Virus record (IMG/VR): IMGVR_UViG_3300031087_000003
From: a virus
DNA length: 48,758 nt
Direction: 5' to 3' (one strand)
Shown: positions 1-48,758 of the stretch, piece after piece
Numbering within the stretch: position 1 is the stretch's first letter
How the letters are laid out: every line of letters starts with the position of its first letter
The notes under the pieces: generated by a model
The model's database searches: none
Seen by the model: the letters and a program-made list of their open reading frames with translations, nothing else
Told to the model about the DNA's origin: nothing
Program-made: the position numbers and the translations under genes

Positions 1-127
1 TACCCGCTGGACCATGACATCCTGCTGGACTGGTGTGCCACAAAGGTACAGAACCCCGGTAAATGCATGTTGTGGTCACCGGTCATTATCGGGCCGCCCG
101 GTAACGGTAAGACAACCATTGCTGATG
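1..127. repeat. Terminal duplication: 1-127 is identical to 48632-48758 (circular-assembly overlap)
   Basis: Read directly: tacccgctgg...gctgatg occurs at both ends. The reading frame is continuous across the junction. Confidence 0.95.
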
Positions 128-969
128 CCATGATGCTCACGATGGGTAAACGTCACAGTACGGTGGTGCAGTCATCAGACGTTGAGAATAAATTTAACGG
201 CTGGGTATTCGGTAACACCTTTGCGGTCATCAATGACTTCAAGGTTGGTGACAAGCGTGACGTGATTGAAATCCTCAAGCCTATCATCACAGACCGCACC
301 ATTCCCTATCAGATGAAGGGCGTGGAGACCAATGTGTGCCGGAACATGTTGGGCATCATCATCACCAGTAACCACCGTGACGCCATTGTTAAGACCAAAG
401 ATGACCGTCGTTATGCAACACTCATAAGCCCACACGAAACAGCTGATGATATTCTGCGCGACGGTATGGACGAGGACTATTTTGCGCGTCTTGAGCAATT
501 CATCAGCGATAGCAGCACGTCGGCTAAGCTGCGCCACTATTTCCTTAACCGTAAGGTAGCGCGTCATCCTAACCGTGCACCAGAGACCAGCAGTACGGCA
601 GTTGCTATCACGGCGTCACTGGGTACGGTTGAGCAGGAAGTGCTGGAAGCTATTGATGAGGGACGTCAGGGCTTTGCAGGTGGATGGGTGAGCAGTAAGG
701 CACTGGATAACCTGCTCAAGATGATGCGTGCTGAACGTCAGGTACCACCAGCACGCCGCCGCGATATGATGCGCTCACTAGGTTATGACTGGCATCCGGG
801 GCTGAAGGATGGGCGTGTGAATAATGTGATTATGATTGATGGTGGTAAACCGCGTCTCTATATCAAGTTGGGTCACATCCACGCAAACCTTGAGAATGCC
901 GCAGATATCGCACGCTACTATGCAGCGGCACAGGGTGATGAGGTTGCCAAGTCGCAGCTGAGTGCATAA
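1..969 (+). CDS. Primase-helicase, C-terminal part (SF3/D5-like helicase); continues the ORF left open at 47309-48758
   Basis: Frame 1 is open from base 1 (YPLDHDILLDW...) to TAA at 967-969. Walker A GPPGNGKT. Same frame as the ORF at the window end. Confidence 0.85.
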   Translation, partial: YPLDHDILLDWCATKVQNPGKCMLWSPVIIGPPGNGKTTIADAMMLTMGKRHSTVVQSSDVENKFNGWVFGNTFAVINDFKVGDKRDVIEILKPIITDRTIPYQMKGVETNVCRNMLGIIITSNHRDAIVKTKDDRRYATLISPHETADDILRDGMDEDYFARLEQFISDSSTSAKLRHYFLNRKVARHPNRAPETSSTAVAITASLGTVEQEVLEAIDEGRQGFAGGWVSSKALDNLLKMMRAERQVPPARRRDMMRSLGYDWHPGLKDGRVNNVIMIDGGKPRLYIKLGHIHANLENAADIARYYAAAQGDEVAKSQLSA

Positions 970-990
970 GCCCTTCGGGGCTTTTTTTTT
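968..990 (+). terminator. Intrinsic terminator
   Basis: GCCC-ttcg-GGGC hairpin followed by T9, immediately after the stop codon. Confidence 0.8.
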
Positions 991-1000
991 GCATCATGTA

Positions 1001-1029
1001 TTGACGAGTCCGTCAGTTAAGCATATAGT
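1001..1029 (+). promoter_or_regulatory. Sigma70-like promoter with palindromic operator
   Basis: TTGACG-agtc-CGTCAG-N7-TATAGT; 17-bp spacer between -35 and -10. Confidence 0.7.
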
Positions 1030-1065
1030 GAGTACATAGAGAGCAGCAAGGGTGTTGCTCAGTGA

Positions 1066-1392
1066 ATGAGGATTGAGAGAATGAAAGTAAATAAAAGAGA
1101 AGAAGTAATTAAATTGCTCGAAGCTGCCCAGTCAAAGGAAATAATTTCGAATTTAACGGATGTCAGTATGCGTAAAATTGCCTTTGTAAACAATGAAGGA
1201 ACTGACTGTTATATTGAGTGGTATTGCAATCTGGGAACGCTTCATATTGCTGGGTTTAGTCTCTGGTTTGATGAGATTGAACTTACAGAAACTCATCCAT
1301 GCTACCTTAATGAAATAGGATTTTCCTATGATGGACGCCGTTGTGGCTTCATCGGAAAATTACTCCCGCATCTTAGAAAAGTAGCCAATTAA
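1066..1392 (+). CDS. Hypothetical protein (possible alternative start at 1081)
   Basis: 108-aa ORF downstream of the promoter. GAGG lies 9 nt before the ATG at 1081. Confidence 0.6.
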   Translation: MRIERMKVNKREEVIKLLEAAQSKEIISNLTDVSMRKIAFVNNEGTDCYIEWYCNLGTLHIAGFSLWFDEIELTETHPCYLNEIGFSYDGRRCGFIGKLLPHLRKVAN

Positions 1393-1415
1393 CTATATAA
1401 CCGAGGAGCAATACG

Positions 1416-1562
1416 ATGAGATGGCACTCTAAATATTTTATCGATATGGCGCGTATTGCTCATTACAGAGGTATGCGTCGTCGCAAAGAAGGTTTGACGG
1501 CTGGTGCATATCAGTCATTTACTGAACGTAATTTATACATGAAATTAGCAAGGGGTAACTAA
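1416..1562 (+). CDS. Hypothetical small basic protein (48 aa)
   Basis: GAGGAG SD 6 nt before the ATG. Fills the gap between neighbouring genes. Below the ORF-track size cutoff. Confidence 0.5.
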   Translation: MRWHSKYFIDMARIAHYRGMRRRKEGLTAGAYQSFTERNLYMKLARGN

Positions 1563-1563
1563 T

Positions 1564-1755
1564 ATGTCCGTCACTACACGTAAAGAACTTGAGTCGCAGA
1601 TGTCACCGCTGGAAGCACAGAACCATCTGCACCAGCTTACACACGATTCACTTGCTGCCGGTCATAAGGTTGTGCGGGTGATGACCAGTGTTACTGATAC
1701 AGCGCTGCGCACCCGCCGGACTATTCAGGAGGTAAGGGTATGCGCTACGGAATGA
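1564..1755 (+). CDS. Hypothetical protein (63 aa)
   Basis: ORF with AAGGGG upstream, tightly packed against its neighbours. Confidence 0.55.
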   Translation: MSVTTRKELESQMSPLEAQNHLHQLTHDSLAAGHKVVRVMTSVTDTALRTRRTIQEVRVCATE

Positions 1756-1801
1756 GCTACTTTGAACTCGCTGAATATTGTCTGCAACTGGAGAAAGAAT
1801 T

Positions 1802-2269
1802 ATGTACGCTAAAGACATTTACGGGAGCGCAAAGCGTCAGCAAAGAGTCGAACAGCTTAAACAACTGGCGGGTAAGTCTGGAGTGGGCGAAATTGCCGCT
1901 CACATGGGCTGCTCCGAGCAAGCCGTAAAGTGTCTGGCGCAGCGTAACGGTATCAGTCTGGCTATTGATGTCACACCGTGGAGTCGTGAGCATGAGGAGT
2001 ATGTGCGACGCAATGCGCAAAGCATGACAATGGCGCAGATGTCGAAGGTACTCGGTCGCTCCGTGGTGAGTATCAAGGCGTTCTGTCAGCGTAAGAATAT
2101 CAGCATGATGAAGCGCGGGCAGTATCACCACGCGGCTATTGCAACTGATGAAGATGTGGAGCTTTGTCGACAGTTACATGAGGCTAAGATGCCACTTAAA
2201 ATGATTGCACGTAAGATGGAATTCAGTATTCATCTGGTGCGTAACATTGTGTATTACCAGAGGGCTTAA
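1802..2269 (+). CDS. DNA-binding protein with three tandem helix-turn-helix-like repeats
   Basis: GGAGAA SD before the ATG at 1802. Three ~38-aa repeats, ending AQRNGISL, CQRKNISM and VRNIVYYQ. Confidence 0.6.
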   Translation: MYAKDIYGSAKRQQRVEQLKQLAGKSGVGEIAAHMGCSEQAVKCLAQRNGISLAIDVTPWSREHEEYVRRNAQSMTMAQMSKVLGRSVVSIKAFCQRKNISMMKRGQYHHAAIATDEDVELCRQLHEAKMPLKMIARKMEFSIHLVRNIVYYQRA

Positions 2270-2272
2270 GGT

Positions 2273-2884
2273 ATGGATGAGTCAACAAAAGCAAGTAGAA
2301 AAGAATTCGAGCAATGGTTCAAAACAAAATTTTCTCATGCTGAAGAACATCTTTCTGAAGGTAAATATGGCTCAGATTGCGTTCAAACTGCTTGGTTGTC
2401 TTGGCAGGGATCACGACAAGCCCTTGAGATTGCCCTGCCAGTACTGGAGCAGCAGGAAAGCAAAGACGTATTCATTGTGGTGAGAAAGCCGGGCCATCTG
2501 CCATACATCAAAAGGCCAGTAGGCGATATTGCTGATTACCTCATGCAGATATATCAGCACAATCCCAGCGTTAGTTGCGATGTGGTGACTTATCGCTTTC
2601 CGGGTGCATTAGGCCAGTGGGTGCAGGATGGCAAGGAGCTTCTTGCAGAACTTGAAGTGCCGCATCCCACAACGGACACCTACCGGCAGATTGAAAATGA
2701 TGACTGGATTGAGTGGGGTGGTGGGAAATGTCCAGTTCCGGATAACACAAAGGTACAGGTGAAGTTCTGGGATGGGTATGCACCTGTCGTTGACGAACCT
2801 CAAGGCCTGCGCTGGTCGATGATTGAGGAGATGAGCGACATCATCGCCTATCGGGTGATTGAGAATGATGGGAGGGAAGAATGA
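2273..2884 (+). CDS. Hypothetical protein with C-terminal W-x-W-GG-x-CPV domain
   Basis: 203-aa ORF. C-terminus WIEWGGGKCPVPDN..V.V.F.DG..YRV is paralogous to 11859-12527. Confidence 0.65.
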   Translation: MDESTKASRKEFEQWFKTKFSHAEEHLSEGKYGSDCVQTAWLSWQGSRQALEIALPVLEQQESKDVFIVVRKPGHLPYIKRPVGDIADYLMQIYQHNPSVSCDVVTYRFPGALGQWVQDGKELLAELEVPHPTTDTYRQIENDDWIEWGGGKCPVPDNTKVQVKFWDGYAPVVDEPQGLRWSMIEEMSDIIAYRVIENDGREE

Positions 2885-3198
2885 TTACCAACGAGCGTCT
2901 TAATGAAATTGTTGTGCATTCTGGTTTGGAGCCGTGTGATGCAGAGCCTTTCTTCGAGGGCATTAGGATTGGTGAGCTTGTTGACATGGCGAGGGAGCTT
3001 ATTTGTCGGAGAAAGGTATCCGAAGCAGAGAAATCAATTGGTGTCTGGAATCCATTAGTTAATGAGATAGCCGTAAGCCATAAATCCGGCATCAAGATTG
3101 TTGATTTCGCACACTGGCACTGTCACTGCACGATGGAGGTTGTCGTTAGAGATATGTCAGATCATCCACTGGTTAAAGCACGCAAGGAGAGTTCATGA
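2881..3198 (+). CDS. Hypothetical protein (105 aa)
   Basis: ATGA overlap with the upstream stop codon. Confidence 0.6.
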   Translation: MITNERLNEIVVHSGLEPCDAEPFFEGIRIGELVDMARELICRRKVSEAEKSIGVWNPLVNEIAVSHKSGIKIVDFAHWHCHCTMEVVVRDMSDHPLVKARKESS

Positions 3199-3266
3199 CA
3201 ATCCAAACCAGCGGCCATGATTTATCAGATATATCTGGTGGTCGGCATGTCGATATCCTGCGATAG
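3195..3266 (+). CDS. Possible 23-aa micro-ORF
   Basis: AAGGAG SD 5 nt before an ATG that overlaps the upstream TGA (ATGA). Confidence 0.3.
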   Translation: MTIQTSGHDLSDISGGRHVDILR

Positions 3267-3295
3267 TGTCACATTAGTTCCCGTGTTTTATGACG

Positions 3296-3319
3296 GTCCC
3301 CGCACGGGGACTTTTTTTT
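3296..3319 (+). terminator. Intrinsic terminator
   Basis: GTCCCC-gcac-GGGGAC followed by T8. Confidence 0.8.
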
Positions 3320-3329
3320 GCATTATATA

Positions 3330-3358
3330 TTGACGGACTCGTCAATGGGGAGTATATT
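3330..3358 (+). promoter_or_regulatory. Sigma70-like promoter with palindromic operator
   Basis: TTGACG-gact-CGTCAA-N7-TATATT. Flank ttttttttgcatNatNtattgacg matches the promoter at 1001. Confidence 0.7.
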
Positions 3359-3391
3359 TAAACACATGGAAGCAGTACTGACAGGAAGTCA

Positions 3392-3421
3392 TAAACTTAA
3401 ACTTAAACTTAAACTTAAACT
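3392..3421. repeat. Hexanucleotide tandem repeat (TAAACT)x5
   Basis: Five perfect head-to-tail TAAACT units in the leader of the 3437 gene. Confidence 0.95.
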
Positions 3422-3436
3422 GAACAGGAAATTATT

Positions 3437-3901
3437 ATGAAAAAGCTAATTTTAGCAACGGTCTTTATGAGTAGTTCTTTTTCGGCGTTCTCCAGTTCTG
3501 ACTGGACATATGAAGAAAAATTGTCAACTGGTGATACATGTTTTTACATGCAGAATTCAGAAACAGGTCAACCTTTTTTGGCTTTAGGTAATGGTGTACC
3601 AGACAGTGTTGCAGAAGAATGTACCAATAATGGAAGTGGTGAAAGAGCAGAGAAAGAGTTTGCCAAGCACAGTCATCCACAATATGCGCCGCAGCCAAAG
3701 GATGAAAATTTTAATCGTGGACTCGACATTTACAATGCGTGTATTGCTGGTGCCAATGTAGATGGGGGTGCACTTGCTAAAATCGTCGGTAAATACAGCG
3801 GTAAACCTTCTGACATTAACAAAATCAGAAAGGCTTACAATTACGGTAGTGTAGTTGCTCGTGGTCCGCGTGACTGCACTAATTACACAATGGGTTACTA
3901 A
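3437..3901 (+). CDS. Secreted protein (Sec signal peptide), function unknown
   Basis: N-terminus MKKLILATVFMSSSFSAFSS is signal-peptide-like. The mature part contains several Cys. Confidence 0.7.
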   Translation: MKKLILATVFMSSSFSAFSSSDWTYEEKLSTGDTCFYMQNSETGQPFLALGNGVPDSVAEECTNNGSGERAEKEFAKHSHPQYAPQPKDENFNRGLDIYNACIAGANVDGGALAKIVGKYSGKPSDINKIRKAYNYGSVVARGPRDCTNYTMGY

Positions 3902-3909
3902 CTAACAGG

Positions 3910-3927
3910 GGCCACCTTCGGGTGGCC
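3910..3927 (+). terminator. Stem-loop without a U-tract (weak terminator or stabiliser)
   Basis: GGCCACC-ttcg-GGTGGCC just after the stop codon. Confidence 0.3.
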
Positions 3928-3943
3928 TCACCAGAGGTGATGT

Positions 3944-4153
3944 ATGGGTCACACAATTATACGCAGGCGCACCGTACGCGCCGACCAGTTACGTGAGGGT
4001 ATGCTGCTGGACTTTGATGACGGTGAGCCTGATATGGTCAAAGAGCTGAAGCATCTGGCGCACAAGGTGCTCTTTACATCACGCGGTTGTCAGTTCTCTC
4101 TGGACCGCGATGAGATTGTACAGACTGTCATCATGATGAGGATTGTAGGATGA
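3944..4153 (+). CDS. Hypothetical protein (69 aa)
   Basis: ORF in a tightly packed same-strand array. Confidence 0.55.
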   Translation: MGHTIIRRRTVRADQLREGMLLDFDDGEPDMVKELKHLAHKVLFTSRGCQFSLDRDEIVQTVIMMRIVG

Positions 4154-4341
4154 GTATGACAAAGAATGATTTTGAACTGCTGGTGCACGCTGATGAGTGC
4201 TTCGTTAAGTCCACGAGTGAGGGTATTGTGACGCTTGTGTACGTGACGGGCGATGAGGTGCATCTGTACAAGGGTAAGTATCATGAGCAGGAATTTCACA
4301 AATTTGTAAGGTGGATGGAAGATGCAAAAGCTGACAAATGA
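4150..4341 (+). CDS. Hypothetical protein (63 aa)
   Basis: ATGA overlap with the upstream stop codon. Confidence 0.55.
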   Translation: MSMTKNDFELLVHADECFVKSTSEGIVTLVYVTGDEVHLYKGKYHEQEFHKFVRWMEDAKADK

Positions 4342-4573
4342 GAAAGCGCGTGAACTGCTGAAAGAGCTGCAGTATGCAAAGGTTGCAATGGGTGGTCAGC
4401 TGTCCATCAAGGATGAGTATTTTAAACAGGCGCTGGAGCGGATGGTAGGAGATTTAAAAGTTCCGGAGTTACCTACTGATTTATGGCAGATAGGCTATGA
4501 GGGAGTATATCGTGAAGACTTCAATATTGGCGCTAAATGGGCGATATCTCAGATGAAGGAGATGAACCAATGA
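4322..4573 (+). CDS. Hypothetical protein (83 aa)
   Basis: ORF with GGATGGAAG upstream. Confidence 0.55.
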   Translation: MQKLTNEKARELLKELQYAKVAMGGQLSIKDEYFKQALERMVGDLKVPELPTDLWQIGYEGVYREDFNIGAKWAISQMKEMNQ

Positions 4574-4761
4574 CACTACTGCAATGCTATCTGGTGCTCT
4601 GTGTCATCATGTCATTGCGTGACACTAGTGAGGATGCATATGATGAGGACTACCACACGCAGCACGTGATGAAGCGGTTTGTGATTAACCTTGTCATGTG
4701 GCACTACTGGTTCGTGATTGACTGTATTGCGTTGTGGAATGTGCGCCGGGGTGGGGAATGA
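4570..4761 (+). CDS. Hypothetical protein (63 aa, hydrophobic N-terminus)
   Basis: The ATG at 4570 overlaps the upstream TGA. It is an internal Met of track ORF 4537-4761. Confidence 0.45.
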   Translation: MTLLQCYLVLCVIMSLRDTSEDAYDEDYHTQHVMKRFVINLVMWHYWFVIDCIALWNVRRGGE

Positions 4762-5108
4762 TGGATATTACTCAGGAGCCTCTGACATGGTTGGGAGAAC
4801 ACCAGTTTGCCAATCGTTACATCGTAAGTGCAGCCAACAGATACACTACAACGAAAGGTGAATATCTGGTGATTCCGTGTGTGAGACATTACAGTAAAGA
4901 GCACCAACCGATTATAAAAGCACTAAGGGATTCTGGTGTTTTAACAAAAACAGTGGTTGCCGGGGACAATCAGGGATTCGTTGACCAGTATTCAAATTAC
5001 TGGACACGAGAACAAGCACTGGTGATAGCAGAGAAAGCGGGTCAAATAGGAAGGAGAGGTGAAAAGGTTTGGCCGAAAGATTTGCTATTTAGTGAAGACC
5101 TTTATTAA
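4758..5108 (+). CDS. Hypothetical protein (116 aa)
   Basis: ATGATG at 4758 overlaps the upstream stop. GGGGA SD. Confidence 0.6.
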   Translation: MMDITQEPLTWLGEHQFANRYIVSAANRYTTTKGEYLVIPCVRHYSKEHQPIIKALRDSGVLTKTVVAGDNQGFVDQYSNYWTREQALVIAEKAGQIGRRGEKVWPKDLLFSEDLY

Positions 5109-5131
5109 GCCCCTTACGGGGCTTTTGTTTT
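5108..5131 (+). terminator. Intrinsic terminator at a convergent junction
   Basis: AGCCCC-ttac-GGGGCT followed by TTTTGTTTT. Confidence 0.75.
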
Positions 5132-5348
5132 ATGCTCTGCTTGAATCCAGTAACTTCTGATATTTCTTAATTCTCATCTGTGCGTATGCTGCTGACATAG
5201 TATATTCTTCATCAGTAATCAGTTGCGACTTATCACCATAATGAATACTGATGTTGTAATATTTACCGGATTGCCCAACTCTCAGATAAGCACCATTTCC
5301 TTCTCTCAGAACCTTTACAATAAGGTTGAGAAAAGTACCTCGTGACAT
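5130..5348 (-). CDS. Hypothetical protein (72 aa)
   Basis: The Met at 5348 lies 1 nt after the upstream TGA. The track ORF extends to 5360. Confidence 0.55.
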   Translation of the reverse strand: MSRGTFLNLIVKVLREGNGAYLRVGQSGKYYNISIHYGDKSQLITDEEYTMSAAYAQMRIKKYQKLLDSSRA

Positions 5349-5349
5349 T

Positions 5350-5865
5350 TCATTTCCCACAGCTTTTACATCTCCCGTTAGCTACATAGCGTTCTGACAT
5401 CTCGCCACAATGACGACATACCTCCAGTGGCATATACCATTTTTCACCCATTGCAATAGCCTGCTGACGCGGTGAAACCTGTGGAGGCCACGGTAACTTG
5501 CCAAGTGATATGTCCACCGCTTCACGACGTAATGCATCCGCTTTCTCCTGGGCGTCAGTTACCAGCTTGTCCGCCTGCTTCAGCATGGCTTCCACGTGGT
5601 CGGTGCGCGTCCTGATGACAGTTTTCTCGCGCAATTCTTCACGGTGCAAATCGCGTTCAACGAGACAGAAAACACATCTGTTACCACCGTCGCGGACGCC
5701 GGGATGACCGCACGCCTTGATGAAATTAGGTAGCCTGCGCCAGCCTCTTTCTTTCTGTTGCAGCCCATCAATGACCCGTTGCCAGACAGGGTTATCGCTT
5801 TTTTGAGTGGTGGTTAAAAGCTTGCCAAAATTATGCTGGTCACTCATTGCCTTTTCGTAATCCAT
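5350..5865 (-). CDS. Zinc-ribbon protein; candidate transcription regulator
   Basis: TAGGAG SD. C-terminal CRHCG-N12-CKSCG plus an internal C..CVFC. Divergent from the iteron region. Confidence 0.6.
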   Translation of the reverse strand: MDYEKAMSDQHNFGKLLTTTQKSDNPVWQRVIDGLQQKERGWRRLPNFIKACGHPGVRDGGNRCVFCLVERDLHREELREKTVIRTRTDHVEAMLKQADKLVTDAQEKADALRREAVDISLGKLPWPPQVSPRQQAIAMGEKWYMPLEVCRHCGEMSERYVANGRCKSCGK

Positions 5866-5930
5866 TAAATGCTCCTATATTGATTTATTACCTACAAATG
5901 TATTGTACACTTAAAAATTATACAAGGAAA

Positions 5931-6230
5931 TACCCCGGAGGTGGGGTAGTGTTTTTGCCATTTAAAACAACACTTTAGCACTAGCTTACCCGATACCCCG
6001 TATCTCAGGTACATTCCCCCTCTACTCTCTCTACAAATGTATTATATATATTTATATACATCTATAAACAGTCTATTACTATCTAACTTATATTTTATTG
6101 GGGTATTGAGGTAAAGAATAATAAGTAGTAGTAATATCAGTTAGTTAGGAATACCCCGGAGGGTCTACCCCGCACGATTTACTGTGGGGTGACATGGGTA
6201 AACTAGCGACGGCATTGATGCGTGTGGTAT
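5931..6230. promoter_or_regulatory. Iteron-rich regulatory region A (TACCCC/GGGGTA sites, AT-rich core, promoter-like 3' end)
   Basis: Sites at 5931, 5943, 5994, 6100, 6110, 6152, 6166, 6186 and 6196, then TAGCGAC-N17-TATCAT. Same architecture as 22026-22318. Confidence 0.7.
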
Positions 6231-6298
6231 CATGTGTTAAACGCACACATGTGGGGACTGCGGATATGTTCAACGAAGAGAATTGGGACGTCTGACAA

Positions 6299-6742
6299 AT
6301 GGCAAGAGCGAAACTTAACGAATACGGCGTGACCGAACAGCAGGAGAAATTCTGCCAAGCGTTCGTTGAGACGGGTAACGCTTCTGAGTCTTACCGCCGT
6401 GGATACAACACCGAAAATATGGCGGTTAATACAATCGCTAAACGTGCCTCTGAAATGCTCGATAACGGGGCAGTGGCGGGTAGAATTGCGACCCTCCGTG
6501 AAACCCATACCAAACGTCATGGCATCACCGTGGATACACTGCTGGAAAAACTTAACACTGTGTTCACTACGGCACTGGCTGCTGAAACACCGCAATCCTC
6601 TGCAGCTGTTGCAGCTGTGATGGGGCAGGCCAAACTGCTCGGTCTGGACAAACAACTCATCGAGATGTCAGGCAGCCTCAACGTAACCCTGTCAAATTCG
6701 CAACGTGCGGCCCTTGATAAGGCTTTAGACGATGAGTACTAG
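6299..6742 (+). CDS. terS: Terminase small subunit (Terminase_2-like)
   Basis: N-terminus LNEYGVTEQQEKFCQAFVETGNASESYRRGY matches the Terminase_2 signature as recalled. Immediately upstream of TerL. Confidence 0.8.
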   Translation: MARAKLNEYGVTEQQEKFCQAFVETGNASESYRRGYNTENMAVNTIAKRASEMLDNGAVAGRIATLRETHTKRHGITVDTLLEKLNTVFTTALAAETPQSSAAVAAVMGQAKLLGLDKQLIEMSGSLNVTLSNSQRAALDKALDDEY

Positions 6743-8186
6743 TCTTACCCCTGCTCATCTCGTTGAACGCGTCAGAGAGCGTTGTGAAGAGGATTTCAAA
6801 TTCTTCACCCGTTACTTCTTCAAAGCGCTCAAGGGAACCAAATTTGTATTCAGTGAGCATCACGATGAAATATGTGACGCACTGATGGATGTTTATTACG
6901 GGCGCACCACTCACCTGATGATTAATATTCCACCGCGTTATTCAAAAACTGAATTAGCGGTAAAAATGTTTCCCGCGTGGTGTTTCGTTAAGAACCCCCG
7001 TTGTGAATTTATTCATCTGAGTTATGCGGATATTCTCGCACTGGATAACTCAGACACAATTAAACAGATCTTAAAGTCCACTGAGTTTATTCAGTTGTGG
7101 CCCAATTTCGCTATTAAGGCGAATAAAGATTCCAAAAAAGCGTGGGGCACTGAAGAAGGCGGCGTATTTTACGCAACTGCTGCAGGTGGTCCAATTACCG
7201 GCTTCGGTGCGGGTAAGATTGATGACTTCAAGGGTAATAACGGTTTTGGTGGCGCAATCATCATCGATGACCCGTTAAAGCCCGATGACGCATACTCTGA
7301 CCCGAAACGTAACGCTGTTAACCGTCGATGGGATGAAACCATCAAGTCACGTTTCAACAGCGCAAAGACACCTTGCATCGTGATTATGCAGCGTATCCAT
7401 GAGAACGATTTCTGTGGGATGTTGCTCAAGGACAGTGAGTACGATTTTCGCCAGCTGGTACTACCTGCCATCGTTGATGAGGGTTTACCAACCGAACGCG
7501 CATTGTGGCCTCAGAAGCACTCTCTGGACGCGCTCAAGGCGATGCAGAAGAAGAACTCGTACATGTTCGCCAGTCAGATGCAGCAGCGCCCTGCACCACT
7601 TGGTGGCGGCATTCTGCGTGGTTCATGGTTCGGACGTTATGACGTGCTGCCGCCACTCAAATACCGTGCCATCTTTATCGATACCGCACAGAAAGCCAAA
7701 CAGCACAATGACTATCAGGTTGCTGAGGAATGGGGTCTTGGTGAGGATGGTTACCTGTACCTCATTGACGTTCTGCGTGACAAATTTGAGGCGTATGAGC
7801 TTGAGGTTAAAATCCCGGACTTCTGGAACAGTAAACGCGCTAATAAAAACGGTCGCCTGCGTTACATGGCTGTGGAAGATAAATCATCCGGCACCGAATT
7901 GATTCAGAAGATTCGCCACAAGATTAAACCTGTTATCCCCGTGCGTGAGATACCACGCGGACCAGCAGCGAACAAACTGACACGTGTGATGGACGTGCAG
8001 GGTTACATTGAGTCAGGCTATGTTAAGATACCGAACGAAGCAGCGTGGGTGTATGATTTCATTAAAGAGTGTGAGTCGTTTACCGCCGATGATACACACG
8101 CGCATGATGACCAGATTGACCCAATGTGTGACGCTATCAGTCAGATGCTTCACAACAACAAAGCAAGTATTGCGGAGATGCTCTGA
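6732..8186 (+). CDS. terL: Terminase large subunit
   Basis: 484 aa. Walker-B-like AIIIDDPLKPDD, C-terminal nuclease-like AHDDQIDP. Lies between terS and the portal gene. Confidence 0.85.
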   Translation: MSTSLTPAHLVERVRERCEEDFKFFTRYFFKALKGTKFVFSEHHDEICDALMDVYYGRTTHLMINIPPRYSKTELAVKMFPAWCFVKNPRCEFIHLSYADILALDNSDTIKQILKSTEFIQLWPNFAIKANKDSKKAWGTEEGGVFYATAAGGPITGFGAGKIDDFKGNNGFGGAIIIDDPLKPDDAYSDPKRNAVNRRWDETIKSRFNSAKTPCIVIMQRIHENDFCGMLLKDSEYDFRQLVLPAIVDEGLPTERALWPQKHSLDALKAMQKKNSYMFASQMQQRPAPLGGGILRGSWFGRYDVLPPLKYRAIFIDTAQKAKQHNDYQVAEEWGLGEDGYLYLIDVLRDKFEAYELEVKIPDFWNSKRANKNGRLRYMAVEDKSSGTELIQKIRHKIKPVIPVREIPRGPAANKLTRVMDVQGYIESGYVKIPNEAAWVYDFIKECESFTADDTHAHDDQIDPMCDAISQMLHNNKASIAEML

Positions 8187-8188
8187 CT

Positions 8189-9622
8189 ATGCCAAAAGCT
8201 AAACAACCTAACCTCCATTCCGTACCAGCTGTACGACACGCGACAGCCGATGGTCTGGTCAACGTTGTGTCAGGTCTTGGCACGCACAAGGCTAAGCGCT
8301 CACACAACTATTTCAGCTACGCCACGCTACAGGACTGGCAGCAGATGGACGCAGCGTATCAGACAAACTGGCTCGCACGTGCCATCGTGGACATCCCCGC
8401 TGAGGACATGTGTCGTGAGTGGCGCATCATCAAGTCCAAAGACGCAGACGCTATCCGCATTGAGGAAGACCGTCTGATGCTGCCCATGCACGTACAGGAA
8501 GCTGCAACATGGGGCGGACTGTACGGCGGCAGCGGTATTCTCATGCTGACCGGTCAGGACTTAACCAAACCGCTCAATCTCAACCGTGTGCGCAAAGGTA
8601 GTCTGGAGCGTCTGGTTGTATTTGACCGTTATGATATGTCTGCCATGACGCTTAACACGTGGAACGTGCTGGCACCGAATTACCTTGCGCCGGAGTTTTA
8701 CACCATCACCGGTGGCGGACAGCAGATTCACTGGTCACACTTTGCACGCTTTAATGGTACTCGCCTGCCCCGTCGCCAGATGTTACAGACTCAGGGCTGG
8801 GGTGATTCGGAGCTGCGCAAGTGTCTCGATGACATCATGGACATGGTTGCTTCAAAGGACGGTATCGCCGAGCTGATGCAGGAAGCCAACGTGGATATCA
8901 TCAAGCGTGAAGGCCTCAGTGATGAGCTCGCATCAGACCAGGACGAAGCTATCACACAGCGTTACGCCCTGTTCAGCCAGATGAAGTCCATTGTGCAGAT
9001 GGCCCTGCTGGACGGTGATGAGACATATGACCGCAAGACGCTCGACTTGGGCGGTGTTGCACCGGTTATTGAAATCTTCATGACGTGGATTAGCGGCGCT
9101 GCCAATATCCCACTCACCCGCCTGTTCGGTACCTCTGCAAAGGGTATGAATGCCACGGGTGAAGGAGATATGAATAACTACAACAATTCCATCCGTTCCA
9201 AACAGCTGACGCGCCTTGACCCGGGTATGCGTTATCTCGATGAGGTGATGGTACGTAGCGCACTGGGCTACTGGCCGGACGATTACAACTACGTGTGGGC
9301 ACCACTGTCACAACCTACCGAGTTGCAGCTTGCTCAGGCGGCTCAGACGCGTATGCAGACGGACATTGGTTACCTGCAGGAAGGTATCATCCGCCCGTCA
9401 CAGATTCAGCGTAACCTGCAGTCGTCCGAGCAGTATCAGTTTGCTGATGAGGACATTGAGTCACAGGAAGCAGCTGAGACAGACGTTATTGTGCGTCCGG
9501 ATGACGTGGAGGAGCCAGTTGCACAGGTGGAGCAAACTGACTCATTTTGGCTTAAGTATACTGACCTGACCGTTAAGGATGGTCTGTCACATGAGCAGGC
9601 TATGGAGCAACTCGCCCAATAA
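8189..9622 (+). CDS. Portal protein (DUF1073/HI1409-like)
   Basis: 477 aa directly after TerL. NWLARAIVDIPAEDM motif is recalled for this portal family. Confidence 0.8.
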   Translation: MPKAKQPNLHSVPAVRHATADGLVNVVSGLGTHKAKRSHNYFSYATLQDWQQMDAAYQTNWLARAIVDIPAEDMCREWRIIKSKDADAIRIEEDRLMLPMHVQEAATWGGLYGGSGILMLTGQDLTKPLNLNRVRKGSLERLVVFDRYDMSAMTLNTWNVLAPNYLAPEFYTITGGGQQIHWSHFARFNGTRLPRRQMLQTQGWGDSELRKCLDDIMDMVASKDGIAELMQEANVDIIKREGLSDELASDQDEAITQRYALFSQMKSIVQMALLDGDETYDRKTLDLGGVAPVIEIFMTWISGAANIPLTRLFGTSAKGMNATGEGDMNNYNNSIRSKQLTRLDPGMRYLDEVMVRSALGYWPDDYNYVWAPLSQPTELQLAQAAQTRMQTDIGYLQEGIIRPSQIQRNLQSSEQYQFADEDIESQEAAETDVIVRPDDVEEPVAQVEQTDSFWLKYTDLTVKDGLSHEQAMEQLAQ

Positions 9623-9640
9623 GGGCGAGTGTTTTAGTTA

Positions 9641-9955
9641 TTATTTGGTAGATTTATACCACTCTGCATCGAAATCTGCCATCGCCAGTGCTGGTGATGA
9701 ACCGGTGCCAACAACGCCCGTTGGTAGGTCTCCGAGTATTGCTAACCATGCATTTCCATCCTGAGTCAATGCAGGCTTGAACACTGCAGAAGGTCTGCCA
9801 TGCTCCTGCGCGGCGCTCTGTATCTCGTAGCAAGCTTGCTGGAAGTAGTGTCCGACATTCTCGTTCCGCATTGCACTTTCAACTGCAGCGCCAATGTCAC
9901 AACCGCCAAGACGGCTTCTGACTGCGTCATAAACTGCCTGATATGTATCACTCAT
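9641..9955 (-). CDS. Hypothetical protein; reverse-strand cassette between portal and Mu-F genes
   Basis: AGAGGA SD before the ATG. Own promoter at 9999-10027. Confidence 0.65.
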   Translation of the reverse strand: MSDTYQAVYDAVRSRLGGCDIGAAVESAMRNENVGHYFQQACYEIQSAAQEHGRPSAVFKPALTQDGNAWLAILGDLPTGVVGTGSSPALAMADFDAEWYKSTK

Positions 9956-9998
9956 TCTTCAATCCTCTAAATTATGATATTATCTGACCAACGCACTC

Positions 9999-10027
9999 AA
10001 TATACCCTACTCTGACGGAACCGTCAA
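9999..10027 (-). promoter_or_regulatory. Sigma70-like promoter with palindromic operator (leftward)
   Basis: Minus strand reads TTGACG-gttc-CGTCAG-N7-TATATT. Confidence 0.65.
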
Positions 10028-10797
10028 TGCCTACACAGACTGAAATCGCATACAACCGCAAGCTGCAACAGATTGTTAAACTGGTACGGGCTGACATTGA
10101 CGCAGAGCTTGTACCGGCTATTAAACAGTCTGTGCCGGAATATGTGGCTGACAGCTGGAGTGATGTGATAGCTGCTGTGCTGGAACGTCTCGTAGCACGC
10201 TGGACCAGCCCTTTTGCACGCAAGCAGGCGCGCGACATTGCGGGCAGCTTTGTCAGTGATGCTTCCACACGTGCGATGCGCCAGAGTGTAGGCATTGACC
10301 TGTATGGCGGTAATGACCAACTTGTGGACTATCTTAAAGCTGCTGCAGACCAGAACGCCGCGCTTATCACGTCCATCCCCGCTCAGTATCTGGAACAGGT
10401 GAGCAACATTGTCACGGGTAACATGCGTGCCGGTATGCGCCCCAGCTACATCGAGCAGACACTTGTTAAACAGTTTGGTATTACTAGCCGCAGAGCTAAG
10501 CTGATTGCTACTGACCAATTTGGTAAAATACAAGGTGAAATCAATAAGATACGTCAGGTTAATTCAGGAATTCGCTACTTTCGGTGGGTAACTGCTCATG
10601 ATGAACGCGTGCGTCCTTCTCACGTTGCAGTTGCTAAAAGAGATGTCGGATACGGACCGGGTGTGTTTCGTTGGGATGATTTACCTATTGTAGACGGAGT
10701 GCCCACGTTCTGTGGACAACCCGTCCGGTGTCGATGTGTAGCTGTTCCAGTAACACAAGCGCAAGTAGAACGTAACCGTAAAGCTGCTAAGAAATGA
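10027..10797 (+). CDS. Head morphogenesis protein (Mu F / SPP1 gp7 family)
   Basis: RWVTAHDERVRPSHVA...CRCV signature. Lies after the portal gene. Confidence 0.8.
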   Translation: MPTQTEIAYNRKLQQIVKLVRADIDAELVPAIKQSVPEYVADSWSDVIAAVLERLVARWTSPFARKQARDIAGSFVSDASTRAMRQSVGIDLYGGNDQLVDYLKAAADQNAALITSIPAQYLEQVSNIVTGNMRAGMRPSYIEQTLVKQFGITSRRAKLIATDQFGKIQGEINKIRQVNSGIRYFRWVTAHDERVRPSHVAVAKRDVGYGPGVFRWDDLPIVDGVPTFCGQPVRCRCVAVPVTQAQVERNRKAAKK

Positions 10798-11341
10798 ATC
10801 GGTTACTACCATGATTCTTGCTAAAACCGTAGTGATTTTCGGCTGATTTACGCATACAGCAAGCTTCGAAGAAGTCACGCGTAATACCAAGATGTTTCCC
10901 TTTACCATTCACACCAATCATCGCGACATATGCTCCGGTCTGACCGTGGATTACAACTCCTGAAATTCCTGTTTTATTGCGCTTGTGACGTCGCATGTTT
11001 CTACTGTTCTCAAGCGGTGTTACATTTCTCAAGTTGCACAGTCTGTTGTCTGTAGGGTCGCCGTTTATGTGGTCAATCACGTCTGGTAAATCCCCGTGAA
11101 TATACAGCCACACGATTCGGTGGTACATGTAGTCTTTGTCCAGTAGTCGAATATACTTGTAAAATTTCCCATTCCACTTATTGACCTTGGTGCTACCTGC
11201 TAGAGTTCCAGCAAACCGAGTGTTCCATTTCTTCCAGTTGCGGTCTGTTGTGAACATGTTGCGAGGACGGAGAGTATGGGTGAACAGACCCGTTTCCGGG
11301 TCATATTCTAAACAGGTTCTAACTACTTCATAGAGGTCCAC
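10787..11341 (-). CDS. HNH-AP2 homing endonuclease
   Basis: DHINGDPTDNRLCNLR...ENSRN is an HNH motif, followed by an AP2-like GISGV..G.YVA module. GTG start with GGAGAGG SD. Confidence 0.8.
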   Translation of the reverse strand: MDLYEVVRTCLEYDPETGLFTHTLRPRNMFTTDRNWKKWNTRFAGTLAGSTKVNKWNGKFYKYIRLLDKDYMYHRIVWLYIHGDLPDVIDHINGDPTDNRLCNLRNVTPLENSRNMRRHKRNKTGISGVVIHGQTGAYVAMIGVNGKGKHLGITRDFFEACCMRKSAENHYGFSKNHGSNRFIS

Positions 11342-11624
11342 GGTTACGCCTCTCCCACTTAAATTTAACCAGTCGCACCACAAACCATAAGCCGCGAGCC
11401 ACCATGAACAGCAGTCCCGGAATAAGCAGTGCACCCACTGCAAAAGACTGTGTGGTCAGCGCATCACGTGCAAATACGCACAGGCAGAACCACATGAACC
11501 ACATGCCGTAGAGGAATTGTGTCACGGGTATCTCTCCAATGTTCATTTTTCGTTTATCACCATAGTCACGGATGTATCGTGTTGGTGGCGGTGTTGGTAA
11601 CTGTGGAGGTTGTGGTACTGTCAT
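11328..11624 (-). CDS. Membrane protein (98 aa)
   Basis: Pro-rich N-terminus followed by two hydrophobic helices. The ATG at 11624 overlaps the upstream TGA. Confidence 0.5.
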   Translation of the reverse strand: MTVPQPPQLPTPPPTRYIRDYGDKRKMNIGEIPVTQFLYGMWFMWFCLCVFARDALTTQSFAVGALLIPGLLFMVARGLWFVVRLVKFKWERRNRGPL

Positions 11625-11692
11625 CGTGCAGTCCCCAGCATGACCCAGCACAATACACCTGCTGCGAGTAGTAAGAATTCAGTAAAGGTCAT
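11621..11692 (-). CDS. Possible 23-aa hydrophobic peptide
   Basis: MTFTEFLLLAAGVLCWVMLGTAR, with ATGA coupling at both ends. Confidence 0.3.
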   Translation of the reverse strand: MTFTEFLLLAAGVLCWVMLGTAR

Positions 11693-11862
11693 TGTGGAAT
11701 TATTCCTTTCTTTTTATCGCGATAATATTTTGCTTTACCTTTGCGGAGTGCTTCAATACGGTCTTTTGCCTCCACCCGGCAAGTCCATCCACCCATGTAC
11801 TCAGATGGTGCGCCACCTGAATCCCAATTACCAGACGGATAACGTCCCACTGTCCAAATCAT
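11689..11862 (-). CDS. Hypothetical protein (57 aa)
   Basis: The ATG at 11862 overlaps the upstream TGA. Below the track size cutoff. Confidence 0.45.
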   Translation of the reverse strand: MIWTVGRYPSGNWDSGGAPSEYMGGWTCRVEAKDRIEALRKGKAKYYRDKKKGIIPQ

Positions 11863-12527
11863 CCCTCAATCTCCTTAACAATTAACGTTGCATAACCGGC
11901 AATATCTTTCCAGTTATCGTCATAGTCCGGGTCACCGTTGAGAATGCGACCAATTTTATGCTGAATCATTTCCAGCGCTTCTTTCTGTGAAGGCTTCAGT
12001 GCGTCCCACTTTGGTGCAGCGTGCATCACATCTTTCAGCTGCTGCATGATAGCTGCACCATCCTTAAACTCACCGTAACGGGTTCCACGCTCTGCGATGA
12101 GTGCTTCGGTTGGTGTGGCAGACTGTTGGATTGACTCACAGACCCGATATTTTATTAAATTTGGTTTAGATTTGTTTTCCCAATCGTAATCACCAGCCTT
12201 CACGCCTAGGTCAGGTTTTAAACCATCATCAAACATAACATCCACCAAAATATTTTCTGACACGGGACATTCCCCACCACTCCATTGAATCCAACCACCT
12301 TCGTCTACTTTGCGGCGTTCGGCGATGACAATGGGCGTTTCTTCATCACCACTATGTAATTCAAAAACACCGGTTAAATCATGATTAGAAGTATATCTGT
12401 CGCCCACACGGTGTCCTTCACTAAACCAAATGATATGGTTAGGTGTCCGCCCAGTTGTTTCTACATACACTGCCCACTCCGGTGCACCCTCAAAATCTGC
12501 CTCACTACCCTTAACGTATTCCCACAT
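11859..12527 (-). CDS. Hypothetical protein: W-x-W-GG-x-CPV domain plus a C-terminal all-alpha domain
   Basis: AGGAGTGAG SD before the Met at 12527 (the track ORF runs upstream into the promoter). The C-terminal RYGEF...QKEAL.MI..KI.RIL pattern looks like a phage nucleotide-hydrolase N-domain; that assignment is a weak recollection. Confidence 0.65.
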   Translation of the reverse strand: MWEYVKGSEADFEGAPEWAVYVETTGRTPNHIIWFSEGHRVGDRYTSNHDLTGVFELHSGDEETPIVIAERRKVDEGGWIQWSGGECPVSENILVDVMFDDGLKPDLGVKAGDYDWENKSKPNLIKYRVCESIQQSATPTEALIAERGTRYGEFKDGAAIMQQLKDVMHAAPKWDALKPSQKEALEMIQHKIGRILNGDPDYDDNWKDIAGYATLIVKEIEG

Positions 12528-12570
12528 GTTGCTCACTCCTGAAATTAACTGTATGATATGTCTCATTAGT

Positions 12571-12599
12571 AAGTTATCACCTACTGACGGGTACGTCAA
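12571..12599 (-). promoter_or_regulatory. Sigma70-like promoter with palindromic operator (leftward)
   Basis: Minus strand reads TTGACG-tacc-CGTCAG-N7-TAACTT. Confidence 0.6.
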
Positions 12600-12606
12600 C
12601 ACAATT

Positions 12607-13716
12607 ATGCAGATTACCGTACAAGACCGACAGACATATAAAATCACTCAACGTGAGTTTACGGATGAGGGATTCTTACGTGTACCGGGCAAAGTAGCGC
12701 GTACCGGTATTCAGCAATATCTGGCGTGTGAACTTGGCCTCGATGGGGACCCTAACCGTGTTATCAATGTGTATCGCCCTGAAGAGGAAGTGTTTGCTGC
12801 TGACTCTCTGGCATCATACGACAGCTCGGACATCACACTGCAACACCCTGACACACTGGTGGATAGCTCCAACTACTCCAGAACTGTCAAAGGTGTTGTA
12901 CGTGGTCCGGGTGTCCGTACCGATGATGACTGGGTACAGTGCAACCTCATCGTGAAAGCCAAAGATGCAGTTGATGCGATTATGGCTGGCACATGTGAAC
13001 TTTCTGCAGGCTATACCGCCACGTATGACGACACACCCGGTACCGCACCAGATGGTACGCCTTATCAGTTCCGTCAGACAAATATCCGAATCAATCACGT
13101 CGCAGTTGTGGACCGCGCCCGCGCTGGCTCTTCGGCACGTATTTTTGATACTAAAACCACTGGAGATAAAGCGATGCATCAAATCGTAACAGACACGGGG
13201 CGAGTCCTCGAAGTCGCTGATGCTGCCGTAGCAGATGCATTCGACCGCCTTAATAAGCGTGTCAGTGATGCAGAAGCTACCGCAACTAAAGCGCAGGCTA
13301 CCAACGATGGCTTACAGGCCAAAGTTGATGACCTTACCGGTAAACTGGAACAGGCTGTTATTGCTTCCAGCGATGAAGCAATTAAGCAACGTGTTGAGCA
13401 AATCGCACAGGTGCAGAGTAAAGCACGCAAAGTAGCTGGTGATACCTTCAGCTGCGACAGCGTGAATGCAACTGACATCATGCGTGCCGCCCTCGCCCTG
13501 CGTCATCCAAAGCGCGACTTTGCTGATAAATCTGCCGACTACGTTCAGGCTGCTTTCGATATGGCAGCTGATGAAGACGAAGAAGACAAGAAAGAGAGCA
13601 AAGACGCACAGTACACTCAGCTGGCGCAGGATGCTGCACGCGGTACTCAGCCTCAGCAGTCAGCCTATGACAAGTTTAAGCAACAGGTTTCCAATGCTCA
13701 CCGTGGGGGTAAATAA
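12607..13716 (+). CDS. Scaffold / prohead-protease-like protein (DUF2213-like)
   Basis: Internal Met at 12607 (MQITVQDRQ...). Coiled-coil, acidic C-terminus. Lies just upstream of the capsid genes. Confidence 0.65.
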   Translation: MQITVQDRQTYKITQREFTDEGFLRVPGKVARTGIQQYLACELGLDGDPNRVINVYRPEEEVFAADSLASYDSSDITLQHPDTLVDSSNYSRTVKGVVRGPGVRTDDDWVQCNLIVKAKDAVDAIMAGTCELSAGYTATYDDTPGTAPDGTPYQFRQTNIRINHVAVVDRARAGSSARIFDTKTTGDKAMHQIVTDTGRVLEVADAAVADAFDRLNKRVSDAEATATKAQATNDGLQAKVDDLTGKLEQAVIASSDEAIKQRVEQIAQVQSKARKVAGDTFSCDSVNATDIMRAALALRHPKRDFADKSADYVQAAFDMAADEDEEDKKESKDAQYTQLAQDAARGTQPQQSAYDKFKQQVSNAHRGGK

Positions 13717-13718
13717 TC

Positions 13719-14195
13719 ATGCCTGTACAGACTACATACAGCCGCTACTACGGTGATGCTTTCGAAGGTCAGAAAGCAGACATGGAAGCGTACAATACCG
13801 TTTCAAAACTGAACAAAGGTACTGCAGTTATTCCGTTTGGTCGCGCTGTGTTCACAGATGGCGACGATGGTATGAAGCTGCCGGTAACCGGTTCGACTGC
13901 TGCACAGTTCATCGGTATCACCATGCGTGAACTGACCCGTGCATACACCACCGCTCAGGCAACTCCTGCGATTGGTGCAGTTCCTAAGTATGACTCAACC
14001 GTCATGACGATGGGTGTTATCTGGGTACGCCCTGCTGTAGCGGTTGTTAAAGATGACCCTGTGTATGTTGTGCTGGCAGACGGTACTTTCAGTAACGTTG
14101 CGGGTACCACTAACGTGCTGTTACCAAACGCACAATTTGTTTCAACTGCTGCAGCCGGTTCACTGGCTAAAGTTTCTCTGGTTGTTGGGGGTTAA
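13719..14195 (+). CDS. Head decoration / cement-like protein
   Basis: 158 aa between the scaffold and major capsid genes. Confidence 0.5.
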   Translation: MPVQTTYSRYYGDAFEGQKADMEAYNTVSKLNKGTAVIPFGRAVFTDGDDGMKLPVTGSTAAQFIGITMRELTRAYTTAQATPAIGAVPKYDSTVMTMGVIWVRPAVAVVKDDPVYVVLADGTFSNVAGTTNVLLPNAQFVSTAAAGSLAKVSLVVGG

Positions 14196-14198
14196 TAA

Positions 14199-15182
14199 AT
14201 GAATCTTGTAACAGTTACTGACAGCCAGACCGGTTTCCAGTTCACGTACGATGACAATCTGCGTAACATGAAAACCGCCGATGCTGGTATTGGCTTCTAC
14301 ATCAGTCAGTTCACCAATCTTGAGTCAAAAGTGTATGAAGTTCTGTACGCTGATATCATCTTTGACCAACTGGTTCCGGTTGATACCTCTGACCCGGAGT
14401 GGATTGACAGCGTTTCATACCTGTCATTCGACGGCGCAACAATGGGTAAATTCATTGCTGCTAACGGTCGTGACCTGCCACAGGTTGATATTGATGCTAA
14501 TCTGTCAAACATTCCTGTTGGTTATGCTGGTAACAGCTATGGCTACTCTCTGGAAGAACTGCGTAAAGCTGCGGCAATGCGTATTCCTCTGGATGTGACC
14601 AAAGCGCGTCTGGCATTCCGTGGTGCACGTCAGCACTCACAGCAGGTAGCCTTCTTCGGTGATGCAAACCGCAACATGTACGGCCTGTTCAATCACCCGA
14701 ACGTGCCGCTGGATAACTCCGCGCTGGACTGGACCACTGCTACCGGTGCTGAGATTGTTGCGGATATGAACAGCCTTATTACTAAGGTCTGGACTCAGTC
14801 AGCACAGCGTCACACTCCAAACACCCTGTTACTGCCGTCTGTACTGTGGACCATCGCAGCTAACAAGCGTATGGATACCGGTACCGACACCACCGTACTG
14901 GAATTCTTCCGCCGCAACAACACATATACCGGTGTTACCGGTCAGCCAATCGACATCCGCGCTGTCCTGTGGCTGAACGATGCAGGTGTGGGCGGTACTC
15001 CTCGTATGATGGCGTACGAGAAGAACAGCGACAACCTGACCATGCGTATGCCTATCCCGTGGCGTTCACTGCCTCCGCAGGCTACCGCACTGCGTCTGGA
15101 AATTCCGTGCGAGTATAAAATCTCTGGCACCGAGTTCCGTTACCCACTGTCTGCAGCTTACCGCGACGTGGTTGGACCATAA
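14199..15182 (+). CDS. Major capsid protein
   Basis: 327 aa. Position and size fit, and a strong terminator follows. Confidence 0.8.
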   Translation: MNLVTVTDSQTGFQFTYDDNLRNMKTADAGIGFYISQFTNLESKVYEVLYADIIFDQLVPVDTSDPEWIDSVSYLSFDGATMGKFIAANGRDLPQVDIDANLSNIPVGYAGNSYGYSLEELRKAAAMRIPLDVTKARLAFRGARQHSQQVAFFGDANRNMYGLFNHPNVPLDNSALDWTTATGAEIVADMNSLITKVWTQSAQRHTPNTLLLPSVLWTIAANKRMDTGTDTTVLEFFRRNNTYTGVTGQPIDIRAVLWLNDAGVGGTPRMMAYEKNSDNLTMRMPIPWRSLPPQATALRLEIPCEYKISGTEFRYPLSAAYRDVVGP

Positions 15183-15189
15183 ATTACTA

Positions 15190-15211
15190 AGCCCTCTTCG
15201 GAGGGCTTTTT
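15190..15211 (+). terminator. Intrinsic terminator
   Basis: AGCCCTC-ttcg-GAGGGCT followed by TTTTT. Confidence 0.8.
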
Positions 15212-15212
15212 A

Positions 15213-15725
15213 TTATGGTTTAGGCGCTGCTGGTAGTGGCATCCAGTGAGTAACCTCGGTGAAAAAAGAATATCCTTCACCATCACTGAATTTATCCCAT
15301 TGGTCGTAAAAACCAGCTTTCACTACACCGCCGCAACACACCAGAAGTAACCCATCGTTACCTTCCCCATCAGGCATCCGCTCGCTACATTTCACCCACT
15401 CTGCACCACCTGTGGCACATATAGGCTCTATTGGTGCTGTGTGTGGGGCATTGAGGCGCTTAACTTCGGCGATACAGGAGTTCCATCCTTCACACTGGCC
15501 GAGACCTCTTGCCTCCTCCGCTTCCTTTGGATTAAAGCCATCGCAGACCACTTCATCAGGCAGCTTCAAAGCTGGGCTTGCAGGTTGGGTTGGTGCGGCA
15601 AGGGCGATTTCGTTAATCTGCTTCTGGCGCTCAGTGAATTCCTTTACGCTATCGAAGAAAGTTTTATTTTGCTGGCACATCTCGATGTGTCTAATCAGCG
15701 CCTGCTTCTGCTCTTCGGTCATCAT
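15213..15725 (-). CDS. Hypothetical protein with C-terminal DUF551-like domain
   Basis: C-terminus WVKCSERMPD...THWMPLPAAP resembles 46086-46274. Confidence 0.65.
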   Translation of the reverse strand: MMTEEQKQALIRHIEMCQQNKTFFDSVKEFTERQKQINEIALAAPTQPASPALKLPDEVVCDGFNPKEAEEARGLGQCEGWNSCIAEVKRLNAPHTAPIEPICATGGAEWVKCSERMPDGEGNDGLLLVCCGGVVKAGFYDQWDKFSDGEGYSFFTEVTHWMPLPAAPKP

Positions 15726-16153
15726 TCTTTCACACTCCCACCTGCTGCACGGATGGCTTCACCTAACGCACTAACTCCAGCGTTAAACCCATTTGACCAT
15801 GACAAGGCATTATCCGCTCGGTAATGGTCTGGCGCATCGCTCGCCGTAGTCTCAGCAGGCAACACAACCGGCTGCATAACCGCCACTGGCGGCGACGTGT
15901 AGATGAACGTTCTGTCCGCAAAGGAATCTGCATCGTTAGGGTGAATAGAAACATATCTCCCGCAAGTAACACCTTGTTCTGCGAGTTTTATAGCGTCTGC
16001 ACCATCCTTACAAATCCACGCCAACGGCACCGCCTCCAGACTCGCCAGCGCCACTCTCGCCATATTCACCACCCAATCCCGATGGTCTTGCGGATTGGCA
16101 ATAACGTCTTCGCAATGTGCTTTTAGTTGCTGGTTAGTCATGGGTCTCATCAT
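15722..16153 (-). CDS. Hypothetical protein (143 aa)
   Basis: ATGA-coupled within a three-gene reverse-strand operon. Confidence 0.6.
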   Translation of the reverse strand: MMRPMTNQQLKAHCEDVIANPQDHRDWVVNMARVALASLEAVPLAWICKDGADAIKLAEQGVTCGRYVSIHPNDADSFADRTFIYTSPPVAVMQPVVLPAETTASDAPDHYRADNALSWSNGFNAGVSALGEAIRAAGGSVKE

Positions 16154-16614
16154 TCGACATCCTTATCAGTGCTGGAATTTACTTCAGCTGGCGTTGGCTT
16201 GATGTATTCCGCATAAGCCAGTACATCAAGGTCTGACTTGGTGTAGTAATAATCGAAATCAGGATGCGAGCAGAGGTCATGCCAGCCGACCGGCCAGTAT
16301 GGCTCGCCATCTGGCGTATACATCTCGCAATCGTCCGATTCTTCATCAGGTTCTGGGCAATTGAAGAAGGTCAGGTCAGTCACGTGAACACTGCCAGCTT
16401 TCAGACGATGCGTTACCCAATACCGCTTGCTGGCGCCTTCAGGTATAGCCGGTTCTCCGGTGTGCCATATAGCAATTACGTGCTCCGCATCCAGCTTTTG
16501 CTGCAGGGCGGCGTAGTCATCGTATGCCACAAACTCGCCACCAGATTCCTCATGCATTTCCATGCTTGGCTCATAACGTTTTACTTCACTCATCTCACTA
16601 CACTCCTCACTCAT
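16150..16614 (-). CDS. Highly acidic hypothetical protein (154 aa)
   Basis: By my count about 35 Asp/Glu versus about 10 Lys/Arg. First gene after the promoter at 16628-16656. Confidence 0.6.
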   Translation of the reverse strand: MSEECSEMSEVKRYEPSMEMHEESGGEFVAYDDYAALQQKLDAEHVIAIWHTGEPAIPEGASKRYWVTHRLKAGSVHVTDLTFFNCPEPDEESDDCEMYTPDGEPYWPVGWHDLCSHPDFDYYYTKSDLDVLAYAEYIKPTPAEVNSSTDKDVE

Positions 16615-16627
16615 TTAATGTACCACT

Positions 16628-16656
16628 ACCCTACCCCACTCTGACGCACTCGTCAA
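16628..16656 (-). promoter_or_regulatory. Promoter-operator (leftward), member of the 50-bp repeat family
   Basis: Minus strand reads TTGACG-agtg-CGTCAG-agtgggg-TAGGGT. Confidence 0.6.
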
Positions 16657-16719
16657 CTACTATCCACACTCTTCACATTGTGCTATCCTTAACCGGTTAT
16701 CAACATGAGGAAACTACAA

Positions 16720-17052
16720 ATGGCACAGGTTAAAGCAGGTTCACGCACTGCGCGTTCAATCACCATTAACCACGGTGAAGCGAAATATGAAATCATTCCC
16801 GGCGGCGACAGCTCCCAATTTGTGGAAGTACCGGATGAAGCGGTTAAACAGAAATTTGTTCAACACCTGATTGACAACGGTGACCTGATTGTTAAAGGTT
16901 ATTCCGAACCTGTCAAAGGTGAAGATGACGAAGAAGATGAGAAGCTGGTTAACGCTCGTAAAGAAGCTGAGTCAATGGGTATCAAAATTGACAAACGCTG
17001 GAAGCTTGACCGCCTTCAGAAAGAAATCGACGAAGCTAAGGCACCTGAGTAA
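16720..17052 (+). CDS. Structural-module protein with a Rho_N/SAP-like C-terminus
   Basis: GAGGAA SD before the Met at 16720. Acidic linker, then KIDKRWKLDRLQKEI. Confidence 0.55.
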   Translation: MAQVKAGSRTARSITINHGEAKYEIIPGGDSSQFVEVPDEAVKQKFVQHLIDNGDLIVKGYSEPVKGEDDEEDEKLVNARKEAESMGIKIDKRWKLDRLQKEIDEAKAPE

Positions 17053-17068
17053 TACCGAGGAGTAGAAC

Positions 17069-17485
17069 GTGGTTATTGACGCATTTCTTATTGCATCGTT
17101 CCGTATGTCGCCACTTGGTGCTGCTTTCACAGATACTGCGAAGTATCCGGATAGTCTTGTCCAGTGGGCTCTCTGTGAAGCTGACACTGAGACCGGTGGT
17201 CGCGGATGGGGTGCATATGAGAATGAATGTCACAACATGAAGCAGCGTGGGATGTGGTTATACGCTGCGGGGTGGTTAACCACGTTCTATCCCGATGGTA
17301 TTGATGGTGGTGTATCGGGCGATGCACGTCTGAACGTATCCAGCAAATCTGTAGGTGATGAATCAATCACCTACCGTGTAGCACAAATGGTCGATGCTGG
17401 TACAGACTTCCTCACCTACACAGCTTACGGGCAGGCTTTCTTCCGTCTCAGAAAACGAGCCGGAATGGGTGCTAGAGCAGTGTGA
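17069..17485 (+). CDS. Head-tail adaptor candidate (DUF4054-like)
   Basis: GTG start with GAGGAG SD. Lies after the capsid genes. Family name is from memory. Confidence 0.5.
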
Positions 17486-18062
17486 CGCCGGGGATTTTAC
17501 CGGCTGCGATGGCGTCGTAAATTAATTCAGCCTCATCCTTGGTGATATATGTTCCAATAGCATCTTCATTTCCAATCGCGGTGATGAACCTATCCCGCTT
17601 ACGTTCTGCTTCGGTGCGCGCCGCGTAAAAGGAAGAATCTTTAATAGAAATCATAAACTCTTCGTAGTCTTCACCCAGTGGTTCACCCTTCCAAGCAAAA
17701 ACCATATCAAAGCCTACACCGAGACAGGTTGCGGCTGTTCTGTGGGAACCATATTCAAATTTACAACCAACCGGCGGCAAACCTTCACCATTCCACACGG
17801 GCTGCTGCAGCGCTGCTTCATATTGTTCACGTGTGATAAAACCGTCTTCCCAGTCCACTTCGGATGTAATGTGTAGAACCTTCCATTCATCACATAAGGT
17901 ATTACCAGACGCATCAGTCCAACCACCAAAGTGACTAGTATGAGTTGGTAATTTTTCATGAGCACAAATGTTATTATTTTCATCATAACTAACAGCAGCC
18001 CATCCATTGTTCCATCCACCACGCTTTGGTAATTCCTGCACCAGTAAATCAATCAGTTTCAT
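17472..18062 (-). CDS. Hypothetical protein (196 aa); reverse-strand cassette
   Basis: Own promoter at 18096-18124. 3' end overlaps the adaptor gene by 14 nt. Confidence 0.65.
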
Positions 18063-18095
18063 GTGTATACCCTCTCACTCAGTTAATGTCCCATT

Positions 18096-18124
18096 ACCCT
18101 ACCCCACTTTGACGCATCCGTCAA
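18096..18124 (-). promoter_or_regulatory. Promoter-operator with perfect palindrome arms, member of the 50-bp repeat family
   Basis: TTGACG-catc-CGTCAA. Minus strand continues agtgggg-TAGGGT. Confidence 0.6.
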
Positions 18125-18210
18125 TACTTTTCCACTTCATCCGATTTAATCAGCAATACTAATGTGTTATGTTCAGGCTCGGGTTAATCCAACTTATCCG
18201 AGGTGTTACA

Positions 18211-19629
18211 ATGTCACTTTCCAAATATGAGCTACTTGTTGGCTCCAGTTCCTCCGATTTGCAAACCAAAGTCAGGGCTAAACAGGCTACCGGCAGCGTG
18301 ATTATTTACGGTATGTTTTACCGTGGTACATCTTACTGTCAGGCTGTAGGTACAGGCTCACTCGATGTGGGTACACTCACAGATTACCGCATTGTTTCAT
18401 CACCTAACGTTGACACATTCTCAACAATGGTTAGCGGAATGCTCGGTGAGGTACAACCGGTTGGCACGCCAGTTGTATACAACTCCTCACTGTTTCAGGT
18501 CATGGGAAAGGTTCAACCTTTTAACATGACCGGACAGAACGGTGCTAACGGTAAAACTCCTGAGATTCAGGTTGCGGATGGCAGTATCCAGTGGAAATAC
18601 ACGACCGACACAATGTGGCAAAACTTAATCTCGCTTAATGCTTTACAGGGTGCATCTGCCGATATGCGTGTGAGCAACAGCGCTATTCAGTGGAAACGCT
18701 CAACAGATACACAGTGGACGACACTCATCGGACTTGCCGACCTTGCCGGACCAGCGGGACCTACTGGCCCACAGGGACCTACTGGCAGCACTGGTCCGCA
18801 GGGTGTAGCTGGTCCAAAAGGTGAAACGGGTCCCGCCGGCGCAACTGGCGATACAGGTCCGCAAGGTCTTCCCGGACCAATGGGACCACAGGGTAATCCG
18901 GGCAACACCGGACCACAGGGACCAGTGGGTTCTACAGGTGCAATAGGCCCTGCTGGCCCACAAGGACCGCAGGGTAACATGGGGCCACAGGGTGTTCAGG
19001 GTCCGCAAGGTGAAGTTGGTCCAACCGGTCCAAAAGGTACGACGGGTGACGCCGGACCAGCAGGTGCGAAAGGCGCTACAGGAGATACCGGACCTGTCGG
19101 ACCAAAAGGTTCAACTGGTGACACAGGTCCGGCGGGTCCAACCGGCCCTACTGGTCCAAAGGGAGACGTTGGTAGCACAGGGCCTGTTGGACCAAAAGGA
19201 GATGCGGGACCGACAGGTAACACAGGTCCAGCTAATACACTGAGTGTGGGAACAGTCACAACAGGTGCTGCTGGTAGCAATGCTGCAGCTACAATCACGG
19301 GTACGGCTCCCGCACAAACGCTCAACCTGACCATCCCGCGTGGCAACACAGGCGTGGGCGCAGTGAGCGAGACAGTCAATGGTACGGTGGTGACAGCAGG
19401 CACAGCAGTAGCAGTTACGTTTGCTAAAACTTACAGCGCTGTACCAAATGTGGTTCCGGTAATTACCGGAGATGTAAACACAATTGTCATACCGATTATC
19501 GGTACTATCACACAGACGGGTTGCAGCGTGGTTGTGGCTCGCACACGTGGAACACTTCTGTTAACAACCGGACCTATCGAAGCGGCTCCAGCTGCAACAG
19601 CGTTCCGTATTGTGGTCACGGGTAACTGA
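18211..19629 (+). CDS. Collagen-like repeat fibre protein
   Basis: GAGGTG SD before the Met at 18211. About 54 uninterrupted G-X-Y triplets, preceded by two IQWK..TDT.W..LI.L..L.G repeats. Confidence 0.8.
18748..19233 (+). repeat. G-X-Y (collagen) triplet-repeat coding region
   Basis: [19 protein letters not shown]...GPTGNTGPA read from the translation. Confidence 0.9.
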
Positions 19630-19637
19630 TAAGATAA

Positions 19638-19655
19638 AGCCCCACGGATGGGGCT
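19638..19655. terminator. Hairpin at a convergent junction (bidirectional, weak U-tracts)
   Basis: AGCCCC-acggat-GGGGCT between the fibre gene and dut. Confidence 0.5.
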
Positions 19656-20103
19656 ATTTACCAGTACTCCCCATACCACCCTCACCTCTCACGGTTGCCT
19701 CAACTTCATCAACCTGCTCCAGTTTTACCTGCTCTACCGGCATCAGCATAGCCTGTGCAATCCGGTCACCCTGATTAATCTCAAAGCGTTCCAGCCAGCT
19801 ACCGGGCGACTCGTCCCGCGTGAGTTTAACCTGCACCTCACCACGGTAATCACTGTCAATTACGCCCACGCAGTTACTCAGTCGCACCGAATGTTTAAAC
19901 CCGTGACCACTGCGCGAGTAGACCAGTAACACATAACCTTCCGGGATGTCGAAAACAAGCCCCGTGGGAATCGTTACAGACGTCCCCTGATACAACTCGT
20001 GTGGTATGTCCGACACAGCGTACAAATCGAAGCACGCTGCTCCTGATGTCGCGTACGTGGGCATACGTGCGCCGGGGTGAATAAGTTTAACTCCGAGTTT
20101 CAT
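19654..20103 (-). CDS. dut: dUTP diphosphatase (trimeric dUTPase)
   Basis: Motifs AACFDL, GVIDSDYRGE and RGEGGMGSTG. Confidence 0.9.
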   Translation of the reverse strand: MKLGVKLIHPGARMPTYATSGAACFDLYAVSDIPHELYQGTSVTIPTGLVFDIPEGYVLLVYSRSGHGFKHSVRLSNCVGVIDSDYRGEVQVKLTRDESPGSWLERFEINQGDRIAQAMLMPVEQVKLEQVDEVEATVRGEGGMGSTGK

Positions 20104-20447
20104 TCTTCCGCCTTAGATAATGTAGCTAAAAGTTTTTCCAGTTCATCAGCATCTGTTTTAGATACACGTGTACGCGAAGAAACCATCGCAATAAGGCTAT
20201 CCACTGATTCACGGAATCTTTTGCGCTGCCAAACTGCGTCCATATGGTCCTTTTCATCGCGACAAATTTGATTGTATGGATATGCGTCAACACAACCATC
20301 TGACTTCCTTACACGCATAGGAATACCAGAAAGAGAGATGATTATGTATTTTCTACCATTACTGTAAACTTCAGCCGTACCACTCTGCCGATTACGTTCC
20401 ATCGGCACGAATACTTTGTCACCAGCTTTAAGACTCAACCACCACAT
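20100..20447 (-). CDS. Hypothetical protein (115 aa)
   Basis: GGAGGGTGAGG SD. ATGA coupling to dut. Confidence 0.6.
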   Translation of the reverse strand: MWWLSLKAGDKVFVPMERNRQSGTAEVYSNGRKYIIISLSGIPMRVRKSDGCVDAYPYNQICRDEKDHMDAVWQRKRFRESVDSLIAMVSSRTRVSKTDADELEKLLATLSKAEE

Positions 20448-20749
20448 ACCTCACCCTCCACTCTCATCATCTCCGCTGTAGCAGCCTCGGCTACTAACAT
20501 TTCGTTCCATTTTCTGTGAATGCGTGCAGATGGTACCGGCAGTGCTGCAGTCTTACGCAGGAATTCAACTACCGGGCGTTGCGTCATGCGTGCAGCAAGG
20601 ATGGTACAGCATTTACGCACGTTACCACCCTGCTTCTCACAGAGCTTCAGCGTGACAATCATGTCTAGTAACTCACGCACTGTCGCAACCGCTTCGGGAC
20701 GCTCCTCAACGCGTTGTGTTGCGCCGTAGGTTACGGGGAAGTAACTCAC
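20435..20749 (-). CDS. Hypothetical protein (104 aa)
   Basis: GTG start overlapping the upstream TGA. CGGAGG SD. Confidence 0.55.
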   Translation of the reverse strand: MSYFPVTYGATQRVEERPEAVATVRELLDMIVTLKLCEKQGGNVRKCCTILAARMTQRPVVEFLRKTAALPVPSARIHRKWNEMLVAEAATAEMMRVEGEVCGG

Positions 20750-20952
20750 ATGAACCTCCGCTCAAATGCCTGCCCACCGAAGTTATACGCAACACCGTTG
20801 CGCTCAGCACTCACTGTATGCCCCGTGAGTTTACCTTTACGTGTATCACCACCGTAAGCCTTACCGCCACCAGAACGCGTTACAGCTGTCACAATGACGG
20901 TAAACCCCAGCTTATCAGTGTACGCTTTTCCGACTTCTGGAATATTCTTCAT
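20746..20952 (-). CDS. Hypothetical protein (68 aa; track ORF extends to 20982)
   Basis: ACGGAG precedes the Met at 20952. Confidence 0.5.
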   Translation of the reverse strand: MKNIPEVGKAYTDKLGFTVIVTAVTRSGGGKAYGGDTRKGKLTGHTVSAERNGVAYNFGGQAFERRFM

Positions 20953-21091
20953 AGAATGGCTCCGTTTTAACCCCACACGCACGCATCAGATTGAGCGCCA
21001 GTAATTCTGCATCTTCCGGACTGAACTTCTCAGAAATGTACAAATCTTTATACAGTTCCAGATGTTCCTCAAAATCATATTGTTCGTTCAT
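20915..21091 (-). CDS. Possible 58-aa acidic protein
   Basis: Unlisted ORF MNEQYDFEEHLELYKDL... fills the 20983-21114 gap. Weak SD and a 38-nt overlap with the next gene. Confidence 0.3.
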   Translation of the reverse strand: MNEQYDFEEHLELYKDLYISEKFSPEDAELLALNLMRACGVKTEPFYEEYSRSRKSVH

Positions 21092-21114
21092 TTGTTGGTC
21101 CCCGATTGGGTAAG

Positions 21115-21408
21115 TTATTCACCAAGTGCTTTATTGATAACTGCTTGTGCTCGCAACGCATCATCTTTGTATGCTAAATAGCCATCAGCCAATAGTGCAT
21201 CGTACACCTGAACTGCTCTTTGCAGCTCACGAAGCAATTCAGGTGCCGCTGCAATGAGCTTGCCGTTAGCCAAAGTCTCAGGTTGTAATGGTTTAAATAT
21301 CTCGCACTCATCTCTGGAATCTTTAACTTCTGCGATAATCCTAGATTCCGTTTCAATCCATGCGCTATCAGCCACCCACGGCCCCGGAGTACCTTTAAAC
21401 TCTTTCAT
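21115..21408 (-). CDS. Hypothetical protein (97 aa)
   Basis: GGAG SD. NGKLIAAAPELL motif is common in small phage proteins. Confidence 0.6.
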   Translation of the reverse strand: MKEFKGTPGPWVADSAWIETESRIIAEVKDSRDECEIFKPLQPETLANGKLIAAAPELLRELQRAVQVYDALLADGYLAYKDDALRAQAVINKALGE

Positions 21409-21722
21409 ACCTTAAACTCCTGTGCCCAAAACTGCTCGTTCTCCTGACCGCCCATGTAGGCAGCAGTCAGAAAGTAGTTGCCGCGATTCCAGTACTTCTG
21501 TTCGCCTGTCTCAACCGCATCACGTGCTTCATCCTGTGCAACCTGCAGTGCCTTACGGTTGATGTGGAAGCCCTGCCAGTTGAAACGCACTTCACATGCT
21601 ACGTGTGTACGCGGCCAGAGTGTGTTACGTCCTGACCAGTGCTTATTACGCAATTCTGTTACATCACGCATAATGTAACCCCACACCAGAACAGCGAACA
21701 AACCAGTAACACGCCGTACCAT
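21405..21722 (-). CDS. Hypothetical protein (start uncertain: 21722 or 21671)
   Basis: ORF ATGA-coupled to its downstream gene. No clear SD at 21722. Confidence 0.5.
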   Translation of the reverse strand: MVRRVTGLFAVLVWGYIMRDVTELRNKHWSGRNTLWPRTHVACEVRFNWQGFHINRKALQVAQDEARDAVETGEQKYWNRGNYFLTAAYMGGQENEQFWAQEFKV

Positions 21723-21755
21723 ACTTTTTCATTTAGTGTCATTTTGAGTCCCCTA

Positions 21756-21953
21756 TTACATGAAAACAGCTATGAGAGGTGATGATTCGTCGGTACTGGA
21801 TTCTCTGACTTCAAAAGAAGAGCCGGTGAATTCGTAAAGAACTCCTTCATCTGAACGAACACATCTGTTAAAAACACCTTCTTCAATCGTGTAACGTTTA
21901 CCCAATGTAAATTCATTTTCATATTTTGAAGATACAATTAAACATTCAACCAT
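21756..21953 (-). CDS. Hypothetical protein (65 aa)
   Basis: GAGGA SD. First gene after the promoter at 21988-22016. Confidence 0.6.
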   Translation of the reverse strand: MVECLIVSSKYENEFTLGKRYTIEEGVFNRCVRSDEGVLYEFTGSSFEVRESSTDESSPLIAVFM

Positions 21954-21987
21954 CTCTCTCTAATCCTCATCATTTGCCAATGAGCTA

Positions 21988-22016
21988 AATATATATCCCA
22001 CTGACGCATTCGTCAA
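21988..22016 (-). promoter_or_regulatory. Sigma70-like promoter with palindromic operator (leftward)
   Basis: Minus strand reads TTGACG-aatg-CGTCAG-N7-TATATT. Confidence 0.65.
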
Positions 22017-22025
22017 CAACTATTT

Positions 22026-22318
22026 TACCCCGGTGTTCGGGGTACACATTTCCACATGGGAATCATCGACTTACAAACTTTTTACCAAATACCCCAGTCC
22101 TGCTACCTACTCCTCCCTGTAATCTTTATAAGTATGTATACATACATCCTATAAATACCATTCTATTACCAAGTATTATTCTTTAGGGGTATTAGGGGTA
22201 AAATATTATATATAATAAGAATATCAATAACTTATCCATACCCCACGACTTTACCCCACACCCAAATCGTTCGGGGTGGTTCGGGGTAAGTAGCGGCAAT
22301 TCTGCCCGTGTGGTATTA
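22026..22318. promoter_or_regulatory. Iteron-rich regulatory region B (homologous to 5931-6230)
   Basis: Sites at 22026, 22039, 22090, 22186, 22195, 22239, 22252, 22273 and 22283, then TAGCGGC-N17-TATTAT. Confidence 0.7.
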
Positions 22319-22338
22319 TCGCGACAGGAGGTGTACCA

Positions 22339-22842
22339 ATGGGCATTGTGATAAGAGATTTCCAGATTGCTAAGGCTGAACTTGAGCGCCATCTGCGCAG
22401 CTTCAGGGGAGGTCAGTTTGTGACGGTAGGCGTTCACGAAGATGCACCAATGCATCAGACAGATGGTGACGCTGTACCTATGGCACAGGTTGCCGCACTG
22501 AACAACTACGGAAATCCGCACAACAAGCTTAATGGTCGCCCTGCACCTGTCCCTGCCCGTCCGTTCCTCATTCCCGGCGTAGAATCTGCACAGCAGGACA
22601 TCAAGGACAGCGTGATTGAGTCTATTCAGAACGGTGCAACACTTGACCAGACGCTTAACGCTATTGGTGCATTTGCTGCTGGTGGCGTGCAGCAGTACAT
22701 GACTGACCTCAAAGAGCCACCTAACAGCGCCTACACAATCGAGCAGAAAGGGTCATCTAACCCACTCATCGATACCGGCGCGTTGCGTGCTAGCATCACG
22801 TGGAAGCTCACCAACTCTTTACCGGATGAGGGTATTTCATGA
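22339..22842 (+). CDS. Head-tail joining protein (HK97 gp10-like)
   Basis: AGGAGG SD. NPLIDTGALRASITW motif is typical of the gp10 family as recalled. Confidence 0.65.
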   Translation: MGIVIRDFQIAKAELERHLRSFRGGQFVTVGVHEDAPMHQTDGDAVPMAQVAALNNYGNPHNKLNGRPAPVPARPFLIPGVESAQQDIKDSVIESIQNGATLDQTLNAIGAFAAGGVQQYMTDLKEPPNSAYTIEQKGSSNPLIDTGALRASITWKLTNSLPDEGIS

Positions 22843-23195
22843 GCCTCAATATGACCGGACACATCGATGCGGTTTTTAAATCGGTCGATGCAACCTTCAC
22901 ATCCATTGATGGTTCATACGTTGATGGTATCTGGACACCTGTCATTGCTGCACCGGTTACCGGTTATCGCGTTAACATCCAGCCGCTGTCCGAACGTGAA
23001 ATAGATTTTCTTGAGCGCGGTGGCGAGCGCATTGTTGACCCGCGCCGCATTTACGTTAACAACGGTGACCTGAACCTGATTACGCTTGATGGTGAATGGT
23101 TCTTCCTCGGTCAGCGCTGGAAAGTGATTAAGACCGATAACCGCCCGTGGCGGAACTACTGCAAAGTTATAGTGAGTCGTTATGACCAACAGTGA
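22839..23195 (+). CDS. Neck / head-tail joining protein (unassigned)
   Basis: ATGA-coupled. Lies in the neck module. Confidence 0.5.
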   Translation: MSLNMTGHIDAVFKSVDATFTSIDGSYVDGIWTPVIAAPVTGYRVNIQPLSEREIDFLERGGERIVDPRRIYVNNGDLNLITLDGEWFFLGQRWKVIKTDNRPWRNYCKVIVSRYDQQ

Positions 23196-23715
23196 AATCT
23201 TTGCCATTCTGCGCCCTATCGTCATGACCGTAACGGGTGTGCCGGAATGTATTCTTGCGGACCCTAACGCACAGGCTCCTGCTGGTCCCTATTCCAGTGT
23301 CAGGGTGCGACAGGCTATCCGTGAGCGTGGTCAGGCGAACGTGCGTACAATTGACCTGCCGCTCACACGCGAGGTCCGCTATGACATCCGCGCTCAGATT
23401 ATCTGCGATGTGAATATTGAATTCTGGCGCGGTAACGCGATGGAGTATGCTGAGAAGCTGAAAGAGTGCCACAAGCGCCCTGACGTACCATGGCTTCTCT
23501 ACCGTAAAGGATTGGGCTGGGGTGGAACAGATGCGGTGAATAACCTCACGGCGCTGCAGTCGGCTAACTTTGAGCAACGTGCACAGATTACTGTTCGCCT
23601 ATATTACGAAGCAATCGACATTGTGGATGTGAACCGTATCGAGCAGGTTTCAGCATCTGTTGAAAGTGAAACCGGTACCGTCCTGCAATCCGTGGACGTA
23701 AACCTTTCATCGTGA
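23182..23715 (+). CDS. Tail completion / terminator-like protein
   Basis: 177 aa immediately upstream of the sheath gene. Confidence 0.5.
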   Translation: MTNSEIFAILRPIVMTVTGVPECILADPNAQAPAGPYSSVRVRQAIRERGQANVRTIDLPLTREVRYDIRAQIICDVNIEFWRGNAMEYAEKLKECHKRPDVPWLLYRKGLGWGGTDAVNNLTALQSANFEQRAQITVRLYYEAIDIVDVNRIEQVSASVESETGTVLQSVDVNLSS

Positions 23716-23757
23716 TAAAATTTTGCCCGTGTATACACAAACCACGAGGTTTTAACA

Positions 23758-24900
23758 ATGTCATATGACGTTAGCAATATCATCCAGATTACTACCCGGA
23801 TTTCTCCGGCTGGATTACTGACGGCTAATTTCGGTAGTGCGATGTTATTTGCTAAAAGCGATGACTTGCCTGTCGGGTTTGGCGTCAATACCACACGCAC
23901 TTACACGAGTGTCAATGGTCTGGCTCAGGACTTCGCCAGCACTACTGAGACTTACAAGGCTGGCGCGAAGTGGCTCGGCTCTACTCCTTCTGTCAACTCC
24001 TTGACCGTATGGGGTACAGACGAGGCAGATGCGAACGTAACCGCCACGCTGAACAAAGCGTTTGACGCTAACTGGTGGTACTGGACTTTCTTTACCGCTG
24101 ACGTACTGGCTACTCCGGCAAGCGTGCTGGCTATTGCCGCATGGGCTGAAGAGAATAACGTGATGTTCGTTAACTCTCAGACCGGTACTGCTGTGACCGC
24201 TATTCGCGACCCACAGGTTACGAACGATATCGCAACACAGCTTACCACGCTTGGCTATCGCCACGTATTCACTGTGGCACACGCCACTGATGCGTACGCA
24301 GGTTTTGCGCTTGCTAAACAGTTTGCCGTGGTTAACTACTCGGCTGACAACTCCACCATTAGCGGTGAGTTTAAAAAGTCTCCGGGCGTAGCTGCTGAAG
24401 ACCTGACTGACACCGCGTACAGCGCGATGCAGGACAGTAACAAGAAAGCGGTGTTCTACAGCAAACTCGACCTGCAGGGTGCAACAGATAGCGGTCGCTG
24501 GTTGAACACCTACACCCACTCTACCTATGGTGAGTTTATCGATGATGTCATCAACCTTGACGCATTTGTGAATTCACTGAAAGTTGGACTGTTTAACTCA
24601 CTGGCTAACCAGACAACCAAACTTCCACAGACTCCTGTTGGTCAGGCAGTATTGATTGGCGCAGCTAAGCGAGTGTGTGAGCAATACGTGCGTAACAACT
24701 ATCTTGGACCACGTGATTATATCGACCCTGACACCGGTCTGGATGCTTACACGCTGGGCTACGAGATGCTGACTCAGCCGGAAGACATTCTGGACATTTC
24801 GGATGCTGACCGCGCTGCACGCAAGGCTGCACCAATTCAGATTCGTGCGTTCCGTTCTGGCGCAATCCATTCCGTTCAGGTTTCCTGCGACATTTATTAA
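23758..24900 (+). CDS. Tail sheath protein candidate
   Basis: 380 aa, followed by a tube-sized gene, chaperone and tape measure. Baseplate genes are Mu-like, implying a contractile tail. Confidence 0.6.
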   Translation: MSYDVSNIIQITTRISPAGLLTANFGSAMLFAKSDDLPVGFGVNTTRTYTSVNGLAQDFASTTETYKAGAKWLGSTPSVNSLTVWGTDEADANVTATLNKAFDANWWYWTFFTADVLATPASVLAIAAWAEENNVMFVNSQTGTAVTAIRDPQVTNDIATQLTTLGYRHVFTVAHATDAYAGFALAKQFAVVNYSADNSTISGEFKKSPGVAAEDLTDTAYSAMQDSNKKAVFYSKLDLQGATDSGRWLNTYTHSTYGEFIDDVINLDAFVNSLKVGLFNSLANQTTKLPQTPVGQAVLIGAAKRVCEQYVRNNYLGPRDYIDPDTGLDAYTLGYEMLTQPEDILDISDADRAARKAAPIQIRAFRSGAIHSVQVSCDIY

Positions 24901-24915
24901 GGCGGAGAATTAACA

Positions 24916-25332
24916 ATGTCATTAGAGAATTTCAGCACATCAAACTCCGTCTTAACTATTAACGGTAGATTGATGCGAGATTTCGGTGAGACTGCCACGC
25001 CATACACCGATGAACCGATTGACCCGGTATCAACGTTGCGTCGTGGTCAGGGTGGCAACGCTGTGCGTCTGGACCGTATCAATCCGGGTCGCCGCGTGAA
25101 TGTCTATTTCAACCCCGGCTCAGCAGACAGTGCTTATATGCAGGGTCTGTTTAATAGCCGTGCCAATATTGAAGCCACGTGGACACAGATTGGTACGCTT
25201 GATGCAGCTGTGGGTGCAGAAGGTGTTATCGTTAATGATGGTACGCGTGGGCGTGCTGGTACAACTATCAGTGATGACCAGTTCATTATTGAGTTTAATA
25301 GTTGGACTGGTACAAGAGGTCAAGTAGCGTAA
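24916..25332 (+). CDS. Tail tube protein candidate
   Basis: 138 aa after the sheath gene, with a terminator downstream. Confidence 0.6.
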   Translation: MSLENFSTSNSVLTINGRLMRDFGETATPYTDEPIDPVSTLRRGQGGNAVRLDRINPGRRVNVYFNPGSADSAYMQGLFNSRANIEATWTQIGTLDAAVGAEGVIVNDGTRGRAGTTISDDQFIIEFNSWTGTRGQVA

Positions 25333-25338
25333 TTAATG

Positions 25339-25366
25339 AGGCCCCGTGAGGGGCCTTAGTTTTAAT
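25339..25366 (+). terminator. Intrinsic terminator
   Basis: AGGCCCC-gtga-GGGGCCT followed by tagtttta. Confidence 0.65.
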
Positions 25367-25580
25367 CAGTAAGTTTTAAAGATGGTAAAGGTCCCGCATA
25401 ACCGTAAATTTTTTCACGATATCGACAATCTGAACCAGGGTAACTCCAGTCACCAAACATCCATGTCAGTATGATTGTTTTTGCCGCCGGTACAGGAATG
25501 TCTGGATTGACCCAACAGATATATTTACCTTCTTGTTTGGGATTTCCAAAAACATCTATATCTATAAATTCTACGCTCAT
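25362..25580 (-). CDS. Hypothetical protein (72 aa); reverse-strand cassette
   Basis: GAGGAA SD. Own promoter at 25608-25636. Confidence 0.6.
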   Translation of the reverse strand: MSVEFIDIDVFGNPKQEGKYICWVNPDIPVPAAKTIILTWMFGDWSYPGSDCRYREKIYGYAGPLPSLKLTD

Positions 25581-25607
25581 ATCTGGTTCCTCAGTTAATG
25601 TCCTACT

Positions 25608-25636
25608 ACCCTACCCCACTTTGACGCACTCGTCAA
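25608..25636 (-). promoter_or_regulatory. Promoter-operator with perfect palindrome arms, member of the 50-bp repeat family
   Basis: TTGACG-cact-CGTCAA. Minus strand continues agtgggg-TAGGGT. Confidence 0.6.
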
Positions 25637-25696
25637 CTACTATCATTCTGCACCCGGTTCCTGTAAACTTTACCCATTGAAACAAGGGGACCATCA

Positions 25697-26098
25697 ATGT
25701 CACACGTTAAAACTTTTACAGTGGGTAATCTGACCGTCAACGCGGCAATGGCTTCCGCTGTGCAGCAGGATGAACTGTTGTCACTGCTTTCTGCAACACT
25801 GTTAAGTCGTGCTGCTACTGCTGCACAGGTCAACGCTGAAATGGGTGAGCAGATTCTCATCCCGATGTTTATGGCTATGCCTCAGCAGCTTAAGAAGCAA
25901 GTTGTGGGATTGATTACACAGAAGGTACTGGTTGCCGGTACTGAAACGCCTGTTACGGTGAACGACTTCGGCGGTAAAATGGTCGAGTGGAACACCCTGC
26001 TTTCACAGCTCATCCTGTGGAATCTGGAAGGTTTTTTCATCTGGCTGGACAACGCCGTAAAAAGCGTCAGTCCGCCAGCAGCCGACCCAGCCATTTAA
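25697..26098 (+). CDS. Tail assembly chaperone (short, in-frame product)
   Basis: 133 aa directly upstream of the tape measure gene. Its 3' end overlaps a -1 frame ORF. Confidence 0.7.
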   Translation: MSHVKTFTVGNLTVNAAMASAVQQDELLSLLSATLLSRAATAAQVNAEMGEQILIPMFMAMPQQLKKQVVGLITQKVLVAGTETPVTVNDFGGKMVEWNTLLSQLILWNLEGFFIWLDNAVKSVSPPAADPAI

Positions 26099-26250
26099 AC
26101 TGGTACCTCCTGCGACCCTGCACCGGTATTGAAGGTTTATGTCCACCCATGTGCAAGTGGTCTGATTTAAACGATGGTACTTACTCGCTTCAGGACGTGG
26201 AAATGTTCAATCAGGTGATGGATGAAATGATAGAGGCAAAGAATGGCTAA
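25697..26250 (+). CDS. Tail assembly chaperone, -1 frameshift extended product (shift at 26038)
   Basis: Track ORF 25987-26250 is in the -1 frame relative to 25697 and ends inside the tape measure start region. Confidence 0.5.
26032..26038 (+). promoter_or_regulatory. Candidate -1 programmed frameshift slippery heptamer T_TTT_TTC
   Basis: Zero-frame codons are GGT TTT TTC. The -1 frame stays open to TAA at 26248-26250. Confidence 0.55.
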
Positions 26251-27733
26251 CATAATCACCTCGTTTTTAATTTCCCTCGGCTACGACGTCGAAGACCTGA
26301 GACGTGGTGAGCGTGAAATCAGCCGTTCTATGGAGGGTGTTAAAAGTCTCGCCACCACCACGGGTGCTGCACTCACCGCCGCATTTGTTGGTGTGGGTAA
26401 GACAGCAGATGAGACCGCCACGCGCGTTAACAACCTGCGCCTGAACACCAACCAGCTTTACACCTCCACGCAATACGTAAATGACTACGGCAACGCCATC
26501 CGTTCGCTCGGTGGCAACGCATCTGATGCAGTGGGTGAGATTAGCCGCGTGGAGACAGCGCTAAGCAATCTGCGCAACCGTGGTGACGCATCAACCTTTA
26601 CTGACCTTGCTTACTACGGCGTGGACATTAACCCGCTGACACAGGCTGAGTCGGGCGGTGACTTCATGGAGCAGCTTGCCAAACAGTTCCCCACTCTGGA
26701 CCGTCAGCAACAAGCAGGTGTAGTAAGCACACTCGGACTGTCCCCCGCCACTGTGGAATTACTGCGCAAAGGTTCTGATGGTTATCGTGATGTACTTAAC
26801 CATGTCCACGAAGTAGCCGGATTAAGTGACGACCTGATTGAGAAGTCGAAGCAATATAATGCTGCCATTGGTGAAGCGCAAAACCGCTGGGAAGGTGTAG
26901 CAAATACCATTAGTGCAGGCGTGTTACCTGCAATGACCGACATCATCAACAAAGGCTCGGACATTCTCAGCGATGTCATTCGTCCAATGGCAGAGCGGGA
27001 CCCTGCTGCCACGGGTGCCGGACTTGCTATTACTGGCGCTGGACTAACCAGCACTTTTGCTGCCCCTATCTTATCAGCATTTGGACTTGGTGGTATAGGT
27101 GCTGGAGCAGCTGCGCTAGGGGGTCCGCTTACACTGGCTGGTGCAGGTACCCTCGCGTGGAACATGAACCAGCAGGATGTGAAGAACCTGACTGGTTATG
27201 AGCTACCCTCTTATCTTTGGGACAAGCAGGTTTTCGATGAGTCACAAGGTGACAGTGCTGGTGGCTTGCTTCACAGCGGTTCTGTGCTGGATAAAGGCTG
27301 GCAAGCTGCTAAAGGCTTGTGGAATGCTGACCAGAACGACGTAAAGAATGCGACAGGCTTTGAGTTACCCGCATGGTTATTCCAGAAGAATATCGGTCAA
27401 TCATCAGAGGGTGACAACACACCAGTTGTTCCACAGATGAGATGGAACGCAGGTGATGCGCTCGACCAGGACTATGAAGCGCAAAAGAAAACGTACATGA
27501 ATACTGACAGTTATGCACCCGAAGCCCGTGTGAATGATTACAATTCCGCTGAAGCTGTGGGTAATGCTGTGGCGGAAAAGCTCTACGCTGTACCACTCAA
27601 AGCGAACGTTAATGTACAGAGTGATTTGCGTGTGGAACTGGACGGGCGTGCGCTTGACAGTAAAATCACAGAAGTGCAGCAGCGTAACAATCAGATGACA
27701 GTGGATGACATGCAATCCACCACTGCGAGGTAA
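26243..27733 (+). CDS. Tape measure protein
   Basis: 496 aa, with a Gly/Ala-rich hydrophobic centre. Lies after the chaperone pair. Confidence 0.75.
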   Translation: MANIITSFLISLGYDVEDLRRGEREISRSMEGVKSLATTTGAALTAAFVGVGKTADETATRVNNLRLNTNQLYTSTQYVNDYGNAIRSLGGNASDAVGEISRVETALSNLRNRGDASTFTDLAYYGVDINPLTQAESGGDFMEQLAKQFPTLDRQQQAGVVSTLGLSPATVELLRKGSDGYRDVLNHVHEVAGLSDDLIEKSKQYNAAIGEAQNRWEGVANTISAGVLPAMTDIINKGSDILSDVIRPMAERDPAATGAGLAITGAGLTSTFAAPILSAFGLGGIGAGAAALGGPLTLAGAGTLAWNMNQQDVKNLTGYELPSYLWDKQVFDESQGDSAGGLLHSGSVLDKGWQAAKGLWNADQNDVKNATGFELPAWLFQKNIGQSSEGDNTPVVPQMRWNAGDALDQDYEAQKKTYMNTDSYAPEARVNDYNSAEAVGNAVAEKLYAVPLKANVNVQSDLRVELDGRALDSKITEVQQRNNQMTVDDMQSTTAR

Positions 27734-27735
27734 CG

Positions 27736-28413
27736 ATGAGTATTATCAACCTGTTTACTAAGCAGGCTCCCACAATTGCCGGTTACCAGTTTGATGCCAT
27801 TCTGGAAGACACGCTGGATGTCTCAGTGGAGTGGACAGTTTACCCCGTGGAATCGGGTGTAAACGTAAATGACCATCGTATCATTCAGCCGGTACGCTGG
27901 ACGCTTACGGGTGCTGTAAGCAACAACCCGCTAAAGGTCCAGTTAACGGACTTCCTTGCGGGTGGTTTATCTAACCTGACGAACAATCCTTATGTCGCAG
28001 CTGTAGCGGGTCTTGCTGCAGGTTTTCTTGCCGGTAGTAATGAAACGCGTGCGTCCACGACGCTTGAGTTCCTGATTAACTTGATGCGCACCGGTGAGCC
28101 TTTTGCTATTGATGCGGGTGATATTCAACTGCAGAACATGGTTATCAGCCGCATCGGTCGCACCAAAGACATCACTAATGAAACCGGTTTAATCTTTGTA
28201 TGTGAGTTGCAGGAACTGATTACGCTTGACCGCCTGCAGAATCTCGCACAACCTACACAGAATCAGCTGCGCGATGGTGACCCTGCTAAATCCGGTATTG
28301 CTGGCGTCGTTCAGAAAGGTCAGCAGGTTGCTAAAGATGTGAATGATGCTGCGTCATCTGCAGTTAAAAGTCTTCAGACACAGGTCAATAACGTACTGGA
28401 TGGTATCTTCTGA
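27736..28413 (+). CDS. Tail / baseplate assembly protein (unassigned)
   Basis: 225 aa between the tape measure and hub genes. Confidence 0.5.
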   Translation: MSIINLFTKQAPTIAGYQFDAILEDTLDVSVEWTVYPVESGVNVNDHRIIQPVRWTLTGAVSNNPLKVQLTDFLAGGLSNLTNNPYVAAVAGLAAGFLAGSNETRASTTLEFLINLMRTGEPFAIDAGDIQLQNMVISRIGRTKDITNETGLIFVCELQELITLDRLQNLAQPTQNQLRDGDPAKSGIAGVVQKGQQVAKDVNDAASSAVKSLQTQVNNVLDGIF

Positions 28414-28709
28414 TGCAGGAAATTCCACTGTCAAATGGTTCAGCCAATGCTCATCAGCGATTCAGTCTGCAGCTTGGCAATAATTATCTGGACTTTGAGG
28501 TTGATTACCTTTCATACCTTGACGTCCCCGCGTGGACACTGAGTATTCTGCGTGACGCCACACCACTTGTTCTTGGTGCAATGCTCGTACCCGGCGCAGA
28601 TGTGGTGTCAGGTTATCGTGCGGACATCGGGCGTTTTGTATTTGTCGGTGACGAAGTAACACTGGATAACCTCGGTGTCAACAATCACCTTGTGTGGGTG
28701 AGCGAATGA
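28413..28709 (+). CDS. Tail / baseplate protein (98 aa, unassigned)
   Basis: TGATG coupling. Lies within the tail operon. Confidence 0.5.
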   Translation: MQEIPLSNGSANAHQRFSLQLGNNYLDFEVDYLSYLDVPAWTLSILRDATPLVLGAMLVPGADVVSGYRADIGRFVFVGDEVTLDNLGVNNHLVWVSE

Positions 28710-30085
28710 CTGAGCGCCGTCTTTACAGTGTGATTATCAACGGTGACACATACATCAGCGAGAGCGACGCATATCAGTTTCGTGTCGTTTTCGATATCGA
28801 TATTAACCCCGGTGAAACACTGGCGTTTGGCGACTTCCGCATTTATAACCTTGCAAAAGCTTCGACAGTGGATGCCGGTTCTTCGATTGAATTCCGCGCC
28901 GGTTACACCAATCAGGTTGACAGTATATTCAAAGGTTATATTACCAACACGTTCAGAGAACGCGATGGCGCTTCCACAGTGCAGCGCTTTCTGTGTAAGT
29001 CAGGCGATCCAGTTCATGACCGGGGTTCGCTTAACTCGTCGTACAGTCAGGGTGTACAATTGCTGGATGTACTTAAAGACATTGCGCAGCAATGGCCTCG
29101 TCAGCTTGACATTGATGAAACGCAGTTTAGCGGTATCACACTGACCAGTGGTTATATGGTTGACGGTGATATTCCACAAGAGTTAAATCAGCTGGCACAG
29201 GCTTATGACTTTGACTGGCTGCAGGACCGGGGGAGACTTGTCATCACTAAGCGTACTGCAGCGCGTACAACACCTTCCACGGAGATTTCACAGTTCACCG
29301 GTATGGTTGGTGTACCAGAAGTAACACGTGGACCCAACGGGCTCGGCGTGTATGTGATTAACCGTCTGAATCCTTACTTCCGTATCAACGGTCGCATTAA
29401 CATTAAATCAGAGTTCCAGAGTTTTAACGCCGGTAACCTGTTTGTCGTTGGACTGGCCGGTGACGCGCGAGCAACCGGTGAGTACAACATATTTGCTCTG
29501 AGGCATCGCGGCGACTCACACGGAAACCTGTGGGTGACTGAGATTGATGGGCTACGTGCTAACTCAGCGCAGCCGATGATTAGTACCGGTGCGCTGGTCT
29601 GGGGTCAGCGTGTTTCACAGGAGTTCCGTGTGAGAGTACGTGAGATTGCTGGCAACCTTAACATCGATGCGTCATGGTTAATGGCTGTCATGGGATTTGA
29701 GACGGGTTATCTGTTTAACTCCTCAGTCAAAAATCCCGGCAGCAGTGCCACAGGGCTCATTCAGTTTGTGAGTTCCACAGCAAAATCACTTGGTACCAGT
29801 ACGACAGCACTTGCGCGTATGACACCAGTACAACAGCTGGACTACGTTGAAAAGTATTTCAACCAGTACAAAGGACGTATCAATAACATTGGTGACTGTT
29901 ATATGGCGGTGTTCTGGCCTGCCGGTATCGGTAAACCTGACGCGTACGTAATCGCTACGTCACCCTCCAGTGTTTACAACGCTAACGCAGGACTTGATGT
30001 TAACCGTGACGGCACTATCACACGTGGCGAAGCTGTATCGCGCGTGAACGATTCTTATCGTCGTGGTCAGCAATACGCTAAATAA
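28706..30085 (+). CDS. Baseplate hub protein with C-terminal lytic-transglycosylase-like domain
   Basis: The ATG at 28706 overlaps the upstream TGA. C-terminus MGFETGY...SATGLIQF is SLT-like. Confidence 0.7.
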   Translation: MTERRLYSVIINGDTYISESDAYQFRVVFDIDINPGETLAFGDFRIYNLAKASTVDAGSSIEFRAGYTNQVDSIFKGYITNTFRERDGASTVQRFLCKSGDPVHDRGSLNSSYSQGVQLLDVLKDIAQQWPRQLDIDETQFSGITLTSGYMVDGDIPQELNQLAQAYDFDWLQDRGRLVITKRTAARTTPSTEISQFTGMVGVPEVTRGPNGLGVYVINRLNPYFRINGRINIKSEFQSFNAGNLFVVGLAGDARATGEYNIFALRHRGDSHGNLWVTEIDGLRANSAQPMISTGALVWGQRVSQEFRVRVREIAGNLNIDASWLMAVMGFETGYLFNSSVKNPGSSATGLIQFVSSTAKSLGTSTTALARMTPVQQLDYVEKYFNQYKGRINNIGDCYMAVFWPAGIGKPDAYVIATSPSSVYNANAGLDVNRDGTITRGEAVSRVNDSYRRGQQYAK

Positions 30086-30109
30086 AAAAAAATGCCCCAT
30101 TTAAGGGGC
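30084..30109 (-). terminator. Intrinsic terminator oriented for the minus strand
   Basis: Minus strand reads GCCCC-ttaaat-GGGGC-A-TTTTTTTTT. The plus strand has no U-tract after the hairpin. Confidence 0.7.
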
Positions 30110-30389
30110 TAAAAGAGCAGCGGTCTTCAGGTATTACGCGTAATACACTTGATATTACTCCCGAGATTCTCTTAGAAAACCAAGGCTAGACATGAGTCTC
30201 ATCAAATGTACTACGCGTAATACTCCGGTCTCTTCCCGGATGCCAACGCTTGCCGCCAGAGTGCGTAACCTCTCATGAGGGACAACCCAAAACCCGGCTA
30301 CACATTACGTCATTCGTCACCGCGCTACAACGTGGCAAGGAGCTCCACAGCTAACGGTGTGACCCACATGTGATACATGGAAGACCATA
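30086..30389 (-). ncRNA. Candidate ~300-nt non-coding RNA, antisense to the late-operon spacer
   Basis: No ORF over ~27 codons on either strand. Bounded by the leftward promoter at 30396-30425 and the minus-strand terminator. Internal palindromes are present. Confidence 0.4.
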
Positions 30390-30395
30390 GGATAA

Positions 30396-30425
30396 ATCCT
30401 ATCTCACTTTTGACGTGACTGTCAA
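30396..30425 (-). promoter_or_regulatory. Degenerate promoter-operator (leftward)
   Basis: Minus strand reads TTGACA-gtca-CGTCAA-N8-TAGGAT (18-bp spacer). Confidence 0.45.
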
Positions 30426-30472
30426 CTGTCAATCCTGTATTATTTCAATATCGTTCCGCTGTTGGGGTTTCC

Positions 30473-31195
30473 ATGACCAGTAATACTAAACGCGCTTCAG
30501 GTTCACAGGTGCAACGTGTTGCATTTGCTGAAAACATGAAATCCGTTTACACCTCTATTCCCGGTCATGTGTTGTCATTTGACCCTAAAACACAACGTGC
30601 ACAGATTCAGATTGGAATTCAGCGTGTGGACATCAACGGGATTGCGTGGGTACCCGCACCCATCGTAGACGTACCAGTCCAGTTCCCCGGCGATGGTTTC
30701 ACCGTTGAATACCAGATTGATACGGGCTGCGAAGGTGTTGTACTGTTCAGTCAGCGCTGTATTGATGGTTGGAAACAAACAGGTGGTACAGCTGACAATC
30801 CTGCAGCACGCTTTCACAATCAGCAGGATGCCATGTTTGTACCGGGCATTCGCTCACTACCTAATGTCATAAAAAATTTCAGCAACAATGGTATCAAGCT
30901 GCGTAACGAAGATGGAACACAATATGCGTGGCTTAAAAATGATGGTTCTCTTGCTGTGGGTAATGCGCAGGCCAGTGTGAATATCGCCGCAAACGGTCTT
31001 GTTGATATCCTGAATGCATCTGGTTCTATCCAGTTACTTGCAAACGGTAACGCAGTAATAAATGGTGTCGTGTTCACACCTCAGGGCCGTATTACTCCAC
31101 CTGCGGGCGGCGGTTTCACCGGTTCTAACGGTATCCCATACGAGGACCATCGTCACGATGAAACCGGTACAATAACAGGAACACCACGCACATGA
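30473..31195 (+). CDS. Baseplate central spike protein (Mu gp45-like)
   Basis: N-terminal IPGHVLSFDP..Q.A.IQ...V.VP beta-barrel pattern. Lies before the gp46/47/48-like genes. Confidence 0.65.
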   Translation: MTSNTKRASGSQVQRVAFAENMKSVYTSIPGHVLSFDPKTQRAQIQIGIQRVDINGIAWVPAPIVDVPVQFPGDGFTVEYQIDTGCEGVVLFSQRCIDGWKQTGGTADNPAARFHNQQDAMFVPGIRSLPNVIKNFSNNGIKLRNEDGTQYAWLKNDGSLAVGNAQASVNIAANGLVDILNASGSIQLLANGNAVINGVVFTPQGRITPPAGGGFTGSNGIPYEDHRHDETGTITGTPRT

Positions 31196-31545
31196 CCGTA
31201 CGTAAACTTGATGATAATGGTGATATTGTCACACAGGGTACAATCTTTATCACTGCTCAGGAAGAAATTGAGCAGACTATCCGCACGCGTCTGCGCCTCT
31301 TTCTGGGTGAATACTTTCGCGACATCACAGACGGCACACCGTGGTTTGAGCAGATTCTCGGCAAAGGTGTTAATATGTCAGCGCGTGAAGCAGTGTTACG
31401 TAACCGCATTGCTAACACACCGGGTGTTATTCGTCTGACAGCATTTAAGCTTGACTTCCCGGATGTGAATGCCCGAGTACTTACGGTCACGGCGAGCGTC
31501 CTGACCCAATATGGAATAGCTACGGTGACTGAAAACAATGGCTGA
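31192..31545 (+). CDS. Baseplate wedge protein (gp25/W, Mu gp46-like)
   Basis: 117 aa, ATGA-coupled, precedes the baseplate J gene. Confidence 0.65.
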   Translation: MTVRKLDDNGDIVTQGTIFITAQEEIEQTIRTRLRLFLGEYFRDITDGTPWFEQILGKGVNMSAREAVLRNRIANTPGVIRLTAFKLDFPDVNARVLTVTASVLTQYGIATVTENNG

Positions 31546-32761
31546 AATTACCAGTAAAGGTTACTTACTCAAAACCGTCAATGAGTGGTTCGACGAAGAG
31601 AAACAACTTTATGTTGACATTGACCCCGAATGGAACCTTGACCCTTCCACGCCTGACGGCCTTAAAATTGCCCACGATTCGGAAGTATTTGGCGCGCTGG
31701 ATGAGGTTATTCAGCAGGCTTACAATTCTAAAGACCCGAACAAAGCAAGTGGCTACGACCTTGACATCATTTCCGCGCTGACTGGTACTACCCGCAGTGA
31801 AGGTACTGCATCCAGTGTAACAGGCGCTGTACTAACAGGTGTTGCCGGTACCATTGTACCAGCTGGTACACGTTTCAGGTCTTCCACTACAGGTTCTGTA
31901 TGGACACTTGACCAGACGTGGACACTGGACGTTAATGGAAGTGCAACTGTAGACCTCACCGCTGAAACAACTGGACCAACCGTTGCACTAGCTAACACGA
32001 TTACACAGATTGTGGACACGGTGGGGGGTTTAACGGGTGTTAATAACCCTACACCTGCCACGACAGGGACAGGTGTAGAAACAGATAGCTCGCTACGCGT
32101 TAAACGTGCTACTGCTGTAGGGCGTCCGGGTAATAACCAGATTGACTCAATGCTGGGTGAGATTTATGCGGTTGATGGTGTGCGCCGGGTAAAAATTTAT
32201 GAGAATGACACCAACAGTAGCTCTGTAACTACCGACAACCCTTACGGCTTGCCAGCACACAGTATCTCGCCGGTTATCGATGGTGGAACGGATACTGATG
32301 TTGCAATGGCTATCTATATCAAAAAGAATCCGGGCGTTTTGCTTAATCAGGCTGGTACCGCTGTCAGCGTCACAGTCACGTCACCAACTTATCCGGATAA
32401 CCAAAAGGTCATTCGTTTTAGTCGCCCTGTATACGTGGATATGGTTCTGAACATCACCATTAAAAACGATGGTACCTTGCCCACTCAGACGGTGTTACAA
32501 CCACTCATTCAGAACGCCATTGTGGAATTTGCCGCAGGTGACCTGATTCCCGCCGATGTAGGTTTTAAGATTGATGGTTTTGATATTGGTGAGACCGTAC
32601 CCTACAGCACAATGTACACGCCGATTAATCAGGTTATTGGTCAGTATGGTAACAGCTATGTGCAAAGCATGACGATAAATGGTGGCACAACAAACGTAGC
32701 AATTGCATTTAACCAGTTGTCACGCTGGACCGCTGCAAACATTACGGTGACTATTGTATGA
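31538..32761 (+). CDS. Baseplate J-like protein (Mu gp47-like)
   Basis: 407 aa in the conserved gene order. Confidence 0.7.
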   Translation: MAEITSKGYLLKTVNEWFDEEKQLYVDIDPEWNLDPSTPDGLKIAHDSEVFGALDEVIQQAYNSKDPNKASGYDLDIISALTGTTRSEGTASSVTGAVLTGVAGTIVPAGTRFRSSTTGSVWTLDQTWTLDVNGSATVDLTAETTGPTVALANTITQIVDTVGGLTGVNNPTPATTGTGVETDSSLRVKRATAVGRPGNNQIDSMLGEIYAVDGVRRVKIYENDTNSSSVTTDNPYGLPAHSISPVIDGGTDTDVAMAIYIKKNPGVLLNQAGTAVSVTVTSPTYPDNQKVIRFSRPVYVDMVLNITIKNDGTLPTQTVLQPLIQNAIVEFAAGDLIPADVGFKIDGFDIGETVPYSTMYTPINQVIGQYGNSYVQSMTINGGTTNVAIAFNQLSRWTAANITVTIV

Positions 32762-33408
32762 ATATTCCTGACCGTATTTATGCTCAATACCGTACAAAGC
32801 CAAAGGCTGTCGCATGGTACAACATAGTAAGGTCACTGGCTGCCCAGCTGGATAGTGCCGCGAATGCAGTACGTCTGATGTACGAAATTGACACTGCGGT
32901 GGGTGAGCAGCTGAATATACTGGGGCGTATTGTTGTCATTGACCGAAACTATATAGCACCTGTAACAATGACACCGCCTCAGTTTGCGGCTGCGGAAAAC
33001 TCGCCCGGTGAATTCGGTGATATGTCAGCGATGTTCAGTGAGTTGTCAATAGACTCTGACACACAGCTAACAGATGACTTATACCGACTCGTCATCAAGT
33101 CGAAAATAATTAAGAACAATTCAGATGCAACAATTGAATCAATACTTTTTGGGATGAACTTCCTGTTGCCAAATGCGGAAGTCCTGCGCATTACCGATGG
33201 TGAGGACATGTCGTTCAGCGTGGAATTCTATGGTAATATATCCGAAGTTGAAAGATATGCATTATTGAATTCTACTCTCGTACCACGTCCACAGGGTGTT
33301 CGTTTCGGTGGATTTCTTGAAGGTTACGAGTATGTACAGTCTGGTGATGACACCATGCAGTTTGGTGATACTTATGCTGAATTTGTCGGAACATTCGGTG
33401 GAGAATGA
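32758..33408 (+). CDS. Baseplate wedge / fibre-attachment protein (Mu gp48-like)
   Basis: 216 aa, ATGA-coupled after the J-like gene. Confidence 0.6.
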   Translation: MNIPDRIYAQYRTKPKAVAWYNIVRSLAAQLDSAANAVRLMYEIDTAVGEQLNILGRIVVIDRNYIAPVTMTPPQFAAAENSPGEFGDMSAMFSELSIDSDTQLTDDLYRLVIKSKIIKNNSDATIESILFGMNFLLPNAEVLRITDGEDMSFSVEFYGNISEVERYALLNSTLVPRPQGVRFGGFLEGYEYVQSGDDTMQFGDTYAEFVGTFGGE

Positions 33409-33412
33409 TTAA

Positions 33413-34255
33413 ATGGCTTTAAAACGCGATGTACACTATCCCGGACGCTTTGTTGCTGCAAGCACGGCGCATCCGCAGGGGGCATTTAAAAATCGTACTA
33501 CACCAACTGCACAAGACGGTTCATACCTTGAAGCAGATTGGATGAATGACATTGATGGGTTCTTTGCCCGTGCTCTTAATATTGCCGGGGTAACTCCAAA
33601 CGGGAATGCCGATACCGGCACATCAAGTCAGCTATTCGACTCAGTTGTTACTGCAATGCCGGGAAAATTCCTTGGCGCTACTGTCTTGACTCAAACAGGA
33701 ACTTACTCACCTCGACCGGGAGCAAAAACACTGATAGTTGAGGCTATTTCAGGTGGTGGAGGAAGCAGAACTGGCTCTACAGCCAGCGGACAAACAGGAG
33801 GAACGACGCCTGGGTATCATGGGCAGTACAATAAATCATTGTATCAGGTATCTAACTTGTCATTTCCTATAACTGTCACAGTGGGGTTAGGGGGTGCTGC
33901 AAACTCATACGGAGGAGCAACATTCTTTGGTCCATATATGTCACTGGATGGCGGCAATCCAGCCGATGGCACCTTGTCGTCCAGTGGTGCTGGAATAGCC
34001 GGTAATGCCTATGCAAGAATTGGTGCAACAAACACATCAACAGGATTTATCTTATCATCATCGCAGGGAATTTCTATATCCACTCCTGTCATTCAAGTTA
34101 CAGCAGGAACAGCGGCTGGATTCTTCGCGCCAATGTCACCTTTCCCCGGAGGATGGCAAGGTCGGGGTGCTGATGGAATTTACGCTCCCGCAGGGACAAG
34201 CTACACAGGGAAGACAGGTAATCCGGGCTACGTTTTAGTTTTGGAGTTTTCATAA
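33413..34255 (+). CDS. Tail fibre protein
   Basis: N-terminus YLEADWMNDIDGFFARALNIAGVTPNG is fibre-like. C-terminus is Gly/Ser-rich. Confidence 0.7.
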   Translation: MALKRDVHYPGRFVAASTAHPQGAFKNRTTPTAQDGSYLEADWMNDIDGFFARALNIAGVTPNGNADTGTSSQLFDSVVTAMPGKFLGATVLTQTGTYSPRPGAKTLIVEAISGGGGSRTGSTASGQTGGTTPGYHGQYNKSLYQVSNLSFPITVTVGLGGAANSYGGATFFGPYMSLDGGNPADGTLSSSGAGIAGNAYARIGATNTSTGFILSSSQGISISTPVIQVTAGTAAGFFAPMSPFPGGWQGRGADGIYAPAGTSYTGKTGNPGYVLVLEFS

Positions 34256-34686
34256 TGGCTTATTATGTTCTGGTAAAAGACGGTTATGTTTTTAACGCTA
34301 TCGTTTGGGATGGTCCGGGCGAAAACGGAGAGAATGACCTTGATTTTGGTGAGGGTGTTACTTATCACAGAATTGAAGATGATGAGGGTGTTGGGATTGG
34401 GTGGACCTACTCTGAAGGGAAGTTTACTCCACCACCAGAGCCGGAAATACCTCATGAACAACTTGTACAGCAAGCGGAGAGTGAGAGGAACGCAAGGATT
34501 ACATCAGCTAATTCCGTTTTTTTAGAGTGGCAAACCAAGCTTCTGTTAAACCGCGCCACAGAAGATGAGAAAGTCGCACTAAACAAATGGATTGATTATG
34601 TTGAAGATATCAGGGCTGTTGATACGCAGCAGGCTCCCGATATCACATGGCCCGAAGAACCGCCAATTCCGGAGGCTGGACAGTGA
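34255..34686 (+). CDS. Tail fibre assembly chaperone
   Basis: C-terminus LNRATEDEKVALNKWIDYVEDIRAVDTQQAPDITWPEEP matches the Tfa signature. Confidence 0.75.
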   Translation: MAYYVLVKDGYVFNAIVWDGPGENGENDLDFGEGVTYHRIEDDEGVGIGWTYSEGKFTPPPEPEIPHEQLVQQAESERNARITSANSVFLEWQTKLLLNRATEDEKVALNKWIDYVEDIRAVDTQQAPDITWPEEPPIPEAGQ

Positions 34687-35198
34687 CACTCGATGATATC
34701 GTAAATGCCACGGTGAAAGCTGAGGGTGGTTACGTTAACGACCCGTCCGATAAGGGCGGGGAAACTAACTTCGGTATCACACTGGCAACAGCGCGTGCAA
34801 ATGGTTACAAAGGTGCAATGATTGACCTTCCGCTGCAGACTGCTAAAGATATTTACCTCAACGAGTATCTGATTAAACCGGGGTTCAGTACCTTCCCGTC
34901 TGAGGTGGCTGCAGAGCTGTTTGACACAGGCGTGAACATGGGACCGGCTACCGCAACCAAATTTCTTCAGCGTGCAGTCAATGCACTCTTTGGAAGTGGT
35001 CTGACAGTTGATGGTAAGATGGGACCCGCAACGCGTGGTGCTGTCACGGGGTATCTCGCGTCACGTCCTAACGCATCATCCATCCTTGTGAAGGCTCTCA
35101 ACTGTCTGCAGGGTGTGCGCTACATTGAACTCGTTGAAGGTAACGCTACTCAGCGTAAGTTTATAAATGGGTGGCTGGCAAACCGCGTGGAGATTTAA
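34683..35198 (+). CDS. Endolysin (GH108 muramidase with PG_binding_3)
   Basis: GTG at 34683 with GGAGG SD. EGGYVNDPSDKGGETNFGIT motif. Confidence 0.85.
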   Translation: MTLDDIVNATVKAEGGYVNDPSDKGGETNFGITLATARANGYKGAMIDLPLQTAKDIYLNEYLIKPGFSTFPSEVAAELFDTGVNMGPATATKFLQRAVNALFGSGLTVDGKMGPATRGAVTGYLASRPNASSILVKALNCLQGVRYIELVEGNATQRKFINGWLANRVEI

Positions 35199-35200
35199 CA

Positions 35201-35542
35201 ATGTATTACTTTTTAGCCTTTGTGGTGGGGATTGTCGTTGTGTTATTCATTCTGCAAAAATACACAAAGCTTGAGTTTGTCGCTCATGCGAAATTGTTGT
35301 GGAAAGCGTGGTCAGTGTGGTTATCTGCGCTGGGTGTTGCATTGGGTGTCTATCTTGCCTCAGCACCCGACGCACTTATTCAGGTGTGGCTAATGCTTCC
35401 ACCCGACCTGAAAGCGCTGTTGCCGGTCAACGTGGCGCAGTATATCAGCTATGCTATTATCGCACTGGGTGTCATCTCTAAATTCATCCGCCAGCCGAAG
35501 CTTGAACAACAGCGTAAAGAGATGGAGCAACACCATGACTGA
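35201..35542 (+). CDS. Holin candidate
   Basis: 113 aa with three hydrophobic helices and a charged C-terminus. Lies between the endolysin and spanin genes. Confidence 0.65.
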   Translation: MYYFLAFVVGIVVVLFILQKYTKLEFVAHAKLLWKAWSVWLSALGVALGVYLASAPDALIQVWLMLPPDLKALLPVNVAQYISYAIIALGVISKFIRQPKLEQQRKEMEQHHD

Positions 35543-35807
35543 ATTATACACGTGGCTCGCTGGCGCAGGTGCTGTACTGATTGCTATTGTGGGTGCATGG
35601 TGGAGTGGTCACAGTAAAGGGAAGTCTGTTGCGGAGAGTAAGGCTACAGAGGATAAAGCAGCCGCATCAGTAGCTGCAGCACAGGCTGTTACTGAACGTC
35701 AGTCAACCGTGGTGAAAGAGGCGTCAAATGCTGAACAGAAAGTTGCTAATTCTTCCGATGCTGATGTTGATAACGAGTTGCTCGGTAAGTACACGCGAAA
35801 AAGCTGA
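35535..35807 (+). CDS. i-spanin (Rz-like)
   Basis: The ATG overlaps the holin stop. N-terminal TM helix LAGAGAVLIAIVGAWW followed by a helical region. Confidence 0.65.
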   Translation: MTELYTWLAGAGAVLIAIVGAWWSGHSKGKSVAESKATEDKAAASVAAAQAVTERQSTVVKEASNAEQKVANSSDADVDNELLGKYTRKS

Positions 35808-35982
35808 GCCTGTTGTTGTGGACACAGCGTGCAACTGGGTGAAACGTATTTACGTAACGGAAAATGATGTGAAGGTTATGGACCGCCAGACCAAGCGCGA
35901 CATTTTAACCCATAACCAGAAGATGGATGCTATTTGTTCACCGGACGGTCACGCGGGTCAAGCTCAAGCTTCTGCTCAATAA
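35728..35982 (+). CDS. o-spanin lipoprotein (Rz1-like), overlapping the i-spanin
   Basis: Lipobox LITSC after a signal sequence. Starts in a different frame inside the i-spanin gene. Confidence 0.65.
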   Translation: MLNRKLLILPMLMLITSCSVSTREKAEPVVVDTACNWVKRIYVTENDVKVMDRQTKRDILTHNQKMDAICSPDGHAGQAQASAQ

Positions 35983-36367
35983 GTGTCAGTCGTACGTTCT
36001 GCTGTACCTGCCGGTCTTTGAGACTTTCCATCTGAGAGTAGTTCCAACCAAGAAGTCCAAGGACGGACGGTAAGAAAAGGCTGATAACCACGATGACGGC
36101 GGTGACGCCTTTGGAGTGGAGGAATACGGTCTTGCCAATCTCGCTAATCTGCGCCTGCTGCGCACTTAACGTCTGATTAAGTTTCTCAATTCCGGTAGTG
36201 AGCAGCACTTCCACACGCTCAACGTGTTCCTTTGTGAACTTATTCTCACTCTGATTGACGATAAGCTGTTGCACAGCCTGATTCAGAGTGCGGATATCCT
36301 GCCGGAATTCTGTTACATCTTCCCGTAAGGCTTCGATTTTGTCAGCACTCACAATAATATCGTCCAC
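35930..36367 (-). CDS. Coiled-coil membrane protein (GTG start, uncertain)
   Basis: 145-aa ORF with TM helix AVIVVISLFLPSVLGLLGW. 3' end overlaps the o-spanin by 53 nt. Confidence 0.45.
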   Translation of the reverse strand: MDDIIVSADKIEALREDVTEFRQDIRTLNQAVQQLIVNQSENKFTKEHVERVEVLLTTGIEKLNQTLSAQQAQISEIGKTVFLHSKGVTAVIVVISLFLPSVLGLLGWNYSQMESLKDRQVQQNVRLTLIEQKLELDPRDRPVNK

Positions 36368-36450
36368 GATTCTACCGTTATTAATCTTAATAATAACTTA
36401 ATCATGAGGCAGAGTCGAGTTTATAGCAATGAGAGTAATCTTAGAGGTAA

Positions 36451-36467
36451 AGCCGCACGAGGCGGCT
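36451..36467 (-). terminator. Hairpin after the polymerase C-terminal fragment (weak)
   Basis: AGCCGC-ctcgt-GCGGCT then TTTACC on the minus strand. Confidence 0.35.
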
Positions 36468-37119
36468 ATTTGAGGAGGGGTAAAACGAGTTTCTCTGCTT
36501 CAGCAATGTACCAGTCATAACATATCGCTGACCAGTCAAAGTCCTTAGCATCTGCACACTCTGTTACACGGTGACCGGCACAGATACCCGTCTCACGTAC
36601 TGCAGTGTGTTTACTACGTGATTTGGTGTGAATGCGTTCATCCCACGGTATACCAGCTGCATCTGTGTCACCGGGCTGTCCCGTAATCTCACGCATTACC
36701 GAATAGTAGTCATCATCCTTCACACCGTTCTTACGCTTCCACGTACCGGGCTGTCCGGTAGGCTGTAACAACTTAACGAGTGAACCACCTGTACGGCTGA
36801 TGAAGTACCGCGTGGTATTCTGCAATTCCTGCTCGGCACTCCATTCCGGCCAGCGCATAACAAGTGTCGCCGAACGTGGCACTTTAGCGCGTAACATGAA
36901 ATCGAACTGGTCGCGGTGAGAGGTGATAAAGCTGCGGATATCCTTACCGTGTACCAGTGCTGCTTCTGCTGCCATTGGTACAATCATTGCAGATGGGTCC
37001 TGATGATACTGGTATTTATATTCGTATGCTCCTTTCCTTTTAATTTTCATATTTCCAAGACTCCCTACTTGCGTGGTTGGGGTGATATCCAAAATCCTTT
37101 TCGGCTTTTTTTCTAACAC
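36466..37119 (-). CDS. Family-B DNA polymerase, C-terminal fragment (thumb; likely start at 37050)
   Basis: KIKRKGAYEY resembles the PolB KxY motif. GGGAG SD precedes the Met at 37050. Confidence 0.65.
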   Translation of the reverse strand: MLEKKPKRILDITPTTQVGSLGNMKIKRKGAYEYKYQYHQDPSAMIVPMAAEAALVHGKDIRSFITSHRDQFDFMLRAKVPRSATLVMRWPEWSAEQELQNTTRYFISRTGGSLVKLLQPTGQPGTWKRKNGVKDDDYYSVMREITGQPGDTDAAGIPWDERIHTKSRSKHTAVRETGICAGHRVTECADAKDFDWSAICYDWYIAEAEKLVLPLLK

Positions 37120-37585
37120 GTATCGCTTCTGATTTATCTTTGTAAGTTCCTAAGTCGTACCGAATGCCCTGATGAGAAATTCGTGCCAACCAATTATTAC
37201 CGTTTCGCGTTACTCCGCGACAGCCCGACGTATTATCCTTTCGTTCGCCTTGATTTCTTGAGTTTTCAAAAGCGTCGACTAAACGTAAATTAGAGTATCT
37301 GTTGTCTTTTCTGTCACCGTTGATATGGTCTATTTCACCATCTGGATGTTTGCCCGTTTCATGAAACCATGCGAGACGGTGAACGAGGAAATACAATCCG
37401 CGTATATTAACCCAGTAGTATCCGCGATTATTACTTTCAGTTATTGGTATATCACAGGGTTTACACTGTCCCTTGCTGAAGTATCGTTTGATTCTTCGCA
37501 TAACTCCTGTGGTTGGCTCATATGAGAAATGTTCCTTGAAATACAGAGTCGTCAGCTCTTCACGGTTTTTAAATTTCCATTGCAT
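37040..37585 (-). CDS. HNH-AP2 homing endonuclease inserted within the DNA polymerase gene
   Basis: DHINGDRKDNRYSNLR..ENSRN, then an AP2-like GVTRNGNNWLARI module. Paralog of 10787-11341. Confidence 0.85.
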   Translation of the reverse strand: MQWKFKNREELTTLYFKEHFSYEPTTGVMRRIKRYFSKGQCKPCDIPITESNNRGYYWVNIRGLYFLVHRLAWFHETGKHPDGEIDHINGDRKDNRYSNLRLVDAFENSRNQGERKDNTSGCRGVTRNGNNWLARISHQGIRYDLGTYKDKSEAIRVRKKAEKDFGYHPNHASRESWKYEN

Positions 37586-37636
37586 AATTTATACCATTGC
37601 GATTTGATTTATGACTACTATATCACTGAGAAAGGT

Positions 37637-39169
37637 TTAGTCAATAGTGATTAAATAATTGTTGACATCCCTCTGATACAGTGACTTGACGATGTCGGTT
37701 TCAAGCCCGAGCATTGTGTCACTTTCCCATTGCTCACTGATGGACTCAACCAAATTGTCATATATAGCTGGATAGTATATGACGGCGCCGTCAGTATTCG
37801 TTTGCGGTATAACAACATCTGGCACTTGAGCAAGCAATCTGTCCACCAACATAGCCAGACAAAGTTGTCCGGTAATGGTAATGCTCAATAGGCATTTGTG
37901 GTCGCAGAAAGGACTGTACTTACTGCCCATGTTGCCGAATGTCCCGTTAAGTGCCAGTTTCAACGTGGCATCGACAATCTTATCACCGGCTCGTTTTGCA
38001 TCGCGTCGCTTAAAGAAAAGCTGCTCATACACGTCACAGAATGTTTCTCCAAGGTGTTCCGGAAAATATCTGTTTTTGATACTTATTGAGGGGTACATGC
38101 TTGTGACATCTTTGTTCTTTAGTAAATATTCTTCAGATGAATGAAAGACACAGTTCGGAATTCCACTGTGGATACCTCCGAGGCCAAAAGAATATTCAAC
38201 ACCATCGACAACCACGCTCATGTCGTTAAAGACGCCTTTGGTGGTAAGTAGTTCATCCTGTTGTTTCTTACTGAGGACAACATTTCGCATGCGCTCCAGA
38301 ATCTGATTGAATTCGGGTCGCGCAAATTTGATGTAGGAAGGTATACAATCAGCAAGTTCAATACGTTCCCGAATTGTTGCACCAGAACAACGGACACCGG
38401 CTTTTTCCAGCTCATTTACGAAAATGTCTTTACCAATCTTCGTGTCCGCATGGTTCATGAAGTTCTTACCATACGTGGCGGTCAGTTCCTCACGGAAGGT
38501 AATCTTTTCCAGACAGCGCACATAAAACTTCAGCGTCTCGCGGACGTCGTGTTTGTTGTACTCAATCAGGATGTCCTTCTGTGCATCATCCAGTGTTGCG
38601 CCCACGGGGAATGGCAGGTCCTTAACGTTACGGGACTGCATGGCTACTTCCAGTGCCTTCAGACTGGTGCGACGTGCCTTGTTATCGAAGTGATTAATTT
38701 TGTAGAGGTCAATCTGCTGAAATACCTGTTCACGGTCCCACACCATGTTAGCCCAGCTATTTTCGTTGTTCGACTCGATAACCTGTTGTGCTTTGGCAAA
38801 GATTTGCTGTGGAGTAACACCCGCGTGTTGCTGAACCAGCCAGTGCATGATTGGATAGTCAAACTCAAGGTTGTTGAAGCCAATACCGCGTGCGCCAGAA
38901 CGTCCCATATTGTGCACCATATCGACAAGTGCCTGCCAGTCATTACGGCGGTCGGAAATCTCATACATGAGTTCCATACCGGTGGCGGCGTGGATAAAGC
39001 AGCACGTGAAGATGTTAGGAAATGTCTCTTCATCATATCCCCAGTCGCGACTGTCCAGTCCCGCTGGACTGGAAAAAGCACTGTCTGCCCCACAGTGTGG
39101 ACATTTGCTGAGGTCAGCAGGGTAGTTTTTCTGGCAAGTCATATCCTCGCATCTGGATAGGTAGTGCAT
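37637..39169 (-). CDS. Family-B DNA polymerase, N-terminal fragment (exonuclease and palm)
   Basis: ExoI YDEET, ExoII FNNLEFDYP, ExoIII YNKHD. Motif A DVTSMYPS, motif B KLALNGTFG, motif C TNTDG. Confidence 0.85.
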   Translation of the reverse strand: MHYLSRCEDMTCQKNYPADLSKCPHCGADSAFSSPAGLDSRDWGYDEETFPNIFTCCFIHAATGMELMYEISDRRNDWQALVDMVHNMGRSGARGIGFNNLEFDYPIMHWLVQQHAGVTPQQIFAKAQQVIESNNENSWANMVWDREQVFQQIDLYKINHFDNKARRTSLKALEVAMQSRNVKDLPFPVGATLDDAQKDILIEYNKHDVRETLKFYVRCLEKITFREELTATYGKNFMNHADTKIGKDIFVNELEKAGVRCSGATIRERIELADCIPSYIKFARPEFNQILERMRNVVLSKKQQDELLTTKGVFNDMSVVVDGVEYSFGLGGIHSGIPNCVFHSSEEYLLKNKDVTSMYPSISIKNRYFPEHLGETFCDVYEQLFFKRRDAKRAGDKIVDATLKLALNGTFGNMGSKYSPFCDHKCLLSITITGQLCLAMLVDRLLAQVPDVVIPQTNTDGAVIYYPAIYDNLVESISEQWESDTMLGLETDIVKSLYQRDVNNYLITID

Positions 39170-39185
39170 ACTCGGTCCTCTCAGA

Positions 39186-39209
39186 GAGATAAAAGCCCCT
39201 TTCGGGGCT
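39186..39209 (-). terminator. Intrinsic terminator just upstream of the polymerase gene
   Basis: Minus strand reads AGCCCC-gaaa-GGGGCT-TTTAT. Confidence 0.6.
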
Positions 39210-39415
39210 TAAATGTTGTGATACTTTCTTTCTTCATTTATTACATGCTTTGCAATTTCGTCAGCTATTTCTCTCACTTTAAGCCTGAACAAATCCTCTC
39301 CTTGCTGGTCCAGACGAAAAGAATTACGTGCTCCAATATCTTTAAATATATTAGACAACAAGGAAACTTCTGACTTCTCTAAACTTGATAAATCCACGGT
39401 GTATTTACTCATCAT
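39209..39415 (-). CDS. Hypothetical protein (68 aa)
   Basis: AAAGGGG SD. Confidence 0.55.
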   Translation of the reverse strand: MMSKYTVDLSSLEKSEVSLLSNIFKDIGARNSFRLDQQGEDLFRLKVREIADEIAKHVINEERKYHNI

Positions 39416-39416
39416 C

Positions 39417-39575
39417 TCACCCCTTTGTATAACCGTCGTAACTGGGTTTATTCAGACCGTTGCGATTGATGTACTCACGGCGCTTCTCTTCGGTCTGACG
39501 TGTCTCGCGCTCCAGCTCTGCCAGCTTCTGGTCAAAGTCATTCAGCGCTTTAGTGTGTTCGTTAAACTGGACCAT
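39417..39575 (-). CDS. Hypothetical coiled-coil protein (52 aa)
   Basis: Unlisted ORF MVQFNEHTKALNDFDQKLAELERE... fills the gap between track ORFs. Confidence 0.45.
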   Translation of the reverse strand: MVQFNEHTKALNDFDQKLAELERETRQTEEKRREYINRNGLNKPSYDGYTKG

Positions 39576-39927
39576 GTAACTTGTCCGCCTCAGTACGTAC
39601 AGATGTCATAACAATGGCATAGAGTGCAAATCCTGCAGCCACCCAATACCAGCCCATTGCAGCTACTACTGCAATCTCCACAAATGAAGTGAAGAACATA
39701 TAGCCTTTATAGAAAGAACCCCGTGGTTTGTATTTCGGCTCTTTAGCAATACTCTTCGCAACTGTGGTAACGATAAAAAGACAGATGATTGCGAGAATCA
39801 GAAGAAACACACCGAGAAAACTTAAAACATTTTCCGCATAAGCTGCATAAGGTAAGTTGAAAAAGCAGACTGCAAGCAAAAACCACAATCCTAAATCCCA
39901 AACCATATGCTTCAATACTCGACTCAT
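39562..39927 (-). CDS. Integral membrane protein (about four TM helices)
   Basis: AAGGGG SD. Hydrophobic throughout. Confidence 0.6.
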   Translation of the reverse strand: MSRVLKHMVWDLGLWFLLAVCFFNLPYAAYAENVLSFLGVFLLILAIICLFIVTTVAKSIAKEPKYKPRGSFYKGYMFFTSFVEIAVVAAMGWYWVAAGFALYAIVMTSVRTEADKLHGPV

Positions 39928-39971
39928 TTTAGTCCCCTTAAATAACCCCGGCTCACACCGGGGCGTTGTGG

Positions 39972-40775
39972 TTAAGCGCGTGGCAGACCTGCAATCACTT
40001 CTTCAGTGAAGCCGGGGAAGCCTAACAGCTGTGATTTGGTGTAAATGGTACCCTGCACGTTGTACTTCTCCTCGGAGGCTACCAGCAGGTCAGTTGCAGG
40101 TGGTGGTACTGGTACAGCCGATGGTGCAACAGGTGCAACAGGTGCAGCTGCTGGAGCGGATGGAGATAGTGCGCCACCAAATACAGAGGCTGCATCAGGG
40201 CCGCTACCTTCACGAACAATCGCTTCACCGACGCGGTTCAGTTCCAGCAGGTTAGGGTTCAGATAAACACCCGGTGTTTTAGAAGGTTTGTTACCCTTCG
40301 CCACGATGTTCACACGGACATAATCGCCCATCTTAATCGCTGCGGCATCCTGAATTGCATCCAGTGGGCTGTACTTGCCAACGTGGTAGCAGTTGTAAGG
40401 GATGCGTGTTGTCAGGTTGACTACCCATTGACCACGTTTATGTGGGTCAGAATTCGGTGCTTTACCGGCTTTGTTTGGGATGTCGCTGTCGCCGTTAACC
40501 ACTTTCCACGAAAAGTCCGGACGACGTGTAGTAGCTGCATCGTAACCGCTCTCCGCATCCATTGCTGCCATAACAATCTGTTTACCCCAGTCGGTATCTT
40601 TCCAGTCTGCTTCAGAGCCTTTAGGGATAGCGATGCCGATGTACACCTCTTTGACAGGCTGACCATCTTTGCCGAGTACCGGCAGTTTGGTGTGCTCATC
40701 AGTGCGGGTGTTCTGCTGCATTGGGTGTCCGTGAATCAGGCGGGCGACTGGGGTAACGAAAGTAAATTGAGCCAT
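39972..40775 (-). CDS. ssDNA-binding protein candidate (T7 gp2.5 / DUF2815-like)
   Basis: GAGAGGA SD. Ala/Pro-rich linker near the C-terminus. Lies next to the Cas4-like nuclease. Family name is from memory. Confidence 0.5.
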   Translation of the reverse strand: MAQFTFVTPVARLIHGHPMQQNTRTDEHTKLPVLGKDGQPVKEVYIGIAIPKGSEADWKDTDWGKQIVMAAMDAESGYDAATTRRPDFSWKVVNGDSDIPNKAGKAPNSDPHKRGQWVVNLTTRIPYNCYHVGKYSPLDAIQDAAAIKMGDYVRVNIVAKGNKPSKTPGVYLNPNLLELNRVGEAIVREGSGPDAASVFGGALSPSAPAAAPVAPVAPSAVPVPPPATDLLVASEEKYNVQGTIYTKSQLLGFPGFTEEVIAGLPRA

Positions 40776-40820
40776 CTTGTAAATCCTCTCTGCTAATTAA
40801 TGTAAAGGTTGTTTTGGTTA

Positions 40821-40952
40821 TTAACGGTTAGTTGTCATAAAATCTTTAACACGGTCATACAGTTCTTCAAGCTCTTCGTCGTCAAAGCCATCAAGAAAAG
40901 CCTGTTCAATCAGTTCTGAAATGATTTTTGCTTCTGCAACTGAAATTTCCAT
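40821..40952 (-). CDS. 43-aa highly acidic protein
   Basis: Unlisted ORF MEISVAEAKIISELIEQAFLDGFDDEELEELYDRVKDFMTTNR. Own promoter at 40983-41011. Confidence 0.45.
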   Translation of the reverse strand: MEISVAEAKIISELIEQAFLDGFDDEELEELYDRVKDFMTTNR

Positions 40953-40982
40953 CTTGTAACCCTCTGCGTTGTTGGTGAGGTA

Positions 40983-41011
40983 ACTTTATCTCAGTCTGAC
41001 GCACTCGTCAA
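40983..41011 (-). promoter_or_regulatory. Sigma70-like promoter with palindromic operator (leftward)
   Basis: Minus strand reads TTGACG-agtg-CGTCAG-N7-TAAAGT. Overlaps the stop codon of the nuclease gene. Confidence 0.6.
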
Positions 41012-42141
41012 CGACTAAATACCATTTTTATTCCACGTTCTGTTACCGGCTCCAGTTTTACACCTGTGGAGGGTGTTTCGGCGTACTGCTCAACCACTGC
41101 CGGGTCGATACCTTTTTTGATGCACTGTGCGGGTGTGTCTACTTCCACGGGTTTGCGGATGTCCACCCCTGACAAATCGCCGAGCATTATCAACTGTTCA
41201 ACCGGAATATCCTTCCTGAACCGCTTACGCCCGTACGTGGGTTTAGCATTGTAGAATGGTACATGTTGTCCCTGTTTAATCTCGTGCAGCGCCTGCTCCT
41301 CCAGCCCACTGAGGCGCATTTTAATCATCTCCTGCGCACGCTGTAACAGCTTTAACTCCACACCGAGGCTGTGGCCTGAGAGCGTGTGAGTCTGTAGCTG
41401 TGCAACATAGTCGATGTTGTCATACCCGGTACGCTGCAGTGCGTCACAGTGTGCACGTGCTGTACAGTTCTTACACTGTGGTCCGGGTGTGCAGAGTGGT
41501 GACTCTGACATCACCTCATGCAGCGCAATGTCAATCTGACTCAGGTAGTCGGACAACTCGTCCATTGTGAGACACCACTTACGCACGGTACCTTCACTGT
41601 GAAATCCACGCGGTTGTACAATGCGCAGTTCAATAATGTCTGGTTCAAACCCATCACCGTTCTGGATGAGTCCACCAGCATAGAGAATCATCGGCCAGTG
41701 TTCGTACACCTCAACCAGTGAGTGACCAAACTTACCATCCCAGATAACGAGATGGTTAAGCGCAGTATTACGCACCGCAACGTCCGGAATACCGAACCAG
41801 CCCGGTAAATGGTGCTCAAGTGACACAGGCTTCTCAACCTGCATCTCACTGCGCGATATACCATGCTTGTTACAGTATCCCCACACGTCGTTGTAATACT
41901 CACGCGCTGCTTCAAACAGTTCCCGTGTGATAACAATACCATCCTGTGACAGACTGCCCACAATGTCACTGAACGGCTCGTTACGGAACAGTTTTTGTGC
42001 CACCTCGTGACAGGCACGTCCCTCCAGCTTACTCTGTGACAATTCCCCCGGCGGACCGGGGTGCAATTGCTGTGCAGCATGGGAGCCGTGACACTTCATC
42101 CACACGTTGGCATCGGATGCTTTGGGGAGTTTTGGGGTCAT
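41008..42141 (-). CDS. PD-(D/E)XK exonuclease with a Cas4-like Cys cluster (DUF2800-like)
   Basis: The Met at 42141 overlaps the upstream TGA. N-terminal KCHGS Cys plus C-terminal C..CKNCTARAHC. Confidence 0.7.
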   Translation of the reverse strand: MTPKLPKASDANVWMKCHGSHAAQQLHPGPPGELSQSKLEGRACHEVAQKLFRNEPFSDIVGSLSQDGIVITRELFEAAREYYNDVWGYCNKHGISRSEMQVEKPVSLEHHLPGWFGIPDVAVRNTALNHLVIWDGKFGHSLVEVYEHWPMILYAGGLIQNGDGFEPDIIELRIVQPRGFHSEGTVRKWCLTMDELSDYLSQIDIALHEVMSESPLCTPGPQCKNCTARAHCDALQRTGYDNIDYVAQLQTHTLSGHSLGVELKLLQRAQEMIKMRLSGLEEQALHEIKQGQHVPFYNAKPTYGRKRFRKDIPVEQLIMLGDLSGVDIRKPVEVDTPAQCIKKGIDPAVVEQYAETPSTGVKLEPVTERGIKMVFSR

Positions 42142-42320
42142 GATGTACATTCCATATGTGCAGACCATCCTTGGTGGTAACCTTCACAAAATGACAGGTA
42201 TGCCCCCTGAGTTAGGAAAGACATGTACCCTTCATCCCCGTTCTTACACCGCCTTAAGTCCAGAGTTTTACCAAAGCGTTTTTTTGCAAACTTTTCGAAC
42301 TCATCCTGCAATCCTGCCAT
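42138..42320 (-). CDS. Hypothetical protein (60 aa)
   Basis: GGGAGTGAGAG SD. Confidence 0.55.
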   Translation of the reverse strand: MAGLQDEFEKFAKKRFGKTLDLRRCKNGDEGYMSFLTQGAYLSFCEGYHQGWSAHMECTS

Positions 42321-42326
42321 AGTCTC

Positions 42327-43268
42327 TCACTCCCCCAGCAGCGCTTTAACGCGTGCAATAAATGGCCCGGTGTACTCCGCCTGTGTGTTCAGGTCCATGA
42401 TGCTCTTCAGACCCATCTCCGCAATAATCTGCTCCACCTGTGCATTACTGATACGTCCGTGACGCTCGGTGAGGTAAGCCATTACCTGTGGGAAGGTCAT
42501 CGCGGACTGTTCAGGATAAGTCTCTTCCAGTGCTTTCACATATGCGGCGTTTGCCGAAGATACCGGAACCGGAGGCGGCGGTGGAATGTCTGCAACCTGT
42601 TGCTCAGTTACCACGCCCGCATCCACGTGGAAGTCATCGCCCGGTGGTGTTACAGGTGGTTCAGGCTCATAAAGCGCATCAAGCTTTGCTACTGTTTCGT
42701 CGATTAACTTTTGTTTGTCATCAGGTTCCTGACCACCACACTCCACTGGATACTCCAAATCAGCCTTAATCATACTTACGTAGTCTGACCACTCCGCCTC
42801 ATCCATATCCTTTGGCTTACGACGCAGACGCCATGTACCATCGCTGTTCAGTGCTTTACTGGCAGAGTGGATACGCTCATCCCACGGTGTGTTGGTTGAG
42901 TCGGTGGTGGCTAATTCTTCCACTTCGATACGATAACCTTGTGAAAAATTACCATCGCCCAAATCTACAGGACCACCTACTTTTTCCTCACTGGTGATAA
43001 TGTGGGTGGCTTCCTCTTTACGCTTACCATGAATCTCAATCGAACCATCCACATCGTTCTCACGCATCATTGCGGGAGCAGCCTGCATCAGGTCGGACAT
43101 AGCTTGTTGTAAGCGTGCAAGCGCTTCATCGTCCAGTTTCAGTGTGATTGGCTCAACACGTACGTCTACCGGACCCCCACCACGAACGGAGGCGGCCAGC
43201 TTAATCATTGCTTCACCAAAGTACTGCAGCGCAGCTTCATCATCATTCGGGACACTAATTTTAATCAT
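42327..43268 (-). CDS. Hypothetical replication-module protein carrying a TPWDERIH motif
   Basis: 313 aa, first gene of the leftward replication operon. Shares the PWDERIH motif with the PolB C-terminal fragment. Confidence 0.65.
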   Translation of the reverse strand: MIKISVPNDDEAALQYFGEAMIKLAASVRGGGPVDVRVEPITLKLDDEALARLQQAMSDLMQAAPAMMRENDVDGSIEIHGKRKEEATHIITSEEKVGGPVDLGDGNFSQGYRIEVEELATTDSTNTPWDERIHSASKALNSDGTWRLRRKPKDMDEAEWSDYVSMIKADLEYPVECGGQEPDDKQKLIDETVAKLDALYEPEPPVTPPGDDFHVDAGVVTEQQVADIPPPPPVPVSSANAAYVKALEETYPEQSAMTFPQVMAYLTERHGRISNAQVEQIIAEMGLKSIMDLNTQAEYTGPFIARVKALLGE

Positions 43269-43315
43269 TTACTTGCTCTCTTGTGGTTGACTATGGGACA
43301 GAGTCTAACGTATTC

Positions 43316-43331
43316 TTGACGGACGCGTCAA
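43316..43331. promoter_or_regulatory. Perfect palindromic operator at a divergent junction
   Basis: TTGACG-gacg-CGTCAA between the 43268 (-) and 43350 (+) genes. Leftward -10 candidate is TAGACT. Confidence 0.55.
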
Positions 43332-43349
43332 CACTAGGAGCAAAGAAAA

Positions 43350-43526
43350 ATGAGAGAAATTAAACGCAAAGTTACTCATCGGCTGTGCCCCAGCTGTGGT
43401 TACGTGATGAGCCAACTGGAGATAGACATGCTACGGTTTCCTGTCGATTGTCCCCGTTGTGGCAAGTGGAACACCAACGCATTCCAGCCCATTAAGTGGG
43501 AGGTCAGCCGCAATGATAACCATTAA
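43350..43526 (+). CDS. Zinc-ribbon protein (58 aa)
   Basis: Unlisted ORF with AGGAG SD and CPSCG...CPRCG. Confidence 0.5.
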   Translation: MREIKRKVTHRLCPSCGYVMSQLEIDMLRFPVDCPRCGKWNTNAFQPIKWEVSRNDNH

Positions 43527-43695
43527 ACAACTGCACCGACCCAGCTACGGCTGGGCAAACTCCACGAGTAAGAAAGATAAGTTCTTTATCAACGGTGTGG
43601 CAGTACCGCCCTACGTGGCCGCCAAGTTCATCCGTAACGCACGTTGTATTGAGTCAAACGTGTGCCGCAAGATTTATGTTTTAGGGAGTGAGTGA
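43513..43695 (+). CDS. Hypothetical protein (60 aa)
   Basis: GGGAGG SD before the internal Met of track ORF 43459-43695. Confidence 0.5.
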   Translation: MITIKQLHRPSYGWANSTSKKDKFFINGVAVPPYVAAKFIRNARCIESNVCRKIYVLGSE

Positions 43696-43696
43696 G

Positions 43697-44071
43697 ATGG
43701 GTGTGATACGTACACATACAGAGCGTCTGGAAAAAGTCATCGAAGCCGGTATTGACCTGCGCCACCACATGCGCGTTAAAACTGAAACAAAGTCGCAGAT
43801 TATTGCAAAACAGCGTGAAACCATTCTCAACCAGTCTGAAATGATTAATGACATGGAAAAAGAGCTGAAACAATTGCGCCTACAGGTGACAGAAAAACAG
43901 CAAACGCGCCAGCTGATTCTGGATGAAAAGAAACAGGATAAGTTACTCAAACTGTCACGTTATAAACATGAGGTGCTGACCCTTAACGCTCTGGTCAGTC
44001 GCATGAAACACTATATCAAACAACAGAATGGCGGTCAGATGCCAGAAGGATGGAAGTGGGGTGACGAGTGA
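43697..44071 (+). CDS. Coiled-coil protein (124 aa)
   Basis: AGGGAG SD 8 nt before the ATG at 43697. Confidence 0.55.
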   Translation: MGVIRTHTERLEKVIEAGIDLRHHMRVKTETKSQIIAKQRETILNQSEMINDMEKELKQLRLQVTEKQQTRQLILDEKKQDKLLKLSRYKHEVLTLNALVSRMKHYIKQQNGGQMPEGWKWGDE

Positions 44072-45801
44072 TGCAGGTGCCAGTATTATCCCCCGTCGCA
44101 GGTGCCATCGCTGATGCAACACGACCGGCGCTGCGACCTTATCAGCAGGAACTGAAGGACCAGATTAATGAGCATTGGAGCACTAAGCCCCGTGAAAACG
44201 TGCTGGCTGTACTCGCAACCGGTGCAGGTAAGACAGTGTTGTTCTCATCCATCATCAGTGATGAGAGCGGTTCTACATGTGCGGTTGCTCACCGTCAGGA
44301 ACTCGTGAGTCAGATTAGCCTGTCACTTGCACGTAATAAGGTACGACACCGTATCATTGGTCCCACTAACGTAGTAAAGATGATTGTCCGTCTCCATATG
44401 GAAGAAACCGGTCATAGCTATTACGACCCGTCCAGCCGTCACGCAGTGGCAGGCGTGGACACACTCGTCCGGCGTGGTGAGAAACTGGCGGACTGGTTAC
44501 CAACCGTCCGGTTGTGGGTAATGGATGAGGCTCACCACGTTTTGCGTGAAAACAAATGGGGCAAGGCTGTAAATATGTTCCCTCATGCACGCGGACTCGG
44601 TGTGACTGCCACCCCGCTACGTGCTGACGGGAATGGGCTGGGTGCACACGCCGATGGTGTTTTCCATGTGATGAAAATTGGTCCGTCCATGCGTGACCTT
44701 ATCAACATGAAATTCCTTACCGAGTATAAACTGTTTGCTCCACCAAGTTCGTTCAGTCGTGATGCAATTAAAGTAAGTACAACCACGGGTGATTTTGTTG
44801 CATCAGAAGTGAGTAAAGCGGTTAACAACTCATCACTGATTGTGCATGATGAGAAAACCATAACCGGTGATGTGGTTAACACCTATAAAAAGTTACTTAA
44901 CGGTATGCTTACGGTGGTGTTTGCTCCGGATGTGAACACCGCTACCGAACTGGAACAGCAGTACATTGCGGCAGGTATTCCGGCTAAATGTGTCCACGGG
45001 GGGATGTCTGATTATGACCGCATAGCGGCTGTGAGGTCTTTCAAGAACCGTGAATATCTTGTGCTCACATCGGTGAGTATTTTTGATGAAGGCTTTGATT
45101 GCCCCGCAATTGAAGCAGTGCAGGACGTTGCAGCCACAGAATCCTTTGGTCGTTTCGTACAGCGTGCTGGTCGCATGTTGCGCCTGAAAGATGGTAAGAA
45201 GTTTGGCTACTATGTGGACCACGTGGGGAATATTGCACGGCACGCAGTGTTTGTTGACCATCCAACCGGTCCTAAGATTGAACTATGTCACAGGGAGTGG
45301 AGTCTGGACCGGCGTGAGCGACGTAGTGGTAAGAGTGAGCCAAGCACTATCCGTGTGTGTACGGCCTGCACCGCCGTGTACGAGCGTTATCTCGATGCGT
45401 GTCCGGACTGCGGTGAGTCTGTACCAAAACCTGCGGTGCGTAGCGGCCCCGAGTATGTGGATGGTGACCTGCTGGAGCTTGACCCCGAGACACTTGCACA
45501 AATGCGTGCCGAGGTTGTGGGAGCACGTGAGACACCCGAGGCAATGCGTGACAGGCTGACAGGAATGGGTGTGCCGGTGCCCGGTGTGATGGCTAATGTA
45601 AAAAGACAGGGACAACGTATTGACGCGCTCGTCAAATTGGATAATACTCTTAGTCAGTGGGCAGGTTACCGCCGTGCTGAAGGTCTGAGTGACAGTGAGA
45701 TATTCCGCAAGTTCTTCTTGCAATTTGGCGTGTCGTGGATTGAGGCTCAGGCGTTAAAGGCTGCTGAAGCCGATAAATTAAGAGAGAGGATTGGGTTATG
45801 A
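44068..45801 (+). CDS. SF2 DEAH-box helicase with C-terminal zinc ribbon
   Basis: ATGAGKT, DEAHH, TATP, QRAGRMLR motifs, plus CTAC..CPDCG. Confidence 0.85.
   Translation: MMQVPVLSPVAGAIADATRPALRPYQQELKDQINEHWSTKPRENVLAVLATGAGKTVLFSSIISDESGSTCAVAHRQELVSQISLSLARNKVRHRIIGPTNVVKMIVRLHMEETGHSYYDPSSRHAVAGVDTLVRRGEKLADWLPTVRLWVMDEAHHVLRENKWGKAVNMFPHARGLGVTATPLRADGNGLGAHADGVFHVMKIGPSMRDLINMKFLTEYKLFAPPSSFSRDAIKVSTTTGDFVASEVSKAVNNSSLIVHDEKTITGDVVNTYKKLLNGMLTVVFAPDVNTATELEQQYIAAGIPAKCVHGGMSDYDRIAAVRSFKNREYLVLTSVSIFDEGFDCPAIEAVQDVAATESFGRFVQRAGRMLRLKDGKKFGYYVDHVGNIARHAVFVDHPTGPKIELCHREWSLDRRERRSGKSEPSTIRVCTACTAVYERYLDACPDCGESVPKPAVRSGPEYVDGDLLELDPETLAQMRAEVVGARETPEAMRDRLTGMGVPVPGVMANVKRQGQRIDALVKLDNTLSQWAGYRRAEGLSDSEIFRKFFLQFGVSWIEAQALKAAEADKLRERIGL
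45620..45648 (+). promoter_or_regulatory. Intragenic promoter-operator inside the helicase 3' end
   Basis: TTGACG-cgct-CGTCAA-N7-AATACT, both arms perfect. Confidence 0.55.
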
Positions 45802-45971
45802 CTAAAAGTGTAGAAATACGTTTCATCAGTAAGAAATTAGACTGGGAATCAGGATTCGATGCCCCTGAAAACTGGGATGAACTTTCGACATCTGAACAAC
45901 AAGAATTGATTTATCAATGGCGAGAGGAAGCTATTGACTCATATGTAGATTGTTATGTTGAGGTAAAGTAA
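45798..45971 (+). CDS. Hypothetical acidic protein (57 aa)
   Basis: Unlisted ORF with ATGA overlap onto the helicase stop. Confidence 0.5.
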   Translation: MTKSVEIRFISKKLDWESGFDAPENWDELSTSEQQELIYQWREEAIDSYVDCYVEVK

Positions 45972-46085
45972 CTATGTGCTACATATGGTGCATCAAAATG
46001 CGCGACAACGCGCCAGACGGCGTGACAGCTTATCACTATCAACAACTCGCGCAGTTATGGCGTGAAAAAGAAGGAGCACCGTGTA

Positions 46086-46274
46086 ATGTGTAAGTGGATT
46101 AGTGTTGAAGATAGATTACCTGAAGAATATGAAGATGTACTGGTCACAGATGGTGTAGAAGTTGCTCTGGGGTTCTTTGTGATGGACCCAGAATATCCGC
46201 AGTGGGGCTATGATGGACACTGTGTCGGAGGATTAGAGACACACTGGCAACCTCTTCCGGAGCCGCCGCAATGA
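46086..46274 (+). CDS. DUF551-like protein
   Basis: AAGGAG SD. MCKWISVEDRLPEE...THWQPLPEPP. Confidence 0.65.
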   Translation: MCKWISVEDRLPEEYEDVLVTDGVEVALGFFVMDPEYPQWGYDGHCVGGLETHWQPLPEPPQ

Positions 46275-46750
46275 CCCCCTCTATCCATGAGTGGGCGCAT
46301 CGCCACAATATCACACCTGCTGCGCTGAGTGAGCTAGCACAGATTATGGGTGTGGAGAGTACGGAGCACGTGTCGGGTGGTGACCGCAGTGAAGCACGCG
46401 TGCAGGATTTGGCAAGACTCACTGCGAGTAAGCTTGGCTGGCGACTTTTCAGAAACAACGTGGGCGTCCTGAAGGATGAGCGTGGAATTCCTGTAAGGTA
46501 CGGATTGTGTAATGACACACCGGCTATGAACAAGCGCATCAAGTCCAGCGACCTCATTGGCATTCGTCCGGTCATTATCACACCTGATATGGTTGGTACC
46601 ACACTGGGTCAGTTTGTGGCGCGTGAGGTGAAGCGTGAAAGCTGGAAGTACAAAGGTACTGAACACGAGCTGGCACAGTTGCGCTTTGGTGAGATTGTGA
46701 CATCGCTGGGTGGTGATTTTAAATTCTGGAATGGAGACGGACCATTGTGA
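46271..46750 (+). CDS. VRR-NUC domain nuclease
   Basis: SDLIGIRPV...GQFVAREVK resembles the D...E.K core of VRR-NUC. Confidence 0.65.
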   Translation: MTPSIHEWAHRHNITPAALSELAQIMGVESTEHVSGGDRSEARVQDLARLTASKLGWRLFRNNVGVLKDERGIPVRYGLCNDTPAMNKRIKSSDLIGIRPVIITPDMVGTTLGQFVAREVKRESWKYKGTEHELAQLRFGEIVTSLGGDFKFWNGDGPL

Positions 46751-46950
46751 AAAACTATCAGTCCGAATATAGTTATATTGTATGTGATTACAGTCATTTA
46801 CCTAATATAACAAAAGGTAAAATTTACAGGTGTTTCAGAAATTCAGAAAATAACTTAGTTTTTGAAGATGATGACGGTGGATTAATACCTGCTGTCGACT
46901 GTACATATGGTTTTGCTTCATCTAGAAAATATCAATTTAGTTTTGTATAG
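46747..46950 (+). CDS. Hypothetical protein (67 aa)
   Basis: GTG overlapping the upstream TGA. AT-rich compared with its neighbours. Confidence 0.45.
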   Translation: MKNYQSEYSYIVCDYSHLPNITKGKIYRCFRNSENNLVFEDDDGGLIPAVDCTYGFASSRKYQFSFV

Positions 46951-46979
46951 TTGACCACTCCGTCAACCCGTGCCATACT
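46951..46979 (+). promoter_or_regulatory. Promoter-operator in front of the TetR-like gene
   Basis: TTGACC-actc-CGTCAA-N7-CATACT. Confidence 0.6.
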
Positions 46980-47009
46980 GGGACATATTTTACTACTGGA
47001 TTAGAGACG

Positions 47010-47291
47010 ATGACCAAAGAACGAATTCTTGATGTGGCTTACGGTATGGCACTGACTGACGGCTTCAACTCACTGACACGCGATGGTGTGGCGAGTAAAG
47101 CAGGCGTGGCAATGGGTACGGTTAACCACAATTTCGGCACAATGGATGACCTGCGCAATGAGATTGTACGCCGTGCCATCGATGAGAAAGAACTGAGCAT
47201 TCTGGCACAGGCACTTGCGCAGCGTAACACTGTTGCTCTCACCGCTACCAAAGCGTTACAGTTAGAAGCACTGACCAGTCTCGCACAATAA
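47010..47291 (+). CDS. Stand-alone TetR-family N-terminal HTH domain protein (93 aa)
   Basis: ERILDVAYGMALTDGFNSLTRDGVASKAGVAMGTVNHNF matches the TetR_N pattern. No ligand-binding domain. Confidence 0.7.
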   Translation: MTKERILDVAYGMALTDGFNSLTRDGVASKAGVAMGTVNHNFGTMDDLRNEIVRRAIDEKELSILAQALAQRNTVALTATKALQLEALTSLAQ

Positions 47292-47308
47292 TATTTAAGG
47301 GATAAAAC

Positions 47309-48758
47309 ATGAGCACAATCCCCTCAATCACGAGGGGTGACTTCGTTCACTCCAAATTTATCATTTGTAAGCTTGAACCACGTGGTGACCGTACCGAAAA
47401 GATGCCCTGCAATGCTCAGGGTATTGTAACCAGCCTCCACACGGCTGACCGTATGACTCTGGAACAGGCGCAGCAGACTGCAGCCGGACTGGGTCCGCAG
47501 TACCGTACCGGCGTTATCATTGACGGTGACGGACGCTGGTGCATTGATATTGATGGTGCGCTGCAAGCCGACAACACATGGTCACCGCTCGCCACCGAAC
47601 TGTGCCAGCAGTTTGCAGGGTGTTATGTGGAAGTGAGCCAGTCAGGTAAAGGTCTGCACATCTTTGGCTACAGTGCTTCAGTGCCTCCACACGCATCAAA
47701 GAACGTCCCGCTGCACATCGAACTCTATTCCGATAACCGCTTCATCTGCCTCGGCCAGCAGGGTAATGGCGACATGTTCCATGACGCCTCAGCGCCGCTC
47801 AATGCCGCTGTAGCGCGATACTTCCCGCAGACCGAACAGGGAACTGCAGCAGAATGGACAACCACTCATGTTGAGACATCCTGTCCGATTGCTGACGATG
47901 AGAAACTGATTGCAAAGGCGTGCGCATCTGCCAGTGCTGCAGGCGTTTTCGGCGCTCGCAGCAGCTTTAAAGACCTGTGGCAGGGTGATACAGACGCCTA
48001 CGATGGTGACGCATCCAGTGCTGATGCCGCACTTGCGCAACATCTCGCGTTTTGGACAGGTAACAACTGTGAGCGCATTGAGCGCCTGATGCGTAAGAGT
48101 GCGCTGGTGCGCGACAAATGGAATAACCACAAAAGTTACATGCAGCGCACCATTCTTGGCGCTGTGTCACGCCAGACCAACTGGTACAGCGTGGGTGCAC
48201 CCATTGAGACTGTACCGACCCGTCAGGTGGTGGAAGCTGCTGAGCCGGTCGTGCGTTCAGGCTTTCAGTTTATCGGTGGTACGCAGCTGGCCGAGGTGTT
48301 CCGCGGCTGCGTGTACGTGACCATTCCTAACAAAATTATGACGCCTGAAGGAACCCTGCTTAAGTCTGAGCAATTTAACGCCATTTACGGCGGCTACACC
48401 TTCACGCTGGATGACTCAAACGAGAAGACCACAAAGAAGGCGTGGGAGGCGTTTACCGAGTCACAGCTGTACAGCTTCAGCAAGGTACATGACATCATTT
48501 ACAACCCTGACTTACCCTTCGGCTCCATCATTACCGAAGAGGATGTGAAATATGTCAACGCCTTCCGACCTACAAATGACCCCGGCGTTGAGGGTGATAT
48601 CAGCCTGTTCCTGAACCACGTACGCAAACTTTACCCGCTGGACCATGACATCCTGCTGGACTGGTGTGCCACAAAGGTACAGAACCCCGGTAAATGCATG
48701 TTGTGGTCACCGGTCATTATCGGGCCGCCCGGTAACGGTAAGACAACCATTGCTGATG
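47309..48758 (+). CDS. Primase-helicase, N-terminal part (AEP primase-polymerase plus helix bundle); continues at 1-969
   Basis: AAGGG SD. IDIDG and SQSGKGLHIF are AEP motifs. No stop before the window end. Not in the ORF track because it is open-ended. Confidence 0.8.
   Translation, partial: MSTIPSITRGDFVHSKFIICKLEPRGDRTEKMPCNAQGIVTSLHTADRMTLEQAQQTAAGLGPQYRTGVIIDGDGRWCIDIDGALQADNTWSPLATELCQQFAGCYVEVSQSGKGLHIFGYSASVPPHASKNVPLHIELYSDNRFICLGQQGNGDMFHDASAPLNAAVARYFPQTEQGTAAEWTTTHVETSCPIADDEKLIAKACASASAAGVFGARSSFKDLWQGDTDAYDGDASSADAALAQHLAFWTGNNCERIERLMRKSALVRDKWNNHKSYMQRTILGAVSRQTNWYSVGAPIETVPTRQVVEAAEPVVRSGFQFIGGTQLAEVFRGCVYVTIPNKIMTPEGTLLKSEQFNAIYGGYTFTLDDSNEKTTKKAWEAFTESQLYSFSKVHDIIYNPDLPFGSIITEEDVKYVNAFRPTNDPGVEGDISLFLNHVRKLYPLDHDILLDWCATKVQNPGKCMLWSPVIIGPPGNGKTTIAD
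48632..48758. repeat. Second copy of the 127-bp terminal duplication
   Basis: Identical to 1-127. Confidence 0.95.

Follow-up and report, generated by a model that had tools for sequence, protein, structure and literature searches.

Palindrome-bearing promoters dispersed across a myovirus genome and a small TetR-type protein as their putative common repressor

The C1 repressor of phage P1 and gp71 of mycobacteriophage L5 act on many operators or 'stoperators' scattered genome-wide. Their operators are asymmetric, and both proteins are monomeric-type repressors that maintain lysogeny. Other phage elements reside in the core promoter itself. Two examples are the P1 late promoters, which are Lpa-dependent and carry a conserved inverted repeat centred near -22, and the T4 middle promoters with a MotA box in place of the -35; both elements replace the -35 and recruit activators. 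The window analyzed here, the whole stretch of 48,758 nucleotides of viral DNA, is a complete, circularly permuted ~49-kb myovirus genome of the Jedunavirus/Peatvirus/Pantoea AAM22 group. Like the P1 C1 and L5 gp71 systems, it has more than a dozen dispersed sites, many of them over promoters, for which a coordinated shut-off by a small repressor is proposed. The site is, however, symmetric and the dyad merges with the -35, the protein family is a different one and the phage group has been described as lytic. Neither integrase nor partition genes were noticed among the genes called or annotated in the window and the annotated relatives. The record of the related Vibrio phage CP-T1 reads 'induced lysogen'. 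A feature in common with the P1 late and T4 middle promoters is a phage-specific element within the core promoters of an entire temporal class, beside a sigma70-type -10. In this genome, however, the -35 is close to consensus and the element resembles a repressor site.

A precedent for the geometry of the palindrome is provided by the TetR-family protein RutR, which binds the 16-bp sequence TTGACCAnnTGGTCAA (PMC2475637). The putative phage regulator, termed mini-TetR, shares a homologous DNA-binding domain (Pfam TetR_N) with the TetR/tetO and RutR systems, and the phage operator resembles theirs in overlapping core promoter elements and in being a palindrome of 16 bp whose half-sites are centred about 10 bp from each other. 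In contrast to TetR and RutR, mini-TetR is phage-encoded, comprises 93 instead of about 200 amino acids without the ligand-binding and canonical dimerisation domain, and is proposed to act on about 14 promoters, compared to one or two; since the ligand-binding domain is missing, no inducer is expected. The palindrome also differs from the RutR box at positions 6 and 11. Genes of the tetR type in the 'dwarf myoviruses' PhiPLPE, CP-T1 and 138 were regarded as a cellular regulator that the phages had co-opted and whose role is unknown; neither an operator nor a promoter motif was reported for them (Comeau et al., 2012; PMC3391216). These genes have the gene family and the phage supergroup in common with mini-TetR. 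A literature search yielded no earlier description of the palindrome-promoter arrangement.

A palindrome fused to the -35 hexamer

A search of the window with TTGACGNNNNCGTCAA returned five exact matches compared to 0.00 expected by chance, 13 matches with up to one mismatch (0.17 expected) and 17 with up to two (2.34 expected). A previous sequence-only reading of this DNA had proposed a family of at least 13 sites with a chance expectation well below one, and all 13 coordinates were recovered. Extended to relatives, the scan detected 17 sites in Pectobacterium phage PEAT2. The four additional two-mismatch matches in the window (24557, 25413, 34921 and 37779) do not exceed the number expected by chance, although the one at 37779 retains the core without a mismatch. 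In total, TGACG-N4-CGTCA, the core of the palindrome, was counted 12 times in the window (0.07 expected), and among spacings of 0 to 14 between TGACG and CGTCA spacing 4 alone was found. Five sites are perfect on both arms (3330, 18109, 25621, 43316 and 45620) instead of the three counted before, which did not include 3330 and 45620.

The layout TTGACG-N4-CGTCA(A/G)-N7-TAnnnT was confirmed in the window, and the candidate operator (T)TGACG-N4-CGTCA(A/G) covers positions -35 to -20 in 13 promoters. The 17-bp spacer, previously taken as fixed, holds for 11 sites and is replaced by 18 bp at 30410 and 43316. The -10 hexamers TATAGT, TATATT, TAGGGT, TAACTT and TAAAGT had been read correctly; further hexamers are AATACT at 45620, a TG-extended CATACT at 46951 and TAGACT at 43316. 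Many -10 elements are weak (TAGGGT, TAACTT, TAGACT), and a -10 is present in a single direction at most sites. In the far arm of the palindrome the outer base can be lost (CTGACG), with the TGACG core being kept. In a palindrome-independent test, candidates were chosen as TTGAC[GA]-N16-18-TAnnnT and then inspected for CGTCA at +10, which was present in all 11 candidates of the window and in 8/10, 8/11, 9/11 and 7/9 candidates of four relatives.

The 13 to 14 sites are dispersed across 48.7 kb and display the features of sigma70 promoters, namely a TTGACA-like -35, a 16-18 bp spacer, a TAnnnT -10 and a gene downstream. The top-scoring matches (10 of 12) of a generic promoter scan include 1001, 3330, 10027, 22016 and 30425. 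An ORF of at least 30 codons follows at 12 of the 13 sites, mostly with a GA-rich Shine-Dalgarno-like stretch, and begins 20-40 nt from the predicted start, with longer distances at 3330 (71 nt) and 45620 (142 nt). Together with the intrinsic terminators that immediately precede two sites, this supports the earlier assignment as sigma70-type promoters.

Sites and the genes they serve

Both terminator-flanked promoters point rightward. P1001 (TTGACGAGTCCGTCAG-N7-TATAGT, 1001..1029, + strand) heads the operon 1066-3198 and is preceded by a terminator (968-983); the corresponding features of P3330, a perfect palindrome (TTGACGGACTCGTCAA-N7-TATATT, 3330..3358, + strand), are the operon 3437-5108 and a terminator at 3295-3312. 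A series of leftward (- strand) candidate promoter/operators follows. The first, TTGACGGTTCCGTCAG-N7-TATATT (9999..10027), heads the single-gene cassette 9955-9641, and its palindrome overlaps the ATG (10027) of a rightward head-morphogenesis gene. At 12571..12599, TTGACGTACCCGTCAG-N7-TAACTT heads a leftward gene starting at 12527, and 8 nt past this palindrome lies the probable ATG of a rightward gene, that of the prohead protease. The cassette 16614-15213 is headed by TTGACGAGTGCGTCAG-N7-TAGGGT (16628..16656), the region 18062-17472 by the perfect palindrome TTGACGGATGCGTCAA-N7-TAGGGT (18096..18124), an eight-gene cassette including the dUTPase gene (21953-19654) by TTGACGAATGCGTCAG-N7-TATATT (21988..22016) and the region 25580-25362 by a further perfect palindrome, TTGACGAGTGCGTCAA-N7-TAGGGT (25608..25636).

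The leftward site at 30396..30425 is a variant (TTGACAGTCACGTCAA, 18-bp spacer, TAGGAT), whose T-for-C arm is also kept in relatives. No ORF was found downstream of it, and the promoter probably drives a structured RNA of about 300 nt that ends at the terminator 30109-30094. A weak rightward match, GTGACT-17-TATTAT, which precedes the baseplate operon, is overlapped by this palindrome as well. An additional intact core, TGACGGCGCCGTCA, is located within the DNA polymerase gene (37780..37793); neither flank of this core offers a convincing -10, and relatives do not share it. The leftward TTGACGAGTGCGTCAG-N7-TAAAGT (40983..41011), located at the exonuclease stop codon, heads a DUF2815-type gene (40775-39972), annotated as gp2.5-like ssDNA-binding protein in relatives, and the split DNA polymerase gene lies farther downstream on the same strand.

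The early region is served by divergent promoters. The leftward one (43302..43331), a perfect palindrome (TTGACGCGTCCGTCAA, 18-bp spacer, TAGACT), heads 43268-41008, and a related rightward promoter, TTGACT-18-TATTCT (43287..43316, + strand), which the sequence-only reading had not listed, heads small genes and the helicase gene (roughly 43350-45801). An internal rightward site at the 3' end of the helicase gene, the perfect palindrome TTGACGCGCTCGTCAA-N7-AATACT (45620..45648, + strand), heads 45798-46950. The last site, TTGACCACTCCGTCAA-N7-CATACT with a TG-extended -10 (46951..46979, + strand), has a weakened operator and serves the mini-TetR gene (47010..47291, + strand), which is followed by the primase gene. 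Palindrome promoters thus head replication operons and small leftward cassettes within the rightward structural module. None of the structural operons in the window is headed by one, and the view that they mark almost every operon boundary was therefore overstated.

Judged from its positions, the palindrome behaves as an operator and is more than a mere -35 element. The copy at 43316-43331 covers the -10 end and the start site of the rightward 43287 promoter, so that in the window, and likewise in AAM22, a single palindrome serves both divergent early promoters. The relatives L001, L003 and L004 carry a second palindrome, ATGACG-N4-CGTCAA, at -8..+8 of a separate TTGACA-17-CAyAAT promoter; the loss of its first T is expected because it has no -35 role there. 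The helicase-internal palindrome is the best conserved block in an alignment of five phages, including CP-T1. A palindrome over the -10/+1 region of a separate promoter and its conservation within a coding region both favour the idea that the second half-site reflects a dimeric DNA-binding protein.

Mini-TetR and other candidate binders

The 93-aa product of 47010-47291 matches Pfam TetR_N (PF00440) over residues 6-52 with 30 bits at a cut-off of 24, and the solved structures that match its sequence best belong to TetR-family regulators (best E=4e-7). Its AF2 model (pLDDT 94) has six helices, the TetR_N HTH plus three short ones, and retrieved exclusively TetR-family regulator chains in Foldseek, with TM-scores of 0.24-0.35 when normalised to the target. 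The protein is devoid of the TetR C-terminal ligand-binding/dimerisation domain (helices 4 to 9 or 10; ~180-220 aa). All close homologues are about 93 aa long, and the wider family of 881 cluster representatives at E<1e-10 mostly comprises proteins of 90-110 aa. Relatives of 168 aa with two HTHs were modelled with a pTM of 0.64, their relative domain orientation being uncertain. Mini-TetR is the only recognisable HTH regulator conserved in all four motif-bearing relatives; many conserved early proteins are without recognisable fold.

The promoter of the mini-TetR gene always carries the weakened operator variant TTGACC in the window and its relatives, accompanied by a CATACT/AATACT-type -10 in L001-L004. 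In IMG/VR the variant and this type of -10 precede the gene in 34 of 36 loci, in 33 of them at the expected distance and in one displaced by an N-terminal extension; the two remaining loci encode the homologues that diverge most. When distant homologues (34-40% identical) were retrieved by scanning for the motif, the palindrome was located immediately upstream of the gene. Ten homologues (35-46% identical) were also sampled independently of the motif, and seven of them contain TGAC[GA]-N4-[CT]GTCA no more than 70 nt upstream; in the remaining three the gene is not preceded by a spacer. The presence of a TetR-type HTH that co-occurs with the palindrome across distant phages speaks for the previously named candidate 47010-47291 and for a global switch over all sites. 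The phage lineage or the replication module, rather than the mini-TetR gene itself, could be what the palindrome accompanies; if all early promoters carry it, the association would hold for every early gene that has a promoter of its own. Recognition-helix residues differ among homologues tied to the same palindrome, and hence there is no clean protein-DNA covariation. Mini-TetR is the best candidate for the palindrome binder.

A host transcription factor, either a RutR-like TetR-family protein or another dimeric HTH protein, might bind the palindrome instead and couple early transcription to host physiology, which appears quite improbable. The palindrome and the RutR box have the same 16-bp geometry and the same outer TTGAC...GTCAA bases, and site 46951 fits the RutR consensus at 12 of 14 positions. 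Positions 6 and 11 are symmetrically swapped, with G/C in the phage and C/G or T/G in all RutR sites listed in PMC2475637. Identity with the RutR box was rejected on the G at position 6 and the C at position 11, compared to the required C6/A7 and T10/G11; the left half of site 46951 (TTGACCA) is the sole sequence in agreement with them. Furthermore, Klebsiella, Pantoea, Pectobacterium and Vibrio phages all have members of the palindrome family. A negative control is ZF40 of Pectobacterium, a phage with a related virion module that encodes cI/cro but no mini-TetR; it contains no palindrome at up to one mismatch. PEAT2, likewise a Pectobacterium phage, carries the motif, and this contrast speaks against a host factor. 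The FNR consensus is TTGAT-N4-ATCAA and the CRP consensus TGTGA-N6-TCACA. The phage family has TTGA-N8-TCAA instead of the FNR-type TTGA-N6-TCAA and no TGTGA/TCACA arms; this spacing and the ZF40/PEAT2 contrast make the CRP/FNR-family factor suggested earlier unlikely.

It is doubtful that another phage protein binds the palindrome or that mini-TetR activates or remodels the promoters instead of repressing them. The common weak -10 hexamers, the numerous conserved early proteins without recognisable fold and the activation of transcription by some LuxR/HapR-type TetR-family members would fit such a scheme, but sites centred at about -27.5 over a consensus -35, or at -8..+8, are in a repressor position, and activators are not known to bind there. 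The comparison detected no further DNA-binding protein that is conserved, and the sigma-region-4-like protein 1778-2269, an earlier candidate (then given as 1802-2269), received no support, with no homologue detected in the four motif-bearing relatives. There is very little probability that no regulator is involved and that the second arm is an intrinsic spacer element, the opposite-strand -35 of a back-to-back promoter or a DNA hairpin. Several palindromes (18109, 25621 and 43316) do lie between divergent genes, and 25621 has a weak CATTCT at the correct distance in the opposite direction. The single-direction -10 at most sites contradicts back-to-back promoters, and rightward genes often begin 0-8 nt from the palindrome, which leaves no space for a second promoter. 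Loss of the far arm's outer base would weaken a -35, yet the TGACG core is retained, and palindrome copies also occur at -8..+8 of a different promoter. Being upstream of the predicted start, the palindrome is absent from the RNA.

Proposed shut-off and distribution of the palindrome

Binding and repression by mini-TetR remain the preferred reading, and it is considered probable that the 13 operator-overlapping -35 elements and the rightward 43287 promoter form a phage-wide set bound and repressed by a mini-TetR dimer. Binding, dimerisation, repression and timing are inferred, and dimerisation is an assumption because the canonical TetR dimerisation domain is missing. The non-structural genes would be transcribed by the host sigma70 RNA polymerase from about 14 promoters. 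In 13 of these TTGACG would serve as -35 hexamer and left operator half at once, and in the fourteenth (43287) the operator would lie over the -10 end and the start site. A mini-TetR dimer on the palindrome would exclude sigma region 4 and the polymerase, which would result in repression. Infection would begin without repressor and with every promoter active, mini-TetR would then build up from its own promoter, and finally the full set would be turned down jointly. Owing to the weakened half TTGACC and the TG-extended -10, the mini-TetR promoter should close last. Such a joint shut-off would also end head-on transcription from the leftward cassettes during rightward structural expression. If correct, a small ligand-less phage protein would switch the early genes off together.

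The palindrome arrangement is conserved in the Klebsiella, Pantoea, Pectobacterium and Vibrio phages, with about 10 sites, several of them syntenic, in CP-T1. As a point against the model, distant phages of the mini-TetR family have only one or two sites, namely PhiPLPE and BcepB1A one each and SppYZU01 two.

Palindromic promoters and their operator-like features

Parts of the window are 76-84% identical to several ~49-kb myoviruses (Pantoea phage vB_PagM_AAM22, phage vB_KsaM-C1, Klebsiella jedunaviruses and Pectobacterium phage PEAT2), and its gene order is that of these phages. Because the primase gene crosses the window ends (47300-48758 joined to 1-969), the sequence amounts to a full genome, circularly permuted. 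The plus strand carries the structural genes, which are broken up by small cassettes of leftward, non-structural genes, most of them without an assigned function; replication genes occupy ~36-48.7 kb. A bidirectional intrinsic terminator (AAGCCCTCTTCGGAGGGCTT, 15189-15208) with T-runs on both strands sits between the ends of the major capsid gene and of the leftward cassette 16614-15213.

Scanning of the window for the 16-bp palindrome TTGACG-N4-CGTCAA, whose left arm is the -35 hexamer of sigma70-type promoters, returned 5 exact copies (0.00 expected), 13 with at most one mismatch (0.17 expected) and 17 with at most two mismatches (2.34 expected). For the 14-bp core TGACG-N4-CGTCA, 12 copies were counted where 0.07 would be expected, and its two halves are paired exclusively at a spacing of 4, with none at the other spacings from 0 to 14. 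The 13 coordinates of the sequence-only reading were all correct, as were the perfect arms listed there for 18109, 25621 and 43316; these are not the only perfect copies, since 3330 and 45620 belong to them as well. The proposed layout TTGACG-N4-CGTCA(A/G)-N7-TAnnnT also holds, except that the 17-bp spacer is not fixed and measures 18 bp at 30410 and 43316.

The second half-site was recovered by a palindrome-blind test, in which all TTGAC[GA]-N16-18-TAnnnT matches were checked for CGTCA at +10. It was present in 11/11 matches of the window, so that there is essentially no 'plain' consensus promoter without it, and in 8/10, 8/11, 9/11 and 7/9 matches of the four motif-bearing relatives. A generic promoter scan of the window showed no overall enrichment and therefore cannot alone tell real promoters from chance matches. 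Strong intrinsic terminators are found a few bases upstream of the promoters at 1001 and 3330, and an ORF of at least 30 codons lies downstream of 12 of the 13 sites, mostly preceded by a GA-rich Shine-Dalgarno-like stretch. The ORFs begin 20-40 nt past the predicted transcription start, or 71 nt at 3330 and 142 nt at 45620. One extra intact core (TGACGGCGCCGTCA, 37780-37793) lies inside the polymerase gene, ~140 nt ahead of the point where this gene is split; it lacks a usable -10 in either direction, and the relatives do not share it. It may be functional, given the number of cores expected genome-wide.

Palindrome promoters serve the replication operons and the leftward cassettes, and none was detected ahead of the rightward structural operons of the window. 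Several structural genes begin 0-8 nt past a palindrome (10027, ~12607), which leaves no room there for a second promoter. The earlier statement that the element recurs at almost every operon boundary was thus too broad: these promoters are confined to non-structural genes and presumably form an early class.

The palindrome is more than a -35 element, as three observations support. At the rightward early promoter (TTGACT-18-TATTCT, 43287-43316, plus strand), the end of the -10 and the start site lie under the palindrome at 43316. vB_KsaM-C1, PEAT2 and KLPPOU148 carry two palindromes at the divergent early region, the second of which (ATGACG-N4-CGTCAA) covers -8 to +8 of a separate TTGACA-17-CA(C/T)AAT promoter, the classical position of a repressor, and is devoid of the first T, a base needed by a -35 alone. 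The arm that does not act as -35 has often lost its outer base (CTGACG) and retained TGACG, so that the constraint falls on the dyad core. When five phages are aligned, Vibrio phage CP-T1 among them, no block is better conserved than the helicase-internal site at 45620. A reading of the palindromes as bidirectional promoters was rejected, as most sites have a -10 in one direction only. One divergent region of PEAT2 (38208-38246) and of KLPPOU148 (44707-44745) contains TTGACGCCGCCGTCAA followed by the variant TTGATG-N4-CGTCAA, 23 bp from centre to centre, which suggests cooperative or tandem occupancy.

The mini-TetR protein and its linkage to the palindrome

The proposed repressor, here called mini-TetR, is the 93-aa product of 47010-47291 (plus strand), and a 48,772-bp contig encodes an identical protein. 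It scores 30 bits against Pfam TetR_N (curated cut-off 24), and the solved structures closest to it in sequence belong to TetR-family regulators. The AlphaFold model (pLDDT 94) consists of six helices, an HTH and three short helices, and a Foldseek search with it retrieved TetR-family regulators only, aligned over the N-terminal part. There is no ligand-binding/dimerisation domain, and the length of ~93 aa is conserved. Because the TetR-type HTH is present and the C-terminal effector domain, the second defining feature of the family, is missing, mini-TetR is a truncated TetR relative and not a canonical TetR regulator. No specific name was found in NCBIfam or PHROGs, where the family is listed as phrog_8723, function unknown; elsewhere, annotations of the gene range from 'TetR family regulator' and 'hypothetical' to 'anti-defence'.

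A profile search yielded 881 cluster representatives at E<1e-10, most of them 90-110 aa long, and some family members of ~165 aa possess a second HTH. About one third of the best 150 representatives (P0019, P0022, P0025, P0042 and others) have 160-200 aa, with the extra HTH placed N-terminally ahead of a full mini-TetR unit. The AF2 model of 168-aa relatives has a pLDDT of 92.5 and a pTM of 0.64; the two-HTH proteins may be single-chain versions of the proposed mini-TetR dimer.

The promoter of the mini-TetR gene itself carries a weakened operator, TTGACC-N4-CGTCAA, together with a TG-extended CATACT. The four relatives share the variant upstream of the gene, as do all but two of the 36 IMG/VR loci (34), the exceptions being the most divergent homologues. 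Such a conserved weak operator at a regulator's own promoter suggests autoregulation of mini-TetR via this predicted site.

A collection-wide motif scan brought in contigs with few shared genes, whose homologues (34-40% identical) are located directly behind a canonical TTGACG-N4-CGTCA(A/G)-N7 -10 unit. Ten further homologues (35-46% identical) were drawn from the profile search, blind to the motif, and looked up singly. Seven of them have TGAC[GA]-N4-[CT]GTCA in the 70 nt that precede the start codon, against a chance expectation that we estimate to be of the order of 1e-4 per 100-bp stretch; the remaining three have no upstream spacer. The Vibrio cholerae phage CP-T1, with a homologue of only 35% identity, shows the same cassette architecture and ~10 TTGAC-N6-GTCAA sites, several of them syntenic. 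Degenerate versions of the palindrome occur at two loci (L039 and L040), and distant family members have few sites (PhiPLPE 1, BcepB1A 1, SppYZU01 2). Protein-DNA covariation was sought and no clean case was found, as the recognition helices vary among homologues with the same palindrome. In principle, the palindrome might accompany the replication module instead of the mini-TetR gene. Burkholderia phage BcepB1A contains another dyad, AGATA-N1-TATCT, in four apparently intergenic copies (6306, 10535, 19694 and 20919), including the divergent early region and a position just after its mini-TetR gene; this is possibly an operator or a -10-embedded element of the BcepB1A homologue.

Candidate binders and proposed mechanism

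Among the recognisable DNA-binding proteins, mini-TetR alone is conserved in each of the four annotated relatives. Of the two phage HTH proteins considered in the sequence-only reading, it holds as a candidate, with its TetR_N match and its presence in all relatives. The other, a 163-aa protein encoded in the operon of the promoter at 1001 (1778-2269, plus strand), displays sub-threshold matches to sigma70 region 4 and HTH_38 and a strong match to phrog_323 ('transcriptional regulator, D5-like'); it was rejected as common binder, as no homologue was detected at E<=1e-4 in the four motif-bearing relatives. A host factor is unlikely as well. The TetR-family regulator RutR binds the 16-bp box TTGACCAnnTGGTCAA (PMC2475637), which resembles the phage operator but differs from it symmetrically at positions 6 and 11, and the listed PDB sequence matches of mini-TetR (60 of 70) do not include RutR. 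The suggested CRP/FNR-family factor does not fit an operator that is neither an FNR nor a CRP site. Pectobacterium phage ZF40, which has a related virion module, cI/cro and no mini-TetR, contained 0 palindromes with at most one mismatch in a genome scan, whereas PEAT2 has 17 sites; with one host genus for both, this argues against a host factor.

The best explanation, which we regard as probable, is that mini-TetR represses ~14 early promoters jointly via the shared palindrome. A mini-TetR dimer would bind (T)TGACG-N4-CGTCA, the half-site centres of which are about one helical turn apart, as in TetR-family operators. This site spans -35 to -20 at 13 promoters and the start site at the rightward early promoter, both being repressor positions. 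Since mini-TetR has no ligand domain, its occupancy would be set by protein concentration alone: promoters would fire on entry and then go down together as mini-TetR builds up, and its own weakened operator would shut last. A plausible benefit would be that the leftward cassettes are silent by the time rightward late transcription passes through them, which would account for early leftward cassettes inside a rightward late module. The dimeric binder and global switch envisaged earlier are supported in substance by the sequence anatomy with its operator-type positions, by conservation and by the gene-motif co-occurrence, from which we infer binding, dimerisation, repression, timing and the collision benefit.

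P1 C1 and L5 gp71 are multi-operator phage repressors, and the proposed mini-TetR system resembles them in function; unlike them, it has a symmetric operator, belongs to another protein family and has one operator half fused to the -35. In PhiPLPE, CP-T1 and 138, tetR-like genes have been described with no target assigned (Comeau et al., 2012; PMC3391216). The palindrome motif, Jedunavirus promoters and a TetR protein with TGACG/CGTCA operators had no earlier description in the literature searched, outside which most subscription journals lie. Although no new principle is involved, a role is proposed for a family of several hundred cluster representatives, and the regulon is clean, widely conserved and cheaply testable with one small protein and one 16-bp site. 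An inducer-free minimal TetR-type repressor and a strong promoter with built-in operator could also be a compact synthetic-biology part.

A wider and rather unlikely reading makes the half-size, ligand-less TetR the master repressor of a large group of 'dwarf' myoviruses (Jedunavirus, Peatvirus, AAM22-like and CP-T1-like phages, among others). With one operator half-site being the -35 hexamer, the repressor and sigma70 region 4 would compete for the same bases, and a repression-escape mutation would also weaken the promoter. Since the operator is kept from Klebsiella to Vibrio phages, mini-TetR could on this reading also give cross-immunity against relatives, and it could even support a carrier or pseudolysogenic state in phages that are now regarded as strictly lytic and are in therapeutic use. 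Jedunaviruses are among the Klebsiella phages under characterisation for therapy. If mini-TetR did confer immunity or a carrier state, this would bear on the choice of therapeutic phages.

Accessory elements of the genome

A candidate non-coding RNA of ~300 nt (30085-30389, minus strand) follows the leftward promoter 30425-30396, downstream of which no ORF of at least 30 aa is found. The stretch has a folding z of -5.3 with a long near-perfect hairpin, and the region ends in a strong terminator (GCCCCTTAAATGGGGC and a T-run, 30109-30094). Over the first 150 nt of the stretch, conservation in Pantoea phage AAM22 is 77%; Rfam gave no match in the window, the candidate RNA included.

The motif GGTGTACACTGTA(T/A)C recurs in divergent regions of vB_KsaM-C1 (~37030-37050), PEAT2 (~38247-38260) and KLPPOU148 (~44746-44760), on their rightward side with structural genes following, and could be a late-promoter element; the window has only a loosely similar GGGGTACACATTT near 22040.

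A 181-aa ORF (37040-37585) divides the DNA polymerase gene (36466-39169, minus strand) into 37637-39169 and 36466-37119. The position of this ORF suggests a candidate homing endonuclease, and it has its own TG-extended promoter without palindrome (TTGACT-16-TATAGT, 37644-37617). A 218-aa ORF (10787-11443, minus strand) matches the same KLPPOU148 stretch (~19660-20196) as the 181-aa ORF and may therefore be its paralogue.

Follow-up and report, generated by a model that had tools for sequence, protein, structure and literature searches.

The phage genome analysed here carries two paralogous arrays of a short motif, each located upstream of one of its two predicted principal late promoters, and together they probably represent an undescribed switch for late-gene expression. 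The interpretation that we favour, with moderate confidence, is that the arrays are multi-site, IHF-assisted control regions of these promoters and that they would be bound by a zinc-ribbon protein. Arrays of regulator sites at phage late promoters and iteron-based replication origins are both known already, whereas no description of this motif, of its stereotyped twin layout or of the associated zinc-ribbon family was found in the literature searched. The search likewise returned nothing relevant on promoter or transcriptome (RNA) data for Jedunavirus, Yokohamavirus, AAM22 or KsaM-C1.

The window, that is, the whole stretch of 48,758 nucleotides analysed, has identical first and last 127 bases. 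The simplest explanation of this identity is that a circular assembly was closed with overlapping ends, so that the window is a complete phage genome of about 48.6 kb (overall GC 0.487). The phage is a myovirus whose closest relatives in GenBank are Pantoea phage vB_PagM_AAM22, phage vB_KsaM-C1 and the Klebsiella phages of the genus Jedunavirus, such as BUCT_49532, Edwardsiella phage PEi21 (Yokohamavirus) being more distantly related. The structural genes are organized in plus-strand blocks with small minus-strand cassettes between them, and the replication genes lie at 36–48 kb and in the first kilobase.

A preliminary description of this DNA had pointed to twin regions with nine TACCCC/GGGGTA sites each, arranged in a common order, and these regions (5931–6233 and 22026–22319, denoted here as arrays A and B) were recovered with all coordinates confirmed. 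Array A comprises TACCCC at 5931, GGGGTA at 5943, TACCCC at 5994, GGGGTA at 6100, GGTA at 6110, TACCCC at 6152 and 6166, GGGGT at 6186 and GGGTA at 6196, followed by TAGCGAC-N17-TATCAT; the corresponding sites of array B start at 22026, 22039, 22090, 22186, 22195, 22239, 22252, 22273 and 22283. The site at 5994, formerly considered single, does exist, but it forms a doublet with a degenerate TTACCCG at 5986–5992. The window contains 28 copies of TACCCC, compared to 14.6 ± 3.4 in shuffled sequences, and half of them (14/28) fall inside the two array regions. A 350-nt stretch holds 10–12 sites, versus six at most in mononucleotide shuffles. The motif derived from 142 sites, aTACCCCGww, is longer than the hexamer initially noticed. 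When the gap harboring array A (5866–6298) was aligned with that harboring array B (21954–22338), the local score was 65, compared to 21.4 ± 2.8 for dinucleotide shuffles (z = 15.8), and other intergenic gaps scored 18–25. The similarity between both arrays is therefore well above that expected from an AT-rich background. The 80-nt windows that rank first and second in AT content across the genome (GC 0.20 and 0.21) also lie in these arrays. The possibility that an array is one large imperfect palindrome was discarded, as the self-reverse-complement score (z of about 2.5 for copy A and 1 for copy B) was not clearly beyond that of shuffles. The elements of both arrays and the adjacent genes are collected in Table 1.

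Table 1. Elements of arrays A and B and flanking genes (positions in the window).
Feature	Position	Strand	Remarks
Gene for 171-aa protein with two zinc-ribbon modules	5350–5865	−	phrog_1081 match, E = 7.9e-6; divergent beside array A
Predicted leftward promoter of zinc-ribbon gene	5902–5930	−	−35 TTTCCT (5930–5925), 17 nt, −10 TACAAT (5907–5902); read from sequence
Array A, distal inverted pair TACCCC-N6-GGGGTA	5931–5948	.	
Array A, site doublet TTACCCG-A-TACCCCG	5986–6000	+	conserved block TtACCcnAnACCCCG
Array A, pyrimidine tract TTCCCCCTCTACTCTCTCTAC	6014–6034	+	GC skew −0.5 to −0.75; CT-rich in relatives too
Array A, AT-rich block 1	6035–6099	.	GC 0.16–0.22; alternating TA/CA palindrome-like sequence; most AT-rich 80 nt of the genome
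Array A, direct pair GGGGTA-TT-GAGGTA	6100–6113	−	within the best-conserved block of the array, TTTTatagGGGTATtagGGtaAa
Array A, IHF-like site TATCAGTTAGTTA	6135–6147	+	matches WATCARNNNNTTR; inside AT-rich block 2
Array A, proximal cluster	6152–6200	.	TACCCCG 6152, TACCCCG 6166, GGGGT 6186, GGGTA 6196
Predicted late promoter A	6204–6233	+	weak −35 TAGCGA (6204–6209), 18 nt, extended −10 TGTGG-TATCAT
terS	6299–6742	+	first packaging/head operon gene, 3′ of array A; homology to annotated terS of AAM22, KsaM-C1 and BUCT_49532
Leftward early promoter TTGACG-N17-TATATT	21988–22016	−	left edge of array B; −35 within palindrome TGACGCATTCGTCAA
Array B, distal inverted pair TACCCC-N7-GGGGTA	22026–22044	.	
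Array B, site doublet, degenerate TTTACCA + TACCCCA	22082–22096	+	
Array B, pyrimidine tract and AT-rich block 1	22097–22185	.	contains perfect palindrome GTATGTATACATAC
Array B, direct pair GGGGTA-TTA-GGGGTA	22186–22200	−	
Array B, IHF-like site TATCAATAACTTA	22222–22234	+	full match to WATCAANNNNTTR
Array B, proximal cluster	22239–22288	.	TACCCC 22239, TACCCC 22252, GGGGT 22273, GGGGTA 22283; centres −72, −59, −39, −29
Predicted late promoter B	22291–22319	+	weak −35 TAGCGG, 17 nt, extended −10 TGTGG-TATTAT
Neck protein gene	22339–22842	+	first neck/tail operon gene, 3′ of array B

The site array is conserved in related phages: all five complete genomes carry exactly two arrays, one 5′ of terS and one 5′ of the neck gene, and a matching layout was found in upstream regions from 13 more IMG/VR contigs. 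A MAFFT alignment of 23 array copies revealed a conserved order that is kept across diverged lineages. It starts with the distal inverted pair, the doublet, the pyrimidine tract and the AT-rich block, in which an alternating palindrome of the GTATGTATACATAC type is frequent among relatives. The middle part is made of the direct-pair block TTTTatagGGGTATtagGGtaAa, an AGTAGTA-like sequence and cAgtAAnTTa, in most lineages a match to the consensus for IHF (WATCARNNNNTTR), and the array ends with atACCCCGaT, one to three more sites, a weak −35 (gTnGc) and tGTGgtAtnAT. Counted from the −10 hexamer, the two sites of the direct pair fall at −117 and −126 and the doublet lies near −230, whereas the distal pair, whose spacing is variable, is located between about −285 and −295 in most relatives; the offset of the IHF-like site from the direct pair (+35) is constant in most lineages. 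The identity between copies A and B of the same genome is 0.69–0.79, and that between orthologous copies from different genomes is 0.62–0.75. The fact that in several genomes the former slightly exceeds the latter suggests some homogenization of the two copies. In a more distant lineage (L046) an equivalent ordered layout is followed by a good sigma-70 promoter, TTGACT-N17-GACAAT, and then by terS. Lastly, a pattern scan of IMG/VR yielded, besides many chance matches, 52 loci with at least seven sites per 400 nt. The gene 3′ of these 52 viral-contig arrays encodes TerS in 25 cases, a zinc-ribbon protein in 14 and the neck protein in 12, all else being singletons.

The promoter-like elements at the end of the arrays share a common geometry. 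Of the 23 copies, 21 keep the −10 block tGTGgtAtnAT, preceded at 16–18 nt by a weak −35-like sequence (T[TGA]GC[TGA]A). In 18 of 21 copies the last site is centred at −29 to −31 from the start of the −10 hexamer; measured from the predicted start this is about −42, directly against the −35. In two outlier copies the last site is found at −18 and −40, a shift of about 11 bp, that is, about one helical turn. Site centres in general fall at about −30, −40, −59 and −72 from the −10 hexamer (−29, −48 and −61 in Jedunavirus), and those of copy A are at −73, −59 and −40, with the fourth (GGGTA 6196), as read from the sequence, at about −30. A poor −35 accompanied by a −10, together with a site abutting the −35 (around −41.5) at a conserved distance, are the hallmarks of class II activation at sigma-70 promoters, and the constant distance between the last site and the −10 is the geometry expected of a class II activator.

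The preliminary description had proposed a pair of activator-dependent late promoters lacking a canonical −35. The lack of a canonical −35 holds, as only weak TAGCGA and TAGCGG sequences are present, but both promoters carry a full extended −10 (TRTGn), namely TGTGGTATCAT at 6223–6233 and TGTGGTATTAT at 22309–22319, which place the predicted starts at about 6240, with a 59-nt leader before the terS ATG at 6299, and at about 22326, shortly before the ATG of the neck gene (22339). The notion of a pair of late promoters is also supported: each array terminates in an extended −10 element of the sigma-70 type that reads into terS or the neck gene, and all relatives examined share this arrangement. 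That an activator is needed is a matter of inference. A TRTGn extended −10 whose hexamer is close to consensus (5/6) can be functional in the absence of a −35, so the array could have a modulating or repressing effect and not switch transcription on. Extended −10 promoters devoid of any array are found at the late-gene junctions 9973, 16679 and 18163. In copy B of PEi21 and in contig L009 the array is kept and the −10 is absent, the start codon coming directly after the last GGGGT and the adaptor gene lying directly 5′ on the same strand, and in contigs L079 and L137 the ribosome-binding site of a zinc-ribbon gene follows the array so closely that a standard promoter would not fit in between. 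The best-conserved block of all is the direct pair at about −130, which ranks above the proximal sites.

Other promoter types were considered and rejected. A sigma-54 promoter is at odds with the GG-to-GC spacing, which is 9, 10 or 13 in the copies checked and not the 12 of the invariant −24/−12 form TGGCAC-N5-TTGC. Similarly, a sigma-70 promoter within the direct-pair block would require a TAnnnT that is not found at any fixed column and is missing altogether in the AAM22 lineage. The proposal that the −10 sequence GGGGTAGGGTA is shared with the repeated cassette promoters was correct as to its occurrence (at 16632, 18100 and 25612, and as a variant form at 10003), but the link is not conserved, being absent from four relatives. 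As it is specific to this genome, the sharing of GGGGTAGGGTA between arrays and cassette promoters is probably incidental.

The candidate for binding the arrays is the 171-aa protein encoded divergently from array A, a homologue of which occupies the same adjacent and divergent position in all five complete genomes. It contains a degenerate zinc-ribbon module at residues 52–67 and a full one at residues 150–169, joined by a long helix. The match to PHROG 1081, a family without known function, covers residues 133–169 (the C-terminus being CRHCGEMSERYVANGRCKSC), and the module displays, in addition to the profile match, the C...C-X2-C pattern with a conserved R-Y-V-x-x-G. A stronger match to the same profile (E = 3.1e-15) was obtained with the protein encoded in L079. 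The AlphaFold2 model of the 171-aa protein (pLDDT 81) shows helices at residues 65–83 and 87–120, between both modules, and neither the protein nor the module gave a significant match in the PDB by sequence or by fold, or belongs to any Pfam or NCBIfam family. The family is present in 79 GenBank phage records, and the members listed are annotated as hypothetical or not annotated, except for two evident mis-annotations. In some lineages the candidate protein is as short as 81 aa.

Support for an association between this module and the motif was derived from unrelated phage contigs (L079, L137, L135, L146, L096, the L047/L049 family and L031/L052/L142), where at least seven non-nuclease zinc-ribbon architectures, with one to four modules per protein, are encoded immediately beside TACCCCG arrays. 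Since an array-like pattern was what led to these loci, ascertainment applies to the presence of an array, but not to its adjacency to a zinc-ribbon gene. When distinct non-nuclease module proteins were considered, 32 out of 36 had four or more sites in the 600 nt 5′ of the start codon, compared to about 0.8 expected from genome density, and the module proteins fused to HNH had 0–2. The fusion of the module to HNH endonucleases in scan loci argues that the module binds DNA, and thus supports a DNA-binding role for it. In phages ep3 and SppYZU01 the module is N-terminal and the C-terminal half looks HNH-like (as read from the sequence, the ORFs being unannotated), and there is no array nearby, so the module alone does not predict an array.

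Two additional candidates were evaluated. The multi-HTH protein encoded at 1802–2269 (phrog_323) was rejected, since it is absent from AAM22 and KsaM-C1. The TetR_N-like protein encoded at 47010–47291 (93 aa) is conserved in the five complete genomes and, consequently, the phyletic pattern alone cannot single out the zinc-ribbon protein; this second candidate fits better with a different target, the 16-bp palindrome TTGACG-N4-CGTCAA, which overlaps the −35 of early promoters.

These observations could be integrated in a model in which the 171-aa protein, expressed from the divergent promoter that flanks array A on its left, would act as the regulator. In this model, each zinc-ribbon module would recognize one heptamer, and the helix between modules could mediate dimerization. 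The approximately nine sites, set in fixed order and orientation over about 300 bp and split by flexible AT-rich DNA and one or two IHF-like sites, would be brought together by IHF-induced bending, so that the bound proteins would fold the array into a higher-order complex. Such a complex would place one module at about −42, against the weak −35, and would in this way assist RNA polymerase. Promoter A would then drive expression of terS, terL, the portal and the head genes, and promoter B that of the neck, tail and lysis genes. The regulator gene might itself be autoregulated, given the mirror geometry at the left edge, where GGGGTA, as read on the minus strand, directly abuts the −35 of TTTCCT-N17-TACAAT; the equivalent left edge of copy A in KsaM-C1 reads GGGGTA-TTTACT-N17-TATTAT. 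Recognition of the heptamer by the zinc-ribbon protein, binding of IHF, the activating effect and its timing are what we infer from the sequence.

An alternative explanation assigns the arrays to replication, either both as origins or one as an origin and the other as a second cis-acting region. In such a case an origin-binding protein, be it the zinc-ribbon protein or the primase-helicase, would use the heptamers as iterons, unwinding would take place at the AT-rich block, IHF would have an architectural role and R-loop formation or priming might occur at the pyrimidine tract, with the adjacent promoters perhaps coupled to initiation and the origin role possibly combined with that of promoter. 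Indeed, as in the iteron origins of lambda, of R6K, pSC101 and P1, and of phage P4, direct and inverted repeats of one motif surround AT-rich DNA, here the most AT-rich of the genome in both copies, and are accompanied by IHF-like sites; the gene for the candidate binder lies beside these sites, which are inverted at the promoter of the gene and become direct repeats deeper into the array, an arrangement known from iteron plasmids. Phage P4 even has two distant iteron regions, ori and crr, and the arrays without promoter core in PEi21 copy B and L009 are also compatible with an origin. The cumulative GC skew reaches its minimum at about 22–23 kb, but it is uninformative in this respect because the skew here tracks gene orientation. 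However, origin function requires neither two copies per genome, nor their invariable location at the start of late operons in a single orientation, nor a fixed spacing between sites and −10, and this conserved promoter geometry and the two copies at operon starts weaken the proposal, which we regard as unlikely. In addition, there is no conserved DnaA box (a single 8/9 match was found, in copy B only), the arrays are far from the replication gene module, with only the zinc-ribbon gene adjacent, the protein is unrelated to those acting at iteron origins, and a candidate of just 81 aa in some lineages would be small for this role. A broader possibility is that TACCCCG arrays and modular zinc-ribbon proteins, with one to four PHROG 1081 modules each recognizing one heptamer, form an unrecognised and widespread phage system for DNA recognition, and that in this phage group the IHF-folded complex is at the same time origin and late switch, coupling late transcription to the initiation of replication. 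We consider this quite improbable on present evidence.

The location of array A also raised the question of whether it might be a terminase recognition (pac) site, with repeats and IHF around the cleavage region, array B being a duplicate with a secondary role. Clusters of short repeats around a central region, with an IHF site and next to the terminase genes, are characteristic of P1 pac and lambda cosB, and the array is immediately 5′ of terS in several lineages (25 of the 52 arrays). Nevertheless, since late operons commonly begin at terS, this adjacency is equally expected of a late promoter; the repeats are unrelated to those of P1 and lambda, and arrays are also found 5′ of zinc-ribbon genes with no terS nearby. 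Moreover, the Jedunavirus relative IME346 is reported to have no fixed termini (PMC9007800), which excludes cos-type ends in that phage. This finding and the presence, in every genome, of a second and equally conserved copy 5′ of the neck gene make a packaging site very unlikely. It could be argued as well that the inverted TACCCCG/CGGGGTA elements are not protein sites but RNA or DNA hairpins, acting as leader structures, terminators, insulators or processing sites. The distal pair of copy A is terminator-like by score on both strands, the proximal clusters can be folded as nested hairpins of −16 to −22 kcal/mol, and in PEi21 copy B and L009 the proximal part necessarily lies within the transcript. 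Against this, the paired elements are always one and the same heptamer, which also occurs as direct repeats and single copies, the loops range from 1 to 22 nt, the folding z-scores are only −0.8 to −2.4, and the cluster lies 5′ of the predicted −10 in 21 of 23 copies. RNAalifold found no consensus pairs in the proximal cluster, an Rfam scan of the whole window gave no match at the gathering threshold, and an intrinsic terminator at the distal pair was dismissed on account of inconsistent T-tails across relatives. Hairpins are thus the least probable of the explanations contemplated here.

If the arrays are control regions of late promoters, as we propose, they would share features with several known systems without being identical to any of them. 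The early/late switch of phage phi29, in which p4 and p6 act on promoters A2c, A2b and A3, also resides in a divergent early/late region of a few hundred bp, with several sites for one small phage regulator, a requirement for DNA bending and a late promoter without a good −35 next to which the regulator is bound, the complex acting on the opposing promoter too. In contrast, the phi29 sites are CTTTTT-N15-AAAATG inverted repeats, p6 is not IHF, there is one such region per genome and not two, and p4 is not a zinc-ribbon protein, no relationship of sequence or fold to the 171-aa protein having been found. The Ogr, B and Delta proteins of P2, 186 and P4 are small zinc-binding phage proteins that serve several sigma-70 late promoters lacking a good −35 and bind just upstream, as proposed here. 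However, they recognize a single TGT-N12-ACA dyad at about −55, unlike the 300-bp array of nine heptamers with IHF sites, their cysteines follow a C-X2-C-X22-C-X4-C pattern in a sequence unrelated to the PHROG 1081 module, and P2 has four late promoters with one site each. The succession of a site pair (near −130), an IHF-like site (near −100) and a promoter recalls the UAS–IHF–promoter organization of sigma-54 enhancers, but the promoter is not of the −24/−12 type and the genome encodes no AAA+ enhancer-binding protein.

The group of phages bearing these arrays includes Jedunavirus, a genus with many Klebsiella pneumoniae phages isolated for therapy. As the layout is stereotyped and conserved, the question of promoter versus origin could be easily tested. 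Should the proposal be true, the late-gene switch of this phage group would have been identified, and a DNA-binding function, together with a target sequence, would be assigned to an uncharacterised zinc-ribbon module that is shared with homing endonucleases and with proteins carrying as many as four copies in tandem. The arrays and their promoters would also provide a compact and portable set of cis-elements for phage engineering.

Early promoters on both strands, of a consensus-like sigma-70 type, contain a palindrome of 16 bp, TTGACG-N4-CGTCAA, that overlaps their -35 element and spacer. Allowing up to two mismatches, it is matched 44 times in the window, against 16 matches expected; exact sites number from 11 to 17 per genome in the related phages AAM22, KsaM-C1 and BUCT_49532, and only two in PEi21. 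The palindrome is likely the operator for a conserved, TetR_N-like protein of 93 residues (47010-47291), and its geometry is similar to that of the RutR site. Three repeats of 80 nt, with 63-75% identity to the reference copy, each hold a leftward cassette promoter, TTGACG-N17-TAGGGT, whose -10 is formed by GGGGTAGGGTA, and a common 5' leader. The GGGGTA at this -10 was absent from the four relatives.

Coordinates of promoter-associated motifs, repeats and dense arrays
Feature	Sequence	Coordinates	Remark
TTGACG-N4-CGTCAA palindrome	window	1001, 3330, 10013, 12585, 16642, 18109, 22002, 25621, 40997, 43316, 45620	
Palindrome, one mismatch	window	46951	
Cassette repeats, 80 nt	window	16577-16656, 18045-18124, 25557-25636	three copies
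Extended -10 TATGATATTAT	window	9973-9983	rightward, into late-gene block
Extended -10 TGTGCTATCCT	window	16679-16689	rightward, into late-gene block
Extended -10 TGTGTTATGTT	window	18163-18173	rightward, into late-gene block
(C/T)GTGGTAT repeats	KsaM-C1 (L002)	25440-25475	
(C/T)GTGGTAT repeats	L010		
(C/T)GTGGTAT repeats	L012		
(C/T)GTGGTAT repeats	PEi21 (L025)	43260-43285	
Dense TACCCCG array	L079	4660-4990	
Dense TACCCCG array	L028	12940-13390	
Dense TACCCCG array	L137	700-980	

The window carries an exact 127-nt direct repeat at both ends (1-127 and 48632-48758), which is most likely a circular-assembly overlap that makes the window a complete genome; the repeat is uninformative on the physical ends. 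The DNA polymerase gene (36466-39169, minus strand) is found in two parts, 37637-39169 and 36466-37119, split by an inserted ORF (37040-37585). The polymerase of BUCT_49532 is split at the same point, and the insert there is annotated as an HNH endonuclease. A 155-residue protein (1802-2269), with three helix-turn-helix-like repeats, belongs to phrog_323 ("transcriptional regulator, D5-like"), and AAM22 and KsaM-C1 lack a homologue. A tandem hexamer, (AAACTT)x5, lies at 3396-3425, just upstream of the start of a gene (3437-3901) whose product has a signal-peptide-like N-terminus. The structural protein encoded at 18169-19629 contains long collagen-like Gly-X-Y repeats; AAM22 gp19 carries an annotation of the same kind. 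In the tail module, an unusually long non-coding gap (30086-30472) includes a 30-nt inverted repeat, with arms at 30131-30160 and 30194-30223 (83% complementary), based on GTATTACGCGTAATAC.

Three phage contigs that are apparently unrelated to the window (L079, L028 and L137) have TACCCCG arrays that are denser, with 18-23 sites, and almost symmetrical. Their layout runs from a cluster through an IHF-like site and three direct repeats to a core that is AT-rich or polypurine, after which the order is mirrored: three direct repeats, IHF-like site and cluster. The L079 array is flanked by a ParB-methylase/terS operon and by one that encodes a receiver domain together with a zinc-ribbon and an excisionase-like protein.

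The neck-upstream arrays of PEi21 (L025, 12985-13295) and of contig L009 (1235-1500) have neither a -10 nor a -35 element, and AT-rich block 1 is missing from PEi21 but not from L009. In both, the last GGGGT is followed by the start codon and may be a Shine-Dalgarno; the IHF-like motif takes the form ACTTGCA and thereby supplies TTGCA as a possible -35. Downstream of the array, the terS-upstream copies of KsaM-C1, L010, L012 and PEi21 present two to three (C/T)GTGGTAT repeats, 12-14 nt apart, and neck-upstream copies present one. The repeats could represent extended -10 promoters in tandem, or else a further binding site.

In the window, the three extended -10 elements lie back to back with leftward, palindrome-containing early promoters. 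Therefore, a single palindrome-bound protein could act as a repressor of the cassette promoter and also affect the late one.

Follow-up and report, generated by a model that had tools for sequence, protein, structure and literature searches.

A predicted structured RNA gene in the hub-spike gap of a phage baseplate operon and its relationship to an RNA family of enterobacterial phages and prophages

GOLLD and ROOL are RNAs of phages and prophages with intricate conserved structures and variable peripheral stems; they occur near or around tRNA genes, and their function is unknown. The OOP RNA of phage lambda and the sar RNA of phage P22 are small and locus-tied, and act by complementarity to the mRNA they overlap. 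The put RNA is about 70 nt long and consists of two stem-loops (PMC9378689). A stretch of viral DNA of 48,758 nt (IMG/VR record IMGVR_UViG_3300031087_000003, hereafter the window) was analysed in comparison with these systems. Comparative sequence analysis indicates that the gap between its hub and spike genes encodes a structured non-coding RNA, about 300 nt long and with predicted leftward transcription, and shows that this RNA is a member of an extensive family carried by phages and prophages of the Enterobacteriaceae and their relatives.

The family resembles each of the described systems in part. It is similar to GOLLD/ROOL in the phage/prophage link, the intricate fold, the variable peripheral stems, and the association with tRNA genes. 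However, it has no Rfam match, it is smaller (core about 150~180 nt, total 140~800 nt), and the hosts differ. Like OOP and sar, the window RNA would be a short transcript with its own (here predicted) promoter and terminator, placed opposite to phage mRNAs; whereas the same core occurs in loci that are not antisense, and the constraint falls on intramolecular structure. Like the Hfq-dependent small RNAs, including RprA, the window RNA terminates in a G+C hairpin followed by a long U tail, with a U-rich stretch before the hairpin. One branch of the family also ends in an RprA-like module, although the window copy contains no RprA-like part. In size and degree of structure, the family core far exceeds typical small RNAs, and no seed or target was found. 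There is a parallel in genomic position with HK022 put and the putL-like RNA of HK639. These and the family members are all phage-encoded structured RNAs without a dedicated phage protein partner, and the lambdoid members occupy the same site, next to the repressor gene and immediately after the leftward early promoter.

In the window, 387 bp separate the hub stop codon (TAA, 30083-30085) from the spike ATG at 30473, as read from the sequence. The first-pass annotation had proposed a protein-free antisense RNA in this gap. Its coordinates for the gap, the terminator, the promoter, two 16-nt palindromes, a TCCGG-N7-CCGGA element, and CTCATGAG were all correct on reading the sequence. Its remark that most other tail junctions are short holds for the adjacent tail/baseplate genes, which overlap or lie within 5 bp of each other. 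However, the tail region has another long gap at 25333-25696, where a 72-aa minus-strand ORF lies behind an operator-type promoter like that of the hub-spike gap. The longest ORF within the hub-spike gap has 35 aa. No ORF in the gap is conserved in frame across the relatives, and the longest ORF lies on different strands and at different positions from one relative to the next. A small protein from the plus-strand ORF at 30275-30373 (32 aa) was rejected; the frame is broken in loci L007, L008, and L010, and has no Shine-Dalgarno (SD) sequence. The minus-strand ORFs were rejected as a conserved small protein, as conservation is absent among the relatives. ARAGORN found no tRNA or tmRNA in the window, and likewise none in L001-L003.

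The features of the gap are collected in Table 1. The promoter scan found three promoter-like matches where 2.0 were expected, so that a single match is not significant alone. The operator motif TTGAC-N6-GTCAA is more informative: the window contains 17 copies against 2.3 expected, a number reached by none of 100 shuffles. About 13 of the 17 copies lie at gene starts, with a -10 hexamer 7~8 nt downstream. The leftward promoter is a copy of the phage promoter-operator, as had been claimed. Its -10 element is kept as TAnGAT in the close relatives, and minus-strand transcription is predicted to start near 30389. A metagenome scan with the 16-nt operator gave matches that were nearly all due to chance; the four true homologues are L086, L143, L152, and L166. 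The only terminator found faces the minus strand, again as annotated, and a consensus scan detected no plus-strand terminator in the gap. The U-tract of this terminator overlaps the hub stop codon, and nothing codable follows on the minus strand. Of the 53 related loci examined, 36 have the same arrangement of promoter and terminator, with an enclosed length of 142~796 bp. Immediately past the upstream gene, 36 related loci show an A-run and then a G+C hairpin, and every locus of the Jedunavirus-like and window types has a strong terminator directly 3' of its RNA. This recurrent frame, together with the conservation and covariation described below, supports the proposed protein-free minus-strand unit of about 300 nt. 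Transcription, RNA ends, and RNA stability are all predictions from sequence.

Table 1. Positions of the predicted features in and around the hub-spike gap
Feature	Position	Strand	Basis
Sigma-70-type promoter TTGACA-N18-TAGGAT	30396..30425	-	Consensus scan, 10/12 positions matched
Palindromic operator TTGACAGTCACGTCAA containing the -35 hexamer	30410-30425	-	Identical in every close relative
Intrinsic terminator GCCCC-UUAAAU-GGGGC-A-U9	30084..30109	-	Terminator scan
Divergent promoter-like site GTGACT-17-TATTAT, sharing the operator	30415..30445	+	Scan, 9/12 positions
Conserved RNA core matched by model R2	30222..30375	-	Covariance model
5' hairpin domain P1-P5	30301..30372	-	Covariation in window group
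P1	30372-30368 with 30305-30301	-	Pairing
P2	30363-30360 with 30312-30309	-	Pairing
P3	30359-30354 with 30323-30318	-	Pairing
P4	30351-30349 with 30326-30324	-	Pairing
P5	30348-30345 with 30335-30332	-	Pairing
Apical loop AGCUCCUUG of the 5' domain	30344-30336	-	CUCCUUG apical loop
H-type pseudoknot around CUGGCG	30246..30273	-	Covariation
Pseudoknot S1	AGAG 30273-30270 with CUCU 30261-30258	-	
Pseudoknot S2	ACGC 30266-30263 with GCGU 30249-30246	-	
P6 hairpin UCCGG-GAAGAGA-CCGGA	30224..30240	-	Covariation
P7 long hypervariable stem-loop	30131..30223	-	Stem in every relative

The divergent plus-strand site probably drives the spike and baseplate genes. In GenBank, the record for Klebsiella phage KpV79 has a promoter annotated at the matching place, on the spike strand. 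The block CCTGTATTATTT (30434-30445) within this site is invariant in nine relatives and unique within the window. Alternatively, this block could serve the minus-strand promoter as an upstream A/T-rich element.

The RNA structure was compared within the window group (11 sequences) and the wider family (18 sequences). In the 5' domain, compensatory changes were found in 11 of the 22 pairs of P1-P5, and 98~100% of the cells are paired. The (Y)UCCUUG at the start of the apical loop is common to the wider family. The pseudoknot encloses CUGGCG in the window and GUGGCG in the relatives. In the window group, one pair of S1 and two pairs of S2 covary, with 100% of the cells paired; in the wider family, S1 covaries at all four pairs and S2 is invariant. 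A second pseudoknot may form between the loop of hairpin A and the 3' strand of P1. The TCCGG-N7-CCGGA element is P6, the most conserved hairpin of the family. Four of its five pairs covary (such as CUUCG/CGAAG in L007 and L010) around an invariant GAAGAGA loop, and both the hairpin and the loop recur in lambdoid and epsilon15-like members. P7 varies from 8 to 31 pairs of unrelated sequence among the relatives, with conserved flanks GUAU...AUAC. The G-U pairs of P7 on the minus strand of the window correspond to A-C mismatches on the plus strand, and the folding energies are -56.0 and -42.7 kcal/mol, respectively. The two 16-nt palindromes (30131-30146 and 30208-30223) are the arms at the base of P7. 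A binding test of them with phage helix-turn-helix proteins had been proposed, but a role as protein operators was rejected: the relatives are non-palindromic at these positions, and the pairing is kept. The CTCATGAG element (30272-30279) is a window-specific accident over one pseudoknot strand. The P1-closed domain, the pseudoknot, P6, and P7, which make up the family elements, are all present in the window.

Statistical controls were applied to these structures, which were partly hand-curated from the same alignments used for counting pairs. In the window group, 99.2% of the cells are paired, with compensatory changes at 18 of the 35 pairs; none of 500 shuffles reached this pairing and compensation, and slid controls gave 22~48% pairing with 0~3 compensatory pairs. 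In the wider family, 98.7% of the cells are paired with 11 compensatory pairs, again reached by none of 500 shuffles. The gap folds more stably than shuffled sequence on both strands, with z = -4.7 on the plus strand and -5.5 on the minus strand. Several observations assign the RNA to the minus strand. G-U cells within helices number 12 on the minus strand versus 3 on the plus strand, and the minus-strand fold is better by 10~23 kcal/mol in all 11 homologues. Moreover, the columns of the wider family that are mostly G-U lie on the same strand as the window RNA, and so do the embedded tRNA and 16S-like hairpin of the relatives. The mean identity is 0.78 for the RNA core, 0.75 for the hub coding sequence, and 0.78 for the spike coding sequence. 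The first impression that the core is more conserved than its flanking genes was thus abandoned; the conservation is equal. Both sequence and structure are conserved in the relatives, and the call of a non-coding RNA is supported by this conservation, by the covariation, and by the strand evidence.

These data also bear on the possibility that the gap is a decayed protein cassette, or a neutral spacer that has kept its promoter and terminator. The genome has several reverse-strand protein cassettes with the same type of promoter, which would fit such an origin. However, no relative carries an intact protein gene in the gap. The compensatory pairs of the window group contradict decay, and so does the significant match obtained with a model of unrelated phages (see below). 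Furthermore, the core is as conserved as the flanking essential genes. This explanation is regarded as extremely improbable.

Only temperate phages contributed sequences to the covariance model R2; this phage and its close relatives were left out. Searching with cmsearch, R2 matched the minus strand of the window over the full model at 35.3 bits, with rough E-values of 8e-8 for the window alone and 4e-7 in a pooled search. This is the single R2 match in the window, and the model also matches every close relative at the syntenic site. Model R1 scores the window core at 178.7 bits. In Rfam 15, whose families include GOLLD, ROOL, Y RNA-like, 6S, tmRNA, C4, and known phage sRNAs, the sole match over the element at E <= 10 is a chance miRNA over the P7 stem. 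For strong family members, searched at E <= 0.1-1, the Rfam models left the core unmatched and identified only cargo modules (tRNA, SSU rRNA fragment, and RprA). The family is present in more than 120 IMG/VR contigs and 76 Jedunavirus-type GenBank records. Members were also found in lambdoid phages, epsilon15-like phages, and prophages of EPEC E2348/69, ETEC H10407, and Klebsiella pneumoniae, and the invariant loops persist in phages recorded from hosts from Stenotrophomonas to Escherichia. No annotation of the family was found in the GenBank/RefSeq records, where the element is left blank or overlaid by spurious small ORFs. No description of it emerged from a limited literature search, which covered Jedunavirus transcriptomes, Pantoea phage AAM22, HK639/put, and structured RNAs of prophages, although it may be listed under a non-Rfam name. 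If confirmed, the family would add a well-supported structured RNA to phage biology, and it occurs in the Klebsiella Jedunavirus phages, which are under development as therapeutic phages. ORF-free gaps in structural operons may thus merit covariance analysis over forced ORF calls.

The genomic contexts of the family were surveyed in 120 loci. In at least 47 loci, the RNA core comes straight after a cI-like repressor gene, where it points in the same direction as its neighbours and has no antisense partner. Another 14 loci have a ParB-like early gene on the downstream side, and no cI-like gene was detected in them by the queries used. In 46 loci, the RNA is antisense in late operons of two unrelated lineages, located in the hub-spike gap or, in epsilon15-like phages, between the large terminase and portal genes. 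No constant protein neighbour was found over the three contexts; the neighbours differ and are mostly of unknown function.

This distribution is relevant to the earlier proposal that the RNA is antisense to the spacer of the late mRNA. The RNA does overlap this spacer and is complementary to it, but antisense pairing is unlikely to be its main function, because many family members are antisense to nothing. A cis-antisense regulator would pair with the hub-spike spacer of the late mRNA, and either guide its processing by RNase III or disturb late transcription. Such a role would be consistent with the full complementarity to a late read-through transcript, as no plus-strand terminator interrupts the gap, and with the recurrence of antisense placement in two lineages. 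RNase III cuts long near-perfect duplexes, and P7 is a duplex of this kind. However, the cI-adjacent loci carry the same core without an antisense partner, and simple antisense pairing needs neither compensatory helix changes nor invariant loops. The spike gene also has its own conserved promoter-like site (30415-30443), so that coupling across the spacer may not matter. Moreover, the polarity of the terminator can already explain the inverted orientation, since a cassette with a strong terminator would be tolerable in a late operon only if inverted. The cis-antisense reading is considered distinctly improbable.

The main rival is suggested by the lambdoid members. In these phages, transcription from a pL-like promoter would reach the RNA first and the early-left genes after it. 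The order in L185 and mEp390 is the cI gene, its terminator, a promoter, and the RNA, which runs in the direction of the early ORFs; as judged by eye, half-sites of the TATCAC type flank the L185 promoter. The RNA might thus be a cis-acting processive antiterminator, a functional counterpart of put in HK022 or of the putL-like RNA in HK639. Once folded, the nascent core would attach to the RNA polymerase that is transcribing it, and the enzyme would become termination-resistant. The early-left operon of the lambdoid relatives would be opened in this way; in this phage, the result would be leftward antisense read-through over the hub and tail genes. The location of the RNA next to cI, the early gene downstream in the ParB-type loci, and the order of genes in L185/mEp390 all argue for this possibility. 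At the lambdoid site, HK022 carries putL, and the HK639 record lists a 'putL-like antiterminator RNA'. The epsilon15-like members also count in favour, as they have a tRNA and terminator-like hairpins between the RNA and a co-directional small ORF. The near-invariant nucleotides over distant hosts would also fit RNA polymerase binding.

However, the kinship to put was rejected. R2 is silent in the put loci of HK022 and HK639, no sequence similarity was found, and the family motifs are absent from the HK022 locus; by eye, the HK639 sequence shares only the string GGAAGAG. The family core is pseudoknotted and two to three times larger than put. The put RNAs bind the zinc-binding domain of the RNA polymerase beta' subunit and suppress termination in cis. 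They lie between an early promoter and the terminators that precede the genes they serve. This arrangement is found in the lambdoid relatives and not in the window, which, like all Jedunavirus-like loci and most non-lambdoid members, ends at a strong terminator with no gene beyond on that strand. The rightward operon of the lambdoid members carries no second, putR-like copy; there is one copy per locus, except for a tandem duplicate in L188. In L185, hairpins were seen by eye in the stretch from the RNA to the early ORFs, but a strict plus-strand scan found no terminator there. The antitermination role is judged unlikely. The head of a pL-like transcript nevertheless fits a cis-acting leader no less well than an RNA that acts in trans. 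Because it sits in the putL position of lambdoid phages, the family offers a testable candidate for either a new RNA-only antitermination mechanism or a new trans-acting host-directed RNA.

The best explanation, held with modest confidence, is a structured RNA gene with an early, discrete, and trans-acting product. The mode of action as a discrete and stable trans-acting RNA, taken by itself, is put at slightly less than an even chance. The terminator right after the RNA, the absence of anything codable beyond it, the lack of a constant protein neighbour, and the persistence of the invariant loops over distant hosts were counted for such a product. The RNA would be made early, from the promoter type of the other early and reverse-strand cassettes of the phage, and would be released as a discrete stable molecule that acts in trans. 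Its invariant single-stranded elements may contact a component conserved across Gammaproteobacteria. The translation apparatus, the SD regions of mRNAs, and RNA polymerase are candidate partners. Given its likeness to the 16S anti-SD sequence CCUCCUUA, the UCCUUG loop might target mRNA SD regions. Targets complementary to the two conserved loops were not enriched in the phage genome. Under this explanation, the antisense placement in the baseplate operon would be a consequence of where a terminator-bearing cassette can be tolerated, rather than a part of the RNA function.

In other family members, P7 or the 3' end contains a tRNA, a mimic of 16S rRNA helix 11, or an RprA-like module. The L011 RNA has an internal tRNA with anticodon CAU (54.5 bits). 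A tRNA-Arg(UCU) lies directly 3' of the core in L182, L187, L216, L221, and L223, and the EPEC E2348/69 prophage member has a pseudo-tRNA. The helix-11 mimic was found in L002, L003, and L203. The RprA-like 3' module of BUCT709 scores 50.2 bits, which is below the gathering score of 70, and the P7 of AAM22 has, by eye, a degenerate tRNA-like tip. These embedded tRNA-, rRNA-, and sRNA-like modules suggest that phages shuffle RNA parts in the same way as protein genes. The core might accordingly be an expression or processing platform that stabilises tRNAs and small RNAs or guides their maturation, with an empty copy in the window. However, recognisable cargo is absent from most members, including the window and all of its close relatives except AAM22, yet the cores are under purifying selection. 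A tRNA was found in only 4 of 33 further loci scanned. The platform explanation is considered fairly improbable.

A broader extension of the trans-acting reading is possible, though rather doubtful, in which the family is a modular class of phage RNA. The pseudoknotted core would dock on a host machine, and the hypervariable stem and 3' end would serve as cargo slots. This machine may be the ribosome or the mRNA SD regions, contacted through the anti-SD-like UCCUUG loop, or RNA polymerase. The cargo may be rare-codon tRNAs, a helix-11 decoy, or an RprA mimic, and the window copy may be a minimal, cargo-free form. Such RNAs may be the counterpart of the protein 'morons', for host takeover or counter-defence. 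A resemblance of the core to a miniature 16S rRNA 5' domain was rejected; Smith-Waterman comparison against shuffles gave z = -0.5 to 2 for the window and the core. By the same comparison, the helix-11 insert of L002/L003 is a real match to 16S rRNA (z = 11.7).

The 387-bp gap between the hub and spike genes was borne out by direct reading of 29900-30600 and by the ORF lists, in which the longest ORF within the gap is at most 35 aa. The hub product contains a baseplate-hub gp41-like region and an SLT domain (domain search); the spike protein has a Pfam match to a phage-protein N-terminal domain, and the gene is annotated as a baseplate spike in relatives. Scanning recovered both the leftward promoter (10/12 positions) and the minus-strand terminator proposed in the first-pass annotation, and no plus-strand terminator was found in the gap. 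The claim that most other tail junctions are short stood in part: adjacent genes of the tail and baseplate overlap or leave almost no space, but a second long gap lies in the tail region and contains a 72-aa minus-strand ORF (25362-25580) behind a promoter of the same type. Among the gaps examined, the 30-kb one is thus distinguished by lacking an ORF rather than by being the sole long junction.

Pantoea phage vB_PagM_AAM22 (78% nucleotide identity) is the closest relative in GenBank; the Jedunavirus phages of Klebsiella and Escherichia are more distant. All of these relatives have a gap of 320-580 bp upstream of the spike gene. Fifty IMG/VR loci were gathered by spike protein search. An A-run and a G+C hairpin directly follow the upstream gene, and a palindrome (TTGACG..GTCAA) lies 50-65 bp before the spike gene, in 36 of 53 related loci; these frames enclose 142-796 bp, with 33 distinct sequences among the 36. 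Four additional close homologues were obtained from metagenomes. No conserved ORF was found in the gaps of the relatives, and conservation of the core (0.78) equals that of the adjacent coding DNA (0.75 for hub, 0.78 for spike). Small "hypothetical protein" genes in GenBank/RefSeq overlap the RNA gene in AAM22 (gp45, L001 4394-4501), ZCEC13 (gp45-47, L003 3465-3880), and mEp390 (gp36, L306 2573-2815). None of these genes is conserved from one relative to another, and they are likely to be annotation artefacts.

The ~180-nt core of 11 distinct window-type homologues was aligned, and helices were taken from RNAalifold and an all-pairs screen. The fold consists of a 5' hairpin domain (P1-P5), two crossing helices that form a pseudoknot (S1 and S2), and a hairpin (P6). 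Pairing was found in 99.2% of 385 cells and compensatory changes in 18 of 35 pairs, with cell counts inflated by relatedness among the sequences and helices partly chosen on the alignments used for counting. The controls are strong: these values were reached by 0/500 shuffles, and partners slid by 1-3 columns gave only 22-48% pairing and 0-3 compensatory pairs. A stem (P7) follows 3' of P6 in 11/11 homologues; its flanks are conserved, and the 8-31 pairs between them are unrelated in sequence. The four internal elements listed in the first-pass annotation are all present where it placed them; two of these, the 16-nt palindromes, form the base of P7, but in the window phage only.

The RNA strand is the minus strand, on which promoter and terminator direction, G-U cells, folding energy, and embedded modules all agree. 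The helices contain 12 G-U cells on the minus strand versus 3 on the plus strand, and minus-strand folding is better by 10-23 kcal/mol in all 11 homologues; P7 has the same bias. Four columns of the wider family are mostly G-U on the RNA strand, which also carries the tRNA and the 16S-like hairpin embedded in relatives.

BLAST with a Jedunavirus RNA also matched two unrelated phages, a Klebsiella prophage and a Stenotrophomonas phage. In common with the window RNA they have P1 (GCACAUG...AAUGUG), the GCUCCUUGG loop, the pseudoknot region around GUGGCG, and hairpin P6 with the GGAAGAGAC loop. More than 120 IMG/VR contigs contain the 19-mer AGCGGGTAGCCGGAATGTG (116 distinct cores), as do 8 species-representative bacterial contigs, among them Kosakonia, Klebsiella, and Enterobacter. 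Related sequence was found in mEp390, SPN1S-like phages, and Enterobacter phage Tyrion. Among 5426 complete E. coli genomes, 26 carry such sequence, E2348/69 and H10407 among them, and no annotation covers it there. An alignment of 18 diverse members supports this architecture too, with 98.7% pairing, compensatory changes in 11 pairs, 0/500 shuffles as good, and S1 covariation in 4/4 pairs. A covariance model (R2) trained on those 18 members only, without the window phage or close relatives, matched the window at 35.3 bits with E = 4e-7 (8e-8 for the window alone), the syntenic site in every window-type locus (E 2e-8 to 2e-3), and Jedunavirus loci (E ~1e-15), all E-values being rough. An Rfam 15 search with the window and strong members gave no match to the core. 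These analyses showed a conserved structured RNA gene of a widespread family on the minus strand, a family found in neither Rfam nor genome annotation; the literature check was limited.

The genomic context was surveyed in 120 loci. In 47 of them the RNA is directly downstream of a cI-like repressor gene in the same direction, with a promoter upstream, and co-directional with a ParB-like early gene; 38 are from epsilon15-like phages, where the RNA runs antisense to the large terminase and portal genes that flank it; 8 have the hub/spike arrangement. The other 27 were unclassified, with a ParB-like gene downstream in 14. Each locus has a single copy, except for a tandem pair in a lambdoid prophage (L188 3998-4147 and 4805-4952, minus, ~660 nt apart). 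No protein neighbour was found to be constant across the contexts. We favour a discrete, early RNA that would act in trans, because every window-type and Jedunavirus locus has a strong terminator directly after the RNA, the RNA strand carries nothing beyond that terminator, and the family turns up in three unrelated genomic contexts that have no protein partner in common. Put-like antitermination is the chief alternative. It is suggested by the cI-adjacent position in lambdoid members, but the RNA has no similarity to HK022 or HK639 put, and in the window phage there is nothing downstream to serve. Many members are not antisense, which weakens the antisense action proposed in the first-pass annotation as the function of the RNA; such action may still occur as a side effect. 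The likeness of the invariant UCCUUG loop to the 16S anti-SD sequence is a lead and no more.

Some members carry additional modules, whereas no tRNA, helix-11 mimic, or RprA-like module was found in the window copy. A tRNA (54.5 bits) lies inside one RNA, others directly follow the core, and these appear functional from their sequences; a pseudo-tRNA lies 3' of the core in E2348/69. A ~47-nt hairpin in three loci mimics 16S rRNA helix 11 (positions 237-283) and shows compensatory changes against E. coli 16S; it might act as a decoy of a ribosomal protein's or a nuclease's binding site. The 3' end of the BUCT709-type RNA is RprA-like over the UUGCUGUGUGUAGUCUU region and terminator (50.2 bits, under the Rfam gathering score of 70), and may be a phage mimic of the host sRNA. 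The P7 tip of AAM22 (L001 ~4590-4680, minus) resembles by eye a degenerate class-II tRNA, with a Leu-like D arm (GGAAAUUGGUAGAC) and T arm (CAAGGUUCGAUUCCUUG); ARAGORN called no tRNA there. In a Jedunavirus-like contig (L043), the RNA at ~160-290 contains a tandem duplication of a ~65-nt module (CAGGUGAGGGUAUUUGAUAUGAUUACUCUCACCUGUUGUAACCAUCGAGUGA), so the variable stems change through duplication in addition to replacement.

Coordinates of features in the window and in related loci (L numbers)
Feature	Location	Strand	Basis or remark
Hub gene	28694-30085	plus	TAA at 30083-30085
Spike gene	start 30473	plus	ORF listing
Gap promoter	30425->30396	minus	TTGACA-18-TAGGAT
Gap terminator	30109->30084	minus	GCCCC-TTAAAT-GGGGC, then A + T9
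R2 match	30375-30222	minus	covariance model
Second long tail-region gap	25333-25696		
Promoter-operator motif sites	1001, 3330, 45620, 46951	plus	motif scan
Promoter-operator motif sites	10012, 12584, 16641, 18109, 22001, 25621, 30410, 40996, 43316	minus	motif scan
tRNA, anticodon CAU	L011 2643-2716	minus	embedded in RNA, same strand
tRNA-Arg(UCU)	L182 2726-2799; L187 7107-7183; L216 9801-9877	RNA strand	directly follows core
tRNA-Arg(UCU)	L221 9258-9333; L223 3117-3193	RNA strand	directly follows core
Helix-11 mimic	L002 3981-4027 (minus); L203 4600-4646		same element in L003
RprA-like module	L183 2690-2809		Stenotrophomonas phage BUCT709; similar sequence at L185 9200-9260

The promoter type of the gap cassette is real. 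TTGAC-N6-GTCAA was observed 17 times in the window versus 2.3 expected. About 13 copies, on both strands, have the form TTGACG-N4-CGTCAR, 7-8 nt, and a TAnnnT hexamer and are directed towards a gene start; the copy in the gap points left. This pattern implies that one phage or host regulator would control ~13 promoters, including several reverse-strand cassettes in the structural region. A CCTGTATTATTT block in 30415-30445 is invariant among relatives and belongs to a promoter-like site on the plus strand (GTGACT-17-TATTAT), which shares its operator with the RNA promoter. This arrangement suggests that a separate regulated promoter, divergent from the RNA gene, serves the spike and baseplate genes. 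Three reverse-strand cassettes (16590-16656, 18060-18124, and 25580-25636, minus) have a near-identical ~40-nt leader (agtggggtagggtagtggtacattaaatgag...) 3' of the promoter, which may be a shared 5' UTR regulatory element.
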